Shown here one piece after another: positions 1 through 64,000 of a stretch of 64,000 nucleotides of DNA. Numbering within the stretch: position 1 is the stretch's first letter; each line of letters starts with the position of its first letter. The translations under genes were made by a program, and so were the position numbers. This DNA comes from Rhizaria sp. SCN 62-66 (Eukaryota), in NCBI GenBank assembly GCA_001724265.1, contig MEDY01000042.1, positions 124,001 through 188,000 on the forward strand. The letters are read 5' to 3'. The notes under the pieces were generated by a model. It worked only from the letters and a program-made list of their open reading frames with translations. It did not search any database and was not told where the DNA came from.

Positions 1-80
1 ATCGGGACGTGCTGGTTCAGACGCGACTCGGTGGCAGTGGGAGCCTGCTCAGCGGTCGCAGCGAGGGTGGGGGAGCTCAT
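1..80 (-). CDS. 5' end of a protein-coding gene running off the left edge (MSSPTLAATAEQAPTATESRLNQHVP...)
   Basis: ATG at 80-78 on the minus strand; the frame is open and GC-rich to the window edge. An AT-rich spacer lies upstream, divergent from the next gene. Only 26 codons are visible. Confidence 0.45.
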   Translation of the reverse strand, partial: MSSPTLAATAEQAPTATESRLNQHVP

Positions 81-725
81 TTCTCACCAGCACGAGTCAG
101 TGGGTACAGAGTGGCGGCTCGGGAGGAGTGACGAAGGTTTCTAGAGCTATAAAAAAAAAGAAATAGCAGAAACTATTACGAAAAATCAGAAAGTTGTGTT
201 GCACTGCCACTGACGGCTTGTTTGTCGAGATCCGCAATGGCTTCAGTCGCGGTCACTCATGAGGCGACGCTGCTCACAGTCTTCCGAAAGCGCTTCACTT
301 CACTAGTAGATTCTCGCTCTGCTGAAACGTCAGGTGCTTATTTTATGCGCCCATGCCAACAAAGACACCGCTTTGTATAATGTGTTTTGATTATATTATC
401 TGGAATGCAATCTGCCTTTCTCTGTAGTCGACCGAGCTAGTGCCAAGCTGCAGAGCACGTCTCTTGCCGAGATCCTCTACTCCAATTGCACATCCACGCA
501 CATCTTTTGCATGTTATCAAATGATGCTGCCACTTCCTTGCTATAACTGCAATTTTACGCTCGGATCCCATGCTTATATTTCTCGACCTTGCGCGTACAC
601 CGCTCTGTTTCTATCCCGGCCTTGCTCCGATTGCCTCCAGCTTCGTACACAAACCAGCTTCATTCAAGACATCCGCTGCGACCAGGCCCATCTTCCCTCA
701 ACCACACGACCTGCGCGCCGGTGTT

Positions 726-3700
726 ATGTACTCCGCCTACGGCGCCCCGGCGCTGACCCCGTCCGCTGCGCCGCTGTTCACTCCCCACAGCGGCAGTTTA
801 CTCTCGCCATTCTTTATTGCTGCAGCTCCTGTGCCCGCCACGCCCGCCGCCGCTGCTGCGCCTATGGCGTCCGCCGCGAGTGCGCCCGCGTTCCCTGCGC
901 CCTGGCACGCGTCCGCGCATGTTCCACTTCCCGCGTTGAGCACGCTTGCCGCGGCTGGGGTTGTGTCGAGCGCGGGCAACAACGCTGCCACGCACTACAA
1001 CTCTCACGCCCACACAAGCGCTGGTGGTGTTAATAACGTGAGTACAGTCGCGAGTGCTGCTGCCAGCGACGTTGCTGGGCTCAACTGGGCTCCGATCCCG
1101 CACCCTGATGCCCCCGTTGTTGCTATCGTGCCACAGTTCGCCGTTATGCGCGACACTACTGCCCGCGTCAATGCTGCCGCGAGCAGCGCAAACGATATTA
1201 CGACTGCCTCGACTGCTGTGGCTGACTCTGCGCTGCTGCCCGCTGCTGACTTTGCGTCGACGGGCGAGCGCGGCTACGGAGTGTTTGGCGGCGTGTCCGC
1301 TGTTAATCCGGTCGAAAACGCGCTTAAATCGCTCACGAAAGCGGTGTTCATCACAACTGCAGTGCTGCCGAGCACTCCTTTCGCCGCCACTTCTTCGACT
1401 GACGGGAACTCGAACAGCACGGCGACAGCAAGCGCAGTGAGCGCAACGCTGCCCATTCTGGCTGAGGCGCGGGTGTCTCACACACTGATACACACGACGG
1501 ACCCTTATAATGCAGCTTCTGAGCAAGGTTCTTACGCGACTGCTAATGGAGCGATTCGTACGACGACGACGGTGTTGCCGTTGGCGGGCGCATGCTCATT
1601 GCTCGCGTTCAAACCCACAGCGCCGGTTCCTACGTCGAACGCGCTCTCGGGAGCCACCACAAACGCTTCTAGCAGCAGCAGTAACAACAACAGCTCTATC
1701 GGCGGTAATCACTGCAGTCGTCCTGAGGGCTCTGCTGCTGCGTCCCCGTCTCTCGCCACACTGACCTCACCGTCGCCGGCGCTGTCACTCGCGCCCGCGG
1801 TGCCAACCGAGAGCGTTTTTGCGCTCGCTGCTGGCGCTGCCGTGTCACTGTGGCAGGCAACCGGCCTTCCGACCACCGCCTCCGCCGCCGCCTCCGCCGC
1901 CGCCGCCGCAGCAGCAGCAGCATCAGCTGCGAGCGCGAGCGCGAGCGCTGTGGCTGTGAAGGACGCATGCGCTGCGACGTGCAGTGTGGAGTGTTTCTCC
2001 ACTGTGCCGCTGCCGATGCTGCCGCAGCCGCAGGTGACTCTGGCGCCGCTGTCCAAGCGCTCTGCGACCGGCGCCAAGCACAGCCACTCTGGCCGTAGCG
2101 ACGGCGAGGATGGGGACGAGAGCGGTAGCGACTGCGACGCAGTTGCAGTCGACTGCGACTGTGTCGGCAGCAACAGTGTTGATACTCACGCTGACCACGA
2201 GCACAGTGAGGATAGCGAGTACGATGACGACGACGACGATGACGACTATTACGATGACGATGCGAACAACAACAACAAGACCGTTGGTGCCAACAACAGT
2301 GATGCTGCTGCGACTGCATCTGACGCCGCCACTGCAAGTGGTGGTGGTGCTGCTGCTGCTGCGAAGACGTTACCGCCTCGTGCCGCTCGCACCATTGCCC
2401 GTCGCGCTTTAGTCCCCGTCGGCTGGCACCCGGCCTACGCTCGCCGTTCAAACGCAAACACAGATAGTGCCGATGCCAGGTCTGACGGCTGTGCGAGTAA
2501 TAAGCCGGCTGTGACGGTGGCGACCGCGCCGCTCACGGTCACCCACGTGTCGTGGTCCGAGCTGTGCCCCGATACGCTTGTGGTGACCGCAGTTCAGCAG
2601 GTGCGCACGGTCATTTCCGCCACCGGCTCTGCCTCCACAGCTTCACACCGTCACGGCAGCATCGATGGCAGCGCCAGTAATAACATGAAACACAGCAAGG
2701 GCCGTGTGCTCCCGTGGCGCACCCTCGCTCTGCTGGCGCCTTATGTGCTGCTGCTTGACACGCGCCGCGGTGTGTGGCGCGCTGCCATTCCGCTGCCGCA
2801 GCTTCTGTCCCCTCTGCGCTGCGGGGACACCGCGAGTGACGCTACAACTGCTCAGCCTAACTTCGCACCGCTCTCGCTGTTTGCGCGCTTCAATCACCAG
2901 TCGCCTGACTCGCTCTACATCGCAGCCGGCGAGCGCCTGTTCGCGCTGTCTCCGGCGCTGCTGAGTGCGAAGCTGCACGCTGCACACTCACACGCGCGCA
3001 CGTCTGCGGTTTCGGCCGCGGCGGCCAACGCGGCGTCGGGCACAGTCTCCGACGTGCACTGCGGCAGCAGCAGCAGTTCTGAGGGCGGGTGCTCGTGCGC
3101 GGGCGTGTCGTGCGAGCGCGCGTTCTGCGATAGCGCGAGCGAGGCGCCGTATTGCTATGACCCGTTTGTTGTTGCGTCGATTGCGCGTGGCAACTTGTCT
3201 GGCGTTGTTCCGTTCCCACTTAAGTCCGCTGAAGTGTCTGTCTCATTCCCCGCAGCAGCAGCTGCATCGGCGCAAAACAGTTACACTGATCTTGCGAATG
3301 CGACTGCTTCGCAGCAAGCGACTGTGAACAGTATTACACAGCCTGCGACTAGTGCCGCTGTAGTTGAGCCGCAGTTGCGTGTCCCTCTGTTCCCGCTCGC
3401 TGCGACGACAATCAGCGCAGTTGAACTTTCCGCTCTCGACGCAAACACTGTCGTCATCACACCTTCGTCGTCCTCGTTCAATTCGCAGTCTCACAGCGCC
3501 GTCACGGCCGGCGGCTTCGTCAACGGGCGCGCTCTGGCACACGCCGCGACACCGCGCCCCACCACAATTGCGGCCGGCGAGTCCGTCTTCGCCGCCGTGG
3601 CCGCAGAGGTTGCGACACCGCCCAAGGTCGCGCACCAGCTTGCAGCTGCGGCCGCCGCCATCGTGCTCGCCACGGCGACGGGGTACTACCCCGGCGGCGG

Positions 3701-6700
3701 GGCTTCGGCCAGAGGCGGCCTGACTTCTTCAAGAGGCGGCTTGACTACGCACCAGGGAGGCTACTACGTGGTTGGCTCCGCTGCTGCTCTTGCTCTCACG
3801 CCTTTTCTCTCGAACTCCCACACCTACAGCAGTTCTGACGGTGTTTCCCGTCATAGCGCGAAGCAACACCGGCACGCAACCGCGACTTCGAACGGTCACC
3901 GCAACCGTCCCCGTGCTCCACTGCCTCTGGCGCGCGCTCTGCGCTGCCCGTGGCTGTCGCCCGACTTTTTCGGAACCCTCTCCGCGCGCCAGGCCCCCAC
4001 TGCGGCGGCGCATGATACGGCCGCGCTTGCCCGCTGGTGGCTGCGCACTGTGCTGGGGGCTTTTTTCGGTCCCGCTGACGCCGCGACTGCGCATTACCGT
4101 GACGCGCATGCGGTCGCGCTTGCACTGGCACCCGCATTGCCCGCTGCCGCTGGCTCTAGTTCCACTTCTAACAGCAGTAACACGCGTAACAGCGCTAACA
4201 CCGATAATGTCTGCGCGTCTGCGGAGAGTACTGGCTCTGATGCGGCCACGACCAGCGATAGCAGGAGCAAGGACGACTCGTCTCCCGACAACACTTCTGC
4301 TGAGAACAATGCAAACGCCGCGCGCAAGTCGGAGGCTGCTGCGATTATGGCCGCTGAGCCTCCCCGGCTGTCGCAGCTTCTGGCCCGCGCGGCCGCAGTG
4401 TTCCTGACGTCCTGCGCGCATCTCACGGCGCTATCAGCATCTTCCAGCAGCGCGGGCGCTAGCAACGCTCTCAGTAGCAACGCCGATAGTGAGGTTAGTC
4501 CCGTCGGTGCTGCACCGCCGCGGTTTGCGGGCCTGCCGCGCGCTGTTGCCCGTGCCAGCGCTGCGTGCGCCGCTGCCGCCGCAGTAATCGCGTCCTTCGG
4601 CGTTCCTCAGTCCGTGCTCGAAGCCCTCGTCTTCACCTCTGCCGCTGCCGGCGCCGCTGCTACAGCCGCTGCGTCGGGCGTTGTTCCGGCGAACATTGCG
4701 CTCGCAGCCGCCGAGGCCGAGGTCGCCGCAACGAACGCGTTCGAAGCCGCGCTTGCGCGTCGCCTCGCAGTCTCACTTGAGCCCGCCCGCACCGCTTTGA
4801 TGGCGCACCTGTCGTCGCCCACGGTGACCGCCGCAGTTCCCGCCAGCGCCAGCGCGCCGTTTGCCCCCGGTGTGCCGTACACTGCTTTACCGGCCGCGAC
4901 GGCGACCGCGCTGTCTTCCGTGCCGATGTCGGTATTGCGCGCGCTTGCGGGCGCGGCGGCGGCGGTGCGGGCCACCCCCGGTGTAAGTGACCGTGAGACG
5001 CTTGCGTGCGGACTCTGCGTCGGTACCTGTGCCGGCTGCGCTGTTCCGACCGTGGCGTCACACTTTGTCGCTGCAGGCGGCGCGAACGCGGTGGTCGCGG
5101 CTGGCGCAGCGGTGTCGCGGCCCGTGCTGCGCCGGCCTATGCACTCACCGCCGGCGCTCATCTGGTCTGTCACACGCCAGACACATCATGCACAACACGC
5201 AGAAAGCGCGGTGGCCGTGCTGCCAGCGCTGTCGGCGTGGCTCTGGCGCAGCGCGAACGGAGAGACGAAGGCTGTCGTCGCGATCCCGGCACTTACTCTG
5301 TGTAAGGGCGTGCTCACGGTCACCCACTCGCCCGTGATGAAGATCCCCCTGACCGTGCTCAATATCAACTTCACGCCGCTGTCAGACGCTATTCCTTTAC
5401 ACGCGGGCGCTTACCCGCGCCCGTACCCTTCAGTCAACAACTATCCAGTTGTGAACAGCAACGCTGGCGCTCGTGGTGTTCCTCCGTCGTCAAACACTCT
5501 CTCTGTTCCGCATTATTACAAGCCTCAGCAGTACGGCGGCACTAGCAACCCCAGCCCGAATTATAGCCACAGTCAGTCTCTCGCCCAGTCTGTGACTGCG
5601 CCCGTGCTGCTGCCGGCTGCTGCGCTGCACAGTCTGTTGACTCTCCCGCGCGAGCTCGCTCCGAGTGCCACCTTCCACCAGATCCCTCAGATCACCTGCA
5701 ACGCTACCGCGTTTTACTCATTCCTGCTCGGTGTTCCTGTTGCCAACTCAGCGTCCTCAGGCATTGCGAAGCGTCCGCAGCACCCGCCGTTGATTGTCGT
5801 CGCTCACCCGGACTCGCCGCAGCTGTTGCTGCTGCCCCCTGCGACTGCAACGCACTTAGACACCCGTAGCAACGCACGCCGTCACCGCGGCGGCGCTCGC
5901 AACCACGGCCACACCGCCTCTGCGACTGGCACTGCTGCGACGCTGCCTGCGTCGTCACTGCTTGGTCTCGCGCTCACACGGCTTTGGGGCGCTTCCCTGC
6001 CTCACGGCGCTCTCACGTCCACTGTCTTCCCCACGAACAACGCTAACAGCAACGTTAGAAACGCGAGTTCAACAGCGCTCGCGCTCACAGTCACCGCGGC
6101 TGGCTCGGCAGCGCTGTCGCGTCTCCCGTTGCTGCGCGCCCGGCCGCAAATTCCACGTAACTCGGGCGTTCCTTTTGCGCCGATGTCACCCACCGCGTGC
6201 GGCGGCAACTGCGGTGCGGCGTTCCTTGCGAGAGTGATCACCGTTACTCAGCGCATCACCGCAGCGCTTGCGGCGACTGTGCCGGTGCCCGCTTCCGCTG
6301 TGTCGGCCGCCGGTGCGCTGGCTGGGATGCTGCCGCTGTCGCACCTGCGCATGCGACTCGAAAGCGTGTACCCCGATGTCTCGAGCGCGATCGTGCAGTT
6401 CTACACCGCGTCTGTGCCAGACACGCTGCTGTCGACTTCGGGAACAGGATACGCGGCTGGCGCTGGCGCTGGCGCTGGCTCTGGTTCTGGGGCCACTGCG
6501 AGTGCAAAGGCGGGCGCGGCGACGCATCACCGTACGCTGCTGCGTTTGCTTATCCATTGTCCTAGCTCGCACCCTCTTGCGCCTCCACAGCTCACCCCGA
6601 TGCCCTACACTGCATTCCCGGCCACTGCGGTCGCAAACGAGCGGGCGACCAACGAGAATACCGCTGAGACGCCGCAGCCCGTTGTGCGCTCGCCCCCGCC

Positions 6701-9700
6701 TCTGCACTATGCGATCGCTGACCTCGCAGTCCGCTCTTGCGCACGCCTTGCCCCGACCGCGGCCGCCGCAGCCGCCGCGCCCGCCGGCGACGCCGATGGC
6801 AGCGACGACCAGGGCGGCCTCACTGACGTCATCGCCGCTGTCACTGCGCCCGACACTGTGCTGATGTACAGCACGGTCGACGGCGCGCTCACCACAGCGG
6901 CTGCGGCTGCTGTTAGCGGCGGCATGACTGCTGCGCCCTCGGCTGCGGCTGCAGCGGCGCTGGCAGGGCCGCGAGGCGTGACCTTCGCGACTGTGAGCGC
7001 AAATGAGCCCCGGAACGCGTTGGCGGCGTCGTTGCTCGCGGCCGCTGCTATGGTGCAGACTGCGCTTGCGTTTGCCGACGTATCGGCCGCGCTGGTGCCC
7101 AGTGCTCTTGAGCTCTCTTCTGACTCGAGCAGAGTTGACGTGCAGAGTTCAGAGCGTGGGCAAACGCAGAAGCAGAAGCAGCACCCGCTTGCGCCTGCTG
7201 CAGCGATGCTCGTTGACACTCCGTTCGAGCCGTCGCAGCGCCGTCGCAGTCTGCTGCGGTTGCCGGCGCCGCTGCGTCCGCGTGCTCTGTCACTGATTAT
7301 GACAATTTGCTCGCGCTCTGCAGTCTTTGCTGCGCAACAACAGCAGCAGCAAGAGCAACAGCAACAGTCACACGCGACCGCGGCTGAGGCTAACTCTGCT
7401 GCAAGCTATGCCGCGCCGTCTGTGGTGTATCCCATTGCGCACTGGCCCTGGGACGCTGTATCCGCGCTGTCACATTCCATTCCCGCTCTTTTGGCCCCCT
7501 CGCGGCGCTACGAGACGCTCTCTACCGCACTGGAGAGCTTCCGTGCCCTGTACGCCTCCGTCGTCGGCGTTGAGTGGCTGCCCCGCGCTTCCTCCGCCGC
7601 GCTTGCGCTGGCAGTTCTGAACCCGCCCGCCGCCGCAGCCGCCGCAGCCGCGTCCGCCGCGGACGACGACGCCGCCGCAGCAGGCCTGCCGCTGCCTTCG
7701 ACACTCACTGCAGCTGCCGCCGGCAGCGGCGGCGACGCACACGGCAGCGGCGCATCGCACCACCACGGCGCAAGCGTGCGCCACGGCCGCCCTCGCACCC
7801 ACGCCGCGTACACCGCCGCCGCCGCCGCCGCCGCGCCTGGCCGTCGCAGCCGGCGGCCTAGCGCCACGGGCTCCGGCCACGGCACGCCGCAGCACGGCCC
7901 GCGCGCGTCCCCCGCGGACCCGCCGGGCACGGACGGCAACAGTGCGGCGGCCCGCCGCGGCCGGCGCCGGCACTGGCGACGAAGAAAGCGACCGCGCGCA
8001 CTCGCGTAGCCGGTCCGTGTCGCTCGTACGGCCGGAGTCGCGTGGCGCCAGGCTCGTGCGCGGCACGTCAGCGACGCGCGCCGGCGTGCGCCGCCACGGC
8101 CTCAGCGCGGCGACGGGGCCCCGCGGCGCCGCTGCGGCCGCGGCTGCGGGCGCGGTGGCTGCCGGCGGCAACGGCGCTCACCCCGTTCGTCCCCTGCTGA
8201 CGTCACCGCTGCCTGACACGCTGTCTTGGCCTGCGGATTCGCTGACGGCGTGGCCGCTGGTGACACCGCTGCACGCGCCGGCGCCGTTCGCGCTCTCCAA
8301 GCCCACGTCTGCGGCTGCTGCGGCCGTAGCGGCGGCAGCGGCGGCCTAGGTCGCTGCGGCGCCCGCGCGGTCCGCTGTGACTGCGGCGCGCGCGCTGCTG
8401 ACGATCGCGACTGTGCTGGCTGAAGTGTCGCCGGATGTGCAGGCTCTGTTTACGTTCGAGGCTGAGCTCGAGAGCACTCGCATCGCGCCTGCTTCTGCGG
8501 ACGGTAACCTGAACACGACGACGAGTGGTGTTGGTGCCGACTCGGCTGACGGTGAAGACGGCGCGCTTGTGATGCCGACTCTCGAGCACACGTCGTCGTA
8601 CAACAACAACAACACTTACGTCAGTTCTAACAGTCGTGAGTTCCGTCGTGCTGCTTCAGGCCCCGGCGTCAGCGCAACTGCCTCGTCCTCCGCCGCTGCA
8701 GCGAACGCTGCGTCGGCTGCCAAGGGGACTCTGTGGGGTGCCGTCATGCGCGCACAGACCGCTGCGCTCACTACTGCAGATACTTCACTGTTCACACTGC
8801 TGTCTGCGCCGCTAGTCGCTCCTGTCACCGCGCTTGTGGCTGCGGCCTTGGCGACGTCGGCTGCGGTCACCGCTGCCACCAGCGCCGCCGCCGCTGCCGC
8901 TGCGGTTTCCGCGGCAAGTGCGAGCGTGAGTGCGAGTGCGAGCGCCGCTAGCGCGCACAACACGAGCGTGGGTGGCGCTACTGGTGGCAGCGAGCACCGC
9001 AGCGCGAGCCGTGGCCGGCGCCGCAGCAGCCGTCTCGGCGACGGCGCTGACGACGAGACAGCTGTGGCCGCCGCAGCTGCTGCAGCAGCTGACGAGGCGC
9101 TCGCCGTCGCTGTCGCGGCGGCTGAGGCTGAGGTCCCCAACAGTGCAGCGTTCGCTGGGCTTGACGGCGTTGAAGCCGAGGCAGTTACTGACTCGCTACT
9201 GGCGTCGTTCGAGAACAGTGAGTTTGACATCGCTGTCCCGCTCCCGCTCCCTGCCCTGCCGCTCCGCCCTCGCGTCATCATTGCGTCTACTGCTGTCTCT
9301 GAGAATTTGACTGTGAGTGCGCAGTGCCCTCACATGTGTGGTATCTCCTGGGGACCGAACGGCCAACTCGTCTTCTTCTCTGCCCAAGTCCCCGGCAGCA
9401 ATGCTCGCCCACTCAATACCGCTAGCCCCAGCGCAGTTTGTGCGCCGCCGCGGTCGATGCTTGACTACTGGCGCGTGCGCAATGCGGCCCCTGCTCCCCC
9501 GACGCGGCTTAATTTATCCCACTTCTTCTACAACACGACGCTGTTCCTGCCCCACGCTCCCGGGGCGCGTGCTGCCGCCTTGGCTCCCGCTGTTGCCGCC
9601 GCAGCCGCCGCAGCCGCCGCAGCCGCCGCAGCCGCCGCTGCGACGCAGCTCCCCGCACCTACGAGCACTGCCGTCACGAATATCAGCCCGAACAACGCGA

Positions 9701-12700
9701 CTGGCGGTATCGCCGGCGTCGCTGTTGCCGTTGCTGGCGCCGATGACGCCGATTTCCTCATCGCGAACTCTCCGCAGGATCCGTCGTCTCCGCATGCGCC
9801 CGCCGCCGCGGCCGCACTTTCGTACGGCGGCAGCGATGGCCCCGGCGGCGTCGGCAGCGAGATGACTGCGCTCGCGCTCTCGGCGCAGAGCAGCGGCGTC
9901 GCAGATGGTGCGATGCTCGGCGACACGCGCGCCCCGCAGCCGCGACTGCGCGAGCGTCCTGTGTGCCTCAACCCGGCGCTGGCGCGCTTTGTGCGCGGTG
10001 GCGGCGCGTCTGACTCTGAGTCTGATTCGATGACCGATCCCCGGTCAGACGAGGGCGATTCTGACCGGAGTTACGACTCGCGGCGCCGCCACAGTGACGA
10101 CGACGCAGAGAGCGCGCTCGGTGGCATTGCGCCCCCGAGTGAGACTACCGAGGCTGACGCCGATGCGGCGCTGCTGGGGCTCTCGTTACCGGCACTGGAA
10201 ACGCTCGGGATCCGGCTTGGCACAACGCCCACAGCGAAGACCTCGGGCAGCAAGTCAGGCCGACGCCGCGGCCACCACAAGCAACAGTCCGATAACCGCG
10301 AGTCCGAGTCCGAGCGCGGCGACGGCAGTGACGGCGACGACAGCGACCGGTCGCGTCTCAGCCACCGCGGCTCGAGCAGTGGCGCAGCGTTCGGCGCCGC
10401 TGCTGCGCGGATGGGCAACAACACGGCGAACAACAGCGCGCGTCAGTCACGCCGCGGTAGCTATGCGAGCAGCGCTGGTGCCAGTCCCCGCGTCGTCAGC
10501 AGCGCCAGCGGCAGCGGTCCGCTGTCGCTGCTGACGCTCACTGCGCCTTCGTCCCAGCGGCGTCAGCGTCCGCTGCGGTCTCCGGCGGCTTCTTCTAGCG
10601 CGGCCACTGCTGCTGCTGGATCTACCGGCGACGATGACGATGCAGTCAACCGCTTTGGTCTTCGTCGCAGGCACATTGAAGTGCTCGAAGGCGCTGATCA
10701 GAGCGTTGGCAGTAGCGACGTTGACGACAGTGGCACTGATGATGTCAGCCACGACGACGCCGACTCGGACGTCGAGGGCGACGCCACCGACGAGGGCGAT
10801 GACGCACATGACGAGATTGAAGGTGACGGCCTTGACGGCTTAACTTTAGTCTCTGCGGGTGCTGACGGTGAAGGTGACCACCACCATCATGACGGCGAAG
10901 GCGATGATCTCAACGACCGTGGACTGGGAGTCGAGAGCGACGAGGACGAAGAGGAAGGCAGTATCGCGAGTATGTCTGACTCGAACAACATCAACAACAC
11001 GAACAGCAACAGCGAACTGCCTCGCATCAGCCCGACCTCGAGCACAGGCCTCACGTCTCTCTCGCGCCGCCACAGCAGCTACCACAGTTACCACAGCCGC
11101 GGCAGCAGCAAGGGCGGCAATACCCCAACCAACGCCAACCCTAAGCGCGATGAGCAGGTCAACGGGACATACGCCAGCAGTACCTCTTCCTCCAGTGGCG
11201 GCAGTGAGATTGAGGCGAGCAGCGAAGACGACATGATCCAGTGGGTCACACCAGACGCCGCGGTCGTCGCGACTAGACCCCGCACGCGCAGCCGCCACAA
11301 GCTCCGCCGTCAGCGCTCGAACCCCGGCGCTTCTGAGTCTACTTCAGCCGGAGCTGCGGAGAGCAGTAACGAGAGCGGAGTCTTAGTGCTCGGCCCTGGT
11401 GCCAGTACGGTCGCGTCGGAGCTTGAAGCCACTGCGCAACACCTCGCGCTTGAGAAGCAGCGCCAGGTGCGCCGCGCGGCTGCTGCGGCTGCTGCGGCCG
11501 CCAACGCCGCCACTGCTGCTGCGGCCGCCGCGGCCGCTGCCGAGGCCGCCGCCGCTGAGGCCGCTGCCTTGGTCCCCGCTGTCCCTCGCCCGATCACTGC
11601 GATTGCTATCGCTCCCTGCGCCGACGCGCTGACTTTCCACTCACTGTCACCGTTCTTCTTGGCGCTGGCATCAACGCGGTCCGCCCTGTCCCCAGCGCCG
11701 CCGTCGCCGCACGCCATCGCGTTGCTGGCCCTGCGGCTGAGCGTCGCCACGCGGGACCCCGCGATGTCGAAGATGGCTGAGACCGCCGCGCTACTCACTG
11801 AGCCCACGGCGTCCGCAGCAGCGGCTGCAGCTGCCGCGGCTGCCGCGCCGGTGGCCGTCTCCGCAAGCGCCGGTAGTGGCTTGTTTGCCTCGACCGGCCG
11901 CGCTCCCGTGATCTCGCACTCTGTCTTTACTTCGGGCAACGCGAGCAGCCACGGCAATAGCTCGAGCAACGCGACGGCCCTCGTCGCCGCTGCGCCCGCG
12001 CGCCCGCGCCCGTACCCGCTGCAGCAGTTCGGCATGTCTCTTGCGCGCTCTCTGCTGCGCGATCAAGTCGCCGGCGGCCACACCACCATGGCGGCGTTCA
12101 TCGCGATGCTGTTCTCCCGCTTCCTCTTCGACCCGCGCCCCGCCAACGCCGCGGCTGCAGCGACTGCAGCGGCCGCGCTCAGCGCCGTGCACCGCCGCCG
12201 TGGCCGCCGCGCTGGCCGCCGCGCCGCGAACCCTCGCCTCGGCACCGCCGCTGCGGCCGCGCGTGCCGCCGCCACGGCCGGCATGGGTGCGCCGCTGTCG
12301 TCGCTGCTGCGCGTGTTCCCGCGCTCGTTCCCGTTGCCGCGCGAAGTCGTGTCCGTGCGCGCCAGTGACGGCACGCCTTGCTCCACCGCAGTGCTTCCCT
12401 CGTCCGCTGGCGTCGCTCTCGGCTCCTCCGCCGCAGCCTCTGCCGCGACGGCGAGTACGCGTGCGCTGAGCGCTGGCGGCGCTGCTGGCCAGGCCGTCGT
12501 GGCTGTGCCGTGCCCAGCGCTGGCGTTCCTGCCCACGGTCACCTCGCAGAGCATTGTGCAGATCGTCTCGGTGCCGATGATCGCGGTTGCCTCAGAAGCT
12601 GCCGATGTGCCTCTCAGCACTGCAAGCCCCAACATGATCATTACATCTGCTCCACTCAGTGCAAGTTACAACAGTGCGGCAATCTCGAACTCCGCAAAGT

Positions 12701-15700
12701 CAATGTTTTCCGCTCCGGCCCCTGCAGCTTCGCCGTCTCCCGTTGCCCCTGGTCATGTCTCGCCCGCAGTCGCGCCTGTGGTGACCTCAGCAATCTCGCC
12801 GCCTCGCGTTGCCGGAGCTGCGAACCAGGGCGCCGGTGCGGTGTCGCTCCTGCAGCGCTCTCCTGCCCATATGCAACAGCAACAGCAGCAGCTGCAGGGT
12901 GTCTCGTCCGCGCAGCGCGCTCTGTTCCCCGCTGCACCGGCCACAGCGAGCGCGACTGGTTCTGTAGTCACGATTGCGGCGCCGCTGCCCCTGGCTGGCC
13001 CCGCTGCGGCTGCGGCTGCCGGAGCGGTCGGCGGCTCCCCGCCGCTTGTGCCATCGGGCTCGTTCATCGCGATGCGCCAGTCGCCCGCTGTTGCTGCTGC
13101 GGCGGCGCCGAACTCGTTGCAGGTGCCCGGCGTACTGCAGCAGCAGCAGCTACAACAATCGCTGGTTTCTGCGTCGTCGTTCGTCAGCGTGTCTCCCAAC
13201 AACAACGCCGCGGTGAGCAACACTGGTGCTGTTCTGCCGCCGTCCCCGCTCCCGCTGCAGCCGACCAACAACCACAGCAACATGAACTCTGGCGGTGACA
13301 CCAACGCTCCCGCAGTGTTCGGCACGAGTGCCGGCTCCGGCGCTGGCTCCGGCGCTGTAGGCTCGCTTCCACACAACGGCTCCTCAGCGGCGTACACGCT
13401 TTACATGCGCTCGCCGCGTCTCTCCGCTCTCGGCGCTGGTACTGGGATCGTCTCAGTGTCCGGCGCAGCTGCTAGTGAGCCGTTCGTGCTCTCTGGCGGC
13501 GGCTCACTGATGCCGCCGCTGGGCAACGGTCCCGGAATGCCGTCTCTGTCTCCCCTCATCACGGCCACTAGTGCGCTCCCAGCGTTGCCGACGATCACGC
13601 TCAGCGCGACCGGCGCGCTGCCGGGCGCTGTGGCGACCGCAACTGCGGGCGCAGGCGCGAGTGCCGGCGCGATTCAGACTGCTGGCGCGCCGCAGGCGCA
13701 GACGCGTGCGAATGGTCGCAGTATTCTGCAGTCTGCTGGTCCACTAACGACATCTGCGCCTCCGGCTGCGACAATTGCGAATAATAACAACAGCAATGCG
13801 GGTGCAAGCGCAGCTATCCCGATAGCGCGCGCTTCTGTGTTTGGCGGATTCGCACCACAACAGCAACAACAGCAGCAACAGCAGCAACAGCAACAACTAC
13901 AGCAACAGAATCAACACATTGTGGGCACTCCCGGCCAAATTGTTAACTCAAGCCCCGCGCTGACGGCCGCGGGCGGCGTCCCGCCCCGCAGCTACGGCAG
14001 CGCCAGCCACGCGTTCTCGCACACGCAGGGCCAGAGCCAGGGCCACGGCGCCGGCGGCGTCCCGCTGCTGGCGCTGGGCGCTGCGCCCACGGCGCCCGGA
14101 GCCCCCGCGCACAGCCACAGCCACGGCGCGGGCGCTGGCGTTGGGCCCGGCGGCCACAGCGGCGGCCCCAGCGGCGGCGTGATCGGCCTTCCGCTCCCGC
14201 GCGCAGCTTCGAGCTCGCGGCTGGCAAATCAGTACGCCGCTGCTTACTACGCGGCGGCCACGCGCACCGTCTCTGGCGCGGACGCCGTTGCTGCCGCTTC
14301 CGCTGCACTTGCTTCGGTCCAGGCGACGTCATCGTCGACTATGTCTGCCTCTACTGTGCCCGCCCCTGCGGCCGTTGCAGCTGCCGCTGCAGCCGCAGCC
14401 GCTGCAGCGTCCGCCGGCGCTGTGGGCGGACAAGGTGCCGCTGGTGCTGCTGCTGTTGGGCAGGGTCATATCGCATCTGCCCCGAGCGTCGCGTTGTCTG
14501 CATCTGCTTCGAACCAGGCGCGGCCGCGTCACGCCTCGTGCACCGGCACTCCCGGCACGCCCCTGCTTGGCTCCGCGCTGATTCCGACCTCCGCCGCCGC
14601 CGCCGCCGCTGCCGCAACGGCGGCGTCGTCGCCGTTCCTGACGCCTGCCATCGCCCCCGCAGCCGCGCCGCCCGCGCTGGCGATGCTCGGCGCCGCGGCT
14701 GGCGGCATGTATGCGACACTGTCGAACGCGGACGCGGTCAACGCTGCCCGCGCGCTGCGCCGGATCAAGGGCTCAGCGTCGCACACAAATCTCGCTGCTT
14801 TCGCGTCCGCCGCGGGCGCGATTGCGGGCGCGGCCGGCGGCAGACGTGGCGGCGCCGGTGGCGCTGGCGCGGGCAGGCCTCAGCTCAACGGCACGCGTGG
14901 AAACCGCGTGAGCTCATTCGGTGAGGACGATGACTCTACGCCGCCTACGTCAAACGGCATGGCGGCGCAGCAGCTGCGCGGCGCTCTTGGTGGTAGCGTC
15001 AACAGTAACGGCCTTGCGCCCAGTGGGACCCGCAACGCGCGCACTGTCTCTGCGACGAGCGCGACCGGCGTTGAGTCCGCGATGCCTGCGAGCAGCGACA
15101 CTCCCGGCCTCCGTTCACTCGCGACGATTGCGGCGACTGCGGCTGAACGCAGCAGCTCGAGCCATAGTAGCGCGAGTCTGCCGCAAAACGCGTCGCCCGC
15201 GATTCCGCTCTCGCTGCCGACGCTCATGGCGGCGCCGAGCGAGACTGACTCCACTGCCGGCGCTGCGCAGACTCGTGGCAGCCACACCGGGTCTGGTATG
15301 CCCGCGACTACCTCGGTTGGATTCGGAGCTACCACCACTATGCCGCTGTTCAGCCAGGCCAGTGCTATGCAGATGCAGGGTGACAGCGCCTCTGTGCTGT
15401 CATTGTCAGGGGATGCGTTGTTCGCCGGTGATGATGGCAACACCATGCAACATTTCAGTGCTGTTAACGACGGCAACACGGCGCCGATGCTCACTGTCCG
15501 CGATTTTCCCCTGATCACTCTGGGCGCGGGTTCTCTCTTTGCGCCCGGCTGCCCGCCGCTCTCGGCCCCTGTCGATATCGCGTACGCACTCACAAGTCTA
15601 GCGACGCGCCGTGTGCTCACACACTCGCTCACAGGCTCCCGCCGCTCCGCGCGTCGCAGCCGCCGTCGCGCCCGCGCTCAGCAGCAGCGCTCTCTGGACG

Positions 15701-18700
15701 CACACGGCGCCTATTCGGCGCAGGGCGAGGACGACACTGCTGCTGACGCGGTGGCCCCTGTCTTCGGTCTGCGCGAGTGGGGCTCCGCGCTCTCCACGCT
15801 GCCGTCCCTGACGTCATTCCCCGCGCTGTTCGCCGCGCTGGCGCGCTCTATGGAGGAGAGCTCGCTTGCAGCAGGGCCTGGGCTCAGTCTCGCTGCTGCG
15901 TCCGCCGCAACTGCCTCGACAAGCGCCACTGCTAACGCCGCCCCAAGCTTCTTAGACGCGGGGTACTTAGACAGCGGCTACCTGGACGACACTGCTGGCG
16001 CGGGAAGCAGTCGCGCGCACAGCGTGTCCGTGCCGCAGCTGCTCGCGTCGCTCTACGGCACGCTGCCGACTGCGGCGGGCGAGGCTGGCGCTCCGGTGAC
16101 TGTGCCTGTTGCGACCGCGAGCACGCTGCCGCCTGTGGGCGCGCTCTGCAGTGGCCTCGCGCGCCGTCGTCGTAACAAGAACCGGGCTCGACTGCATCCT
16201 TTATCTCCTGTGATCAATACTCCCAACGGAGACGGGAGCAACACTGGCGCGGTCGATGACGAAGGACAAGTGACTGTGATGCATTACCGCCTCACACTCC
16301 CAGTGCCTGCGACGTTTGTCCCCGCTTACACCCAGTCTCAGCAGCAGCAGCCGTATTACCAACAGCAACAACAGCAGCAGCAGCAGAGTGACTCAACTGC
16401 GACCTCAGCGTACGCATCGCGACCCTACTACCCGCGCACTCGTTCCGATGTCAGTCTTGTGATCTCACCCAGCAGCAACAACATTGCTGCCGTTGACATC
16501 ACGACTGCCGACCACGACGTCGACAACGAGGTGCCCATCGGCAGCAGTGATACGCAGTCAACGGTGAGTCTTAGCGGCTTTGCCGAACACCCGCGGACGC
16601 CCGGTGCTGCCGGCCTGTCGCCGTCGTCGCTCAGTGCCGCTGGCAGTGGCTCCGGCTCTGCCTCGAGCAGCAGCAACGCTAGGCAGCAACAGCAGCAACA
16701 GCAACAGCTGCCTACTTCCCCGGTTCGTCAGTCGAGCGTCACCGGCATTGTTCCCGCTCTCAACACCGCCGCTGCGGACGCAAACGCCGGTGTGAGTGAT
16801 GGCGTCACTGACGTGCGTGCCCGCGCAGTCTCTCTCAGCAACAGCTCGCCGCCGCCCACGCAGCTCATCGTCGGTAGCGCGACTGGAAGCTCCGCCGTTC
16901 ACAGTCATGCGTACGCCCTCGCGCCGAGCCCGAGAAACTCTGCAGCCACTGCCTCGAGTGCAGCTGGGGCGCCGACTGGGACCGCGGCTTTCCCGCCCAC
17001 AGCGTTCCCGCCGACAACGACTCTCGCAGGGCCGGGGCCGGGGCCGCACAACACGTCGCTCGCGTCGTCCCACCAGCTGCCGCCGCGCCGCACGACCAGC
17101 ACCGGCAACTCGGCCCCGGTCCCGACCGTGGTCGCAGGCTCCGGTGCGGTGAGCCTCGCGTCCGGCACGATGCCTATGGTGCCTGGCGCCTACTACAGCT
17201 CGCTGCCGCCGGCGATGCCGCAGACGGCGGAGCTGCGCAGTGCGCTGCGGCTCGCTAAGCGCATGGCAGCGGCGCAGCAGGCTGCGACCAACGCGAGCAA
17301 CGCAGGCGTCGTCGCTGCAGCTGTTGTTGCCGCCGGCGCAGGGGGCTCGAACACGATCACTGTCAGCAACTTCGGCGGCGCTAGTGGCACCAAGACCGGA
17401 AGCACGCTGCTGTCTCCCGCAGCGCCGACGGGCCCTGAGCAGCCGCACCTGCTGTCTCTGTTCCGCCCGCCCGGCAGCACCGGCACCGAGTCCCCAGTCC
17501 CCGGCAACGCCGCGCCCGCTGCCTTGGCCGCGGACGCTTCGGTCGTCCGCGCCGACCCGCTGCCGCCGCTGCCGCACCCGCATAGCCAGCAGGCGCCGCC
17601 GCTGTACTCCCAGCAGCCGCCGCAGCAGCAGCTGCAGCAGCGGTCGCGCGCAGTCGCCATGGCCCGCGGCGCCGGTGCCGGCGGCGGCGCTGCGGCCGCA
17701 CTGCTGGGCCGCGGCGGGATGCAGCACGCGCGCTCGGTCGGCACCGGGCTCAACACGCTGCACACCACAACGAGCAACAGCAACGCGAGCAACGTTGAGA
17801 GCGCGAACATAGCTACTGTGACCTCTTTCGGTGCGCTGGGCCGCGGCCCGTCCCCTGTGTTGCCCGTGCCGCTGCCAGCGTTCACGGCTCTGCCCCTCGG
17901 CGGGCCCTCGCTTTCGCTCCGCACGGTGCCGTCTCTGTCGGTCATAGCGGTCTCGCCCGCGCCCTCGGCCCGCTCCACGATGTCGGCGGCGGCGACCGTG
18001 GTGCCGCAAGGCAGCGCTATCGGCCATCATCACTACCAGCATCAGCAGCAGAGGCCGCTGACGACGACCGCGACCTCCGCCGCTGCTGTTGCGCTCGCGG
18101 GCGGCAGTGCGGCCGCGGCTGCGTCATCGGCGCTTGCTGCTGCCGCTGCGGCGGCGGGCGCGCGCTTCACTCACGCCGCGTACACTGGTGCGTACAGCCA
18201 AGCCGACAGTCAGGCGTACAGCCACGAACATGCGTCGCAATACAGCAACGGTGACGCCCCCACGCTCGAGGCTGTTGCCGGCGCCGCGTACGACGGCAAC
18301 GGCTCGCCCACCGCCTCAGTCGCCGCCACGGCCACTGTTGACGCTATCACCGGTATCGCAACTGTCGTCGACGCGAGTGCGGCCTCTCTAGCGGGCCCCG
18401 CTGCTGGCGCTGCGCTAACAGTCATCTCCCAGCCGTATCTGTCGCTGATGCCGGCGCTGCTGGAGTTCACAGTCACGCGTCCCGCGCCGCCCGCGCGCGT
18501 GTTCTTTGAAGACGCACTCATCGCGCACTTGGGCGAGTTCCTGATGCGCAACGGACACACTGTGCTGCGCGCGTATGTCCTCAAGTTCCTGTCGCTGCGC
18601 GCTTTACTGGCGGCCTCCGAGAGGGACAGCAAAGTCGACTTTGCCACGATCCGTGCTGGTGCCAAGCAAGTTGTCGCTATGCTCATCGGTGCCGATGTCG

Positions 18701-21588
18701 CGACGCCGCATACACCGGGCGTTGCTAACGTTAGCGCGAGTTTTTCGGGTGGCGCTAACACTGCGCTGGCGCTGCGTTCTGGCCTGTCCGGCGTTGCGTC
18801 TGCGTACATCGCTGTGCCGCTGCCGCCCGCACTTCCCGAGGGTCTTTCCGGCATGCTTGTGCACACTAGCGCGAATGCAGGCGCAAGCGCGGCCGTTTCT
18901 GCTGACTCTGGCGCCGCACGAGCTGGCCTGGGCTCTCTGCCTGACATTCTTGACGCTGGCGTCAACGGCACGCTTATCTGCCGTGGTGAGCTGCCTCCGA
19001 TTACGCAGATTAACTCCGATTTCTCAGTCCATGCTTGGGCGAACGGCGTGCAGAAAGAAGAGCTCATGTTCACATTTGCGCTGCAGTCGACCGATTTTTT
19101 GACTGATATCGTCGACTTCTATAATACTGCGACTGCGAGTGCGAGAGCCGGTGGGAATGGCAGCAGCACGGATCCTGACAGTCCTGACTCGGAGAATGAC
19201 GACGACTACGACTCTGGCTGTGTTGGCGCGGGTAGCGACTACACTGACGGAAGTGATGACAGCGACTTCGACTCCGAGTTAAGTGACACTGATGACGATT
19301 CCGACATTGATGCCGTCTCACCTAAGCCAGCGCGCCTCAGCAGTAAGCAGAGCAAGACGAGTAATACTGCTTCCGAGGGCCAGTCCCGCATGACCCCGTT
19401 GCGTTCGACTACAAACAGCGCCGCGACTGAAAACACCCAGGTGCTCACAGTCACCCCGGCGAATGCTCGCTCGACGCAACACATCACAAGCCGCAACGCG
19501 AACATGTCCAGCACTGCGAGCAACGCCGGCAGCATCGTGTCCTCATCCTCATCGTCATCGTCCGCTCACGCTGGCGGCAACGCGAGCGGCAGCGTGGTTG
19601 TGTCGGTCGCCTCGGGCTGGGCAGGCACCCGCGGTCCCCGAGCCGCGGTGACTGTCGGCCACACAGGGGCCCCTGTCACCACCGTTAGCACTCCGCTGCG
19701 GTCCAACGCGCTCAACAACCCTGCTGCCGCCGCGGCCGCCGCTGCCGCTGCCGCCGAGGCCGCGGCCGCCGCGGCCGCCGCCGCAGCCGCTGCCGAGTCC
19801 ACTGGCCCCGGCGCCGGCACTGTGTCGCTGCACCATATCTCACAGCAAGTGCGTGATTTCATCGTCGAGCAACGCCACGCGCGCTACATCCGCCACTTGG
19901 AGCGCGAGGAGAACACCAATCTCCCATCGGCTAGCAATGCCGCGAACCGCGCGGGCGGCGGCGGCGCAGGCACTGGCGGACTCTTTGGCTCAGCCGGCTC
20001 ATTCCCCTTCTCTGCCTTCGGCGGCGGTGGCGGCACGACTAGCGGCGGCGCCCGCACCCCAGGCGGTGGCGCGACCGACGTTCATAGCGATGACAGCGTT
20101 GACGACCCCACCGGCGCCGGCGCCAGTGCCAGCGGCGGCGGCGCGCACGCGCGGTCAGCAGCGCGGGGGCGGTCCCAGCAGGCGGCGCGCCGCGACGGGA
20201 GCGGCGCGGGGTCCGCGGTCAACAGCAGCGGCGTGACGACCCCGGTCGAGGACGCGTCCTCCGACGCGGCCGCGCGCAGCCTCGCGCACGGCAAGCACGG
20301 CGACGTTGGCGCCGCCGGCGGCGGCCGCAGGCGCGGGCACGGCGGGCGCGCCATCACCCCCGCGGCGGCGGCGCTGGCAGCGGCTCAGGGGGGATCTGCG
20401 CTGTCGCCTCTGTCGACGGCGCTGACCGGCGGCTACGGCTCTTCTAGCGGCAGCAGGAGCGCCGCCGGGTGGAGTCTCGGGGAGCTGCAGCAGCTTGACC
20501 ACCGCGGTACTGCCTACGCGCTTTCGTTGCCCGCTAACGCCCGCTGCGGCCGGCTCCGGCTGCTGCCACCGGTGTTCGCGCAGAACTACTCGCTGCTGAC
20601 GCTGTTCAACAACAGCAGCAACGGCAACAGCAGCAACGGGCGCATCGCCGGCGAGTTCTCTGGCGGTGGCGAGGCGCTGTATCTCTCCGCGTCTGCGCTG
20701 ACGCACCCGCTGCTGCGCGTGCCGCTGTCTCTGCTGTCGTCTGTCACGCTGCCGGTACCCCCGGCATACCCCGTGTTTGCGCCAGAGCAACTGCAGATGA
20801 TGCGCAAGAGGCGCGCGCAGTCGTTTGCACTCACGTTCGGTGCCAGTAGTAACCACGACGGCGCGGGTGTGAATCAGGAGCAGGAGCAGCAACGCCGTCG
20901 TCGTCGCCGCCAGTCTCGCCGTCGTGGTGCTGCGGATAACTGCCGTGCGACCGAGTCTAAGAGCAAGGGCACGGAGACTCTCACCGCAAGTGAGAGTGAC
21001 AAGATTGCAGCAGAGCAGCAACAACAACAGCAGCAGCAGGAGCCGCAGTTGGTGACAAGGCGCCGCGTCGCGCCCGCTCTGTGCTCTCTGTGCCAGGAGA
21101 AGATCACCGGTCTAGCGTTTTCCTGTCTCTCATGCCTCCATGTCACGCACGTGCACTGCGCTGCAGGCTGGTTCGCGGCCCCCGCGCTCGCCCACAGTCG
21201 CTCACTGCCTGGTGCGGGCAAGGGCGGCGCTCAAGGTCAGTGCGATGCGGAGGACAGCGCGTGGTGGGGGGCGACTGTGGGCACCACGCCTGCTCACGGT
21301 CACTCTACTCACAGTCACCACGACGACTGCGGCCACAGCGCAGCAACGGTGGCGATCGACGCGTACAGCGGACCGCTGGAGCTGCCCACAGTCACCGCGG
21401 CGGCCGTCACAGGCGCCGTACGCAGTGAGATGCTGACCAGTCTCAGTGAGTTCACACGGCTTGCGCAGAGCAGTGGATACTGCGGACTGGGGGCAGCGCC
21501 GCCCAGCGAGGTTGTGCTGGATGAGAACGCAATGTGCCCTGCTGGGTGTCTCTGCAACTGCGTGTTCGAGCAGACGATGTTCGCGTAA
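726..21588 (+). CDS. WDR59: Giant (~6,950 aa) WDR59/Sea3/Mtc5-like GATOR2/SEACAT subunit, apparently intronless; needs a +1 frame correction at ~7953 and read-through of TAG 8347-8349
   Basis: Joins ORFs 570..8009, 7942..8349 and 8377..21588. Recognised motifs: RWD-like segment (LLRLLIHCPSSHPLAPPQL), CPHMCGISWGPNGQLVFF, PLQQFGMSLARSLLRDQ...TMAAFIAMLF, and a C-terminal Zn/RING CSLCQEKITGLAFSCLSCLHVTHVHC...WF...CPAGCLCNC. Ends TAA. Start placed at MYSAYG (726); an in-frame ATG at 570 is an alternative. Confidence 0.7.
8347..8349 (+). other. In-frame TAG inside the WDR59-like CDS (AAAAAA*VAAAPAR)
   Basis: GCG GCC TAG GTC GCT; the same frame is open from 7942 and for about 4,400 codons afterwards. 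Confidence 0.75.
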
Positions 21589-22631
21589 ACGCAGTGTCGC
21601 AATGTTGACGATGTAACCACAGCTTGTTATGAGTAACGGCTGGGGATTTAAATGACGTCTCAGTGCGTATAATGTAAAATTCAAGCGTTAAATTAGTATA
21701 ATACATATGACTCTATTTCTTACTCTATTGTTATTTCACGTCGTATGGCTTCCTCAACATTAGTGTTGACAAAGAGTAGATTGTGATATTTTCCCTTGAG
21801 AACTCGCCAATACAGGGAGGCAACATGTGCGACTAAGCAGACATCCTTCAGATATAACATATAGCACTTCCTTATACAAACCATATCATCGGACTGACTC
21901 GGCTATCGTGCATTGGGATTGTCATCATGCGACACATGTTGCTTGACGTATGCTTTCACCGGACGGCCCACTACCAGATTTGGGAGTTTCAAAGGGCAAT
22001 ACAGACATTTGTCAAACCTACGCCGTTACGCCCATACACAATAGCACATATTGCACATCATATTTCGCCATATTCTGTTGGAACCTGGGCTAGTCGGATA
22101 TCTAGACGTGTTTCGCGACTCCATATTTGAATCTTCGAGCACAGAAAACGAACATGACACAAATAGGTCCCAGGACACCTTTCCGGAAAGCGTTAGTAAT
22201 ATAATTAAAGTGGCAAATATTACAGAGCTTTGTGTATCATCTAAGCAACACCTAATTGTATAATGACGAATAGAGGTGGCGCATATGCAGCGTAAAGTTG
22301 GGTTCGCGATTGGTTCCCGTGCTCACAGTCACCCCTTAGACGACTGGGTTTTGACCGAGCCAACTGCTCAAGCCCACGAGAGTGTAACGGCTCAGCCGAC
22401 TTCTGATATACCTCTCTTGTGCCTCACACGTCCAATGGTTTAAACTGTAGTTGATTTGCGTTATTAATTACGCATTGCTTGCTTCTGATCATTTTTTCGT
22501 TTTCCTTGAGGCTGCCATTTGCGCTTCTTATTTTCAAACTCGACGAGCGTCCGAGTCGTTCCTTTCCTCTGCTCTCGCCTCACCTTAAATCCTTTGCCTT
22601 GCCTTCCAACCCCACCCAGAAACCACTCAAC

Positions 22632-23165
22632 ATGTCTGAGATGCGCCGTGCCGTTATTAAGAACGCGGATATGTCCGACGAGATGCAGCAGGATGCTGTT
22701 GACGTCGCCACCGCGGCCCTCGTACGTCGCGCCCTCAACTCGCGCCTCGCGCCAATCACTTTTCGTCTGTCCATCACTCCGTTCTATCGCACAATCGTTT
22801 CATGACACCCTTAGCTCACTTTCCAAATGTTTTCCTACTTGCTATCTATCATCTTTGTTCACTTTAGGGCAAGTACGGCCTCGAGAAGGACGTCGCTGCC
22901 TACATCAAGAAGGAGTTCGACCAGAAGTACAACCCCACCTGGCACTGCATCGTACGTCTTCTTTCGTTCCTCCCAACAACACCCACCAACCACCATTCAA
23001 CTGTGTTAACGTGTTTCTCACTTCTATCTTCTTGTTTGTTGACGTTTTGATCTTGCTCACCCACAGGTTGGCAAGAGCTTCGGCTCCTTCGTGACCCACG
23101 AGACGAAGCACTTCATCTACTTCTACCTCGGCCAGGTCGCCATCCTCCTCTTCAAGTCCGGTTAA
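22632..23165 (+). CDS. DYNLL: Dynein light chain LC8, 90 aa; exons 22632-22721, 22868-22951, 23067-23165
   Basis: Spliced product [90 protein letters not shown] is a typical LC8. Two phase-0 GTACGT...AG introns; ends TAA. Confidence 0.98.
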
Positions 23166-24063
23166 TTTCGACACTCAAACAACGCTCTAGTCGCGCAACG
23201 CCCCGTGCTACACACCTAGGCTTGCGTCACTTGACGTAATCGTTCGAACTGGAGTTGCGACGTGGTGTAATCTGTAGCGGCTGATTGGCTGACTGTGTAT
23301 TGTTCTCAGTCAATATCAACCGTTTCCGTGATCGCATTGGCTCTACAGGACGCAAATGTGTAGCAACACGATTCTTTTGTCTTGTTGACGTGTGCGTCTT
23401 TTTGTTGCTGTACTGAAGAGAAAAATGGGGGTTGACCCTCCGAAGGATGTCTACATTAGCAGGCGAGGTGGCACTTGTCTCACAACGATTTGGCACTTTC
23501 ATTCCATATGTATCTCACATGTGTGTTGATCTGTCAGTTTCGCTTTGTGTTATGTGTTATCAAGTCTAAAATCTAACGTGTTGCTGCCCAATATACCAAG
23601 AAACAACGCAAACAAGCTGTCTTCACTGCTGCTTACTCCAGCGTTGCTGCTGCTGTAACAAGGCTTTGAGTCGTGTTTGTCTGTGAGCGAGCAACTCAAA
23701 CGATATAAAAAAAATATACACAATCTATTTTCATATCACTCGCTTTCATGCCATTATTGTATTCGGCTTTCATACCATTATTTACTTTTGTATTCGTGGG
23801 AGTTTTCATTCGCAACAGTAAATGTCGGCCCTTATGACTTGCCACATTACATAACGAGATATTGTTGTTATGCTCAGAATCTTACTATGAACATTTCTCT
23901 ATACTCGTATTCACATATGTGTCTGAAGCAATACACCTATGCGGTGATTGTTGCGATCCCTTGTCACTGGCCACACTGCTTCAACATCAACACATCGCAA
24001 GATACGTTCCAGACAGCAAGGTTCACTGCCTTTGTGCTGGCTGTGTCACGAAAGTCAGTTCAC

Positions 24064-25554
24064 TCACTTGCTGACGCCGTTGCTGACACTCGCTGCAGCA
24101 AACGCCTTCTCGAGCCTCTCGTGGTACTCCGTGATGGACTGCTCCATTTGTGCACACCGGGCCTTGAGCGCTGTCACGAGTTCTTTGTGTTCCCGGTCGG
24201 CTAGCTGGATCTCGCGGGAGAGAGCCTCGCACGCGTGCAGCGTTTCGGCGACCTGAACTTCGTCGCGGCGCGTCTCCTCAAGCAGCTCGGTGCGCATGCG
24301 AGTCATCTGCGGGGCAGCAAACAAAAGAGGGCAACAAGCACAATAATTGATATCAAAGATAAACGATGTGAGATAATAGACTTAACACATTAATAGAAAA
24401 CAGAGCAAGACATATATTAAGGACATTGCTCTTTTACGTACGGCTTCTATATCGTTCTGGATGCGGAGCTTCTTCTTCTCGAAGCTCTCGGCCGCGTCTC
24501 CAGCGTTGGTATCAGCCGCGCCAAGCTCCTTGGTCACCTTCAGCGCTTCCTTATCAGCCAGTTCCGCGGCCAAGTCGAGTTCAGCAATGCGCGCGCGCGC
24601 CTCGTCGATCATCTTCTCGTAGTTCTGCAGCCGCTCAACGTCGCCGGCGCACTTGCGTGCGCGGTCCGTGCACTGCCGCAGCCGCTTGCTGACCTCTGCG
24701 AGAGCGGTGTTCTTGGACGCGAACTCGGTCAGCTCAGTACTGAGCTGCGCAAGCTCTTGGTTCGACCGCGCAATCTTGACCTCGTAGCCCTTCATTTCGG
24801 CCTGGAGTTTCTCGGGGGACGACACGATCTGCGACTGCAGGAATTGGTGCTCATCCGTCTTAGCCTTGACGTCAGCTTTGAGCTGGCGCATCTCGTTCTT
24901 GCTGGCTTCGACACGCTTGTTCAGCCCGTCGGCCTCGTCGCGGAGCTCGTTACTGCGCTGCTCGAGCGCCTTGACCGTGCGCCGCAGCGAGTCGACCTCT
25001 TTGGATAAGGCGGCCTTGGCGGGCTCCTCCTGCTCACGGTCACGCTTGGCCGCGGCGAGCTCGCTCTCTGCCTTGGCGACCTGAGCGTCGACCTCGGCCT
25101 TGCGCTGGGTGAGCTGGTTGACCTCGCGCATCGCCTCGTCGTAGAGGATGATGTGCTCGTCGTGGAACTTGGCGTAGTTGATCACGCCGCTGATGTTGCG
25201 GATGACGCGCTTGCTGGTTGGCGTGGTCAGGTCGGAGAAGTTGAAGTCGAGGACGCCCACGCTCTTCATCAAGTGAATGATCAGCTTGACGGTGCTAAAC
25301 TGCTCGGAGACGTTCTCAAGGTGGTCGCGCGAGTCGCCCGCGGCAGAGCGTAAAGATGCGGCGCCGGAGTTGGCCGCGAAGTCACTGCGGGTAACGACAA
25401 GCACTTCAGTCAAGCGCTCGTAGATGGGGACGATGGTCGCGTCCGTGGGCTGCATGAGCATCTCGCGCGTGCAGTCAATCTCCATCGTCTGCAGGCACGC
25501 AATAATCTCGTCGATTGACATGATCGGGAAGCCCCAAGGGTTCTCTTTGTTCAT
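24064..25554 (-). CDS. NUF2: Kinetochore protein Nuf2 (NDC80 complex), ~451 aa; exons 25554-24442, 24306-24064
   Basis: N-terminal CH-domain motifs FPIMSIDEIIACL and GVLDFNFSDLTTPTSKRVIRNISGVINYAKF, followed by a long coiled coil. Intron 24441-24307 is GTACGT...CAG; ends TGA. Confidence 0.9.
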
Positions 25555-26025
25555 GGGGCGAGACACTACGGGGACAGGAGCAAAGTGGAGCGAAGTGGGA
25601 CGATGCGGGATGAAACGGTAAGGTCGGGAACGAAAGAGTTTGTGCGTTTTAGAAAGTGTTATATTATTATAAGATATTATATAGAGGGAAATGCTACCCT
25701 ATATTGCCATAATTCAATTTGACGGTCATGTGACGGCGTGGTGGAGTGTTTTGTTCGAGGGCAAAGACAGGCTTTGCCAACGGTCAAAAAGTTGGCCCAA
25801 CCCTGCCCGCCCAAAGGCTGTTCGTGGCCACCAAAGTTCACAATGTAATATACGACATCCCGACCGTTACACATCATTTTGTAGGTATATCCATATTCAC
25901 TCACTCACACGATTTACACTCTGTTTATAACACATCTTGTATAGTCGATATACCTTTCATTATCTTCTGTTTTCCGTCACGTCATTGCCCCTCTCCCAGC
26001 CTTTGCGCTGTGATCGCGCTGCTCG
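25555..26025. promoter_or_regulatory. Putative bidirectional promoter NUF2/XPG with six Myb/MSA-like (A/G)ACGG cores
   Basis: AACGG 25614, TTGACGG 25719, TGACGG 25731, TTTGCCAACGGT 25773, CCGTTAC 25864 and CCGTCA 25974 in a 471-bp divergent spacer. Confidence 0.5.
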
Positions 26026-29000
26026 ATGGGTGTTAAAGACCTCTGGCGCTTGCTTGCGCCCACAGGCACGCACATTCCTCTCAGCACTTTGGCGCGGCAA
26101 CGCCTCGCTATCGATGCTTCGATGTGGCTCACGCAGTTCATTAAGGCCATGACGGATCCCCTCGGCCAACCTCTTCCCGGCGCTCACATCCAGGGCATGT
26201 TCCACCGCCTCGTACGTCTCACAACATTTCGCCGCAAGAAAACAATCATTTATGTTTAACATGCTACATTTTGCATCTAATAGCAACGACTCCATTTCTG
26301 TTTCTTTTTATCTTTAGTGTTGTTTGTTGGCGTACGGAGTCAAGCCCGTGGTTGTGTTCGACGGCCCCGCGCCCGCGCTCAAGCGCAAGACGCTGCAACA
26401 CCGCCGTCAGCGCCGCGACTCGGCCGCCAACCGCGCCGCCTCGGCCGCAGAACGCATTCTGCTTCAGCGGCTGAGTCTGAAGAAGCTTAGTGACGCGCAA
26501 AAGCAGGCGTCGGTCATCAGCAACGTCGCCGCTACCACTGCTGCTGCTGCTGCTGCGTCTGCCACAGCTAACAGTTCTACAACAGATGCTGCAAGTGCCA
26601 GTTCAGCTAGCGCAGTAATTGGCGCGAGATCCTCTGCTGCTGACACTGCACGTGTCGTTAGCGCCGCGCTTGCTTCTCAGTCGTCTCTCAATAACAGTAA
26701 TAATAACAACAACCGCACTAAGAAGGGCCGCTCCCGCAATGACGGCTCCAGCACTGCCGCGGCAGCGGGTGGTGCGGAGAGGGTGGTGCGCGACATTCGC
26801 GGCCACGTCGTCCGAATGGAGCCAATCAACCCGCGCACGCGCACCGATCCCCGCCACGAGCGTAATAAGCGGCGGCGGGTCGCCATGGGTGCTCTGGAAG
26901 CCATGGCGTACGCGAGCAATGTCAACTCCAACGCCGCTGATGGCGGTGCTGATGCCGATGAGTACCGTGCCGCCGGTGACAACGCCGGTTTGGCGAGTCC
27001 TGGCGTGAGTGTTGATCCGTTTCTGTCGATGCTGACTGGTTCTAGTGTCAATAAAAGCCTTGATCGGTCCAAAAGCGGCTTTGATGGCAACGGCGACAAT
27101 GACAATGAAGACGGCGACGGCATGAACGGCTTTTTCAACAGCGACGATGACGACGACGACGACGCCGGTGACGAAGACAGCGACATTGCATCTGATCACA
27201 GTGACCACGGTAGTGGCAGCGACAGTTAGGACTTCAGCTACAGCGGCACTGACAGTGACGTGGAAGTCACGTACGACGAAGCCGCCCACTGGCGTGACTT
27301 TGAAGCCAGCCTGCGCGATCCCACCTACGTCAGCAACTACAACAACAACAACACCATTATTTCGAATGCTAATAGTGCCAAAACCGTAGAGGGCTTGCCG
27401 TTTCGTAAGTCACGTGCCGCCGCTGTTGCCGCAATGGTTCAGGCACAGTCAAAGAACAGTATTCTGAACAAAGGCTCTAGCTCTAGCGCCAGTGCCAGTG
27501 CCAGTAATAATAATGAGTTTAGTGACTTTGCAGTTGGCAACCACGGGTTGGACGCTGACGACGGCAACGGCTTTGGTGATGACGACGACGACGATGACCG
27601 CAACGGCTTCACGAATACTGACGATGATGATAACTCGACTATTGACAACAAAAACAACGCGCAGTCAAGTCGCACTTTTGGTGGTACTGCCAATAACGAT
27701 GATTTTGGTGCACATGAGCGAGAAGATAATGACGATGACGATGACGTGATGGGTGGTGGTTTCCTCAACTCCAGCGACGATGACGACAATACGAACCTTA
27801 CCACTCGCGGTTATACTAGCAGGTCTTCATCATCTGCTACCGCTTCTGCCACTGCTGCAACGGAAGTTAAACCGCCGCTGTCCGCAGCCGACCGAGAGCA
27901 GCGCCGGTTGCAGCGTGAGAACGCAGAGCGTGACTCCCGTCAGCGCGCGTTGGCTCGGTTGGTTCAGTCCCGTGTCACGCAACAACAGCGCCAACTGCAC
28001 ACAGCATCTCAGCGCACTCTCAACGCGAACAACAACAACGAAGAAGAAGAGGATGAGTTTGCGCTTCATGGCACTAACTCCACCGACGCCGGCTTCGGCG
28101 GCGCGAATACGAGCGCAGCCTCGACTGGTGACCAGAAGGACGACGACGGCGAGGAGTGTTGGCGCCGTCTTATGCGCCGCGCTGAGCGCACTATGCTCAC
28201 CCCTGATGAGCTCGCCTCTCTGCCGCTATCAGTGCAGTTTGACGTCATGGAGCTACAGCGCGATCTCACCAAGCGCGAGACAGGCCGCGCCGTGTATGAC
28301 TCGCTGCGCGCGTCTGCAGTCTCCGCGCCCGGCCAGTTCAGCACGCAGCAGATCTCGCTGTTCCTGGATGCGAGCAAGACCATGGCCGACGTCGATAAGA
28401 TCCGGGCGCAACGTGTCGCGGAGCAGCGGATGCAGTCGGTTGGCGGTGTCGCCGGCGCCGTGCCGGTCGCGGGCGAGGCCGGGCGCGCTTTGCTCTACGG
28501 CACTGTCGACAACGCCGATCTCTTGCTCACAGCTAATAATAACAATAGCAACAACCCGCAAGCAGCCGCGAATGCGACGAAAGCGAGTGCTGAACCGATG
28601 TCGTATGCGAAGCGCGTTGCTGTGAAAAAGCTGCAAGACGCGGCTGCGACCACGCTGGTCGGGTTCGATCACGACGCGATTGTTGCTGGCCAGCTGAAGC
28701 CTCGCTTTCCTGCGAATGCAAAGCAAGGCGGGAACCCACAACAGCAACAGCAACAACAGCATTGGAGGCCAGGTGCCCCTCAGTTTGGCGGCAACACCAA
28801 CAAAAGCAATACGAACAACAAAGGTGGGTTTGGCGATGGTTCCGGGCTTAGCCGGGGACAGAAGAAACGCGCTGCATTCCGCGAACGCTTACTCGACATG
28901 GTGCGCGAGTCAAACAACACCGATAGCGGTAACAACACAAATACGAATGCGACTAGCAGCACTGTAAGTGCTGCGAATATGAGTCGTGGTGATGTGAAGG

Positions 29001-32000
29001 ACAACGGCGCGTGGATGACGGCTGGTGATGACGGCGATTTAAGTACCCTTGGCGGCAATCGAAGTGCTCGCAGCACTAATCAAACGGGTGTGATGAAGGT
29101 TGAGGTTGACCGCGATGGCGCTGAAGTTAAGCCGCATCGCAAAGAAGTGAAGCCGTTGGTTATCGAACAGGGAAGTGCTTTCACCGATGCTGTTGCTAAG
29201 AACAGTGATGCTGGTGAAAGTGGCGTCTGGGACTTGCTTCAAGGCCTTGGCGATGACAGCAATGGTGATGGTAACACGTCATCTGGTGCTAATTTACGCA
29301 CCTATGACAACGATGATGATGATGACGTCTATGGCTTGGACCGTTCTGCTGATAAGGATCATGACGCTGACAGTGAATGGGAGACTGAACCCACAGTTAC
29401 TGCCCCACGCACGAGGAACCCAGTCGCTGTAATGAAGCCGGAGCTTGGAACCACACTCGCTGTAAATGACGCGAATACTGCTGACGCGAATGCAAGTGAT
29501 GAGCAAGATGTGTACGACAACGAGGACGAGATTCTCGCGCAATCAATCATTTTGTCATATCAAAAGCATGTTACGTCCCAGAACACTCCCACAAACAACG
29601 TAACCAACGCAAACAATGCTGAAAGCGCTGACGATGCCGCTGGCTGCACTGGCGCGAAGGACGGCAACAGCGAGAGCGATGGCGACAGTGAGTGGGAGAG
29701 TTCACCTGTTTTCACTGCCAGTGTGGTTACTACCACGGCTAGCCCCGAGCACAGTCACTCGTCAGCTGCTCACAGTCACAGTTTTAGTTCGAGGCTCAAG
29801 AGTGGTGAGATTGAGACGATCACTCTCGACGACAGCTCTGACTCTGATTTTGACTCTAGAAGCAGCTCTAGCAGCAGCGCGCGTGTCAAGCCTGAGCCTG
29901 TACCTGTTGTGAACAACACTGTGACTGCTAAGGCCGGTGCTAGTGCGACAAACGATGATGTCGTAGCTCTATCTGACAGCGATGACTCTGTGACTGTGAG
30001 CGATGCCGAAGTTGCACTCTCTAACATTGTCGACGCACTGAAAACGGAGGCTGCGTCTGTTCCCGCTGTCCCTAACGCAACTGCTGATATGTCAGATTCT
30101 GATCTCAAAGTTAAGCCGCTGCAGGAAGACCAGGAGTCACAGTCACTTTCGCAGTTGCTGTCACAGTCATCATCCTCACAGTCTCAAGGCCCCCCGCCGC
30201 TGTCGCAAGGCCTCTCACAACTGTCCAACGACGAGAAACGTCCGCTCGAACTTAAGCCGCTTGAGCAAAGTGATCAGCTGTCACAGGTCGAGCTCTCGCA
30301 GGGTCCGCCCCCCCTGTCTCAGGGTACTCGCTCACAGTCGCCTAAACGCACTGATATCCCTAAGAACAACACTGGTGTGAGCGCGAGTCACGTCAACGAT
30401 GCGGCCGTGCGTCCAAGCGTTGGAGTCACGATCACGCCTACTGTCGCGGTCACTGCCGCTTTACACTCGGCTCCAGTGCCTTTTGACTCCACCGTAGCAA
30501 GCAGTACCTCAACAACCCTCGATTCCGAAGCCGCCTCAGCAGCAGTGGCAGACAGCCTGAACAGCGCACTCGCCGCCAGCGCCGCGTCCCCGACTGCTGA
30601 CGCGGAGTTCTCGGTCGCAGCCGCAGCGTCGTCGTCACATACACAGTGGGCAGCGCGTGCTTCTCTACCTTTTGCGCCGGAATCACTGGGCGAGTTCCAG
30701 TCCGCGGTGTGGGCCGCGACCGCGGAGGCCGCCGCTGTCGCCCGCGCCGCCGCCACCGCAAGCACCACGGTCACCGACAGCATGATCAAGGACGTGAAGC
30801 AACTGCTGCAGATCATGGGCGTGCCGTACATCGACGCCGCGGCGGAAGCGGAGGCGCAATGCGTGGTGCTGGAGCAGCTTGGGCTCGTCGATGGTGTGGT
30901 GACGGACGACAGTGACGTGTTTATTTTCGGCGGCAAGAGGGTTTTTCGGAACATGTTTGACCGCAAGAAGTACGTCGAGATGTACACGGCCGACGGGATC
31001 GAACGCGATTTGGGGCTCGACCGCGGTAAGTTGCTTTCTATGGCGATGCTATTGGGTTCGGATTACACGCCAGGGATCAAGAACATTGGCAAAGTGAACG
31101 CGATCGAGATCGTCTCTGTTTTCCCACCAGGGCCGGTCGGGCTGGCGGAATTCCGCCAGTGGTGCTACAGCTCAGACTCCTGCGCGAAACCGCCCACGAT
31201 CGACGCCGAACTGCTCCCGACGCTCTCGCCCGCAGACCGCGCCTCCGTGCTGTTGGCGTACCGGAAGGACATGTTCAAGCACCGGCACCGCAGCGCGCGC
31301 CGCCGCTGGCCCGTGCCCGCGAACTTCCCCGACGAGTCGATACTGCAGGCGTACGTCACGCCGACCGCAGACCGGTCGACGGAGAAGTTCAGCTGGGGCA
31401 GCATCGACGCGCCGGCGCTGTCGCGGTTCCTCGCGCTGCAGCTGGGCTGGGAAGGGACCGCGGTCGACCGGGCGCTGGCGCCTGTGCTGGAGGCGCAGAG
31501 GCGGGCCGGCACCGGCGCCGCGGGCGATATCGCGCAAACACGGCTGTTAGCCTACTATGGGCCGAGCGGGAAGTTTTCGAACTTAGCGTCGAAGCGTGTT
31601 ATCAAGGCGGTGCAGTTTCTCGCCGGCGATCGCACGACCACGGTCGCTGCGGTACAGACGCCGCAAGGAGGCGTCACGATCGGTTCTGGTATCACTAACT
31701 ATGCAGACCCCTTTACGGCGACAAACAAGTCTGCGACTGCTAGCGTGAACACTGGTAGCTCTAGCTCCAGCTCTAATGTCAGTGCCAGTGTTACTATGGC
31801 TGACGACAGTGACGAGGATGATAGCTCGAAGAACAACGCTCGCTCTGGCTCAAGCGCGAGTGCGAGCGCAAGTGCTGCGGGCATTGCAATTGATGACGAT
31901 GACGAGGAACTGGACAGCGGCAACCCGTTTGCTAGCCTTGCTGCTGGTGCTGGACACGGTCGCAGTGAGGACGATCCAAACCGTGGCCGAGGCATCGTGA

Positions 32001-32371
32001 CCGTGAACGACTTGATCTTGCGCCACCGTGCCGACTACGCCCTGCGGTTGACGCCGGAGGAGCTCGCTGAGATTGCGGCGATTAGTTCCAAGGGCAAGGG
32101 CAAAGGCAAGGGGAAAGATGCGAAGCGGAAGAGTGCTTTGAAGGCGACGTCTGTCAACGAGCCTGCTGGCAAGCGGAAGCCCCGTGCGAAGAAACAAGCA
32201 GCGCCGCCTGTTCACACTGCAAGTGTGAAGAGTGACGACAACAATGTCGCTGATGAGGAGGAGGAAGAAGAGGAGGACGAAGCTGTTGTTCGCAATGTCA
32301 AGACAAACAGGGGGCGTAAACGCACATTGGAGGACGCTCATGACAATGATGATGACGATGATGACGCGTAA
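26026..32371 (+). CDS. XPG: XPG/RAD2 (ERCC5) structure-specific endonuclease, ~2,079 aa; exons 26026-26211, 26318-32371; one in-frame TAG at 27227-27229
   Basis: N domain MGVKDLW...LAIDASMWLTQF...FHRL/CCLLAYGVKPVVVFDG. I domain LLQIMGVPYIDAAAEAEAQC...VDGVVTDDSDVFIFGG, and H3TH LLGSDYTPGIKNIGKVNAIEI. Intron 26212-26317 is GTACGT...TTTAG; ends TAA. Confidence 0.93.
27227..27229 (+). other. In-frame TAG in the XPG spacer region (GSGSDS*DFSYSGTDSDVEV)
   Basis: GAC AGT TAG GAC TTC; ORFs 26324..27229 and 27260..32371 share one frame with no other stop between them. Confidence 0.85.
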
Positions 32372-33079
32372 GTTAAACAGTGTTAACATGATCTACATTA
32401 GTTAAAGCTACCACTATTTAGGACGTATAAGAACAACATGGTCAAGAGAGCTGTACAAATGTACTTGTATTAAAAAAGTACATGTAGGAAGATATTTCAC
32501 TTAAGACCTCATCCATGATTACTATTGTTCTGATGCCGTGTTACTTTCACGACATAAATTGTCCATGTACAGTATATCTATCAAGCTTGTTGATATTTTC
32601 TCTTCGTATTGGGGGGACATGGCGCCCATCTATAAGGCTCGATTAATATCTTGTCGGTTCTTGAGCCAAAATGAGAGTTTAATGTGGTTTTCCAAATAAA
32701 ATAAAGTTCTAGTTGCATTTGGTGAACCCACCTTTGTTTGTGATTCATTTCGCGGCGATCAAATATTCTTACTATCTCGATCCGATAAGCGCTTGCGGAA
32801 GCGTGTATTGAATCATTACTCGTGTGTATCACTTGTGTATCAGTGTGAACTATCTTGCTATAGCTATATGGTTACCTTACTATTTAAAAATCATTATTGG
32901 AATGCGATGTGTTTGAATATTACGTTGCGGACACACGTCTTCACCGCGAAGTTGAGGAAGGACTCGTGACGTGCTCCTACAGCTGTTACTCTTGGATACT
33001 TCTCGATAGTTTTCATGTGCAGTATATGTACATGTACATGTACAGGTGTCCATGTGTATATCGTACCTTAGTTGGTTAC

Positions 33080-36000
33080 TCACTCTCCGCCCTCTAGCCC
33101 CTCCTCCTCGCGCGCAAAGCCTGCGCCATGAACCCTCTCCGGCGACTGTGCCCTCCGCATCCTCCCTCCATCATAGTCGTCGTCGTTGTTACCGCCGCGA
33201 CCGCGACCGTGACCGCCACCGTCCTCGTCGTCGTCGTCATCGCGCATCGCCGCCCCACGACGGCCGCCCTCGCCGCCACTGCGGCGCCCTGCCGGCCGCT
33301 GCGAGAGGAGGTTCCGCTGGATCTGAGACGATAGACCGAGTCCGCGCATCAAGCGCCCGTGACCGTGTGCGCCGCGGGCACCGCCGCGGCTGAGACTGTG
33401 GCCGCTCTGAATGTCGTCGTCGTAGTCGTCGTCGTCGTCGTTGTCGCCGCCGCTGTCGTTGTTTTCGTCGAACTCATCGTTCGCAGTGGAAAGGCTGTTG
33501 CTAATGCTGTTGTACGCAGTGTGAACATTACTGGCGTTATCGCCGCCGCCGCCACCGTAATCGCTATCGTCGCCGGCAGAGTCATCGAACTCGTGCTCTT
33601 GCGCGAACAGACCGGCCGACGCGTTCAGAGTCTCACGCGTCTGCTGCAACGTCTGCGGCTTGACTTTCCCGCGGCTTGACGCAGCGATAGCGCTCAGCTT
33701 GCTGGCGCGGAGGGACGCGAGCATACTCGCTTGCTGATCTTCGGCCGACGCAAACTCCTGCTGCTGCTGTTGCTGCCGGAACGGTTGTTGTTGTTGTTGC
33801 GGAGTGGCTAACTTGGCGGCTTGCTGCGCTGCTGAGCTGGAGCCGCGCCGCGTCGTGGGGGTGCTGACGTTCTGCGCCGGACTACTCGCGGCCGAGCCCA
33901 GCAAGCGCCGCGGCGTCAGCACGGCGGCCGCGCGCGACAGCTTACTCGCCGGCGCCGGCGTGAACATCTCGCTCACAGGCACTTCCGCGAGTTTCGATGA
34001 GGCGGCGAGCCCGTCTGGGATTGGCATAAACGGCGATTGGGGCTCGGCGAAGCTGCTGCTGATAGCAGTGCGCGGCGTTGTTGCCGTGGCTGTTGCGGCA
34101 GCGCTGCTGCGGCCGCTGCGGCGACTGCGGACGTCGCGCGGGGACAGCTCCAACTCAGCGCGTGCACTGCTCGCGCTAGCGGTAGCGGGCGTTGTTGTCG
34201 GGGTCGACGGCGCGGCAGCAGCGCGGGACAGGCCATGCGACTGCGGTGCGCCAGAGACAGCGGCGCGGCTGCGTGACGGCGATGTAAGGGCTACGACACT
34301 GGCACTTGCAGCGGAGTCGTCGTCGCCGTCAGTCATCGTGACACCGCCGGTTGTGCTTGCGGCAGCTTGCTTCGAGGGCGGCAACGGGGGCCTCCCCGGG
34401 GCAGTCGCAGTGGCAGCTGCGCCTGCGTTCAGTGCGCGCGGCGACACAAATCCACTTGCACTGCTAGCATCAGGGGCAGCGGTCGCAATTGATGTGGGCG
34501 TTTGTGCTTGAGAGCGCGGCTTTGAGCCAGATGACCGTTGCTGCTGCTGTTGCGGTGTATTGGCAACCGTACTATCTCTCGCAGCAGGAGTCATGCGCCC
34601 ACGGTCACTTGCAGTTTCACTTGCGGGCTGCTCACGGTCACTCATGTCAACAGCAGCACTCGAATCAGTGCTGCTGCTACCGCTAGTCGAAGCAAGACGC
34701 GACCGTTTAGCGACCTGAGCAGCGGCTGCAGCGGTTTCAGCTGGACCTTCAACAGTCTCTTGCTTAACCTCAGTACTACAATCGGCAATCACATCAACAT
34801 TACCGCGAATTGGTGTGCCACGCGTGCGAACAGACTCACGAGCACGTGCGCCGACATCGGCGTTCTTGTCGGCCACGTCTTCATCGTGTTTTCTGTCTCT
34901 AGCGTCGACCGCGGCCACATGGTCCTTGTCAGTTGCACTCTTATCAGTGCTCGCAGCAACGCTCGTATGTGGCACGTGAGGGGCTTGAGGCGTTGTCCGC
35001 ATACGCAACCGACCGGGACTCGCAACTGCACTCACATTCGTCCCAGCACTGGCGCTCGCACTCGAACTCGAAGCGCTGGCGCTAGAGCTGGAGTCAAAGC
35101 TACTGGTCAGAGCGGGGCTCGTCGCCGCAGCAGCAGCAGTGCCCGCGTAAGCGACTGTGCTGGCGGTGTGGAGAGGACTACGCTGCATGAGCGCCGGTGC
35201 GCGCTGTCCGGCCAGAGGGCCCTGGACTGGCGCTGCCACTGCCATCGCCATCATGCCTGTCCCGTGAGCCCCCGCCGCCGCGCCCATCCCCGGCCGTCCC
35301 ATAGTAACCGGCACCGGACCCCTCGGGTGACCGTGGGCAGCGGCGGCGAGGTGACCGTGAGCAGAGGCGGCAGCTGATGTGGGTGACTGGAGTGGGAGCA
35401 CGCCCACCGTCGCCCTCTCAGTCATCTTCTCGACCGTGACATCGACATACTGCGGAATCACTTCGCTCACTTCGACGTTCCAGCGCGTCTTCCGGTCCAA
35501 CAACCGTGCGCGACGGGGCGCGATCGCCGCGTCACAGCGAAGTGAAGCCGCCTTGGCCGAGCGCACGGGGCACTTAGACTCGCTAAGGGCGTCCTCGAGG
35601 GACCGCGGCGGACGCAGCGGGTCAGGATAAGCGGTTGTGGCGTTGTCGGGCACTGGTGACGGAAGCGTTGAGTATGACACCACGACAGGCGGGCGCAATG
35701 GCATCAAAGAGACCTAAAAAAAAAAGAAACAGTCAAACACGAAAAATAAAGGTTCTCTGAGTTAGATAAAGTGGATAGTGCATCGATATGAAACGTGTCA
35801 GGGGTTGAAAAAAATAATTTAAGAATGCATGAACGTGAACACATAGACGTACCCAGCCGTGGGGAGCAAGCTTGGCTGCAAGTTTGCGCGTCACAGCGCT
35901 CTCTTGCTTGCTCGCATCGATGATACCACCATCGACTACAATATCATTACTGTCGTCAACACCATCTTCGTCGTCAGTATCAGCATCGCTATCAAGACTC

Positions 36001-38805
36001 CTGGCCGACTTCGACGTCTCACTGCGACTGCGATGATCGCCCGTGTCGTCGACGTTATCATCATCCATATCACTGTCACTGTCATCGCTGTACTCGTTCT
36101 CCAAGTCAGCAATCACCGCGGCGTAATCAACAGCGGGCAACTTGCGCAACGCCGCCGTCGCCGCCGCGCCGCGCCCGCCGCTCTGCTCCCACGCCGCTAC
36201 GGCCTGCTGCCCCTGCGGCGTTTTCAGCAAGGCCGCGTGCGCGCGCGTGAGCCGGCGGTCGTAGCGGCGCACCAGCCGCGCCGCCGCGGCAGTGCGCCGC
36301 GCAGTGGCCCTGGTGGAGACAGCAGGAACTGGCAGGCCGATGCCGAGAATGACGCACCCGGGGAAACGGGCCTCGGCGGCGGCGTAGAACACGGCCCGGT
36401 CGATCACGGTGGAACCCGTGGGTGCGCCGCTCGGTAAGTGACTGTGAGCATATGATGAACGACTTGTGTGCGCACCCATACTACTGGAGTTACCCATGCC
36501 CGCGCTATTGGTGGGGATGATCGAGGACGGGAACGCATAGAACACAGGCTGCAGCGGCGCAGTAAGCTCTAACAGCTCCGCAGGCTCAGTCAACTCGTAC
36601 GGACTCGTCTCAGGCGCCAGCACAGCGGCCAGCTCCGCCACCGCCACGGCCGCGGACTCATGGCATGCGAAAGCGGACGCTGGTGGCAGCTTCAGCGGTG
36701 AGTATGGCAAATGCAGCTGCACAGGCACGTCGAGTGCGTCTTCGGGAGGGGAATTGGCGTCAAATCCACGGTAATGCGCGGGCTCAGCTGGCCCCGCACC
36801 GCTGTTACTAGAAGAGCCGGTTGATGACGATGATGATGCGGCGCGGAGTAACGGCCGCGAGTCGCGCAGCGCGGCGGTGGCGGCGACAACATCTGCAATA
36901 AACGCCTCGGATCGCGCAAGCGTGGCTTCGAAGGCGGTGTGTGAAGCCCAGAGCGGGTAGTTTGTGACCCACATCGAGAGCCGCGACTGGAGCAACACGG
37001 TTGCCGGATGTGTCGGAGCTCCGAGGCACAGGATCGAGGCTGCGGAGACAATACCTGCGAGTCGGTAGTCGTTCTCACGGGCTAATACAGAGTGCAGCGG
37101 CATCGTGCGCAGAGAGTGGAAACGCGTCGCAGGGAAAAACTCCTCGTGATGCACGTCTCCGTCCTTCATCATACTGGAACCCATGATACCCGTACCGCTC
37201 ACAGTCCCCTCAGAGCCGCTTCCGCCGCCGAACTTGTTCTCCGCGGCGTCGGCGTGCGCTGAGGCGCCGCTGCCGCTGGCCTCGAACGGGATCCGCAGCA
37301 GGAGCCCGCGCGCCGTGGTGGACACTGTGCCCTGTCCGGTCTTCGTGCGGCCGCGGCGGCAGACCGACAGAGCGCGCACGCAGCTGCCAGCGCGGAAGGA
37401 AGCGGCCTTGGCAAACGCGGTGTGGATGGCGGTGGCGCCGCCGGTCAGGACGGCCGTCTCGGCGGTGCTTGCGATGCAGAGCTTGGGCATGGAGCGCAGA
37501 CTCGCCTCCTGTGGTAGCAAATGCAGGAAATCAAGCGTAGTGTCACGATAAGTAAGGAAATGACAAAAAGATAATTTGATTTCAATGTAAACTTTGAAAA
37601 AATGAAATGGAGATGATAATTATTGACGTGAAATAATACAGTATGAAGAAGATAAACTCGATTTAACGAGAGAGTGTAAGCACAGAGCCATACAAAGTAA
37701 ACGAGTATTAAGACGTACCTGGACGGGGATGATGTACTCACGCATGATTCCAGTCATCTTCGCAGTGCAATTCACACGCAGCTGGTTATAGTGCGACGAG
37801 TATGTCATATGGTAGATATCACAGGGCTGCCTGGAGCGGAAGAGAGGCAGCATGTGACGCGGGTTGATGCAAAACGCGAGGGACGGCGGATCATACGCGA
37901 CAATACTGCACTCGGCGCCGCCCTCATTCGCACTTGCGCTCGCACTGCTGCCTCTGCTGTCGCCGTCGTTGTTAATCCCCGGTGCTGCTGCTTCGAGCGT
38001 GTACAACAACGCGCCAGCGAAGCCGTGCGCGAGGAAAAACGACCCCGTCTGCTCCCGCGTCAGCGGCAAAGGCCGCGCCTCGGCGGCCGCAGCCATGGCC
38101 TGCGCAACCGCGGGCGGCGGCGGCGGCGTAGGCTGCGGCCACGGCTCGGGGTCGGCGCCGTAGCGCGCCGCGATGGCGTCTGTGACGTCTGGGTGCATAG
38201 ACTGCGGCATCGAGGGGAAGGGCGTCGAGAGGGAGACGGTGAGGTGCTCGTCGGCAAGGGCTGTGGTAAGGGAAAACGTGACAGAGCGGGTTGAGATCTG
38301 CACCCACACGCCGTCTTCAGACGCTGGGATGGGAAAGAAAGCAAGAGAATGAAAAAAATAAAGCAAGCACTTTAGAGTTAGAATATAGTGCACAGGAAGG
38401 TAAAAGTGTGTGGCAAAATTATAACAGCACTTTAACTTTATGTACACAGCCACCTATGCACAATGCATGGATTTGACGTGATATATTATGTGTTCAGTGA
38501 AAGTGTGACGTACGCATGAGAGAGAAGCGTTCGAAGGCCTCTGCGAGCACCGAGATGTTCGACCCCGGGAACACACCATACCAGTCAAGCCGCGTCTGCT
38601 CAGCCTGGCGCCGCTGCTGCAGGAGCACGTCGTAGTCGGGCACCGAGGGGTCGAGCTCGAGCGGCGCGCTGCAGTCGCTGTCACTGAGACCGACGCTGAC
38701 GCAGGCGCGGGCGTTGTCGATGATCACGCGGAACGCGTTCGCGCGCTGGGCCGCGGTGTCTTCAGCTGTTCGCGGGCGACGACCGCCGCGGAAAGGGCGC
38801 GACAT
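33080..38805 (-). CDS. RAD9: RAD9-like 9-1-1 checkpoint clamp subunit with long low-complexity extensions, ~1,728 aa; exons 38805-38514, 38323-37719, 37508-35853, 35713-33080
   Basis: Three GTACGT...YAG introns join four ORFs in frame. Segments GSNISVLAEAF, AFCINPRHMLPLFRS...QLRVNCTAKMTGIMREYIIPVQ and LGAPTHPATVLL...FEATLA resemble the Rad9 PCNA-like fold in the right order (by-eye, divergent). Ends TGA. Confidence 0.6.
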
Positions 38806-39302
38806 AGCGAGTGGGGGCGTGCGCAAGTGTCACCAAGTGTTGATGAAGGTGCACACGAGCTCGGGCAAGCGCGACTGGAGCGAAGCGCGCGGATAGTGGG
38901 AAGGCTAGATGTGCGGCGAGTGGTCTATAGAGCCGAAAATAATATTCTTAAGTAAATCAAAATAGAATAGTATACAAAGTAAACATATATTTCGAAAACC
39001 AAAATTTTGTTTCAAATGACGATCATATCTGCGAGATATACCAGTGGGAATATGTGATCTTTGAGCGCGGGCTGATAGCTCCACTCGGTTCACCACAAAC
39101 GTTTTTCGCAAGGCCGACGTGAACACAATACCAAATGAGACGCATATAGTCCGTCTGTATATATGCTATGTTGCGATCTCGCGGTGAGCTGTAATAATGT
39201 ATTTGTCATTTTAATTATACATCTACACCAATTGAATTCGGCTCACTGAACATCTCACTGTACACACTCGCTTGTGTTGCTTCTGCGAAGTCCGGCGATC
39301 TT

Positions 39303-40202
39303 ATGCTCCGAACTCTCGCATCAAAAAGCACACGCTTGTTCTCTAACGGATTGAAAGTGGCTACATATGGACCGGTGAAACCTGCCCTTGGTGCTCTACC
39401 CGCTTCTCGCATCTGCTTCTCTTCGTCAAGCTCCTCAGCGACCGCTGACTCCGCAGAGTCCTCACTGAAGCCAATCCAGCAAGAGCGCGGTGCGAGCGAT
39501 GTCAAGCGTCATGCGAAGTTTCCTTACGGCACAGTCATTTACGGCACGGGTATTGACATCGCGCATATCCCACGATTTGAGCAGATCCTAACCCGCACCG
39601 AGTCTGACGCTGCATCCAAGCTCCTTCGTGCAGCTCGGTCAACAACGACAAATGACAAGCAAAGTGACATGCAATGCAATGCAGTCACGCTACAAGAAGA
39701 GTCTGATATGGACGACTACAAGGCGAGTACTTTGGCCAAGAAATGCGGTAACTTGAGTTTATCACATGGAGATACTTCGTCTAACGTGAGTGAAACTGGA
39801 GAGAACGCAGAGTCGTCGAGCTTCCTCTCACGCTTCATGACCAAGGCTCTTCACCCAACCGAGGCAGCCACCCTCCTCACCATGCCCAGTGGCACCGCCA
39901 CCGACCTCCGCCGCCGCGCCGCTTTCCTGGCGTCTCGCTGGGCCGCCAAAGAGGCCTTCACCAAGGCCGTGGGCTCGCGGCTGCTGTTCCCCGAGATGGA
40001 GCTACGAGCGCGGTCACGGGGCCCCGCGCCGGCGCTGTTGTTACACGGCGCCGCGGCAGCGTACATGGCGGGGAACGCGCTGCGGACGCCGGTGCAGGTG
40101 AGCGTGTCGCATGATGGGGAGTATGCGGTGGCCGTGGTGACGCTCGAGCAGTGCGCTGAAACGGCCGCTGCTGCTGCGGACAGTGAGATGGTCTGCGACT
40201 GA
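39303..40202 (+). CDS. AcpS-type 4'-phosphopantetheinyl transferase (holo-ACP synthase) with probable mitochondrial presequence, 299 aa
   Basis: Motifs GTGIDIAHIPRF, FLASRWAAKEAFTKA and VSVSHDGEYAVAVV. N-terminus MLRTLASKSTRLFS is rich in R/K/S and lacks acidic residues. Ends TGA. Confidence 0.9.
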   Translation: MLRTLASKSTRLFSNGLKVATYGPVKPALGALPASRICFSSSSSSATADSAESSLKPIQQERGASDVKRHAKFPYGTVIYGTGIDIAHIPRFEQILTRTESDAASKLLRAARSTTTNDKQSDMQCNAVTLQEESDMDDYKASTLAKKCGNLSLSHGDTSSNVSETGENAESSSFLSRFMTKALHPTEAATLLTMPSGTATDLRRRAAFLASRWAAKEAFTKAVGSRLLFPEMELRARSRGPAPALLLHGAAAAYMAGNALRTPVQVSVSHDGEYAVAVVTLEQCAETAAAAADSEMVCD

Positions 40203-40390
40203 TATTCATATAGGTTAAGCTTGTGATAGTGGGCTTTTGCTGACATATCACAATAAGATGTGGTACTTTAGAAGGAATTAAGATGGCGTGGGTGCGGAAA
40301 CAAGAGAACAACTAATGTGTCCATTGTACAATGTATTTTAGAATACAGAAAGACTAGTGTAGATTGATAGACTAATTTAAATCGGCTTAC

Positions 40391-43300
40391 TTAGATATGA
40401 CGTTGATTCTGCAACGCCCTGTGCAAAACATATGTGCGCGTGTCCGTTTGACCACGCTGCTGGGTTGTGTCGCCCGCGTTGTAAGTGTCCTGTGACGCAG
40501 CCCAAGTGGGCAACGGCACTGCGTGAACCTCATCCGCATATTCATAGCGATCGCCGGCCTCAACAGATGAACCATACGCAGTCCTCTGATGTCGCTGTTG
40601 CTGCTCGCGATCGCGGCGTTGGGAAGACTTGTCGTGAGCGACTCCAGTGTTCACTGCAGCGTGAGTACTTGTGGTGGCGGCGTCGTTGTCGTCACCGTTG
40701 TGCATCGACCACAGATCAGCATCTGTCGCATTTCCGCCCTGGTTATGAGCGAACGCGGAGTAACCGTGAGTTACGCGTCGCTGCTTGGCAGCATGAGGGC
40801 TGCGAGTACCATTAGCGTTCGCTGCAATTGCGATCTGGAAGCAGTCGTTGTTTGTACAGCTCGACGCATCAGAATGTACGGACGCAGCTGATTGCGAGTA
40901 CGACAGCGTGTTCGCAGGGTTGCGATGACCAGCAGTGACAGAGTCATGGACCGGCCGCACAAGCCTCGACTGTGACCGCGAGTGCGCGCGTGCCAGCGAA
41001 CGTGAGTGAGAGCCTGCAGAGGGTGCCGGCGACGGCCACGCTGACGGGGGCTCACTGACACCCGTGGCAAGCACGAGCGGGCCGCGCGGCTGCTCACGGT
41101 CATGTGTATGGTCTGCGCCTTGCTTGTCGCAGTCGTTTGATGGCTTCTTGACTGTGGCGGTCGAGGAACTCGGAGCAACACGGGGTGCTGAGGTCACATG
41201 CTCAAGGTCAGGCTGCTGCTGATGTTTTCGATCAACATCATGCTGTTGCTGTTGTTGTTGTTTTTGCGACTCAACGATGCGTTGACATTGGAGAAGATAC
41301 TGGTAATACGCATCGGTCTCCGCTGCAGCACGCTCAGCCGCAGTCATTCCCTGGAAATCGCCCTCGGCAGAGTCGATGTTATCAGCACGTTGACGCTGGT
41401 CCGAAGGCAGCTGCCGTCCGGAAGCCAAGATCTTCACAAACTCACGCAACTCATCATCGCTGACCCGAGCATTGCTATCAACTGCAGAATTTCGAATAAT
41501 ACCTCGACGACTGGTATCGCCGCCTTTTACACCGGGATTAGCATCGCCCTTGCCGCTGCGAGCCGTGGCGGCCCTGACAAGCGCTGCGCCGCGGCTACTG
41601 ATGCGCGCCTCGACCTCCATCTGGTGACTGCGGGCCTCACGCTCACGGTCAGCGCGCTCCAAAGCGCGCTGGTGCAGCCGCACTTGGAAGTTGCCGGGGC
41701 CCGTGGAGACGGACGGCCAGAGATGAGCGGGGAGACCGAGGGCGCCGGCGCCGACAGTCCTCTGCCGAGTCACGGCTCCACTGCGCTGCTGCGCGTGGCC
41801 GCGAGCAGAGGGATCAGTGGAGTGGCTGCCATACAAAGCGTCCGCCATGATGCTCGATCGGCCGCCTAACGTAACGGTTGCGGGGTGACGTAAAGACGCG
41901 CGGTGCGTTTGGTTACTGTTGCCACTGGTGTAGCTATTGTCGGAGGGCCGTGCGTTGCGCATTGAGGCCGCAAAGGGGTTATCATGCGCAGAGTCATCAA
42001 ACGAGGAATGTGGGCATTGCGACGGCTACCGCTGTTGCTGTTGCTGCATCCGGAGGTCTAAGCGGCGCATCTGGTGGCTCAGCACACGCAAGCGCTCTGC
42101 ACGCTTCGCCTCAGCTTCAGGGGGCGGCTTAACATAGATAGGGCCGGATGAGCTCGCATTCTCTGCAACATCTGAAGATGACTGTGAGTCTTGAAACTGA
42201 GAAGTTAGGCCGCCGCCGTATCCAGCGCGACGCTGCCTATGTTGCGTCTGTAGCGACTTCTTTGCACTTGCTCGGCCGTTCGTCGCGTTGCTCTTGTTGA
42301 TGTTCATCGTAGAGAGTGCAGCTGCAGTGTATAGAGCTGCCAAGCTGTCATCAGCTGCACCGACATCAACAACACCGCTACTCGCGGTCCCGTCTGGGCG
42401 GATTGACTTGAAGTGACCGTGCGTAGCGTCAACATCGAGTGAACATGAGCACTCGAGACACCGGGACGCGCATACCGTCACTCCAGTTGCACCACAGCTA
42501 GCAGCAGTGCTCACAGCCGTTCTACCGTTCGTGTCACCGGCGCTCGTGTGGGGGGCGAAAACGACAGCAGGAGACACAGCTGTCGGCGCCCAAAGCAGCC
42601 ACATCCGGCCGTCGGCCTTCTGCGCGTAAAAGTCGAGCCGCGTCAGACCCAGGTGCTCGGCGAGTCGAGAGCCAGCTGCCGTGAAGTCAGACTGTGAGTC
42701 ACCAGCGATTGACGGTGAGTTCATCGTGAACGACTGCAAGCCTGAAAAAGAGCCTGGAGTGCGGAGTTGTGCTTGAGTGGGGTCTAACAGCGAGTGTAAG
42801 TGCGACTTCTGGGAATCTACGTGGTTCTGAGAGTCTAAGGATTGCCAGGGAAGAGCTCCGCAGTCGCGCGCCCAGCCAGCCGCAATTGCGGGCAATTGTT
42901 GCGAGCTTGTGTCACCATTAAGCTGTGCGTCAGACGACGACGGCGAGTGCTGCGTAAATGATTGTGAACAGACAGACCAGAGGACCGAGCCGAGTTGTTC
43001 GGGCCTCTCACACGCAACATTGACTAACATGTGGTCATCATCATAGTCACTCGCAAAGTCCCTAGCAGCGGTAGTATTTCCGTTCTCAGTTGTAGCAGCA
43101 TTTGCTCCAGCATTTGCTCCAGCATTTTCGTTTTCTTTTGCCAACGATGTTGAGAACGATGCGACTGTTTGCAGCACAGTCACCGCAGCTTCGGACGCAG
43201 GCGCAGGCAACGGACACGCCCAGTGCGATGAGCACACACCAACAGTACGATTCCCAGTGAGCGTCGCAGTCGTGTCATTAGCTGAGAGTGACAAGGGGAA

Positions 43301-45364
43301 CAAAGGGTTCGGCCCGCGGTAATGGTGTGAAAGCACGAGTGCGATCGCGCTCCGCCACTCCCGAGCCGCTTCCTCAGCCTCAGCCATCAGTCCCGAAGCT
43401 AGCCCGCCCCCGCCACGGCGCGACATCGACTGCACCGCAATCCCGGGCCGGAGAGGCAGCCCCGGCGAGGCGCTAGCGTACGGCAGTAACGCAGCTAAAG
43501 CAGGGCCAGCGAGCGCGAATACACTCGGCGTCAGCGCAGCAACCGCGGCCGCAGACTCCGTGCGCGCGGCAGTGAGGTTGCGACGCAGTGTAAGCGTGAA
43601 CGCGGTGCGGCTGCTCTCGCCGCCGCTGCCGTACTGCCGCTGCAGCGCCGTTTGCGACGTTAACGCGGCGTGAGCTGCGGTCAAGGACTGCGAATATGAG
43701 GAGAGACCGTGGTTGCGGCGGGCGGCAATACTGTTTGCAGGTGCTGATAGGGTGAAAGCAAGAGACGACGACGCAACAAATCCAACGCGTTCAGCATTAC
43801 CACTCGCGGCACCGGCGTCATTCGCTGTGTTGCGGCTAGACTTCGCATTGCTGCTTGTTTGCGTGGGTGGTTTAGACGGTGGTAAGTAGCAACGGCGCGC
43901 GGCAGTGACGCGGGTAACGGGGGTTGTCAGCAACGCTGCCGCAGTCGCAGCGCGCGCCTGTAGCAGCCGCGCACGGCGCCAGTGCGCCTCTGACGGGAAC
44001 AGCGACGTCACCGGCGCCAGTGCGGTTGCTGTAGCCAAGGCGGGAGGCACGTATAACGGCGACGGCAACAGAGCAGACGCCGTCGTGTTCACGCTGCTAG
44101 CGTTAGGAGTCTTGTTACTAGCACTCTTGACATTAGTGCTGTTGTTGATGAGGTGAGAGAAAGGGTCGTAGTTTGGAGCGAGTGCTTGCTGCAAGACAAA
44201 GCTGAAAGGAAAGCCAGTATCTGCTGACTGCGTCGTGCTGTTTTGACTAAAGGCAGCGGGCTCAAGCACTGGCAAAGCAATGAACAAAAGCCACGCAAGC
44301 TCAGTCGGAGTCATCGGCTTGACTTCGGGCCACGCACTCACGGTCGCACGCACTGATGTAGCCAGGCTAATTGTGGTGTCACCTGCATCAGCAGTGTGAT
44401 TCGCGCCCTTGTGGTGATATTGGCCGCGAATGAAGTAAGCGGTTGGAATCTCGTCTAGGGGGTTCTCACGCCATGGCACTTGTGCTGCAGTCAGCGGTTG
44501 CAAGTCGTTCAGAAGACTCGCAACAGCTAACTGTGAATTGGCGTTGAGTGACTGTGAGCGCGGAGACAAAGCACCCGCTGCAAACGCGCGTGCCAACTGA
44601 TGCGGGAGTCCAACATCAACACATGTGCGTTCAAGTAAAGCAGAGCTGTCTCGGGAGCCGTGTTTCGTGCGGTGATCATTGTGGTGTTGAGTGAGTGATA
44701 GCGAGTTTTGCTGTGCAGAAAACGCTTGAAGTAAAGGGCTGTGATCGTTGTTGATAGCAAGCGCAGCAACAGCAGCGGCCAAAACGACTGACGGCGGTGC
44801 AAACGGGATAACACTGTCACTCAACGCAGCAGGAACAGTGAAAGTACTGCTATTCATGGCGTTGATCGCACCGTCTACAGTCGGAGAGGGCAGAGTTGGG
44901 AAGACACCTCGCGTGCGCGTCAGCGTCTCAAACACGCCTTGCGCAGTGAACTGCGACGCCAACAGCCGCTTGGTCAGGCGTGACTCGGCACATGAGTAAT
45001 ACCACGTCGCAGAGAGAGCCTGGGAGCAGTCACCGGCGCTGTGTGTGCTGATTGGGGAAGCGAAGACGACCGTGTGGGGCAAATGCAGTGCGTGTGGGGA
45101 ATCGGCCGCAGCGGCGGCAGAATGCTCAGAAACCTATCGATAAAGCAAGAATGGCAAACATAATGTGAGACTTCAAGTCTATAGTCTAGCGAATCTAAAA
45201 CCACAGAAGGATTATATGGTTTTATAGTGTACCTCGGTGCCACGTTGCCAGAGGCGACGGTAGAGTGAGGGAAGACAGGCGGCGGTCAACGGAGTGAGAG
45301 ACGACGTGCATTCGCACAGCGGGTCTGGGGCAATGTCGAACACAGCGGCAGCAGTAGCTTGCAT
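40391..45364 (-). CDS. Hypothetical protein, ~1,620 aa; exons ~45364-45233, 45133-40391; one in-frame TAG at 42028-42026
   Basis: ORFs 42026..45082 and 40391..41962 are in one frame, separated only by the TAG and 21 sense codons. Intron 45232-45134 is GTACAC...TAG and joins RGTE/VSEH in frame. Start uncertain (frame open to ~45502). Ends TAA. Confidence 0.65.
42026..42028 (-). other. In-frame TAG (MQQQQQR*PSQCPHSSFDD)
   Basis: Minus strand CAG CGG TAG CCG TCG; frame open for over 1,000 codons before and about 545 after. Confidence 0.8.
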
Positions 45365-45883
45365 AGGACCGTGTAAGGACACGAAGTGACACGGCCGCGC
45401 AAAGAGGGGCGGCAAGGGGTTGGGGTATGTTGGAGCAAGACGGTAACGGGTGGCTGCAAAAGCAATGGCCAGCGTGGGATGAACAACAAGTTCAGTGGCA
45501 CATTATTTAGTATTACATGTGGATATAACAAAAGCAATACCATAGTCAAACTGCATTTCAAAATGACGACTGTGAATGAAGTTATGACGGTGTCGATTTA
45601 GGTGAACGGATGTGCCAGATCGTTTGCCAACGGTTCGCGAAAAAGTGCACCACTGTGATGACCGCAGCGCCAGCTTTCGACGAGAGAGTTCGGGCTGCCG
45701 GTTGACGCAAAATGTCATTATCTCGCTAATTCATCGTCCAATCAGTATGTAGCTGGAGTATACTATTGCTACAAGTCGCATATTTTTATATTTAAAATAG
45801 TTATATCTCTCCAGGCACTTCTTCCTCACACGCACACCCTGCCGCTTTGCTCCGTACCACCCCACCACAGACCGAGGCTCAAG

Positions 45884-48800
45884 ATGTCGTTCGACCTCCT
45901 GACGCTTCAGAACCGCATGAAGCGCGACCCTGACGGGTACCGCGAAGGTACGTTCCTCTATTTAATACTAAACAAAGTTGTTTTGTCTCCCTACAAGTTT
46001 CTTCAGTGCTTCTCTAACCTCCGTAAGCCTCCCCTCTCTTACATCCCTCGTCATTCTCACCCACCCTCGCTCTTCGTTTCTCTGTGTCGCCAATGTGCGT
46101 TCTCTGCGCTCCCACCACAGAGTTCCTTCAGCAGACGCGCCACTTCATGTCCAATCTGCAGATCTACAAGCTGCAGCCGCTGACCAAGGCCGGCAAGAGC
46201 CAGGCGCAGGCCTCGATCTTCGACCTCGCGAGCAATAACAAGGCCAACGCGACCCCGGCGTCGCGCCGCGCTGCCGCCGCGGCCACGGCCGAGGTGGCGG
46301 ACCCGACGGCGGCGATCCAGACGCGCCGCATCCAGGAGTTTTGTTCGCTCATCTCGTTCCTGTCGCACGCGGCGCCGCTTTACAAGGCCGAGGTGACTGC
46401 GCTCAACATCCCTGGCGAGCTCTACACGCTGTTGTTTGACCACTGCGAGACTCTGGACCCCGTGCTCCGCAAGACGCTGACGCAGGCGCTGATCCTGCTG
46501 CAGAACCGCGGCATGATCCCGCGCACCGAGCTCATGCCGGCGCTGTTCCGCTGCTACCGGTGCGCCGACAAGGACCTGCGCCGCGACGTCTTCCAACACA
46601 TGATCGCCGACATCCAGAAGCTCACCAAGTCGTCCCCGTCGCAGTCAGTCGTGGGTGCGCTGCAGAAGATCGTTTTCACGATGATGAAGGACGACCACCC
46701 CGGTGTGGCGCTCAAGGCGATGCAGATTCTGGTCGAGCTGTGGCGCCGCAACACGTGGGTCTGCGAGGCCGTCGCCAACGCCATGGCAAACATGTGCTTC
46801 GGCACCAGCGATAAGCTCATCTCGGCCGCGCTGTACTACTTCCTGGGCAACTACGATATGGATGATGACGAAGAGAGCGACACGCGCAACAAGATCAAGG
46901 ACCGCAAGCAGGAGCTCGCCATCGTGGCCAGCTCACTCAAGCACTCGCGCTCCAAGATGAAGAAGGAACGCATGCTCAAGCGTGAGAGCAAGAAGCTCAA
47001 GAAGCAGGAGAAGGACCTCGAGAGCGACGACGAAGAGGACGACGAGGACGCCGTCGGCAACGCTGTCGCCAACATGAACCCTATCTCGATGGTGTACGAC
47101 CCGCAGCACTTTGTCGAGCGGCTCTTCCACAAGCTCAAGTCGTCGCGTGAGAGCTTCGCCACCCGCATGCTTATTATGGAGGTCATCTCCAAGCTCATCG
47201 GCTACCACAAGCTGCTGCTGTTTAACTTCTACCCGTTCATCCAGCGGTACCTGCAGCCGCACCAGCGCCACGTCAACGACCTGCTGGCGTTCGCAACTCG
47301 CGGCACGCACTCTCTGGTGCCGCCCGAGGTGCTGCAGCCGATGGTCAAGACGATCGCGACCAACTTCATCACGGACCGGTCGCAGCCCGAGGTGATGGCG
47401 GTGGGCATCAACGCCATTCGCGAGATCTCGGCCCGTCAGCCGCTCGTCATGTCCGAGGCGCTGCTGCACGATCTCAGTGAGTACGCGCGCCACAAGAACA
47501 AGGGCATCGTGACGGCGACGCGGTCGCTCATCTCCGTGTTCCGCCAGCTCAACCCCGAGCTGCTGCGGCGCAAGGACCGCGGTCGTGACGGCCAGCTCGC
47601 CGTTATCATCCAGCGCGGCGACGACGACATCGCCAAGCAGGCGCGCGAGGAGGCTGCCGCCAAGCTCCACTTCGGCGCCTCGACCGCGCACCGCGACATC
47701 GACGGCGCGGACCTGCTGGCGCGTGCAGGCATGCTGCGCGAGGGCCAGACGGGCGACGACAGTGACGAGTGGGAAGGAAACCACGAGTTCGAGGACGACT
47801 TCATCGCCGATAACGCCGCGCTTGAGGACGACGACGACACGCCCGATAAGCTGCCCAAGTACATGAAGAAGAAGCTCTATCACCTCAAGGGTGAGGCACG
47901 CCGCAAGTACCTTGCGCGGTTGGTCAACTCCGGCTACGCGCTGCCCGGCGGCAACACGTGGGAGAGCGCCCGCGAGCGCGGTGTCGGCGACGAGGATGAC
48001 GAGGACGAAGACGAGGTACGCTTTCATTTCAGTTATATCTCCGCAATACGGACTTCCTGAAATGTATTGTCTTTATTTTATATGTATAATTTATTATTGG
48101 TGGTTTGTTTGTAAGTTTTATTCTCACTATGTTTTATCTTTGGTGTTTCTTTTTTTTTTTTGTAGGATGGCGAGATGGACATGGACGAGATCAACCGCAT
48201 GATCGAGAGCGGTGAGCTCGAGGCCATGGAGGGCGACGACGAAGGCGATGACGACGACGACGACGATGATGACGAGGTACGTGACTCTTTATATCGACAA
48301 CAAAACTCAATATCCCTTGCTTTATTTCTCTCGGTTGACCTTGATGAGACCATGTACACTCAGCTCTGTGTGTCGCAAGATGCGTATAAACGAGAAATAA
48401 GAGTCACTATCGTATCATCGCATTATATTAGCAATCACTCACTATATTTTATAATTCTTTCCTTGTTTGCGTCGTATATCTACAATTTAGGACGGCGAGA
48501 TGGACGAGCTCGAGATCGACCCCGACCAGTTCGACCGTCTCTTCGACGGCGAGGGTGACATCCCCCTCGAGGGCGACGACATTGAGGGCGTCTTCTCTGC
48601 CGTCAGCCTCGCGGCCGAAGGCGACGAGTTCGACATGGACGGGCTCGAGGGAGACGACGACGGCGAGGGGGACGAGATCGACCTCGAGGGCGACGATATG
48701 ATGGACATGCTTGAGGGCGACGAGGACGACGGCGAGCTCGATTCCGACGCCGATGACGAGGAAGAAGAAGAGGAGGAGGTCAAGGAGGTCAAGCCCGTCA

Positions 48801-49411
48801 ACAAGCGCTCCCGCAAGACGGTCGCTTTCTCCACGGGCGACGCCAAGACCGACGCCATCGCCGCAGCCGCGACTGCCGCCGCCATCAAGGCCGAGGAAGC
48901 GAAGCAGCTGCTGCCGCCGCGCGCCGCGCTGCGCATCCTCACCCCGGCCGACTTCGCGCGCATCGAGGAGCTGAAGAAGCAGCGTCTGCTCGACGGGCTC
49001 AAGGGCCAGCGCAAGCGCCAGCGTGAAGTGCTGATCGAGGACATGGTCGAGGAGGGCCGCCGTGTCAGCGCCATTGCGGCGGGCACGTACACCGACATTC
49101 AGGCCGACGACTTTGCGAGTGTGACACGGAAGAAGAAGTTAAGCCGCGAGGAGCGCGTGGCCAAGGCGGAGGAGTCTCGCGCGGCACTCAAGCTCAACAC
49201 GCGTGGTCACAAGTTCAAGGATGCCGGACTGGGTCTGTCGAACGAGGAGAAGAGCAAGACCAAGAACTTCAAGATGATCCAGCACTCGTACCGCGTCAAG
49301 AGCAAGGCCGTGCGTGGCCGTGCCGACGCGCAGAGGACGAAGCAGAAGCACAACCAGAACATGTCCAAGATGGGCAAGAATATCAAGAAGAAGATGAGTC
49401 GCCGTGTCTGA
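45884..49411 (+). CDS. SDA1: SDA1/SDAD1 60S ribosome biogenesis factor, ~996 aa; exons 45884-45947, 46121-48015, 48166-48276, 48491-49411
   Basis: Motifs LLTLQNRMKRDPDGYREEFLQQ, VELWRRNTW, LLLFNFYPFIQRYLQPHQR, HSLVPPEVLQP, NPELLRRKDRG, RILTPADFARI and GLSNEEKSKTKNFKM. Three GTACGY...AG introns; ends TGA. Confidence 0.96.
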
Positions 49412-49744
49412 GTAAGCGGATAACGTGTTTGACAACAAATCAGATCTTCGTCGTGGTCTAGGGCCATCATCTAGTATACGTAGTTATCGTTAATCGTTGA
49501 TAATAATAGTATTTTTCACAATCATTATAATATTAATCGTTTCTCTAATTCAATACATTCGATCTTTTAAGGTTCGAAATCAAACCAACCAAGTCTTCAC
49601 GATCACTTCATAAGTTGTATTGACAATGATACCAACACGGCTATAGTCGTTCACAGTCGGTGAACTCGCATGGTAAATCAAATTAGCGAGATATATCATA
49701 ATACAAAAACAAGTAAAACATTGCAATTATCTGCTATGGTTTCT

Positions 49745-52700
49745 TTAGTTGAGCTGCAACTGCGACGTCAGCCGTGCAATCTCTTGATCCTGCTCAGTCG
49801 CCAGTGCCGCGTTCACTGCAGCCACGTTGGGCATCGTCTCCACAGTCGCGGCCAGCGCACCAGCGTCATCGGCAGTCGCGGCACCCGCGGCACCCGCGGC
49901 GGCGGCTGCTTCGGCCTCGGCGTCATCCCGAGCCGCCGCCTCCGCCTCAGCCTCGGCCTCAGCGACGGCAGCCTGGTCGAAGCTCGCGATCTTAGCCTTC
50001 AACACACCGCGCTCGCGCTCGAGCTGCCGCACGCGCGCCAGCAACGCGTCGTTGCCCTTGCCGGCCGCCGCCGCAGCCGCCGCCTGTTGCTCCGCCGCAG
50101 TCTTCGCAGCGGTGAGCTGTGACTGCAGAGTGACAAGCTCGCTGCGGACCTTCGCCCGCAGCCCCTGCTTGGCGGCCGCGGCGTCGCGCCGCTGCTGCTG
50201 CTGCTGCCGCGCGTAGCTCACGGCGCGCTTGACGATGTTGTTGGTCACGGCGCTCTCGGCAGCCATCGTGCGGCGCGTGCTGAAGCTCCAGTCGACCTCT
50301 TGCTCACGGTCGCTCGCCGTCGCCGTGCGCGAGGCCAGCACGGCCTCCCAGCGGCGACGCTTCCACGCGAGCAGCGCGGCCTCGCGCTCGGCAACAAGCA
50401 CGGCCCGGTTGACCACGAACGGCACCGAGTCGCGGTCGCCATCGGCCGCATCCAGGTTGCTGTAGGCGTCGACGCGCACGCGGACGACGCCGGTGCGGTC
50501 ACCGCGGCGCGTGTGGGGCGCCGGCGCGGTCGGGTGCATCGACCTCGCCGCGAGCAAGGCGGCGGAGCGCGCGGCGGCGGCGAGGTGGTACTGTGCACAG
50601 CCGCGGGAGCAAGAGCAATAGCACTCCGCTGTCGTCGGGACGCAGGGGGCGGAGCCCACAGCGGCCGCTGCGGGGGTCGCGGAGGCCGCGGCGGTCGGGT
50701 AGCGGCAGACTTGGCCCGGGCGCGCGGCGGAATGGCCGGCGCCGCCGCAGATGCAGGTACAGGGCTCGCCGTGGGCGTAGCAGCCGTCGCTCGGGTCGGG
50801 GGCGCTGTTGTGGAGGACGTTCGCGATGCCACTTGTGTTGTACAGACTCGAGCTCGAACTGGAAGGACGAGTTGTGGCAACTGCACTTGTGACAGTGTTC
50901 GGAATAGCGCCGGAGTTGTTGTTGTAGATGCTGGACGGGAGAGGGACGCTGCTGCCGGTAACCGCGGCGGCAGGGCACTGCTGTGCAGATTTCGAGTAGT
51001 CGGCCGCCGTCTTGCGCGGGAAGCCAGGCGCGGGCGGGAAAGTGGCGAGATCAGCCGGGGTGACTGCGAGCGCGTCGCTCGCGAGAGCGCTGTACCGGCC
51101 GGAACTCATGAAACTCGTGAAAGGGGGGTTACTATAGTGATAGTTATAGATAGAGTTAGAGTTATAGCCTGGAGTAGAGTTAGCGGGAGCAGCGTTGGCG
51201 GCGGCACTGTTGTCGGCGGCGGTGGCAGAGGCAGTGCGCGCAGTTGCGGCGAGCAGCGAGGGAACGCGGTCGGGGTGGCCGTGGGCCGCGATGGCGGGGG
51301 GGTGCATCGATGACAGCGCAGCAGAAGCAGCAGAGTGACTGGGAGCAGATGGGTGACTGTGAGCCGCGTAGCCGCCTGGCGACGAGTGACCGTGAGACGA
51401 GAGGTGACCGTGGGCAGCATGGTGACCGTGAGCTGCGGGACTGTGACTATGATTGTGAGCCAGGTGACCGTGAGCAGTGATGTCAGGGTGACTGTGAGCA
51501 GCAATAGGTGACGAATAGCTATAAGAAACACCAGTCGTTAGACTACGAGCGGCAACAGTTGGAGTGTTCGGTGACACGGGGCTTAAGCGAGAGTCAGAAC
51601 TGGTAGTTAAGCTTGAAATTGAGCTATATCTAGCACTATCACTAGCAGGCGAGTTACTCTCGCTATGCTTAGCTTCCATCTCAGCCTCCACAGTTGCAGT
51701 CGCGTTCGTGGTCGCAGTCGAGGTGGCAAGCGGAGTGATCGCATCACCGCCGCCGCCGTAAGCGCCGTTACTAGCGGCAGTGTAGCGAGGAACACTCGCG
51801 TCCGTACTCGTGTCGCTTGCGGCAGCGCCTGCTGAGCTGCTAGTCGTATATGGGATGACGATTGGAGAGCCAGCGAGGGGAGCGTGCGTGTTGTCATAGT
51901 AGCTGTGGCCACTCTGCTTCGTGAAGCCGTTGCTGCTCGCCACTGAGCCAACGCCAAACCCGACGCCGACACCGCCAGAACTGGCAGCAGCAGCGGCAGC
52001 GGCGGCGGCGGCGACCGAGGGCGACAGCAGCGGCGGCGACGGCAGAGCAGCGGAGTAGACTGAGTGCACAGTACCGACGGGCGCAGCGTTAGAGCCGGCG
52101 ACGGAAGTTAGGCCGCCTGTGCCAATATAGGCCGCGCCGCTGCTGCTCGAAGTCAAGCCGCCGTGCCCGGCCATCACCGCCATCGCAGCAGCACGCGAGT
52201 TAGGTGTGCTCCCATTGCCACCAATAGCGGCCGCCTCACCCACGGTCGCCCCGCTCAGCCCGCCGTAACTGCTGCTGTTGTTGCTGTTGCTGTTGTTGTG
52301 ACGAGCTGCGCTGTTGGAGCGTTGCGAGCTATTGGTGTTATCGTAAGGTGAGAGCGTGACAAACGCGGTCTGATCCGACGGCAACGACGGGAAAACAAGC
52401 GGTCCGCCCAGAGCTCGGCACGTATAGGGCACTGACGCGTCGACGAGAGTCTGGTATTCCGGCTTATGCTCGCAGCCGCAGGCGCAGTCGTCGCAGCGGC
52501 TGCACGCGCAGTGCACGTCGCAGTTGCAGTCGCACACGGGCCGACCCGCGCGCTGCCGGCCCCGCGCCTCGGGCATCTGTGCGACTGTGCGTGCAACGTG
52601 CTTATTCTGACCGACGAAGTCCTTGGTGTAGACGTCCCGGGCCGCGGCGGCGGCGTCGGCGGTTTGCACGCGACGCACGTAGCGCGCGGCCTTAGGCGAC

Positions 52701-53278
52701 AGCTGCAGCGGGTGCTGGTGCTGCGGAAGGTAGGAAGAATGCAGCGCGGCGGGGGCGGCGGCGCGGGCGGCGGCGGCGGCGCACGCGGCGGCGACGGCGG
52801 CGGTAGACACGGGCGAGTGCTGGACAAGCCTGTCAAGCTCAGGGTTGTACCGCGGGAGCGTAGCCTTAAGCGCGAGGACCTTCTCCTGCTCGTTGTGGGT
52901 CAGCACGCCGATGTACGACTGCCGCGCGGCCGCGCCCGTGGGCTTGGGCTGGGCGGCGAGATACCGGCCCAGATCGGACTCGAGCTGGGGCAAGCGTGTA
53001 CCTGAGGCGAGGTGCGCGGGGACGGCCGTGTGCGGACGCGTGCAGTCGTGCGTAGTGTTGTAGGAACCGTGCGTCGGGTGCAGGTTCGATGTCTCGCGGA
53101 TGAACGCCGCCGACGGGGGGCCGCATTCGGAGCGGTAGTGCGCTTTGACCGAGAGGTGGGGCGCGTGGGACAGATGCGCAAGATCCGCGGCGGCGGAGTA
53201 GCTTCCTGGCGGTGCATCCACGGGGAGGGCAAAGGTGACGTGGCGGGAGCCCGCCAGGGCGGAGTCGTGGGCGGACAT
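49745..53278 (-). CDS. Hypothetical protein, 1,177 aa, with two Cys-rich clusters, His-rich repeats and a C-terminal coiled coil
   Basis: Single long ORF from ATG 53278 to TAA, bounded by AT-rich spacers; no family recognised. Confidence 0.8.
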   Translation of the reverse strand: MSAHDSALAGSRHVTFALPVDAPPGSYSAAADLAHLSHAPHLSVKAHYRSECGPPSAAFIRETSNLHPTHGSYNTTHDCTRPHTAVPAHLASGTRLPQLESDLGRYLAAQPKPTGAAARQSYIGVLTHNEQEKVLALKATLPRYNPELDRLVQHSPVSTAAVAAACAAAAARAAAPAALHSSYLPQHQHPLQLSPKAARYVRRVQTADAAAAARDVYTKDFVGQNKHVARTVAQMPEARGRQRAGRPVCDCNCDVHCACSRCDDCACGCEHKPEYQTLVDASVPYTCRALGGPLVFPSLPSDQTAFVTLSPYDNTNSSQRSNSAARHNNSNSNNSSSYGGLSGATVGEAAAIGGNGSTPNSRAAAMAVMAGHGGLTSSSSGAAYIGTGGLTSVAGSNAAPVGTVHSVYSAALPSPPLLSPSVAAAAAAAAAASSGGVGVGFGVGSVASSNGFTKQSGHSYYDNTHAPLAGSPIVIPYTTSSSAGAAASDTSTDASVPRYTAASNGAYGGGGDAITPLATSTATTNATATVEAEMEAKHSESNSPASDSARYSSISSLTTSSDSRLSPVSPNTPTVAARSLTTGVSYSYSSPIAAHSHPDITAHGHLAHNHSHSPAAHGHHAAHGHLSSHGHSSPGGYAAHSHPSAPSHSAASAALSSMHPPAIAAHGHPDRVPSLLAATARTASATAADNSAAANAAPANSTPGYNSNSIYNYHYSNPPFTSFMSSGRYSALASDALAVTPADLATFPPAPGFPRKTAADYSKSAQQCPAAAVTGSSVPLPSSIYNNNSGAIPNTVTSAVATTRPSSSSSSLYNTSGIANVLHNSAPDPSDGCYAHGEPCTCICGGAGHSAARPGQVCRYPTAAASATPAAAAVGSAPCVPTTAECYCSCSRGCAQYHLAAAARSAALLAARSMHPTAPAPHTRRGDRTGVVRVRVDAYSNLDAADGDRDSVPFVVNRAVLVAEREAALLAWKRRRWEAVLASRTATASDREQEVDWSFSTRRTMAAESAVTNNIVKRAVSYARQQQQQRRDAAAAKQGLRAKVRSELVTLQSQLTAAKTAAEQQAAAAAAAGKGNDALLARVRQLERERGVLKAKIASFDQAAVAEAEAEAEAAARDDAEAEAAAAAGAAGAATADDAGALAATVETMPNVAAVNAALATEQDQEIARLTSQLQLN
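51335..51500 (-). repeat. Cluster of GCTCACRGTCAC / CACRGTCAC units encoding AHSH/AHGH repeats
   Basis: Perfect copies at 51353, 51422, 51464 and 51488 plus several degenerate ones. Confidence 0.85.
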
Positions 53279-53651
53279 AAGGCTCGTCGGAGTCGGGAGG
53301 ACGGGGCTCGCGCGGGAGCGGGATGGGGGAAGAGAGGGTCTGTGTAGCCTGGTTGAAGAAGATGTCTGTGGAGAAAGAAAACGTATTTACAAGTGAGTAA
53401 ATTGAATCACTGTAAAACGGCAATGTGATCTATTGAGAAATTGTAGAAACACTTGCGTTGACGGAGTTTTCTGAGGTGTGGAGACAAAGAAAATCAGCTC
53501 GGTTTCGTCGCTGCCAGACTGGGCCAGTCGAGCACCGACCAGCCCGGTGGCTCCAACTTGGGGGGTCTGTGACGGCAACCTCGCACCCTTCTGACAAAGT
53601 GTGACAACATCCGTTAAACCGGCCCGCGCTTTGCACCAGGGTACATCTCGT

Positions 53652-55963
53652 ATGTTTTCCTCCGTTGCGCGAATTAAGTCATGCTCGCGTGCGGTATCGC
53701 GTCTTTCTGGTGCGGTCAAGTCGCCTTTCGCGACAGGTCTGTCGTTGCGCCACGCCGCCGCCGCCGCGCGCGCTGCGCCCGTGCCCCGCACTGCCCCTGT
53801 CCCTGATGGCCCCACTGCGCTCCTTGCATGGGGCTCGGATAGCGCCTCCGCGCTTGGCAACGGCAGCTACGACCTCTTCCGCAGCGCAATCCGCCCTATC
53901 ATCCTGCCCCCCAACGCTTACGCCCCCGCCGCCGCCGCGTCCGTCGACTCCGCCTCTGCTGCGGACGCTCCCGGCGCTGCTGCGAGTGCAAACGCAGTGC
54001 CCACGTTTGCCGAACCCGAATCTGTGGTGGATGTTGCGACCGGCTGGTCCTCGTCGCTCGCCGTGACGTCCTCGGGCGCAGTGTACCAGTGGGGCTCGAT
54101 GGCCACTCTGCGCGACACCATCTCGGCTGCGATGTTCCGCGGACGCACGCCCAAGGTCTTCCGCGCGTTCCAGAATTTGACGTTCATGGGGCGCATGGCA
54201 AACCGGAGCAGGGCGCCGCGACCCGTGCAGATGCCGCTGTTTGGCGCCAAAACACTCGAAGACCTCGCCAAAAAGGTTGGAGACAAGCAGGTACGCAAAC
54301 CTACTATTGTACTTTATTATTTGCTGAATATACTTTATTTTTGTGTTGTATCTCTGTATTTGGCATCTAAACATATTATATTATCCTGTAAATATTATAT
54401 CTTCGTGCTATATCTTCTCAATTGCAGATGGTGCTGACTGAGAACTCGGAGTTCGACCCCGAGTCCCTGCACGTGACCCAGGTCGCCGTGAGCGCCGAGA
54501 CCTCCGCCGCGGTCACCAAGGGCGGATTTCTCTTCACCTGGTCGACCTCCGGCGACACCGTCGGCACTCTGGGCCGCGCTATCGCCGCGCCCAAGGCGCC
54601 GGCGGCGGACGACATCTCACTGGCCGAAGTCTTCGCGCGCGCGACCAACATCATCACTCTGTCCGCGTCCGCGCTGTCAGCCCCGCAGGTTGTGCCGGCG
54701 CTCATCGGCAAGCACATTACCGCCGTCGCCACGGGCTTCCACCACCTGCTCGCGCTGTCAGACGAGGGTGAGGTTTTCGCGTGCGGCAAGGTCGAGACCG
54801 GTGCTCTGGGCCTGCCGTTTGAGTTCCTGGACCGGGGCCAGGGCCGCTTCGTCGACACACCGCGCAGCGTCACGGGCGCCGTTGCCGGGTTTATGGCCGA
54901 GATCCGCGACGCCGCGCAACTGCAGCAGCTCCGCGTTGAGCAGGCCAAGGCGCGGTCCAAGGCCGACGCAGGCCGCGCGCAACATCACAACATCATCAAG
55001 AGCAAGAGCGGCGACACAGCCAATTCCGCTAATAACAATAGCGTCGCGACTGTGCAGGTGTCCGAGGCGTCTCCCTACGCGGCGGCCGACGCGGACGCCG
55101 CGGACCCGACCCAGCTACCGCGGGGCGTCATCGGCGACATCGGCAAGGTCACGGCTATCGCGGCGGGCTTCGCTCACTCTGCGTTCCTCGGCAGCGACGG
55201 CGCGGTGTGGACGTGCGGCAAGAACAGCCACGGCGAGCTCGGTTTGACCGTGGATCTGGGCGCAGACGTCGTCGATTCGGTCGATTTCAGGCTGCATTAC
55301 CTGCCGACGCGCGTCCGAGGCGCGCTAGAGGGCTACAAAGTGGTCCAGATTGCGTGCGGATATCACCACACCGCCGTGCTGACCGACAAGGGCACGGTGC
55401 TGACGTGGGGCTCGAACCGCCACGGCCAATGCGGCCGGCCGCACGAAGTCCCGACCCTCGCCACCGCGATGGGCAAGAAGGGCAAGCGAGCCGCGCACCA
55501 GGCGTTCGCGCTGCGCGTGGGCGTCGTGCGCATCCCGGGGCTCGGCCAGCCCGACCGCGAGACGGGCGTGCCCGTGACGGTCACCAGCGTCGCGTGCGGG
55601 CCGTACGACACCGCGCTCACGCTGTCTAACGGACGCGTGCTCTTCTGCGGGTCGTATCTTGATGAGAAGGGCCTGAAGCGGCCGCCGTTTGCGCTCGGGG
55701 AGTTCGACTCGCTCGCCACCACGCCGCCAGCCACCGCGGCGGAGAATATGAGCCAAGCAGTGCAGACGGCGATTGAGACAGGGGCACAGGCGGCGGCACA
55801 AGCGATTGCGACAATCTTCAGCAAGGATGCCGTGTCGCCGGCGGTGCGGGAGATGGACACGACTGCCAGTGCGGCGAGCGACGAGGGGAATAAGAGGTAT
55901 TTTGCGCAAAAGATTGTGATGGGGATTAATTATGCGTTTGCGCTTGGGAAGCCGCGCGGCTGA
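53652..55963 (+). CDS. RCC1-repeat protein with probable mitochondrial presequence (RCC1L/Fmp25-like), ~724 aa; exons 53652-54290, 54428-55963
   Basis: RCC1 repeats ITAVATGFHHLLALSDEGEVFACG, IAAGFAHSAFLGSDGAVWTCGKNSHGELG and IACGYHHTAVLTDKGTVLTWGSNRHGQCG. Arg/Ser/Ala-rich N-terminus MFSSVARIKSCSRAVSRL. Intron GTACGC...CAG; ends TGA. Confidence 0.9.
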
Positions 55964-56759
55964 AGAAGCGAACTCACTTGAACAAACAGCAGCAAAGCTC
56001 TGCAGGATGCGTTTTGATTCTTAACAGGTGTATATTTATATAAACCTACCTGCAATTGCATGGTCAGTGACTTGTAATATTCTAGAATACATTGTACATA
56101 TATGTTATCTACATTGTCAATCGTTCATGTCACGTTCCCATTAGCAGATGGTCCACTTTTAAATCGTTTGGGCTTGCCAACTTTTGTTTTCCTCGAAAGG
56201 AATGTTAAGGACATAAGCTAGCAAAAAAGTGGCGAAAGTGATATCGATTCAAAGATTAAGTACGAAAAATAATGGACATATGCAAATAACAATTTGACTT
56301 GAAGGTCATAACGTTTCGGCATATATCAACATGAAGTTGTAAATATCGCCCGGCGCTTCAGTTTCGGTGACCGAACAAGTGACAATCATTTCCAGTGACA
56401 TGCTGAATCAACCGAGGTTTTGGGTTTTTTTCTTTATTTTTTTCGGGAACTTTCAGCGTACACATACCTATCGTGACGCGAGTAATTAGCAGGGTCAGAA
56501 AATACAGTATTTTCATTCAACAATAAGTGTGTAATAAAAACAACGATGATTAATGACCTCGAACTTGTCTCTGACATTTACACAGGGGAGTTTTGCAAAG
56601 TCCGAAAGGGCAATCAAAAGATATAAGACAGACGAAAACGTAATGAAAGACAGAAAAAACAAACATTTACTTTACAAATATATCAGACGCCCTGTCGTGA
56701 GTCAAACACACTTCAGCAGCACTCTCCCTGCTGATCAGCAGCAGTGAAAGAATAAACCT

Positions 56760-59700
56760 TTAGCGTCTTCTTGCAGCAGCAGCGGCCACCGCAGGCGCGT
56801 CTGCGTTTGCGATCGCGTGGCCGCGGTCGGCCTTGCCCGCCGCGCCCTCGCGCCGGCGCCAGAGCAGCGCGACGGTGGCCGCGGCGACCGCGAGTACTGT
56901 CACGAGTACCGGGTTCGCCGAGAACTCGGGGCTCGCCGCCGACGTCGCGCTGCTGCGCGGGTAGCGGCAATACCCGCTCTCGCAGGATGTGGACAGGCAG
57001 TCGCGGTGCGCGAGACACGGCACGGCGTCTTCGCAGCTCTGGCAGGACGCGCCGCCGCAGTCGATGTACGTCTCGGTGTCGTCGAGCTCGACGTTATAAC
57101 ACGTGGTGGGCAACGCAACCTGCACGGCCTCGGAGATAGTCGTTGTGCCGGTGCCAAAGCGGACGTTTGCGGCGCTGCGCATGGTGGGAATGATTGCACT
57201 AAGAGCGGTGAGCAGCGGTGTGATTGAGCCTGCGATCATCGTCCCGCCGTACTTGGGGATGACAGTGAACTGCAACGAGACCGCGGTGGAGCCCGCCACG
57301 CGCCACTGCTTGTGCAGGCGGACCGAGTGGATGAGAGAACCCGTGAGGTACCCACGGGCTGCGGCGAGCAGCTCGCTGCGCTGGGTTGCTGTAAGCACGT
57401 CGGCGTTGCTGGCTGTGACTGTGATCGCGGCGACGAAGGAGTAGTCGGTCAACGGGCTGGTCGGCGCGGTAGCCTCTGGGATTTCGACAGCAAACGCCAT
57501 TAGCACAGGGCTGTACGATGGGGTATACGGCACCATCACGATCGGGGAGTAGCTCAATGTGACAGTCAAACTAACACTGGTGTACGCCGACGGTGTCATT
57601 ACTGACGGGCATGTGAGCAAAACACTGCCGGCAGTGATCTTGTCACCGAGAGTCATCACAAGTGTCGGCGCAACCCCTGGTGTCGATACCACTGTTGCGG
57701 CAGTTGTCGTGCCATTCGAGGTGACAACGCACGTGGTAACCGTCGACACGTCCCAGTCTGACGACGGGAACTCGAGCTTGATCTTACCCAGCTTCGGTAC
57801 ACTAAACGGCAACGACAATATCGCTACGGAGATCTCAACTTGCGTGCCCAGCGATAACGGGCTTAGCGTTACAGCAGACGTGACCGCCACAGTCGCAGGG
57901 TCCCAAGAGCCTGAGACAGAGACGCCTGGGGACGCGACTGCCTGCGGTGCGCCGAGCTCCTGGGTCTGCATGCGGCCGTCGACCTGCGCAATCGGCAGCG
58001 CTGCGGTGGTGTCAAAGTAGCCGCAGCGGAGGAAATGCACGCTGTTGGCATTAATGCCCACGGCGGGGTCAGGCGTGACTCGCAGCGCGCGCTCGCCGTT
58101 GAGCATAATGATGGACGCGAACGCCATAGTATCGGTGTCAAGATAGCACGTGAAACCGCCGGGCAGAATGGCCGGAAATGAAGGACCGACCGTGAGCTCG
58201 ATGACGGTGTCGGTGTCGGGCCGGTTTGCGAGCGAGAACTCGGCGTATACAATTGCTGCGTTGCTGCCAGAAATTGTGGGTTGGTACGGGAAGATAAGCG
58301 TGCCCGTGGGCGTAGTCAGCGGGGTAATTAGCACTGCCGGCGCAGTGGTAGCGCTGGGCGCATTTGCCATCACAGTGCGACCTAAGGAATCCTCGAGGCG
58401 CCAGAGGGCGTCTGCAGATGTTGTCGCAGCAGTGACCGCGGACGGTGCGCGCGCAGGCGAGCAGTACACGTTGAGGTCAATGCGCGGCAGTGAGGTTGTG
58501 CTATACGCAAACGTGGGAATGCCATTAGGTATCGTGATCGCAACGGAAGGGCCGCTGAACGTAAGCAGCGGTGACTGCAGCAGCGTTGTCGCAGTGCCGT
58601 TAACAATAACGCGCACGTTGCATTTGGCTGAAGGCAGGTTTAGCATCCACGGCGCGCCGCCGCCAAGCGGTGTCGGCGGTGTAAAATGCAGCACATCGCC
58701 CGCAATCGGCGGCAGCGGCAGCTTCGTCATGTCGATATTGAGACCCATCTGCTGGCTTGTGTAGACCGGAGTAACGGAACCCGACAGCGTGAGCACCGAT
58801 ATTGTGGTCATTTCAACCGGCACGGGCGCGGTGAGCACCGTAGCGCTGCTCGCGAGCGCGCGGGACACGAGCGTGTTGCTGACGTACGCGCCTGCGGCCT
58901 GCAATGTGGCATTGCTGCTGAACGGGTAGCGGCCCGCCTTGACGCGCATGATGTGCGTGCACGTGATCTTTGTGGAGACAAAGTCGCCTGGGAACCAATC
59001 GTCGTAGGCGTAGCCGTCTGTGGCCAGCGCGGGCGGCGGGACGGTAAGGGCGCCATTACTTCCCCACTGACTAGAGATGACCGGCGCGCCCAGGAAGAGC
59101 GAGACTGCAAGCGCGTCGAGAGTTAACCGCAGTGTAGTGCCCTGCACCTAAGTTGCAACTGCGTAGGTTGATGTGTCAAGGCCAGAGAGGGTGTTGTAGC
59201 TGTACGCGACTGAACATTGAGTGCTAGCGGCACCGGTAAAACCGTCGGGTAGCGCGAGCAAGAGATAGTCGCTTTGCTCGAGCGACGCGTTCACAGACTG
59301 CATTGAGATAACGAGATTTGCCGTGCCGTTAACAACGGTGCCGTCGTACTGATAGAGCAGCTCCTTGCCACCGAGCACCGCCATCGACGCCGCAGGGACA
59401 GATGACGCGGTGCCAGTCATGTCGTAACCAGCCAAATCATCACTGGACGAGAGGCGGAGCGGAACCAGCGTGATAATCTCCTTGTCAACTGTGCATGAAA
59501 ACGACATGACTTGGTTCGGTAAGTAAAGCAACCCATCAGTGAGAACAATGGCAAACATGCCTGCGTCTTCAGCGTCGCGGCGAGTCTCGACGATCATACC
59601 GTTGACCATGCACACAATGGACGAGTTGTACGCAAATCGCTGCTGACTTGCGCCATACACAGTGACAATGGTGCCCTCGGGGAATCCCATGTCGGAGTCA

Positions 59701-62700
59701 AAGTTCATAATCAAGTTGCCAATAACGTCGTATGTGACAACGGGAACAGTGACGTAGCGCTTAATAATGTCGAGGATGCCTGACCACGGGTTCGTGAGGC
59801 TTGGCGCAGGCTGCGGCGTACCAACAGCGTACGACACAGTCTGTGCGTATATGGCGTTCGTGTAAGGGTTGACCGCCTGCACTGTGATTCCACTAAGCGA
59901 AGCGACAGAGCGCGCGTTGGACACAGGCGTGCACCACACATTCATGACCGTGTCGGCCGAGTTGGGGATCTGCGAATAATCGCCATGGATAACTACCTGC
60001 ACCATGCGCGTCTCGACGTTGATCGTGGTCTTGGCGTTCATGCCGTACGGTGTTGTGCCGCCAAACACGAGCCGGCAGTTAGTGCTGCTCGTCAACGCGT
60101 AGCCAGTGACGGGCCAACCAAACCGCAGCGCCATGCCGGAGACGAACTTCCAGTTGATCGGCTTGATGCGCACGTTGTACTGATACTCGCCGTTAACGCT
60201 ACGCACTGCAACCATGTCGGAGCCGCCTGCGCCGAGCGTGAAAGGGGCAACTTCAGGCAGCGTGAAGTCGAGACTCTGTGAGATGAGCTGGCGGTGCGGC
60301 GTTGTGACTGTGACAACCATGCCTGAAGTGAGAGGTGTTGCGTCAGGTGGGTTGCGGATGTGGTCGCAGACCAACACGGTCATGTCACTCGCGGTTGTCG
60401 GCAGAGGCACAAAGGGCACAAACGTGACGATGCTGGCTTGCTTCGACACCTCGGTCATACCTGGGATAACGACACCGTTGTGCTTTACAGTACACTGCGT
60501 CATTGCGCCCGTCGCGACGGAGTAGTCACCGGGCAGCGTGAACGAGATGAGCTCACCAGGACGCAGGGACACGCCATTAGCAATGCTGCCGATAGTGATC
60601 GTGAGCGTTGTAAGGTCGTTGGGCGCAGCAGAGCTCGATGTGACATTTGCCTTTGTTAAACCCAATGGGCGTACTACGGCGTTCGGTAACAACACACTGT
60701 CAGGAGAGAGCTGTGGCACTGCAAGTGTCGCAAATGCAGACGAGACGGATGCTGCAACACGCGAAACACTGCCATCAACGTTCATTGTACTTAGGGCATC
60801 GCTGTAGCTATATAGGCCGCCAATCGAGAAAATGCCGAGCTGTGCATAACGCGGGTCAAACGCAACACCGCGCGCGTTGCGGACGTTCTGGCAGACAAAC
60901 AGTCCGTCGACGTGGCCAGATGGCAACTGCGGGCTTGGCGGTGTCGGTGTAAACGTGATGCGCAGCGGCGCCGGCGCGGCGGGAGGCTGCGTGACCTCAC
61001 CGGGGATAATCACAGCGGCTCCACCAACTTGGGGCGTGAGTTGCAGCGTGCATGTAATGTTGCCCGCGGCTGCGTAGTCGTCGGGCAAGACAAGGTAGAG
61101 CTCGTTCGAGGGCCGGAAGACCTGCGCTGAGCCCGCCTTAAACGTCACATTAATTGACGTCTGAGCGTAGACAAGCGCGTCCTGGAAAGTTATCACCGCG
61201 CCCGTGGCAATGTTGTAGTCAGTGATTTCGTCAAGTGTGCCGTCGTTGTTGTAAGCAATCTCAACAGCAGTGCCGTTGAAAGGTGATGGCGCGGTGATCG
61301 TTGTCGTGATGTTACTCCATGGCCCAGCGGCAACACTTCCCGTCTGGATGTCAGTGCACGTGATTGTGAACGTAGTGCCAGCGGGCCATGTTACAAAGAG
61401 GTCAGGGTGTGCCTTAGCGACAGTCACAGTTCCGTTGGTTAAAGCCTCAACAAAGTAATCACCTTTGTTCGCTTCATCGTCGCCAAACCAACATTTCGTG
61501 CTGCTTGTAATCACACCAGCGTCGGGCGGGAGCCAGCACGAAACGGTGTTATACTCACCAAAACCAGTGTGCACATTGCTGATATCAACCGTCAGTGTGG
61601 CGATCGAGTCGACCGTGGGAGGCGTCAGAGTCAACACAACATCGTCGAGCATCCGCGGCGAGCTGAGAACACAATCCTGCGTGTCACTGCCTGTACCGGA
61701 GATCTCGCCCGGGTTGCCGCCACTTAATATGGTGATCTCAACCAAACTTAGAGCTGGCGTGCCCAGATTGTTCGGCAGCACCTCGGGGCCGCACCGCAAC
61801 AACACTTCATTGTTGCCTGGAATTGCATCACCAAGCTCAATGCTCACAGTAGACATAGCAGCACTAAATGTTGCGAGCGTGATATTAATATCCGTGCCGT
61901 TGGCGTACTGCAGCACGCAGTCGGCTTGCGGCACTGAGGTGAAAACGAAGCCGCCATTAGTGATATTAACAAAAATTGCATCGCCGACTTCAAGATCCCA
62001 TTGGAATCCCTCTGGAAAAGTCATTGTCAGAGGTGTCGGCTGGTTGCCAATGACAGTGTCACGAGTGACCTGTACGGTAATGTTGTAAGGGAGAACGTCG
62101 GGAATATCTGCATTCTGGACGGAAGGCTGTGCTCCCCTGATAACAGTCGTAATATTCGCACTTAGCCGCAGACCACTCACAGCAAAACGAGGCTGCTTGA
62201 AGCCCTCACAGGTCAGAGCAAGGTTCGTATTTGTGCCAAGTTCCGGGGTAACACTAGGCTGCACATGAATAGTAGCGTCTGCGCCACTCATTACAATGCT
62301 GGAGAAAGGGATGTTGCCATAGCTGGTTTCACAGTCAGATAAACTGTTGACCGAGCTGGCGGCATAAGGAAGAGGGAAGATAAAGTCGAACGTTGTGGTG
62401 TTTAAGACAAGCTCTGGTAGAACACTAATCGTGATCAAAACAGTGCTTATGTCCGCAATGTGCGTCGGTGTTGGCACGAAATCAACGGTGAAGACATCTT
62501 GACCAAAAGAGTTCTCCCACTTAAACTCCGGTAGCATGGCCAATGCAGTAAAGATAGTCACTGGGCCGTCCTTGCCATATACTGTGAGTGGGCTTGCCGC
62601 AGTGGGGCTCGTCGGACCGTTGAGCTTGTCACATTCCACCACTGAGCCCGGGGAGAAGGTGTACGCGCGGACTGCAGGCGTCGACGGCATAGTGAAGGTC

Positions 62701-64000
62701 AACACTCCGCCGCTGAGTGTAGCCGGCACTGTGATATTCTCATTGGGTCCGCTGGCAACGGGGAGAGACAGCGTGCAGACCGTGACCGGCGATGTCATCA
62801 GTGACATCGTCAAGGGCATCTCGTTAACTTCCACGATGTGGCCAGAGTACAGAGAGAATGCCACGCCGGAGATCGTGAGCGTGAACACTGTGGGCTCGAG
62901 GGCGTACCGAGGCGCGGCATCAACCGCGGCGTTGACACCAGTAATAACGCTGAGAATGGGAATGTTGTCATCAGCAATGCCGACAAGGCCGCCGTTGGGA
63001 TCAGTCACAGTCACTTCAACAGGCACATTCACGGGGGCGGCTGCGGGGGGGTGAGGAGTAACACCATCGCAAACGATGATGACCTCAGACACAGTTGCAC
63101 CAGACACGCTGGTGTTGACTAAGAAAGTTGTGCTGCCAAGCGGTGTCGCCGTGAGAATTACACCCGGAGTCCCAGAGGTGCAAGAGCCCGTGAAAACCAA
63201 GTCGGGCGCCGTGAGAGTAATAGTATCACCATCGTGGATGCCGCCGCTCGGTGTGACCGTGACTGTAAGCTCGCTCTCCACGTCTTTAACCGGCGTGGTC
63301 AGCTCGGCATCTACGGTCATAGACGCAGACCCAAGCGTATAGTTCGCGTTGGAGGTGAAGGCCAGCACATTGAACTCGTTGTACACGGCAACAGCCGCTG
63401 TTTGTGTCACAGGCACAGCACGCGGGGTGTTGATCTTGCATTCGTAACCGATAGTAGTGAGGGCTACAATGTTAAAACTGACCGATGTAAACAATATGGT
63501 GATTACCAAATCGTCAGATGTTAAGCCCTGGTCCGCTGAAAAGGAGATGGTCACGGGTGATCCTTCGTTGACAGTCATTATGCACTCATGCACATTGGCG
63601 CCCGTGGGAGGGCCGAAGCCAGGCAGGGTCACCTGCAGAAAGTCGCTCGAGAGGAAGACTGTGTTGGCTGTGAACTGACCGGAAAGAGTGACGTTTGCGG
63701 ACTGCGCAGTCGGTGGCGTTAGCGACAACATGCTCCCCGAAACTGAGATTGCGACCACTGGGCCCAGAACAACCGTGGCAGTGTTTGTGATTGGGAAGTC
63801 ATTTGGTGCAAGCACGGTAAAGTTGTGCTTGTAAGGGTCAGTCGCGCCAAGTGCAGACGGGTTGGCAGCTCCTGTACACGAAATCTTGATTGAGGCGCCA
63901 GATGGAGTGCCATAAGTGAACGGTGCACCCACTGACAAGCCGAGTTTGAGACTCGTAAGCGGGTCAATCACAGAATTGGGTGATATTGAGTACTTGCTGC
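56760..64000 (-). CDS. Large type-I membrane/surface protein (>2,400 aa, 5' end outside the window): repeated beta-rich T/V/S/P units with paired Cys, a Cys-rich juxtamembrane module, a TM helix and a short tail; one in-frame TAG at 59150-59148
   Basis: ORFs 59148..63971 and 56760..59147 abut in frame, and the frame is open to the window edge. TM segment PVLVTVLAVAAATVALLW is followed by RRR. Ends TAA. Confidence 0.85.
59148..59150 (-). other. In-frame TAG (STYAVAT*VQGTTLRLTL)
   Basis: Minus strand GCA ACT TAG GTG CAG; over 1,600 open codons before and 795 after. Confidence 0.85.

Follow-up and report, generated by a model that had tools for sequence, protein, structure and literature searches.

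How does a single 12-base word come to be written again and again into the genes of a eukaryote, on both strands and in whatever frame the gene happens to be read? The question is raised by GCTCACRGTCAC, found in a window of 64,000 nucleotides from an uncultured, GC-rich, intron-poor single-celled eukaryote of wastewater origin. Its abundance lies hundreds-fold above chance, on the plus and minus strands and in every frame that does not give a stop. The window holds 17 exact copies (9 plus, 8 minus), against a mean of 0.04 and a maximum of 1 in 100 dinucleotide shuffles, and the word ranks top among the window's non-simple 9- to 12-mers. Every one of the 17 perfect copies reported in the initial annotation is present where it had been placed, and the arithmetic behind its uniform-composition expectation of 0.015 is correct. 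A further 23 copies carry one mismatch (Table 1) and 51 carry two, part of a degenerate halo that exceeds expectation by 22, 31 and 53 copies at one, two and three mismatches. All seven near matches listed earlier exist, with the one given as 63260 really starting at 63259; the site at 272 has two mismatches and the other six have one.

Table 1. Exact and one-mismatch copies of GCTCACRGTCAC in the window
Copy	Position	Strand	Context and reading
exact, G variant	2531..2542	+	ORF g1 (525-8009), sense, P-LTVT
exact, G	5312..5323	+	g1, sense, V-LTVT
exact, A	6083..6094	+	g1, sense, A-LTVT
exact, A	19443..19454	+	giant RING ORF g2 (8350-21588), sense, V-LTVT
exact, G	21292..21303	+	g2 C-terminal tail, sense, AHGHS; opens small cluster with 21307, 21384
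exact, A	22321..22332	+	intergenic, 300 nt upstream of LC8 ATG (22632)
exact, G	25032..25043	+	antisense in Nuf2 (24382-25698, minus strand), RDREQ
exact, A	29768..29779	+	XPG spacer, sense, AHSHS
exact, A	29990..30001	-	XPG spacer, antisense, VTVSD
exact, G	34630..34641	+	orphan ORF g5 (33080-35713, minus strand), antisense, SDREQ; pairs with 34597
exact, G	35351..35362	-	g5, sense, AHGHL; 24-nt tandem pair with 35327
exact, A	36438..36449	-	orphan ORF g6 (35733-37619, minus strand), sense, AHSHL
exact, A	44548..44559	-	ORF g9 (40391-45133, minus strand), sense, RSQSL
exact, A	51353..51364	-	g11 (49745-53386, minus strand), sense, AHSHP; within 51335-51499 array
exact, G	51422..51433	-	g11 array, AHGHH
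exact, G	51464..51475	-	g11 array, AHGHL
exact, A	51488..51499	-	g11 array, AHSHP
TCTCACGGTCAC	4987..4998	-	g1 antisense, DRE frame
GCTCACAGTCGC	6987..6998	-	g1 antisense, ATVSA
GCCCACGGTCAC	12531..12542	+	g2 sense, PTVT
GTTCACAGTCAC	18465..18476	+	g2 sense, FTVT
ACTCACAGTCAC	21307..21318	+	g2 sense, THSHH; 15 nt past 21292
GCCCACAGTCAC	21384..21395	+	g2 sense, PTVT
GCTCACAGTCGC	30330..30341	+	XPG sense, RSQSP; SQ-rich stretch
GTTCACGGTCAC	31997..32008	-	XPG antisense, VTVND
GCACACGGTCAC	33359..33370	-	g5 sense, AHGHG
GCTCACAGGCAC	33971..33982	+	g5 antisense, VPVSE
GCCCACGGTCAC	34597..34608	+	g5 antisense, SDRGR
GCCCACGGTCAC	35327..35338	-	g5 sense, AHGHP
GCTCACAGTCCC	37197..37208	+	g6 antisense, GTVSG
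GCTCACGGTCAT	41092..41103	+	g9 antisense, HDREQ
GCTCACGGTCAG	41641..41652	+	g9 antisense, ADRER
GCTCACGGTCGC	50302..50313	+	g11 antisense, SDREQ
GCTCGCAGTCAC	51060..51071	-	g11 sense, LAVT
GCTCCCAGTCAC	51335..51346	-	g11 array, APSHS
TCTCACGGTCAC	51386..51397	-	g11 array, SHGHS
GCCCACGGTCAC	51404..51415	-	g11 array, AHGHL
GATCACAGTCAC	57415..57426	-	g13 (56760-63998, minus strand) sense, ITVT
GCTCACGATCAC	60595..60606	-	g13 sense, LTIT
GCTTACAGTCAC	63259..63270	-	g13 sense, LTVT

The excess is not a by-product of coding composition. The 54,606 bases of long ORFs contain 16 of the 17 exact copies, whereas 300 runs of each control gave means of 0.04 (codon order), 0.57 (synonymous, protein kept) and 0.64 (dicodon Markov model), with no run above 3. 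Once all copies are masked, the half-sites show no enrichment (GCTCAC 48 against 66.8 under the model, RGTCAC 68 against 99.2), and information content drops within two to three positions outside the 12-mer, leaving a weak extension, c-Y-GCTCACRGTCAC-Y-c; because the half-sites are unenriched and the information is confined to its neighbourhood, the word behaves as a unit. Two simpler accounts named in the initial annotation, a bias captured by a codon-aware model and hexamer slippage with no conserved GC flank, thus both fail, since the enrichment survives the codon-aware shuffles and the GC flank is conserved without half-site enrichment. Of the exact copies, at least 13 stand alone, their flanks dissimilar and any other core more than 60 nt away. 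Elsewhere, cores with 0 to 2 mismatches form arrays in units of 15, 18, 21 and 24 nt, each divisible by 3, whose spacers (0 to 177 nt) are mutually dissimilar and have only a short yCT motif in common. Within the word, TCAC is directly repeated (TCAC...TCAC).

The word originates at the level of DNA. Different genes translate it as AH[GS]H, LTVT, S[QR]S, VTVS or DRE, and these frames bear out the readings reported earlier (LTVT, AH[SG]H, SQS, VTVS, DRE). Its codon choices are contrary to the preferences of the gene set: the exact word encodes 8 of 14 AH[GS]H peptides despite frequencies of 0.22 for GCT, 0.21 for GGT and 0.15 for AGT, and GACCGTGAG encodes 6 of 9 DRE peptides although CGT has a frequency of 0.20. 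Together with the occupation of five of the six frames and the enrichment left after codon-aware shuffling, these disfavoured codons uphold the earlier proposal that the bias acts on DNA rather than protein. Frame independence holds for those five frames only; among 59 genic loci pooled from the window and 13 further contigs, the antisense frame that would give TGA is empty (0/59, P = 2e-5), and the D-x-E frame accepts only arginine, with the G variant in 15 of 15 copies, whereas elsewhere 33 of 89 copies are of the A variant. Because the TGA-giving frame alone is forbidden, a sense:antisense ratio of 3:2 is expected, and the 38 sense and 21 antisense loci agree with it (p = 0.51); apart from the stop-giving frame, strand use is symmetric.

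Protein constraint filters the copies. Only one of the 39 genic copies falls in a conserved-domain gene, and no copy lies in the SDA1 or LC8 exons even with two mismatches allowed, which extends an absence already reported; the intergenic copy upstream of LC8 lies where it had been described. Most copies are located in orphan, low-complexity ORFs prone to slippage, including g5 and g6, which have no homologues other than themselves. The word shapes protein sequence, as had been suggested, into His-rich AHGH arrays, RS-like RSRSP arrays and DREQ repeats. A separate observation is that very long ORFs are broken by single in-frame TAG codons.

The word is dispersed through other parts of the same genome. 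The survey covered about 101 kb from one organism, including 13 extra contigs each chosen for containing a pair of copies; with these seeding pairs excluded, 34,913 nt still yielded 8 exact copies (0.23 per kb) where chance predicts 0.025. ORFs of two of these contigs, L053 and L097, are letter-identical in Logan/ENA assemblies that also contain the window's proteins, and the longest contig recorded for the L097 protein, 397,483 nt, matches that of the proteins of the window. The window was assembled from a metagenome at modest depth (about 6x in run X3), which invites the suspicion of an assembly or sequencing artefact, or of an adapter-like contaminant. The chance of this is negligible: the DNA contigs of another study (X3 records 1-7) are identical to the window where they overlap it, from 21,053 to 40,839, with 0 to 1 differing letters per contig, the word recurs in contigs of a separate collection, and the copies leave long ORFs open and shun the stop-giving frame. 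These independent contigs and open ORFs contradict the artefact reading.

If the sequence is real, selection might act on a product of the DNA. Short peptide repeats could be favoured as such, with conversion keeping their codons uniform, and the AHGH and RSRSP arrays do resemble metal-binding repeats and RS domains, respectively; this is highly improbable, since one DNA word yields five unrelated peptides from two strands and the protein-preserving shuffle falls far below the observed count, and the frame data contradict it. An mRNA site for an RNA-binding protein or small RNA has somewhat more in its favour and is still very unlikely. Sense loci outnumber antisense ones (p = 0.036 against 1:1), so that transcription or RNA may have some effect, unchanged copies lie in contigs of a poly-A RNA library (21292 identical in X8 record 24, 36438 under X8 record 29), and the branch sites of four of the five introns examined have CTCAC-like sequences similar to the word's first half, GCTCAC. 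However, the sense excess is what strand-blind DNA gives without the TGA frame, the 21 antisense loci hold equally exact copies, and transcription is not provable from contigs.

Two further explanations concern how copies are made. Many sites might each have received an inserted block of 12 or 15 nt, perhaps the footprint of an excised transposon or filler DNA copied from an abundant template, which survived where in-frame addition was tolerated, in keeping with a unit that is a multiple of 3, sharp boundaries, both strands and the missing stop-giving frame. We consider it unlikely. The Nuf2 copy is the one covered by an indel test: its KRDREQEEP aligns without a gap with QRERDAEEP of a 54%-identical homologue, the only one found, so that RDREQ stands opposite RERDA and residues were replaced, not added. 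The gap-free alignment indicates that this copy arose in place. Around the copies there are no target-site duplications (3/40 at k = 3, 0/40 at k = 4), no longer element terminates in the word, and the inverted pair 29768/29990 has just 14 nt in common. Noncoding DNA, where insertions ought to be best tolerated, is also poor in copies; its 8,392 nt (45.6% GC) contain a single one at up to one mismatch, compared with about 5 at uniform density (P about 0.03). Chance near matches have only about half the density there, and the scarcity is easier to reconcile with conversion of near matches than with random insertion. Alternatively, a slippage-prone, otherwise neutral 15-nt unit (GCTCACRGTCAC + yCT) could be a self-propagating minisatellite seed without any recognising factor, expanding in weakly constrained coding DNA and reaching new sites when the many copies switch templates or undergo short ectopic conversion with one another. 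The array units, the internal direct repeat, the clustering in orphan, low-complexity ORFs and the degenerate halo all favour such a seed, which is the strongest of the alternatives and nonetheless somewhat unlikely: the solitary copies have dissimilar flanks, variable spacers between constant cores are not a product of simple tandem duplication, half-sites are not enriched, and the Nuf2 copy sits in a conserved coiled coil of unchanged length. Homology-directed conversion, moreover, works poorly on a patch of 12 to 15 nt whose flanks are not homologous.

We tentatively prefer, as the leading possibility, a double-stranded recognition word gained by drive or weak selection, multiplied locally by slippage and thinned out by constraint on proteins. 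Such a word would serve as the site of a putative sequence-specific DNA-binding or repair activity, and near matches would be turned into the full word in place by a directional force, possibly molecular drive through biased short-patch repair or conversion, or weak selection on the density of sites. Local multiplication by replication slippage may then build short arrays, their units 15 to 42 nt long, while purifying selection on host proteins would purge any copy that introduces a stop codon or cysteine or alters a conserved domain. The recognising factor, the directional force and any function are hypothetical. Site selection would be cheapest in noncoding DNA, and the share of exact copies found there, 1 of 17, counts against a recognition word.

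Several known systems offer partial parallels, and no eukaryotic counterpart of such a hyper-abundant word was found. Minisatellite cores and PRDM9-type motifs have a 10 to 15 base core in dispersed short arrays with locus-specific units, and proteins are believed to recognise this core and so promote rearrangement. GCTCACRGTCAC is likewise the shared core of dispersed short arrays; however, its copies are mostly single, exonic and exact, whereas those cores occur mostly in animal noncoding DNA and hotspot motifs tend to erode. Cryptic simplicity, the product of slippage, also yields DNA-level repeats that are read in differing frames by gene and give low-complexity peptides, but its repeats are classically mono- to trinucleotide or locus-specific, in contrast to a specific 12-mer with a conserved flank and isolated copies at unrelated loci. 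The HIP1 element of cyanobacteria (GCGATCGC) is, like GCTCACRGTCAC, hyper-abundant in coding DNA, and it occurs there in all frames, as GCTCACRGTCAC does in all but the TGA-giving one; it is an 8-base bacterial palindrome, whereas GCTCACRGTCAC is non-palindromic, 12 to 15 bases long and eukaryotic. HIP1 is reported to be probably linked to sequence-specific DNA enzymes and is recognised by two methylases (PMC13756078, PMC4390886).

The uptake sequences of Pasteurellaceae (USS) and Neisseriaceae (DUS) are, like GCTCACRGTCAC, short, non-palindromic and vastly over-represented on both strands, with many copies in coding regions in tolerated frames. One study reports that uptake sequences make their encoded peptides more frequent and favour poorly conserved genes and positions (PMC2817400), and GCTCACRGTCAC similarly enriches its encoded peptides and is scarce in conserved-domain genes. 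Unlike USS and DUS, GCTCACRGTCAC additionally forms short tandem arrays, and terminator-type inverted pairs were not seen. The hosts of USS and DUS are naturally competent bacteria, whereas that of GCTCACRGTCAC has spliced introns. The analogy with HIP1 and uptake sequences concerns the word's behaviour, not membership of either family: GCTCACRGTCAC resembles the uptake-sequence words of bacteria, yet its host is a eukaryote.

The 12-bp word with a variable A/G position and the core TCACRGTCAC is present in the window in all 17 exact copies counted in the initial annotation, nine on the plus and eight on the minus strand, against a mean of 0.04 and a maximum of 1 in 100 dinucleotide-preserving shuffles of the window. 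Near copies number 23 at one mismatch and 51 at two, and the commonest 9- to 12-mers of the window, simple repeats aside, are all pieces of the word, whose density is about one exact copy per 4 kb. For the coding part, a first-order Markov model predicts 0.05 exact copies against 16 observed, 1.1 against 23 at one mismatch, 16.9 against 48 at two and 130 against 183 at three. The enrichment also persists under codon-aware models, under which the initial annotation had considered that it might vanish: for the 16 copies in 54,606 ORF bases, three types of shuffle, each run 300 times, give far fewer copies, with means of 0.04 when codon order is shuffled, 0.57 when synonymous codons are shuffled and all proteins kept, and 0.64 under a dicodon Markov model, and no run exceeds 3. 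The copies are written against the gene set's own codon usage, in which GCT accounts for 0.22 of Ala, GGT for 0.21 of Gly, AGT for 0.15 of Ser and CGT for 0.20 of Arg codons, since 8 of the 14 AH[GS]H peptides are encoded by the exact word and 6 of the 9 DRE peptides are written GACCGTGAG.

The word acts as a single unit of 12 to 15 bases. Among 28 TCACRGTCAC cores, G stands two positions upstream in 20 and C one position upstream in 20, the xGTCACRGTCAC form being a minority of copies. The 49 exact copies of the window and the related contigs are preceded by a pyrimidine in 47 cases and followed by one in 36, with C at the second base upstream in 32, and no flank conservation is seen among them past 2 to 3 positions of the word. 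Slippage of a hexamer lacking a conserved flank, the competing account named in the initial annotation, would make the word a (TCACRG)n microsatellite; it is ruled out by the retained upstream GC flank and by the half-words, neither of which is enriched after masking of copies with up to two mismatches (GCTCAC, 48 against 66.8; RGTCAC, 68 against 99.2, under a model that is generous because it was trained on the unmasked window). Decay of CpG was likewise discarded as the source of the A/G position, the partner TG variant (GCTCATGGTCAC) being absent among one-mismatch copies. We know of no E-box/CDEI, AP-1/MARE, MEIS, T-box or nuclear-receptor half-site that fits the word.

The 40 window copies with at most one mismatch are read in several ways, namely as AH[SG]H (sense frame 0, 14 copies), [LP]TVT (sense frame 2, 11), S[QR]S (sense frame 1, 2), VTVS (antisense frame 0, 5) and DRE (antisense frame 1, 7), with 1 copy intergenic. 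When neighbouring copies are merged, the window and 13 further contigs hold 59 loci, 38 sense and 21 antisense, a ratio that departs from 1:1 (p = 0.036) and fits the 3:2 of random DNA orientation with the TGA-reading antisense frame forbidden (p = 0.51). That frame holds 0 of the 59 loci (P = 2e-5). All 15 copies in the D-x-E frame have G, encoding Arg, at the variable position, where A would encode Cys; outside this frame the A variant makes up 33 of 89 copies. Because of the 3:2 fit, the empty TGA frame and the all-Arg D-x-E copies, we conclude that the word is laid down irrespective of strand or frame and that the encoded proteins filter it afterwards. The strand- and frame-independence originally proposed thus stands for both orientations and five readings, but does not extend to the TGA-giving frame. 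Four Pfam-bearing genes (Nuf2, SDA1, RCC1 and the phosphopantetheinyl transferase) carry 1 of the 39 genic copies in 6.8 of 54.6 kb, where about 5.4 would be expected at the rate of the other ORFs, a deficit with P of about 0.03 by copies and about 0.08 by loci (hand calculations). Exact copies shift from plus to minus at about 30-35 kb, with 9 of the 23 one-mismatch copies breaking the pattern; gene orientation and GC skew change over there too, so that a skew with replication, as in oriented words such as Chi and KOPS/AIMS, is inseparable here from an effect of gene direction.

The word is also frequent in other contigs. A metagenome contig collection of 241 million records was scanned for pairs of copies 3 to 33 nt apart, which returned at least 119 stretches, and 13 of those listed share one contig-name prefix (L002, L012, L013, L030, L041, L053, L057, L062, L080, L081, L084, L085 and L097). 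Together these 13 span 37.1 kb at 54 to 68% GC, do not overlap the window and, after masking of the seeding pairs and 60 nt of flank either way, retain 8 exact copies over 34,913 nt (0.229 per kb), where a third-order Markov model expects 0.025 copies. The other 106 stretches among the matches listed contain, pairs excluded, 7 exact copies over 568.6 kb (0.012 per kb) and were set aside as tandem satellites, as chance or, like L102 with its 321-nt period, as bacterial repeat proteins. The arrays of tandem ACTCACAGTCACT and (AGTCAC)n in L029, L044, L099 and L109 (50 to 53% GC) appear to be unrelated satellites with the core in common through slippage. Of the 27 stretches found in a viral collection, L123 alone carries an exact copy outside its seeding pair. 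All five readings recur in the 13 contigs, as AHGHS, RSRSP, LTVT, VTVSS and RDREQ. Logan and ENA assemblies contain ORFs of L053 and L097 in identical form, and one of these lies on a 397,483-nt contig, a length equal to the longest-contig value obtained for proteins of the window; the 13 contigs are therefore most likely other parts of the genome of the window's organism, rather than of a relative. Exact look-up of 10 contig ORFs found 2 in the collection, and the remaining 8 probably differ in the called start.

The host of the word is a eukaryote, because RNA contigs show its GT..AG introns removed. Long ORFs occupy both strands of the window, whose eukaryotic gene set comprises LC8, Nuf2, SDA1, XPG and RCC1, and the same stretch is present in bioreactor and wastewater metagenomes of several studies. 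A search with SDA1 gave 58 matches, the nearest at 55 to 69% identity. Searches for g5 among 1.8 billion and g6 among 5.8 billion proteins returned self-matches alone. The largest ORF, g2, has 4,412 codons and a C-terminal RING domain; no Pfam family is found in the large ORFs g1, g5, g6, g9, g11 and g13. The large ORFs are of low complexity, with weak codon-position GC contrast. Scans of the window for tRNAs and Rfam families gave 0 matches each. Exons have 63% GC and noncoding DNA 45.6%; the first 20 kb, with its two giant ORFs, lies at 62 to 69% GC and positions 20001-64000 at 55 to 60%, and the sign of the GC skew flips near 28 kb along with the prevailing gene orientation. The spacer between the N and I domains of XPG is unusually long, at roughly 1,500 residues, acidic and rich in Ser and Gln, and includes an SQ-rich stretch (30120-30340) mostly encoded by TCA CAG. 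The introns are AT-rich amid GC-rich exons and begin with GTACG[TC]. Four of the five introns read have a CTCAC-like sequence near the 3' end, the RCC1 intron having CTCAA; in the second LC8 intron and in that of RCC1, 7 to 8 nt separate the element from the 3' AG. GCTCAC, the first half of the word, is similar to these intronic sequences; no connection to the exonic copies was found.

Genes, introns, short word arrays and in-frame TAG codons of the window and of related contigs
Feature	Position	Strand	Observation
g1	525-8009		large ORF
g2	8350-21588		large ORF
LC8	about 22.6-23.2 kb		domain match
LC8 intron	22722-22867		GT..AG; removed in RNA-type library contigs (joints)
LC8 intron	22952-23066		GT..AG; removed in RNA-type library contigs (joints)
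Nuf2	24382-25698	minus	recognisable domain
XPG	26318-32371	plus	recognisable domain
g5	33080-35713		large ORF
g6	35733-37619		large ORF
4'-Phosphopantetheinyl transferase	39198-40202		domain match
g9	40391-45133		large ORF
SDA1	46027-49411		domain match; has introns
SDA1 intron	48017-48164		read from sequence alone
SDA1 intron	48277-48490		read from sequence alone
g11	49745-53386		large ORF
RCC1	53595-55963		domain match
RCC1 intron	about 54291-54426		read from sequence alone
g13	56760-63998		large ORF
Short array	21292-21318
Short array	35327-35362
Short array	51335-51499
In-frame TAG	27227-27229		inside XPG, between N and I domains; ≥300 stop-free codons on either side
In-frame TAG	42026-42028		≥300 stop-free codons on either side
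In-frame TAG	59148-59150		≥300 stop-free codons on either side
In-frame TAG	L057 3776-3778		≥300 stop-free codons on either side
In-frame TAG	8347-8349		one side shorter
In-frame TAG	L012 490-492		one side shorter

In the window and the 13 contigs, the single stops between two open stretches of at least 300 codons are TAG in 4 of 4 cases, and the TAG inside XPG is identical in a DNA contig from a different study (X3 record 2). Read-through or recent reassignment of TAG is possible, and the amino acid cannot be inferred because all TAG sites lie in disordered regions. If TAG is read through, g1 extends to 8216 and the frame into g2 starts at 7621, giving an overlap of about 600 nt (7621-8216) in different frames. 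For the rhizarian exLh, PMC5304391 gives 384 in-frame UAG codons in 71 genes. Unlike in exLh, in-frame TAG codons are rare in the window's organism, at about one per several thousand codons.

The copies of the word are not spliced out, because contigs of a poly-A RNA library (X8 records 24 and 29) and of a mixed library with spliced LC8 (X5 records 10 and 12) run through those at 21292-21395, 29768/29990, 34597/34630 and 36438 unchanged, although such contigs cannot prove transcription, DNA being possible in these libraries. The DNA of run X3 offers no polymorphism, its contigs matching the window exactly, and run X7 yielded short identical pieces only. Contig ends of X3 and X5 that fall on word copies at 29988 and 35327 were attributed to assembly-graph breaks at repeats.

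How the copies arise can be approached through their arrangement. Short arrays occur in the window and in contigs L030, L041, L084 and L085; within them the 12-mer is kept at 0 to 2 mismatches, the spacers are 0 to 177 nt long with a short yCT as their only common part, and the shortest unit, of 15 nt, is read AHGHS. A shared core in tandem arrays whose units vary between loci recalls a minisatellite core, but the word is not confined to such arrays, 13 of the 49 exact copies standing more than 60 nt from any other core. A model of simple tandem duplication with subsequent even decay was dismissed, as it would not preserve the core while scrambling the remainder. Mobile elements would place copies by insertion, either as transposon ends or as excision footprints of a MITE-like kind, and the inverted pair at 29768/29990 was weighed as the ends of a 234-nt element and rejected, with only 14 nt matching and no other support. 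Against the transposon reading stand the absent flank conservation past 2 to 3 positions, target-site duplications of 4 nt at 0 of 40 copies, and Nuf2, which has the sole copy in an alignable region, indel comparison being confined to it because g5 and g6 match only themselves. The Nuf2 protein reads LAAAKRDREQEEPAKAAL at the copy, and the single homologue found, P0067 (54% identical), has LAAAQRERDAEEPARAAL at the same position without a gap; because this alignment is ungapped, the copy arose through substitution or patch replacement, not through addition of 12 or 15 bases. Noncoding DNA has 1 copy with at most one mismatch, where uniform density predicts about 5, and chance near matches at about half density. 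The ungapped Nuf2 copy, the absence of duplications and the sparse noncoding copies weigh against micro-insertion, and the same evidence, from a single aligned site and a limited amount of noncoding DNA, favours a force by which near matches are drawn to the full word.

Hyper-abundant short words that override codon choice are well known in some bacteria, including uptake sequences, HIP1 and Chi. The word resembles the uptake sequences USS and DUS in being short, non-palindromic and over-represented on both strands (17 against 0.04 in the window; 0.23 per kb elsewhere), and in having its coding copies in tolerated frames and poorly conserved genes (0 of 59 loci in the stop frame; 1 of 39 genic copies in Pfam-bearing genes). 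By analogy, a bacterial uptake sequence is the nearest behavioural match, a likeness and not a membership because the host here is a eukaryote, not a naturally competent bacterium with a word-preferring uptake receptor. Uptake sequences double the frequency of the tripeptides they encode and prefer poorly conserved genes and positions, as given in PMC2817400. HIP1, for which dedicated DNA methyltransferases serve as recognisers, differs in being a palindromic octamer, GCGATCGC, whereas the word is no palindrome. A search of a paper library found no eukaryotic hyper-abundant word inside exons. The literal 12-mers are present in 62 papers and, among the matches listed, come almost all from nanobody or sybody (single-domain antibody) work, with a few unrelated, and presumably represent antibody primers, because GTGACCGTGAGC encodes VTVS.

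Taken tentatively, and with somewhat less than an even chance of being right, the word may be a double-stranded recognition word for a putative recogniser, gained in place, multiplied by slippage and filtered by proteins. New copies would arise in place under a directional force, which could be biased repair or conversion, or else weak selection favouring a high density of sites; slippage would amplify them locally, and protein constraint would filter them. A eukaryotic counterpart of the bacterial uptake or 'self' words is a bolder and rather unlikely proposal, in which a putative nuclear machinery for repair, recombination, DNA import or foreign-DNA discrimination would recognise c-Y-GCTCACRGTCAC-Y-c and spread the word by biased conversion. 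Such conversion would drive the word to about one exact copy per 4 kb, and its accumulation would rewrite orphan proteins into His-rich, RS-like and DRE-rich repeats.

The word could aid the binning of this organism's contigs from metagenomes, the copy-pair pattern having led to 13 word-carrying contigs among 241 million records. If about one copy per 4 kb holds genome-wide, extrapolation gives thousands of copies in this organism. If a recogniser exists, this organism would offer a new system in which to study the interplay of DNA-level drive with protein evolution, and it may also reveal one way in which low-complexity orphan proteins come into being.

Follow-up and report, generated by a model that had tools for sequence, protein, structure and literature searches.

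To our knowledge, very few eukaryote lineages use genetic codes in which UAG and UAA differ in meaning, and the way in which a stop codon initially becomes readable has yet to be settled. One such code belongs to the rhizarian exLh (Sainouroidea), described from the transcripts of an insect-associated organism, in which UAG encodes leucine. In the account of Panek et al. 2017 (PMC5304391), all 384 in-frame stops found in 71 exLh genes are UAG, the gene ends comprise 56 UAA and 15 UGA codons, and many of the in-frame UAGs occupy conserved leucine positions. The same account describes Iotanema spirale (Fornicata), in which UAG encodes glutamine, an assignment drawn from many conserved sites. Phyllopharyngean ciliates, as described by McGowan et al. 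2024 (PMC11687900), read UAG as leucine or glutamine, prefer UAA as their stop, use UAG widely as a sense codon and carry suppressor tRNA genes.

The window analyzed here, a 64-kb stretch of DNA taken as a whole, is nuclear DNA of a eukaryote that lives in wastewater and bioreactor communities and has a GC-rich genome with few introns. UAG is most likely translated in it, with UAA and UGA ending every gene, a reading to which we assign a probability of roughly 0.6. Set against the published descriptions, the window resembles exLh in having UAG as its only in-frame stop, only UAA and UGA at gene ends, and a non-ciliate protist origin. It differs in that its 11 genes hold just four UAGs, all of them away from conserved residues, and in being GC-rich genomic DNA from wastewater; its UAG usage lies about 250-fold below the roughly five in-frame UAGs per gene of exLh. 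With Iotanema spirale it would share a sense UAG beside a UAA that is still a stop, and glutamine is compatible with the one site that can be aligned to homologues, although the UAG usage described for that organism is far higher. As in the phyllopharyngean ciliates, whose cases likewise come from metagenome-derived genomes, UAG alone appears to be reassigned and UAA is the more frequent stop; unlike them, the window is without ciliate signs, has a GC content of 55–69%, and belongs to a contig at least 397 kb long.

The spliced gene models of the 64-kb window, each a multiple of three and open in frame, contain four in-frame TAG codons, no TAA, and no TGA in 18,308 codons, a tally that leaves out the dynein light chain gene. 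UAG thus makes up about 0.02% of codons (4 in ~18,300). Eleven gene ends fall within the window, six of them TAA, five TGA, and none TAG. The TAA ends on the forward strand are those of a giant gene (21586–21588), an LC8-type dynein light chain gene (23163–23165), and an XPG/Rad2-type nuclease gene (32369–32371); on the reverse strand, they belong to G3 (40391–40393), to a gene at 53290–49745 (49745–49747), and to G4 (56760–56762), the C-terminus of which matches the C-termini of its homologues P0004 and P0005. TGA closes the phosphopantetheinyl transferase (40200–40202), SDA1 (49409–49411), and RCC1-repeat (55961–55963) genes on the forward strand, and Nuf2 (24064–24066) and a three-exon gene at 38453–33080 (33080–33082) on the reverse strand. 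The probability of seeing no TAG among 11 ends is 0.012, 0.042, or 0.086 when the expected TAG share is 1/3, 1/4, or 1/5, respectively. In these GC-rich codons, 57–60% of one-step nonsense changes lead to TAG, so that random nonsense changes would give four TAGs out of four with a probability of 0.10–0.13. With only 11 gene ends and four sites, the window statistics are modest; by themselves, these numbers are suggestive of a sense UAG, and the main weight of the argument rests on gene anatomy.

A first-pass annotation of this DNA had reported much of the same picture, and most of it is reproduced here. Its placement of a single in-frame TAG with long open flanks in each of four genes agrees in position and frame with our models, in which 544–4412 codons follow the TAGs. 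Its statement that no gene needs an internal TAA or TGA is borne out by the zero counts of both codons, the apparent exceptions being introns or a 5′ leader, and our count likewise gives 11 ends with the same split. The rarity that it noted, four UAGs in about 18,500 codons, agrees with our tally of 18,308. Its probability of about 0.01 for the missing TAG ends stands at a one-third share but weakens to 0.042–0.086 at shares of one-fourth to one-fifth.

Raw reading frames contain four other apparent in-frame stops, three of which lie inside AT-rich introns of the form GTACG...AG and one in a 5′ leader. The six introns measured span 106–214 nt, have a GC content of 0.27–0.36, and begin with GTACG. 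A reverse-strand intron at 37509–37718 (210 nt, GC 0.33) contains the TAA at 37620–37622, and its spliced joint 37507>37718 is present in a contig from the RNA library of run X5 (depth 8.26, with 79 letters on the shorter side). The Nuf2 intron (24307–24441, reverse strand, 135 nt) contains the TAA at 24382–24384, and SDA1 intron 1 (48016–48165, forward strand, 150 nt) contains the TGA at 48058–48060. A second SDA1 intron follows on the same strand at 48277–48490; the tblastn match to the relatives P0012 and P0018 carries on into 48503–49408, and the Pfam SDA1_dom profile matches exon 3. The TAA at 53387–53389 precedes the ATG with which its gene begins.

The four TAGs, designated TAG1 to TAG4, have different surroundings from both introns and gene ends. 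The AT-rich GTACG signature is absent around them, and TAG1, TAG2, and TAG4 sit in GC-rich, coding-like DNA. The 60 nt beyond the ten gene ends measured are 28–48% GC, compared with 57–80% beyond the four TAGs, where the AT-rich spacer typical of those ends is absent. Long open frames flank every site: 242 codons upstream and 4412 downstream at TAG1, 303 and 1713 at TAG2, 1035 and 544 at TAG3, and 1616 and 795 at TAG4. On either flank of TAG1, TAG2, and TAG4, the same frame has a positive codon-usage score; at TAG3 the score is positive too, but weakly. For TAG1 and TAG3, frame length and this score are the basis for placing the codon within a gene, as domains are for TAG2 and homologues for TAG4. 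The reading frame is unchanged past all four TAGs, with no Euplotes-type frameshift at these internal stops. The codons that follow (GTC GCT, GAC TTC, CCG TCG, and GTG CAG for TAG1 to TAG4) have no common motif. All four TAGs fall in the four longest genes, at variable or low-complexity positions, and none at a conserved residue.

G4 (56760–63998, reverse strand) encodes a giant surface-type protein whose 5′ part leaves the window; the whole product is ~3,512 aa and ends in a Cys-rich module and a membrane anchor. TAG4 (59148–59150, reverse strand) lies in a conserved block of this gene and is the sole alignable TAG site of the four, with a variable column (Q/M/T). The homologues P0004 (4,192 aa, 39% identical) and P0005 (1,764 aa, 42%) each give a single alignment across it, and the more distant homologue P0008 likewise crosses it. 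TAG4 corresponds to exactly one residue in the homologues, with no gap against P0004; the column holds Q in P0004, T in P0008, and otherwise M, between an invariant T and an invariant Q-G. Beyond TAG4, G4 remains ~40% identical to its homologues up to the anchor. Database gene calls divide G4 at this point into P0002 (2,716 aa), which stops at the TAG, and P0003 (795 aa), which begins past it.

The XPG/Rad2-type nuclease gene (26026–32371, forward strand) consists of exon 1 (26026–26211), an intron (26212–26317), and exon 2 (26318–32368), followed by TAA. The XPG_N profile is split over both exons, with positions 1–65 matched in exon 1 (E 1.6e-12) and 66–100 in the opening part of exon 2; XPG_I is found at residues 1501–1582 of the product (E 3.3e-25). 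TAG2 (27227–27229, forward strand) is in frame in the acidic spacer between these two domains, and termination there would therefore lose the catalytic I region. A homologue search with this gene matched only the window's own pieces.

TAG3 (42026–42028, reverse strand) directly follows a Gln run in G3 (40391–45133, reverse strand), a gene of 1,580 codons that belongs to no known family, has a weak coding score, and matched only the window's own pieces in a homologue search. An ATG lies 22 codons past TAG3. RNA-library contigs cover G3 downstream of TAG3 at 40683–40855 (X8) and 40844–41193 (X5).

A check against independently assembled contigs, made from runs of other studies and different years, covered TAG2 and TAG3. 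TAG2 is intact in an X3 contig (26000–28041, 0 differences) and in an X4 contig (26418–27956, one difference, at 27311), and TAG3 is intact in an X3 DNA contig (40937–42787). TAG3 is also crossed by a contig from the X8 polyA library (41891–42163) with 0 differences and no joint; this one 273-nt contig, at depth 3.7 and from a library that could include some DNA, constitutes the RNA coverage of the site. The contigs show no variants at TAG2 or TAG3, assembled contigs being prone to lose rare variants.

The giant gene (525–21588, forward strand, ~7,020 codons) runs in one frame from 525 to ~7934 and in a second from ~7936 to 21585, ends in TAA, and encodes a RING-like zinc finger near its C-terminus (zf-RING_16, E 2.6e-8). 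No AT-rich islands were found between 583 and 21632. TAG1 (8347–8349, forward strand) lies within a (GCN)n alanine run, and the next 60 nt are 80% GC. The coding score of its frame is positive from about 8077 onward, upstream and downstream of the codon. This frame is without an ATG from 7621 to about 8575 and must therefore be connected to the 2,494-codon frame upstream of it by a +1 frame change near 7.9–8.0 kb. The status of TAG1 as an in-frame codon depends on this unexplained change, a caveat absent from the first-pass annotation. The first frame ends at another TAG (8007–8009, forward strand), 60–70 nt past the point where that frame loses its coding look, and the DNA that follows is 77% GC, unlike true gene ends. 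If the upstream 2,494-codon frame is a separate gene, this TAG would be a TAG terminator. The +1 frame continues at 8007–8009, and a Euplotes-type frameshift there may be compatible with this arrangement.

Several explanations would do without a reassigned UAG. Programmed read-through, viral or cellular, is usually a source of minor C-terminal extensions and relies on local context. As in such systems, the ribosome would here pass a stop codon within a continuous frame; unlike in them, four unrelated proteins have their main body on the far side of the TAG, and the sites have no common context. UAG could still be a terminator in an ambiguous or context-dependent code, with these four sites passed by leaky or programmed read-through. 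This would suit the very low in-frame usage (4 in 18,308 codons) and the non-conserved position of all four sites; the 11 gene ends are too few to weigh against TAG ends elsewhere, and in the giant gene the first frame runs into the TAG at 8007–8009. However, read-through would be needed for the main product of 4 of the 11 genes, and with it for the catalytic half of the XPG nuclease and the membrane anchor of G4, the next codons (GTC, GAC, CCG, GTG) do not form a shared stimulatory 3′ context, and none of the window's gene ends is TAG. We therefore consider this explanation unlikely. Changes at the RNA level, whether removal of the TAGs within atypical introns, small and GC-rich, or their editing (A-to-I, giving UGG), are very improbable. 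The organism does have introns, and the RNA evidence comes from one short contig at one site, a type of assembly in which rare variants are lost. Yet that polyA contig spans TAG3 unchanged and without a joint, which counts against both the A-to-I editing and the cryptic intron that the first-pass annotation had offered as alternatives at this site. Cryptic introns at the other three TAGs are weakened by the GC-rich, coding-like surroundings, which do not show the signature common to the six measured introns (GTACG, GC 0.27–0.36, 106–214 nt), and TAG4 takes the place of a single residue in its homologues, ungapped against P0004.

Under the standard code, the TAGs could also be fixed nonsense mutations or boundaries of separately translated pieces, with the downstream frames as relics or second cistrons. 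Mutational bias leaves room for this explanation, as four TAGs out of four would arise with P 0.10–0.13, the Q at the TAG4 site in one homologue is one transition from TAG, and the ATG 22 codons beyond TAG3 could start a second piece. Four of 11 genes would then be broken, yet their 544–4412 downstream codons are open with no second stop or frameshift, no AT-rich spacer like that after the ten measured gene ends follows the TAGs, G4 past TAG4 is still ~40% identical to its homologues through to the anchor, and TAG2 and TAG3 do not differ between sequencing runs that separate studies made in separate years. Taken together, these features make the explanation quite unlikely. Assembly or base-call errors are hardly credible: the apparent one-base frame change near 7.9–8.0 kb could be an assembly indel, but four substitution errors that all make TAG in 18,308 codons would be improbable, and the recurrence of TAG2 (X3, X4) and TAG3 (X3) in separately assembled contigs of other studies rules out, for these two sites, the base-call errors that the first-pass annotation had listed.

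The TAGs are real, lie inside genes and outside introns, and are unlike gene ends; therefore, UAG is most likely translated. The earlier proposal that UAG is decoded as an amino acid is partly supported: the codons stand as real and in-gene, and as unspliced at TAG3, with decoding itself inferred. The accompanying claim that the TAGs avoid conserved motifs holds in that no conserved residue is hit, but TAG4 does lie within a conserved block, in a variable column. If UAG is translated, it is probably not a working terminator, and ribosomes would insert an amino acid, presumably through a CUA-anticodon or near-cognate tRNA combined with weakened eRF1 recognition of UAG. Searches of the 64-kb window with ARAGORN and Rfam found no tRNA genes of any kind. 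Glutamine may be the inserted residue, a weak first guess based on the Q that one homologue shows in the TAG4 column, on the single step between CAG and TAG, and on the Gln run that precedes TAG3. Sparse UAGs at tolerant sites are what an early or inefficient stop-to-sense change would be expected to produce, and a young or inefficient reassignment would fit the very low UAG usage. There is an even chance that the window comes from a GC-rich eukaryote of wastewater reactors, not sampled before and caught very early in the capture of UAG from stop to sense, with UAA and UGA still terminating.

Gene callers break these genes at the TAG; the database calls P0001, P0002, P0003, and P0075 are such pieces, and standard-code annotation would thus be incorrect for roughly one in three of the window's genes. 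Several independent reactor datasets contain the organism, which could therefore be studied by metatranscriptomics and metaproteomics. If UAG is translated as proposed, this organism would be an independent, non-ciliate case of UAG-only reassignment. The first stage of stop capture would then be marked by gene ends free of UAG and by a small number of in-frame UAGs that long, variable proteins tolerate, and the window would show, as it occurs in nature, the intermediate step through which a stop codon is captured.

Four TAG triplets and no TAA or TGA stand in frame among the 18,308 codons modelled in the window. They lie at 8347-8349 on the forward strand (TAG1, in a giant gene at 525-21588), 27227-27229 on the forward strand (TAG2, in an XPG/Rad2-type nuclease gene at 26026-32371), 42026-42028 on the reverse strand (TAG3, in gene G3, 40391-45133) and 59148-59150 on the reverse strand (TAG4, in gene G4, 56760-63998). 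The first-pass annotation had reported these four TAGs flanked on either side by long open frames, had needed no internal TAA or TGA, and had counted 11 gene ends as six TAA, five TGA and no TAG; our recount agrees in each respect. Four other stops seem to be in frame in raw translation: TAA 37620, TAA 24382 and TGA 48058 fall within AT-rich introns, and TAA 53387 lies upstream of its gene's first ATG. The probability that none of 11 ends is TAG is 0.012, 0.042 or 0.086 for an expected TAG share of 1/3, 1/4 or 1/5. Random nonsense changes would all four be TAG with a probability of 0.10-0.13, because CAG, GAG, AAG, TCG and TAC are used often here. With one window, 11 ends and four sites, these statistics are of modest strength. 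Five of the 11 stop codons are directly followed by GT (gene ends 32369, 24064, 33080, 40391 and 49409), and three of these by GTAA (TAAGTAAG, TGAGTAAG and TGAGTAAC), so that a second, out-of-frame stop follows immediately. This may be a termination context, or chance.

The window, with a GC content of 55-69%, carries ordinary eukaryotic nuclear genes. Besides the XPG/Rad2-type nuclease, which has XPG_N and XPG_I domains, they encode Nuf2, SDA1, an RCC1-repeat protein, a phosphopantetheinyl transferase and several very long low-complexity proteins that belong to no known family. Short AT-rich spacers lie between the genes, which alternate in strand. Repeat searches found codon-repeat low complexity only, and tRNA and Rfam scans of the window gave no matches.

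XPG exon 1 (26026-26211) corresponds to XPG_N profile positions 1-65 and exon 2 opens with positions 66-100; the 106-nt intron between them starts with GTACGT, ends with TAG and has 34% GC. The same pattern recurs in five more introns, one in Nuf2, two in SDA1 and two in a three-exon gene (38453-33080). The six measured introns (24307-24441, 26212-26317, 35714-35852, 37509-37718, 48016-48165 and 48277-48490) are 106-214 nt long, have a GC fraction of 0.27-0.36 and start with GTACG (GTACGT, once GTACGC), and the exons around them have 55-70% GC. After removal of the introns, all multi-exon models keep an open frame and have lengths divisible by three. Intron 37509-37718 is spliced out in a contig of sequencing run X5 (joint 37507>37718, depth 8.26), and tblastn of relatives together with Pfam on the last exon confirmed the exon structure of SDA1. 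This sharp contrast in GC makes it possible to call exons and introns by composition alone in this organism. A further gene (22600-23165, forward strand), presumably an LC8-type dynein light chain from its sequence, stands in a region (21.6-24.4 kb) that is otherwise AT-rich, and has three short exons, with what appear to be two introns beyond the six measured.

Judging from domain order, TAG2 lies inside the XPG gene, in an acidic spacer that separates the N from the I nuclease domain. Homology likewise places TAG4 inside G4. A full HMMER search with a query of 1,200 residues centred on TAG4 found six proteins, two of which are pieces of the same gene as called in the database: P0002 ends at TAG4 and P0003 starts after it. 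P0004 (4,192 aa) and P0005 (1,764 aa), 39-42% identical, align across TAG4 in a single stretch, and the more distant P0008 also spans the site. The TAG4 column, the only alignable site, is variable, holding Q and M (P0004, P0005) and T (P0008) between an invariant T before and an invariant Q-G after. G4, which continues beyond the window end, encodes ~3,512 aa with many similar Cys-marked modules, then a C-terminal Cys-rich module, a membrane anchor and a short tail. Pfam found no family match for it, and its family is seen only in metagenome proteins (P0004, P0005 and P0008).

TAG3 is probably inside G3 (1,580 codons). The codon score of this gene is weak; the frame stays open for 544 codons past TAG3, with RNA-library contigs on that part, and ends in TAA followed by AT-rich DNA. 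TAG1 is probably inside the giant gene, with a positive codon score in its frame from ~8077 on both sides and no AT-rich spacer anywhere in 583-21632. The TAG1 frame has no ATG from 7621 to ~8575, so it must join the upstream 2,494-codon frame via a +1 frame change near 7.9-8.0 kb. The region of this change (7897-8076) is very GC-rich and no frame in it scores as coding; a one-base indel could hide in the run GGCCCGCC near 7935. After this, the old frame runs into a TAG (8007-8009), at which point it is the +1 frame that carries on. The codon score of the first frame is negative from ~7900, and the DNA after TAG 8007-8009 has 77% GC. In our reading this TAG is not a gene end but falls shortly after the frame has shifted by one base. 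An assembly indel, a real mutation or frameshift, or recoding may account for that shift. Pfam found no family in the first frame or the junction region, so the two frames are not linked by any domain. Within the ~7,000-aa protein the sole recognisable domain, a zinc finger of RING/U-box-like type (zf-RING_16, E 2.6e-8; residues 2244-2276 of the piece 14350-21585, forward strand), lies at the C-terminus, and the remainder is low complexity rich in alanine, serine, glutamine and asparagine.

The TAGs do not resemble gene ends, given that the 60 nt after them have 57-80% GC and those after ten measured gene ends 28-48%. Nor do they appear to lie within introns, as no AT-rich segment surrounds any of the four and no GTACG stands at a usable distance.

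The window DNA is metagenome-derived, from a contig that spans at least 397 kb by the protein index, and the organism recurs over ~10 years in reactor and wastewater datasets from several studies. Segment 26000-35900 is near-completely present in runs X1 (the likely source), X2 (a second sample of that study), X3 and X4 (two other studies), and partly present in RNA-type libraries. Contigs of four runs, rather than reads, were compared over 26000-45200, which covers TAG2 and TAG3. Both an X3 contig (26000-28041, 0 differences) and an X4 contig (26418-27956) carry TAG2 unaltered; the single difference of the X4 contig, at 27311, marks a slightly divergent strain. TAG3 is likewise intact in an X3 contig (40937-42787) and in a 273-nt contig (41891-42163) of the polyA RNA library X8, which reaches 135 nt to each side with no difference and no joint. 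No variants are listed at TAG2 or TAG3, and TAG2 has no visible X5 or X8 cover among the pieces listed. Stretches lacking RNA cover are given no weight in either direction. The unchanged contigs from other runs exclude a base-call error at both sites. Splicing or full editing at TAG3 is argued against by the RNA side, which is one low-depth contig from a type of library that can hold DNA. The first-pass annotation had proposed mapping DNA and RNA over all four TAGs; at contig level, TAG2 and TAG3 prove intact in DNA and TAG3 in a polyA-library contig. Over these 19.2 kb the X4 strain shows nine differences from the window and X3 one more. Eight of the nine are in coding sequence, four synonymous and four nonsynonymous; the six strain differences downstream of TAG2 (three synonymous, three not) are too few for a selection test.

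The closest SDA1 proteins are 50-55% identical, plus one partial match at ~70%, and animal SDA1 matches reach ~35%; a protein atlas search with SDA1 returned generic SDA1 clusters only. Searches with whole-length XPG and with G3 residues 560-1580 recovered nothing beyond gene-call pieces from the window itself, which is not evidence that relatives are absent, because low-complexity words filled the candidate lists. A metagenome contig scan with the G4 family alignment gave 350 pattern matches and a genome contig scan with the SDA1 alignment 128, none confirmed in either. A second metagenome scan with SDA1 gave 64 loci, none with other window genes. The two best loci, L001 and L002, reach just 50% identity and are the nearest DNA-level relatives found through SDA1. 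L002 comprises 20,407 bases of a 124,921-base metagenome contig (52% GC), with an intron-less SDA1 frame of 1,049 codons and neighbouring genes not common to the window. Three long frames in L002 end in TAG; neither locus is informative on the TAG sites of this organism.

We consider it somewhat probable, at roughly 60%, that UAG is translated in this organism. Continuity across two of the TAGs is required by domain logic or by homologues; four of 11 genes, which would otherwise be broken, show no further downstream damage, and the breaks are common to samples from different studies. The weight of the case lies in gene anatomy and sharing between studies rather than in statistics. The first-pass claim that UAG is a sense codon while UAA and UGA remain stops thus stands insofar as the TAGs are real, lie inside genes and are absent from the 11 ends; their decoding we infer.

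The same gene anatomy and sharing bear on one of the two main rivals, in which the TAGs are fixed nonsense mutations or mark split genes. It would leave those four genes broken but otherwise undamaged, and broken alike across studies, and we regard it as quite improbable. The other, site-specific read-through under an otherwise standard code, seems unlikely: the TAGs do not look like read-through sites, as the next codons (GTC, GAC, CCG and GTG) share no downstream context. It would gain if TAG 8007-8009, where the first frame of the giant gene stops, were a true gene end, since TAG would then terminate at least one gene here.

If UAG is translated, glutamine is a weak first guess for the inserted amino acid, based on the Q in one homologue at the TAG4 column, on CAG being one step from TAG and on a Gln run before TAG3; the M and T in other homologues suggest that the TAG4 position is tolerant. 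The pattern of UAG as the only in-frame stop codon, with ends in UAA or UGA only, is the same in the rhizarian exLh (384 in-frame UAG in 71 genes; 56 UAA and 15 UGA ends) and in Iotanema, according to excerpts of Panek et al. 2017 (PMC5304391), and also matches phyllopharyngean ciliates in excerpts of McGowan et al. 2024 (PMC11687900). A ciliate in which UAA and UAG code for different amino acids is described in part of a further report (PMC10553269). Unlike exLh, Iotanema and the phyllopharyngean ciliates, as far as these excerpts describe them, the present organism uses UAG very rarely (~0.02% of codons) and has a GC-rich, large-contig genome from wastewater. In the literature searched, supplementary files aside, we found no GC-rich eukaryote from wastewater described as using UAG as a sense codon. 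If the reading is correct, this organism would join the few UAG-only reassignments as a new case, possibly one at an early stage.
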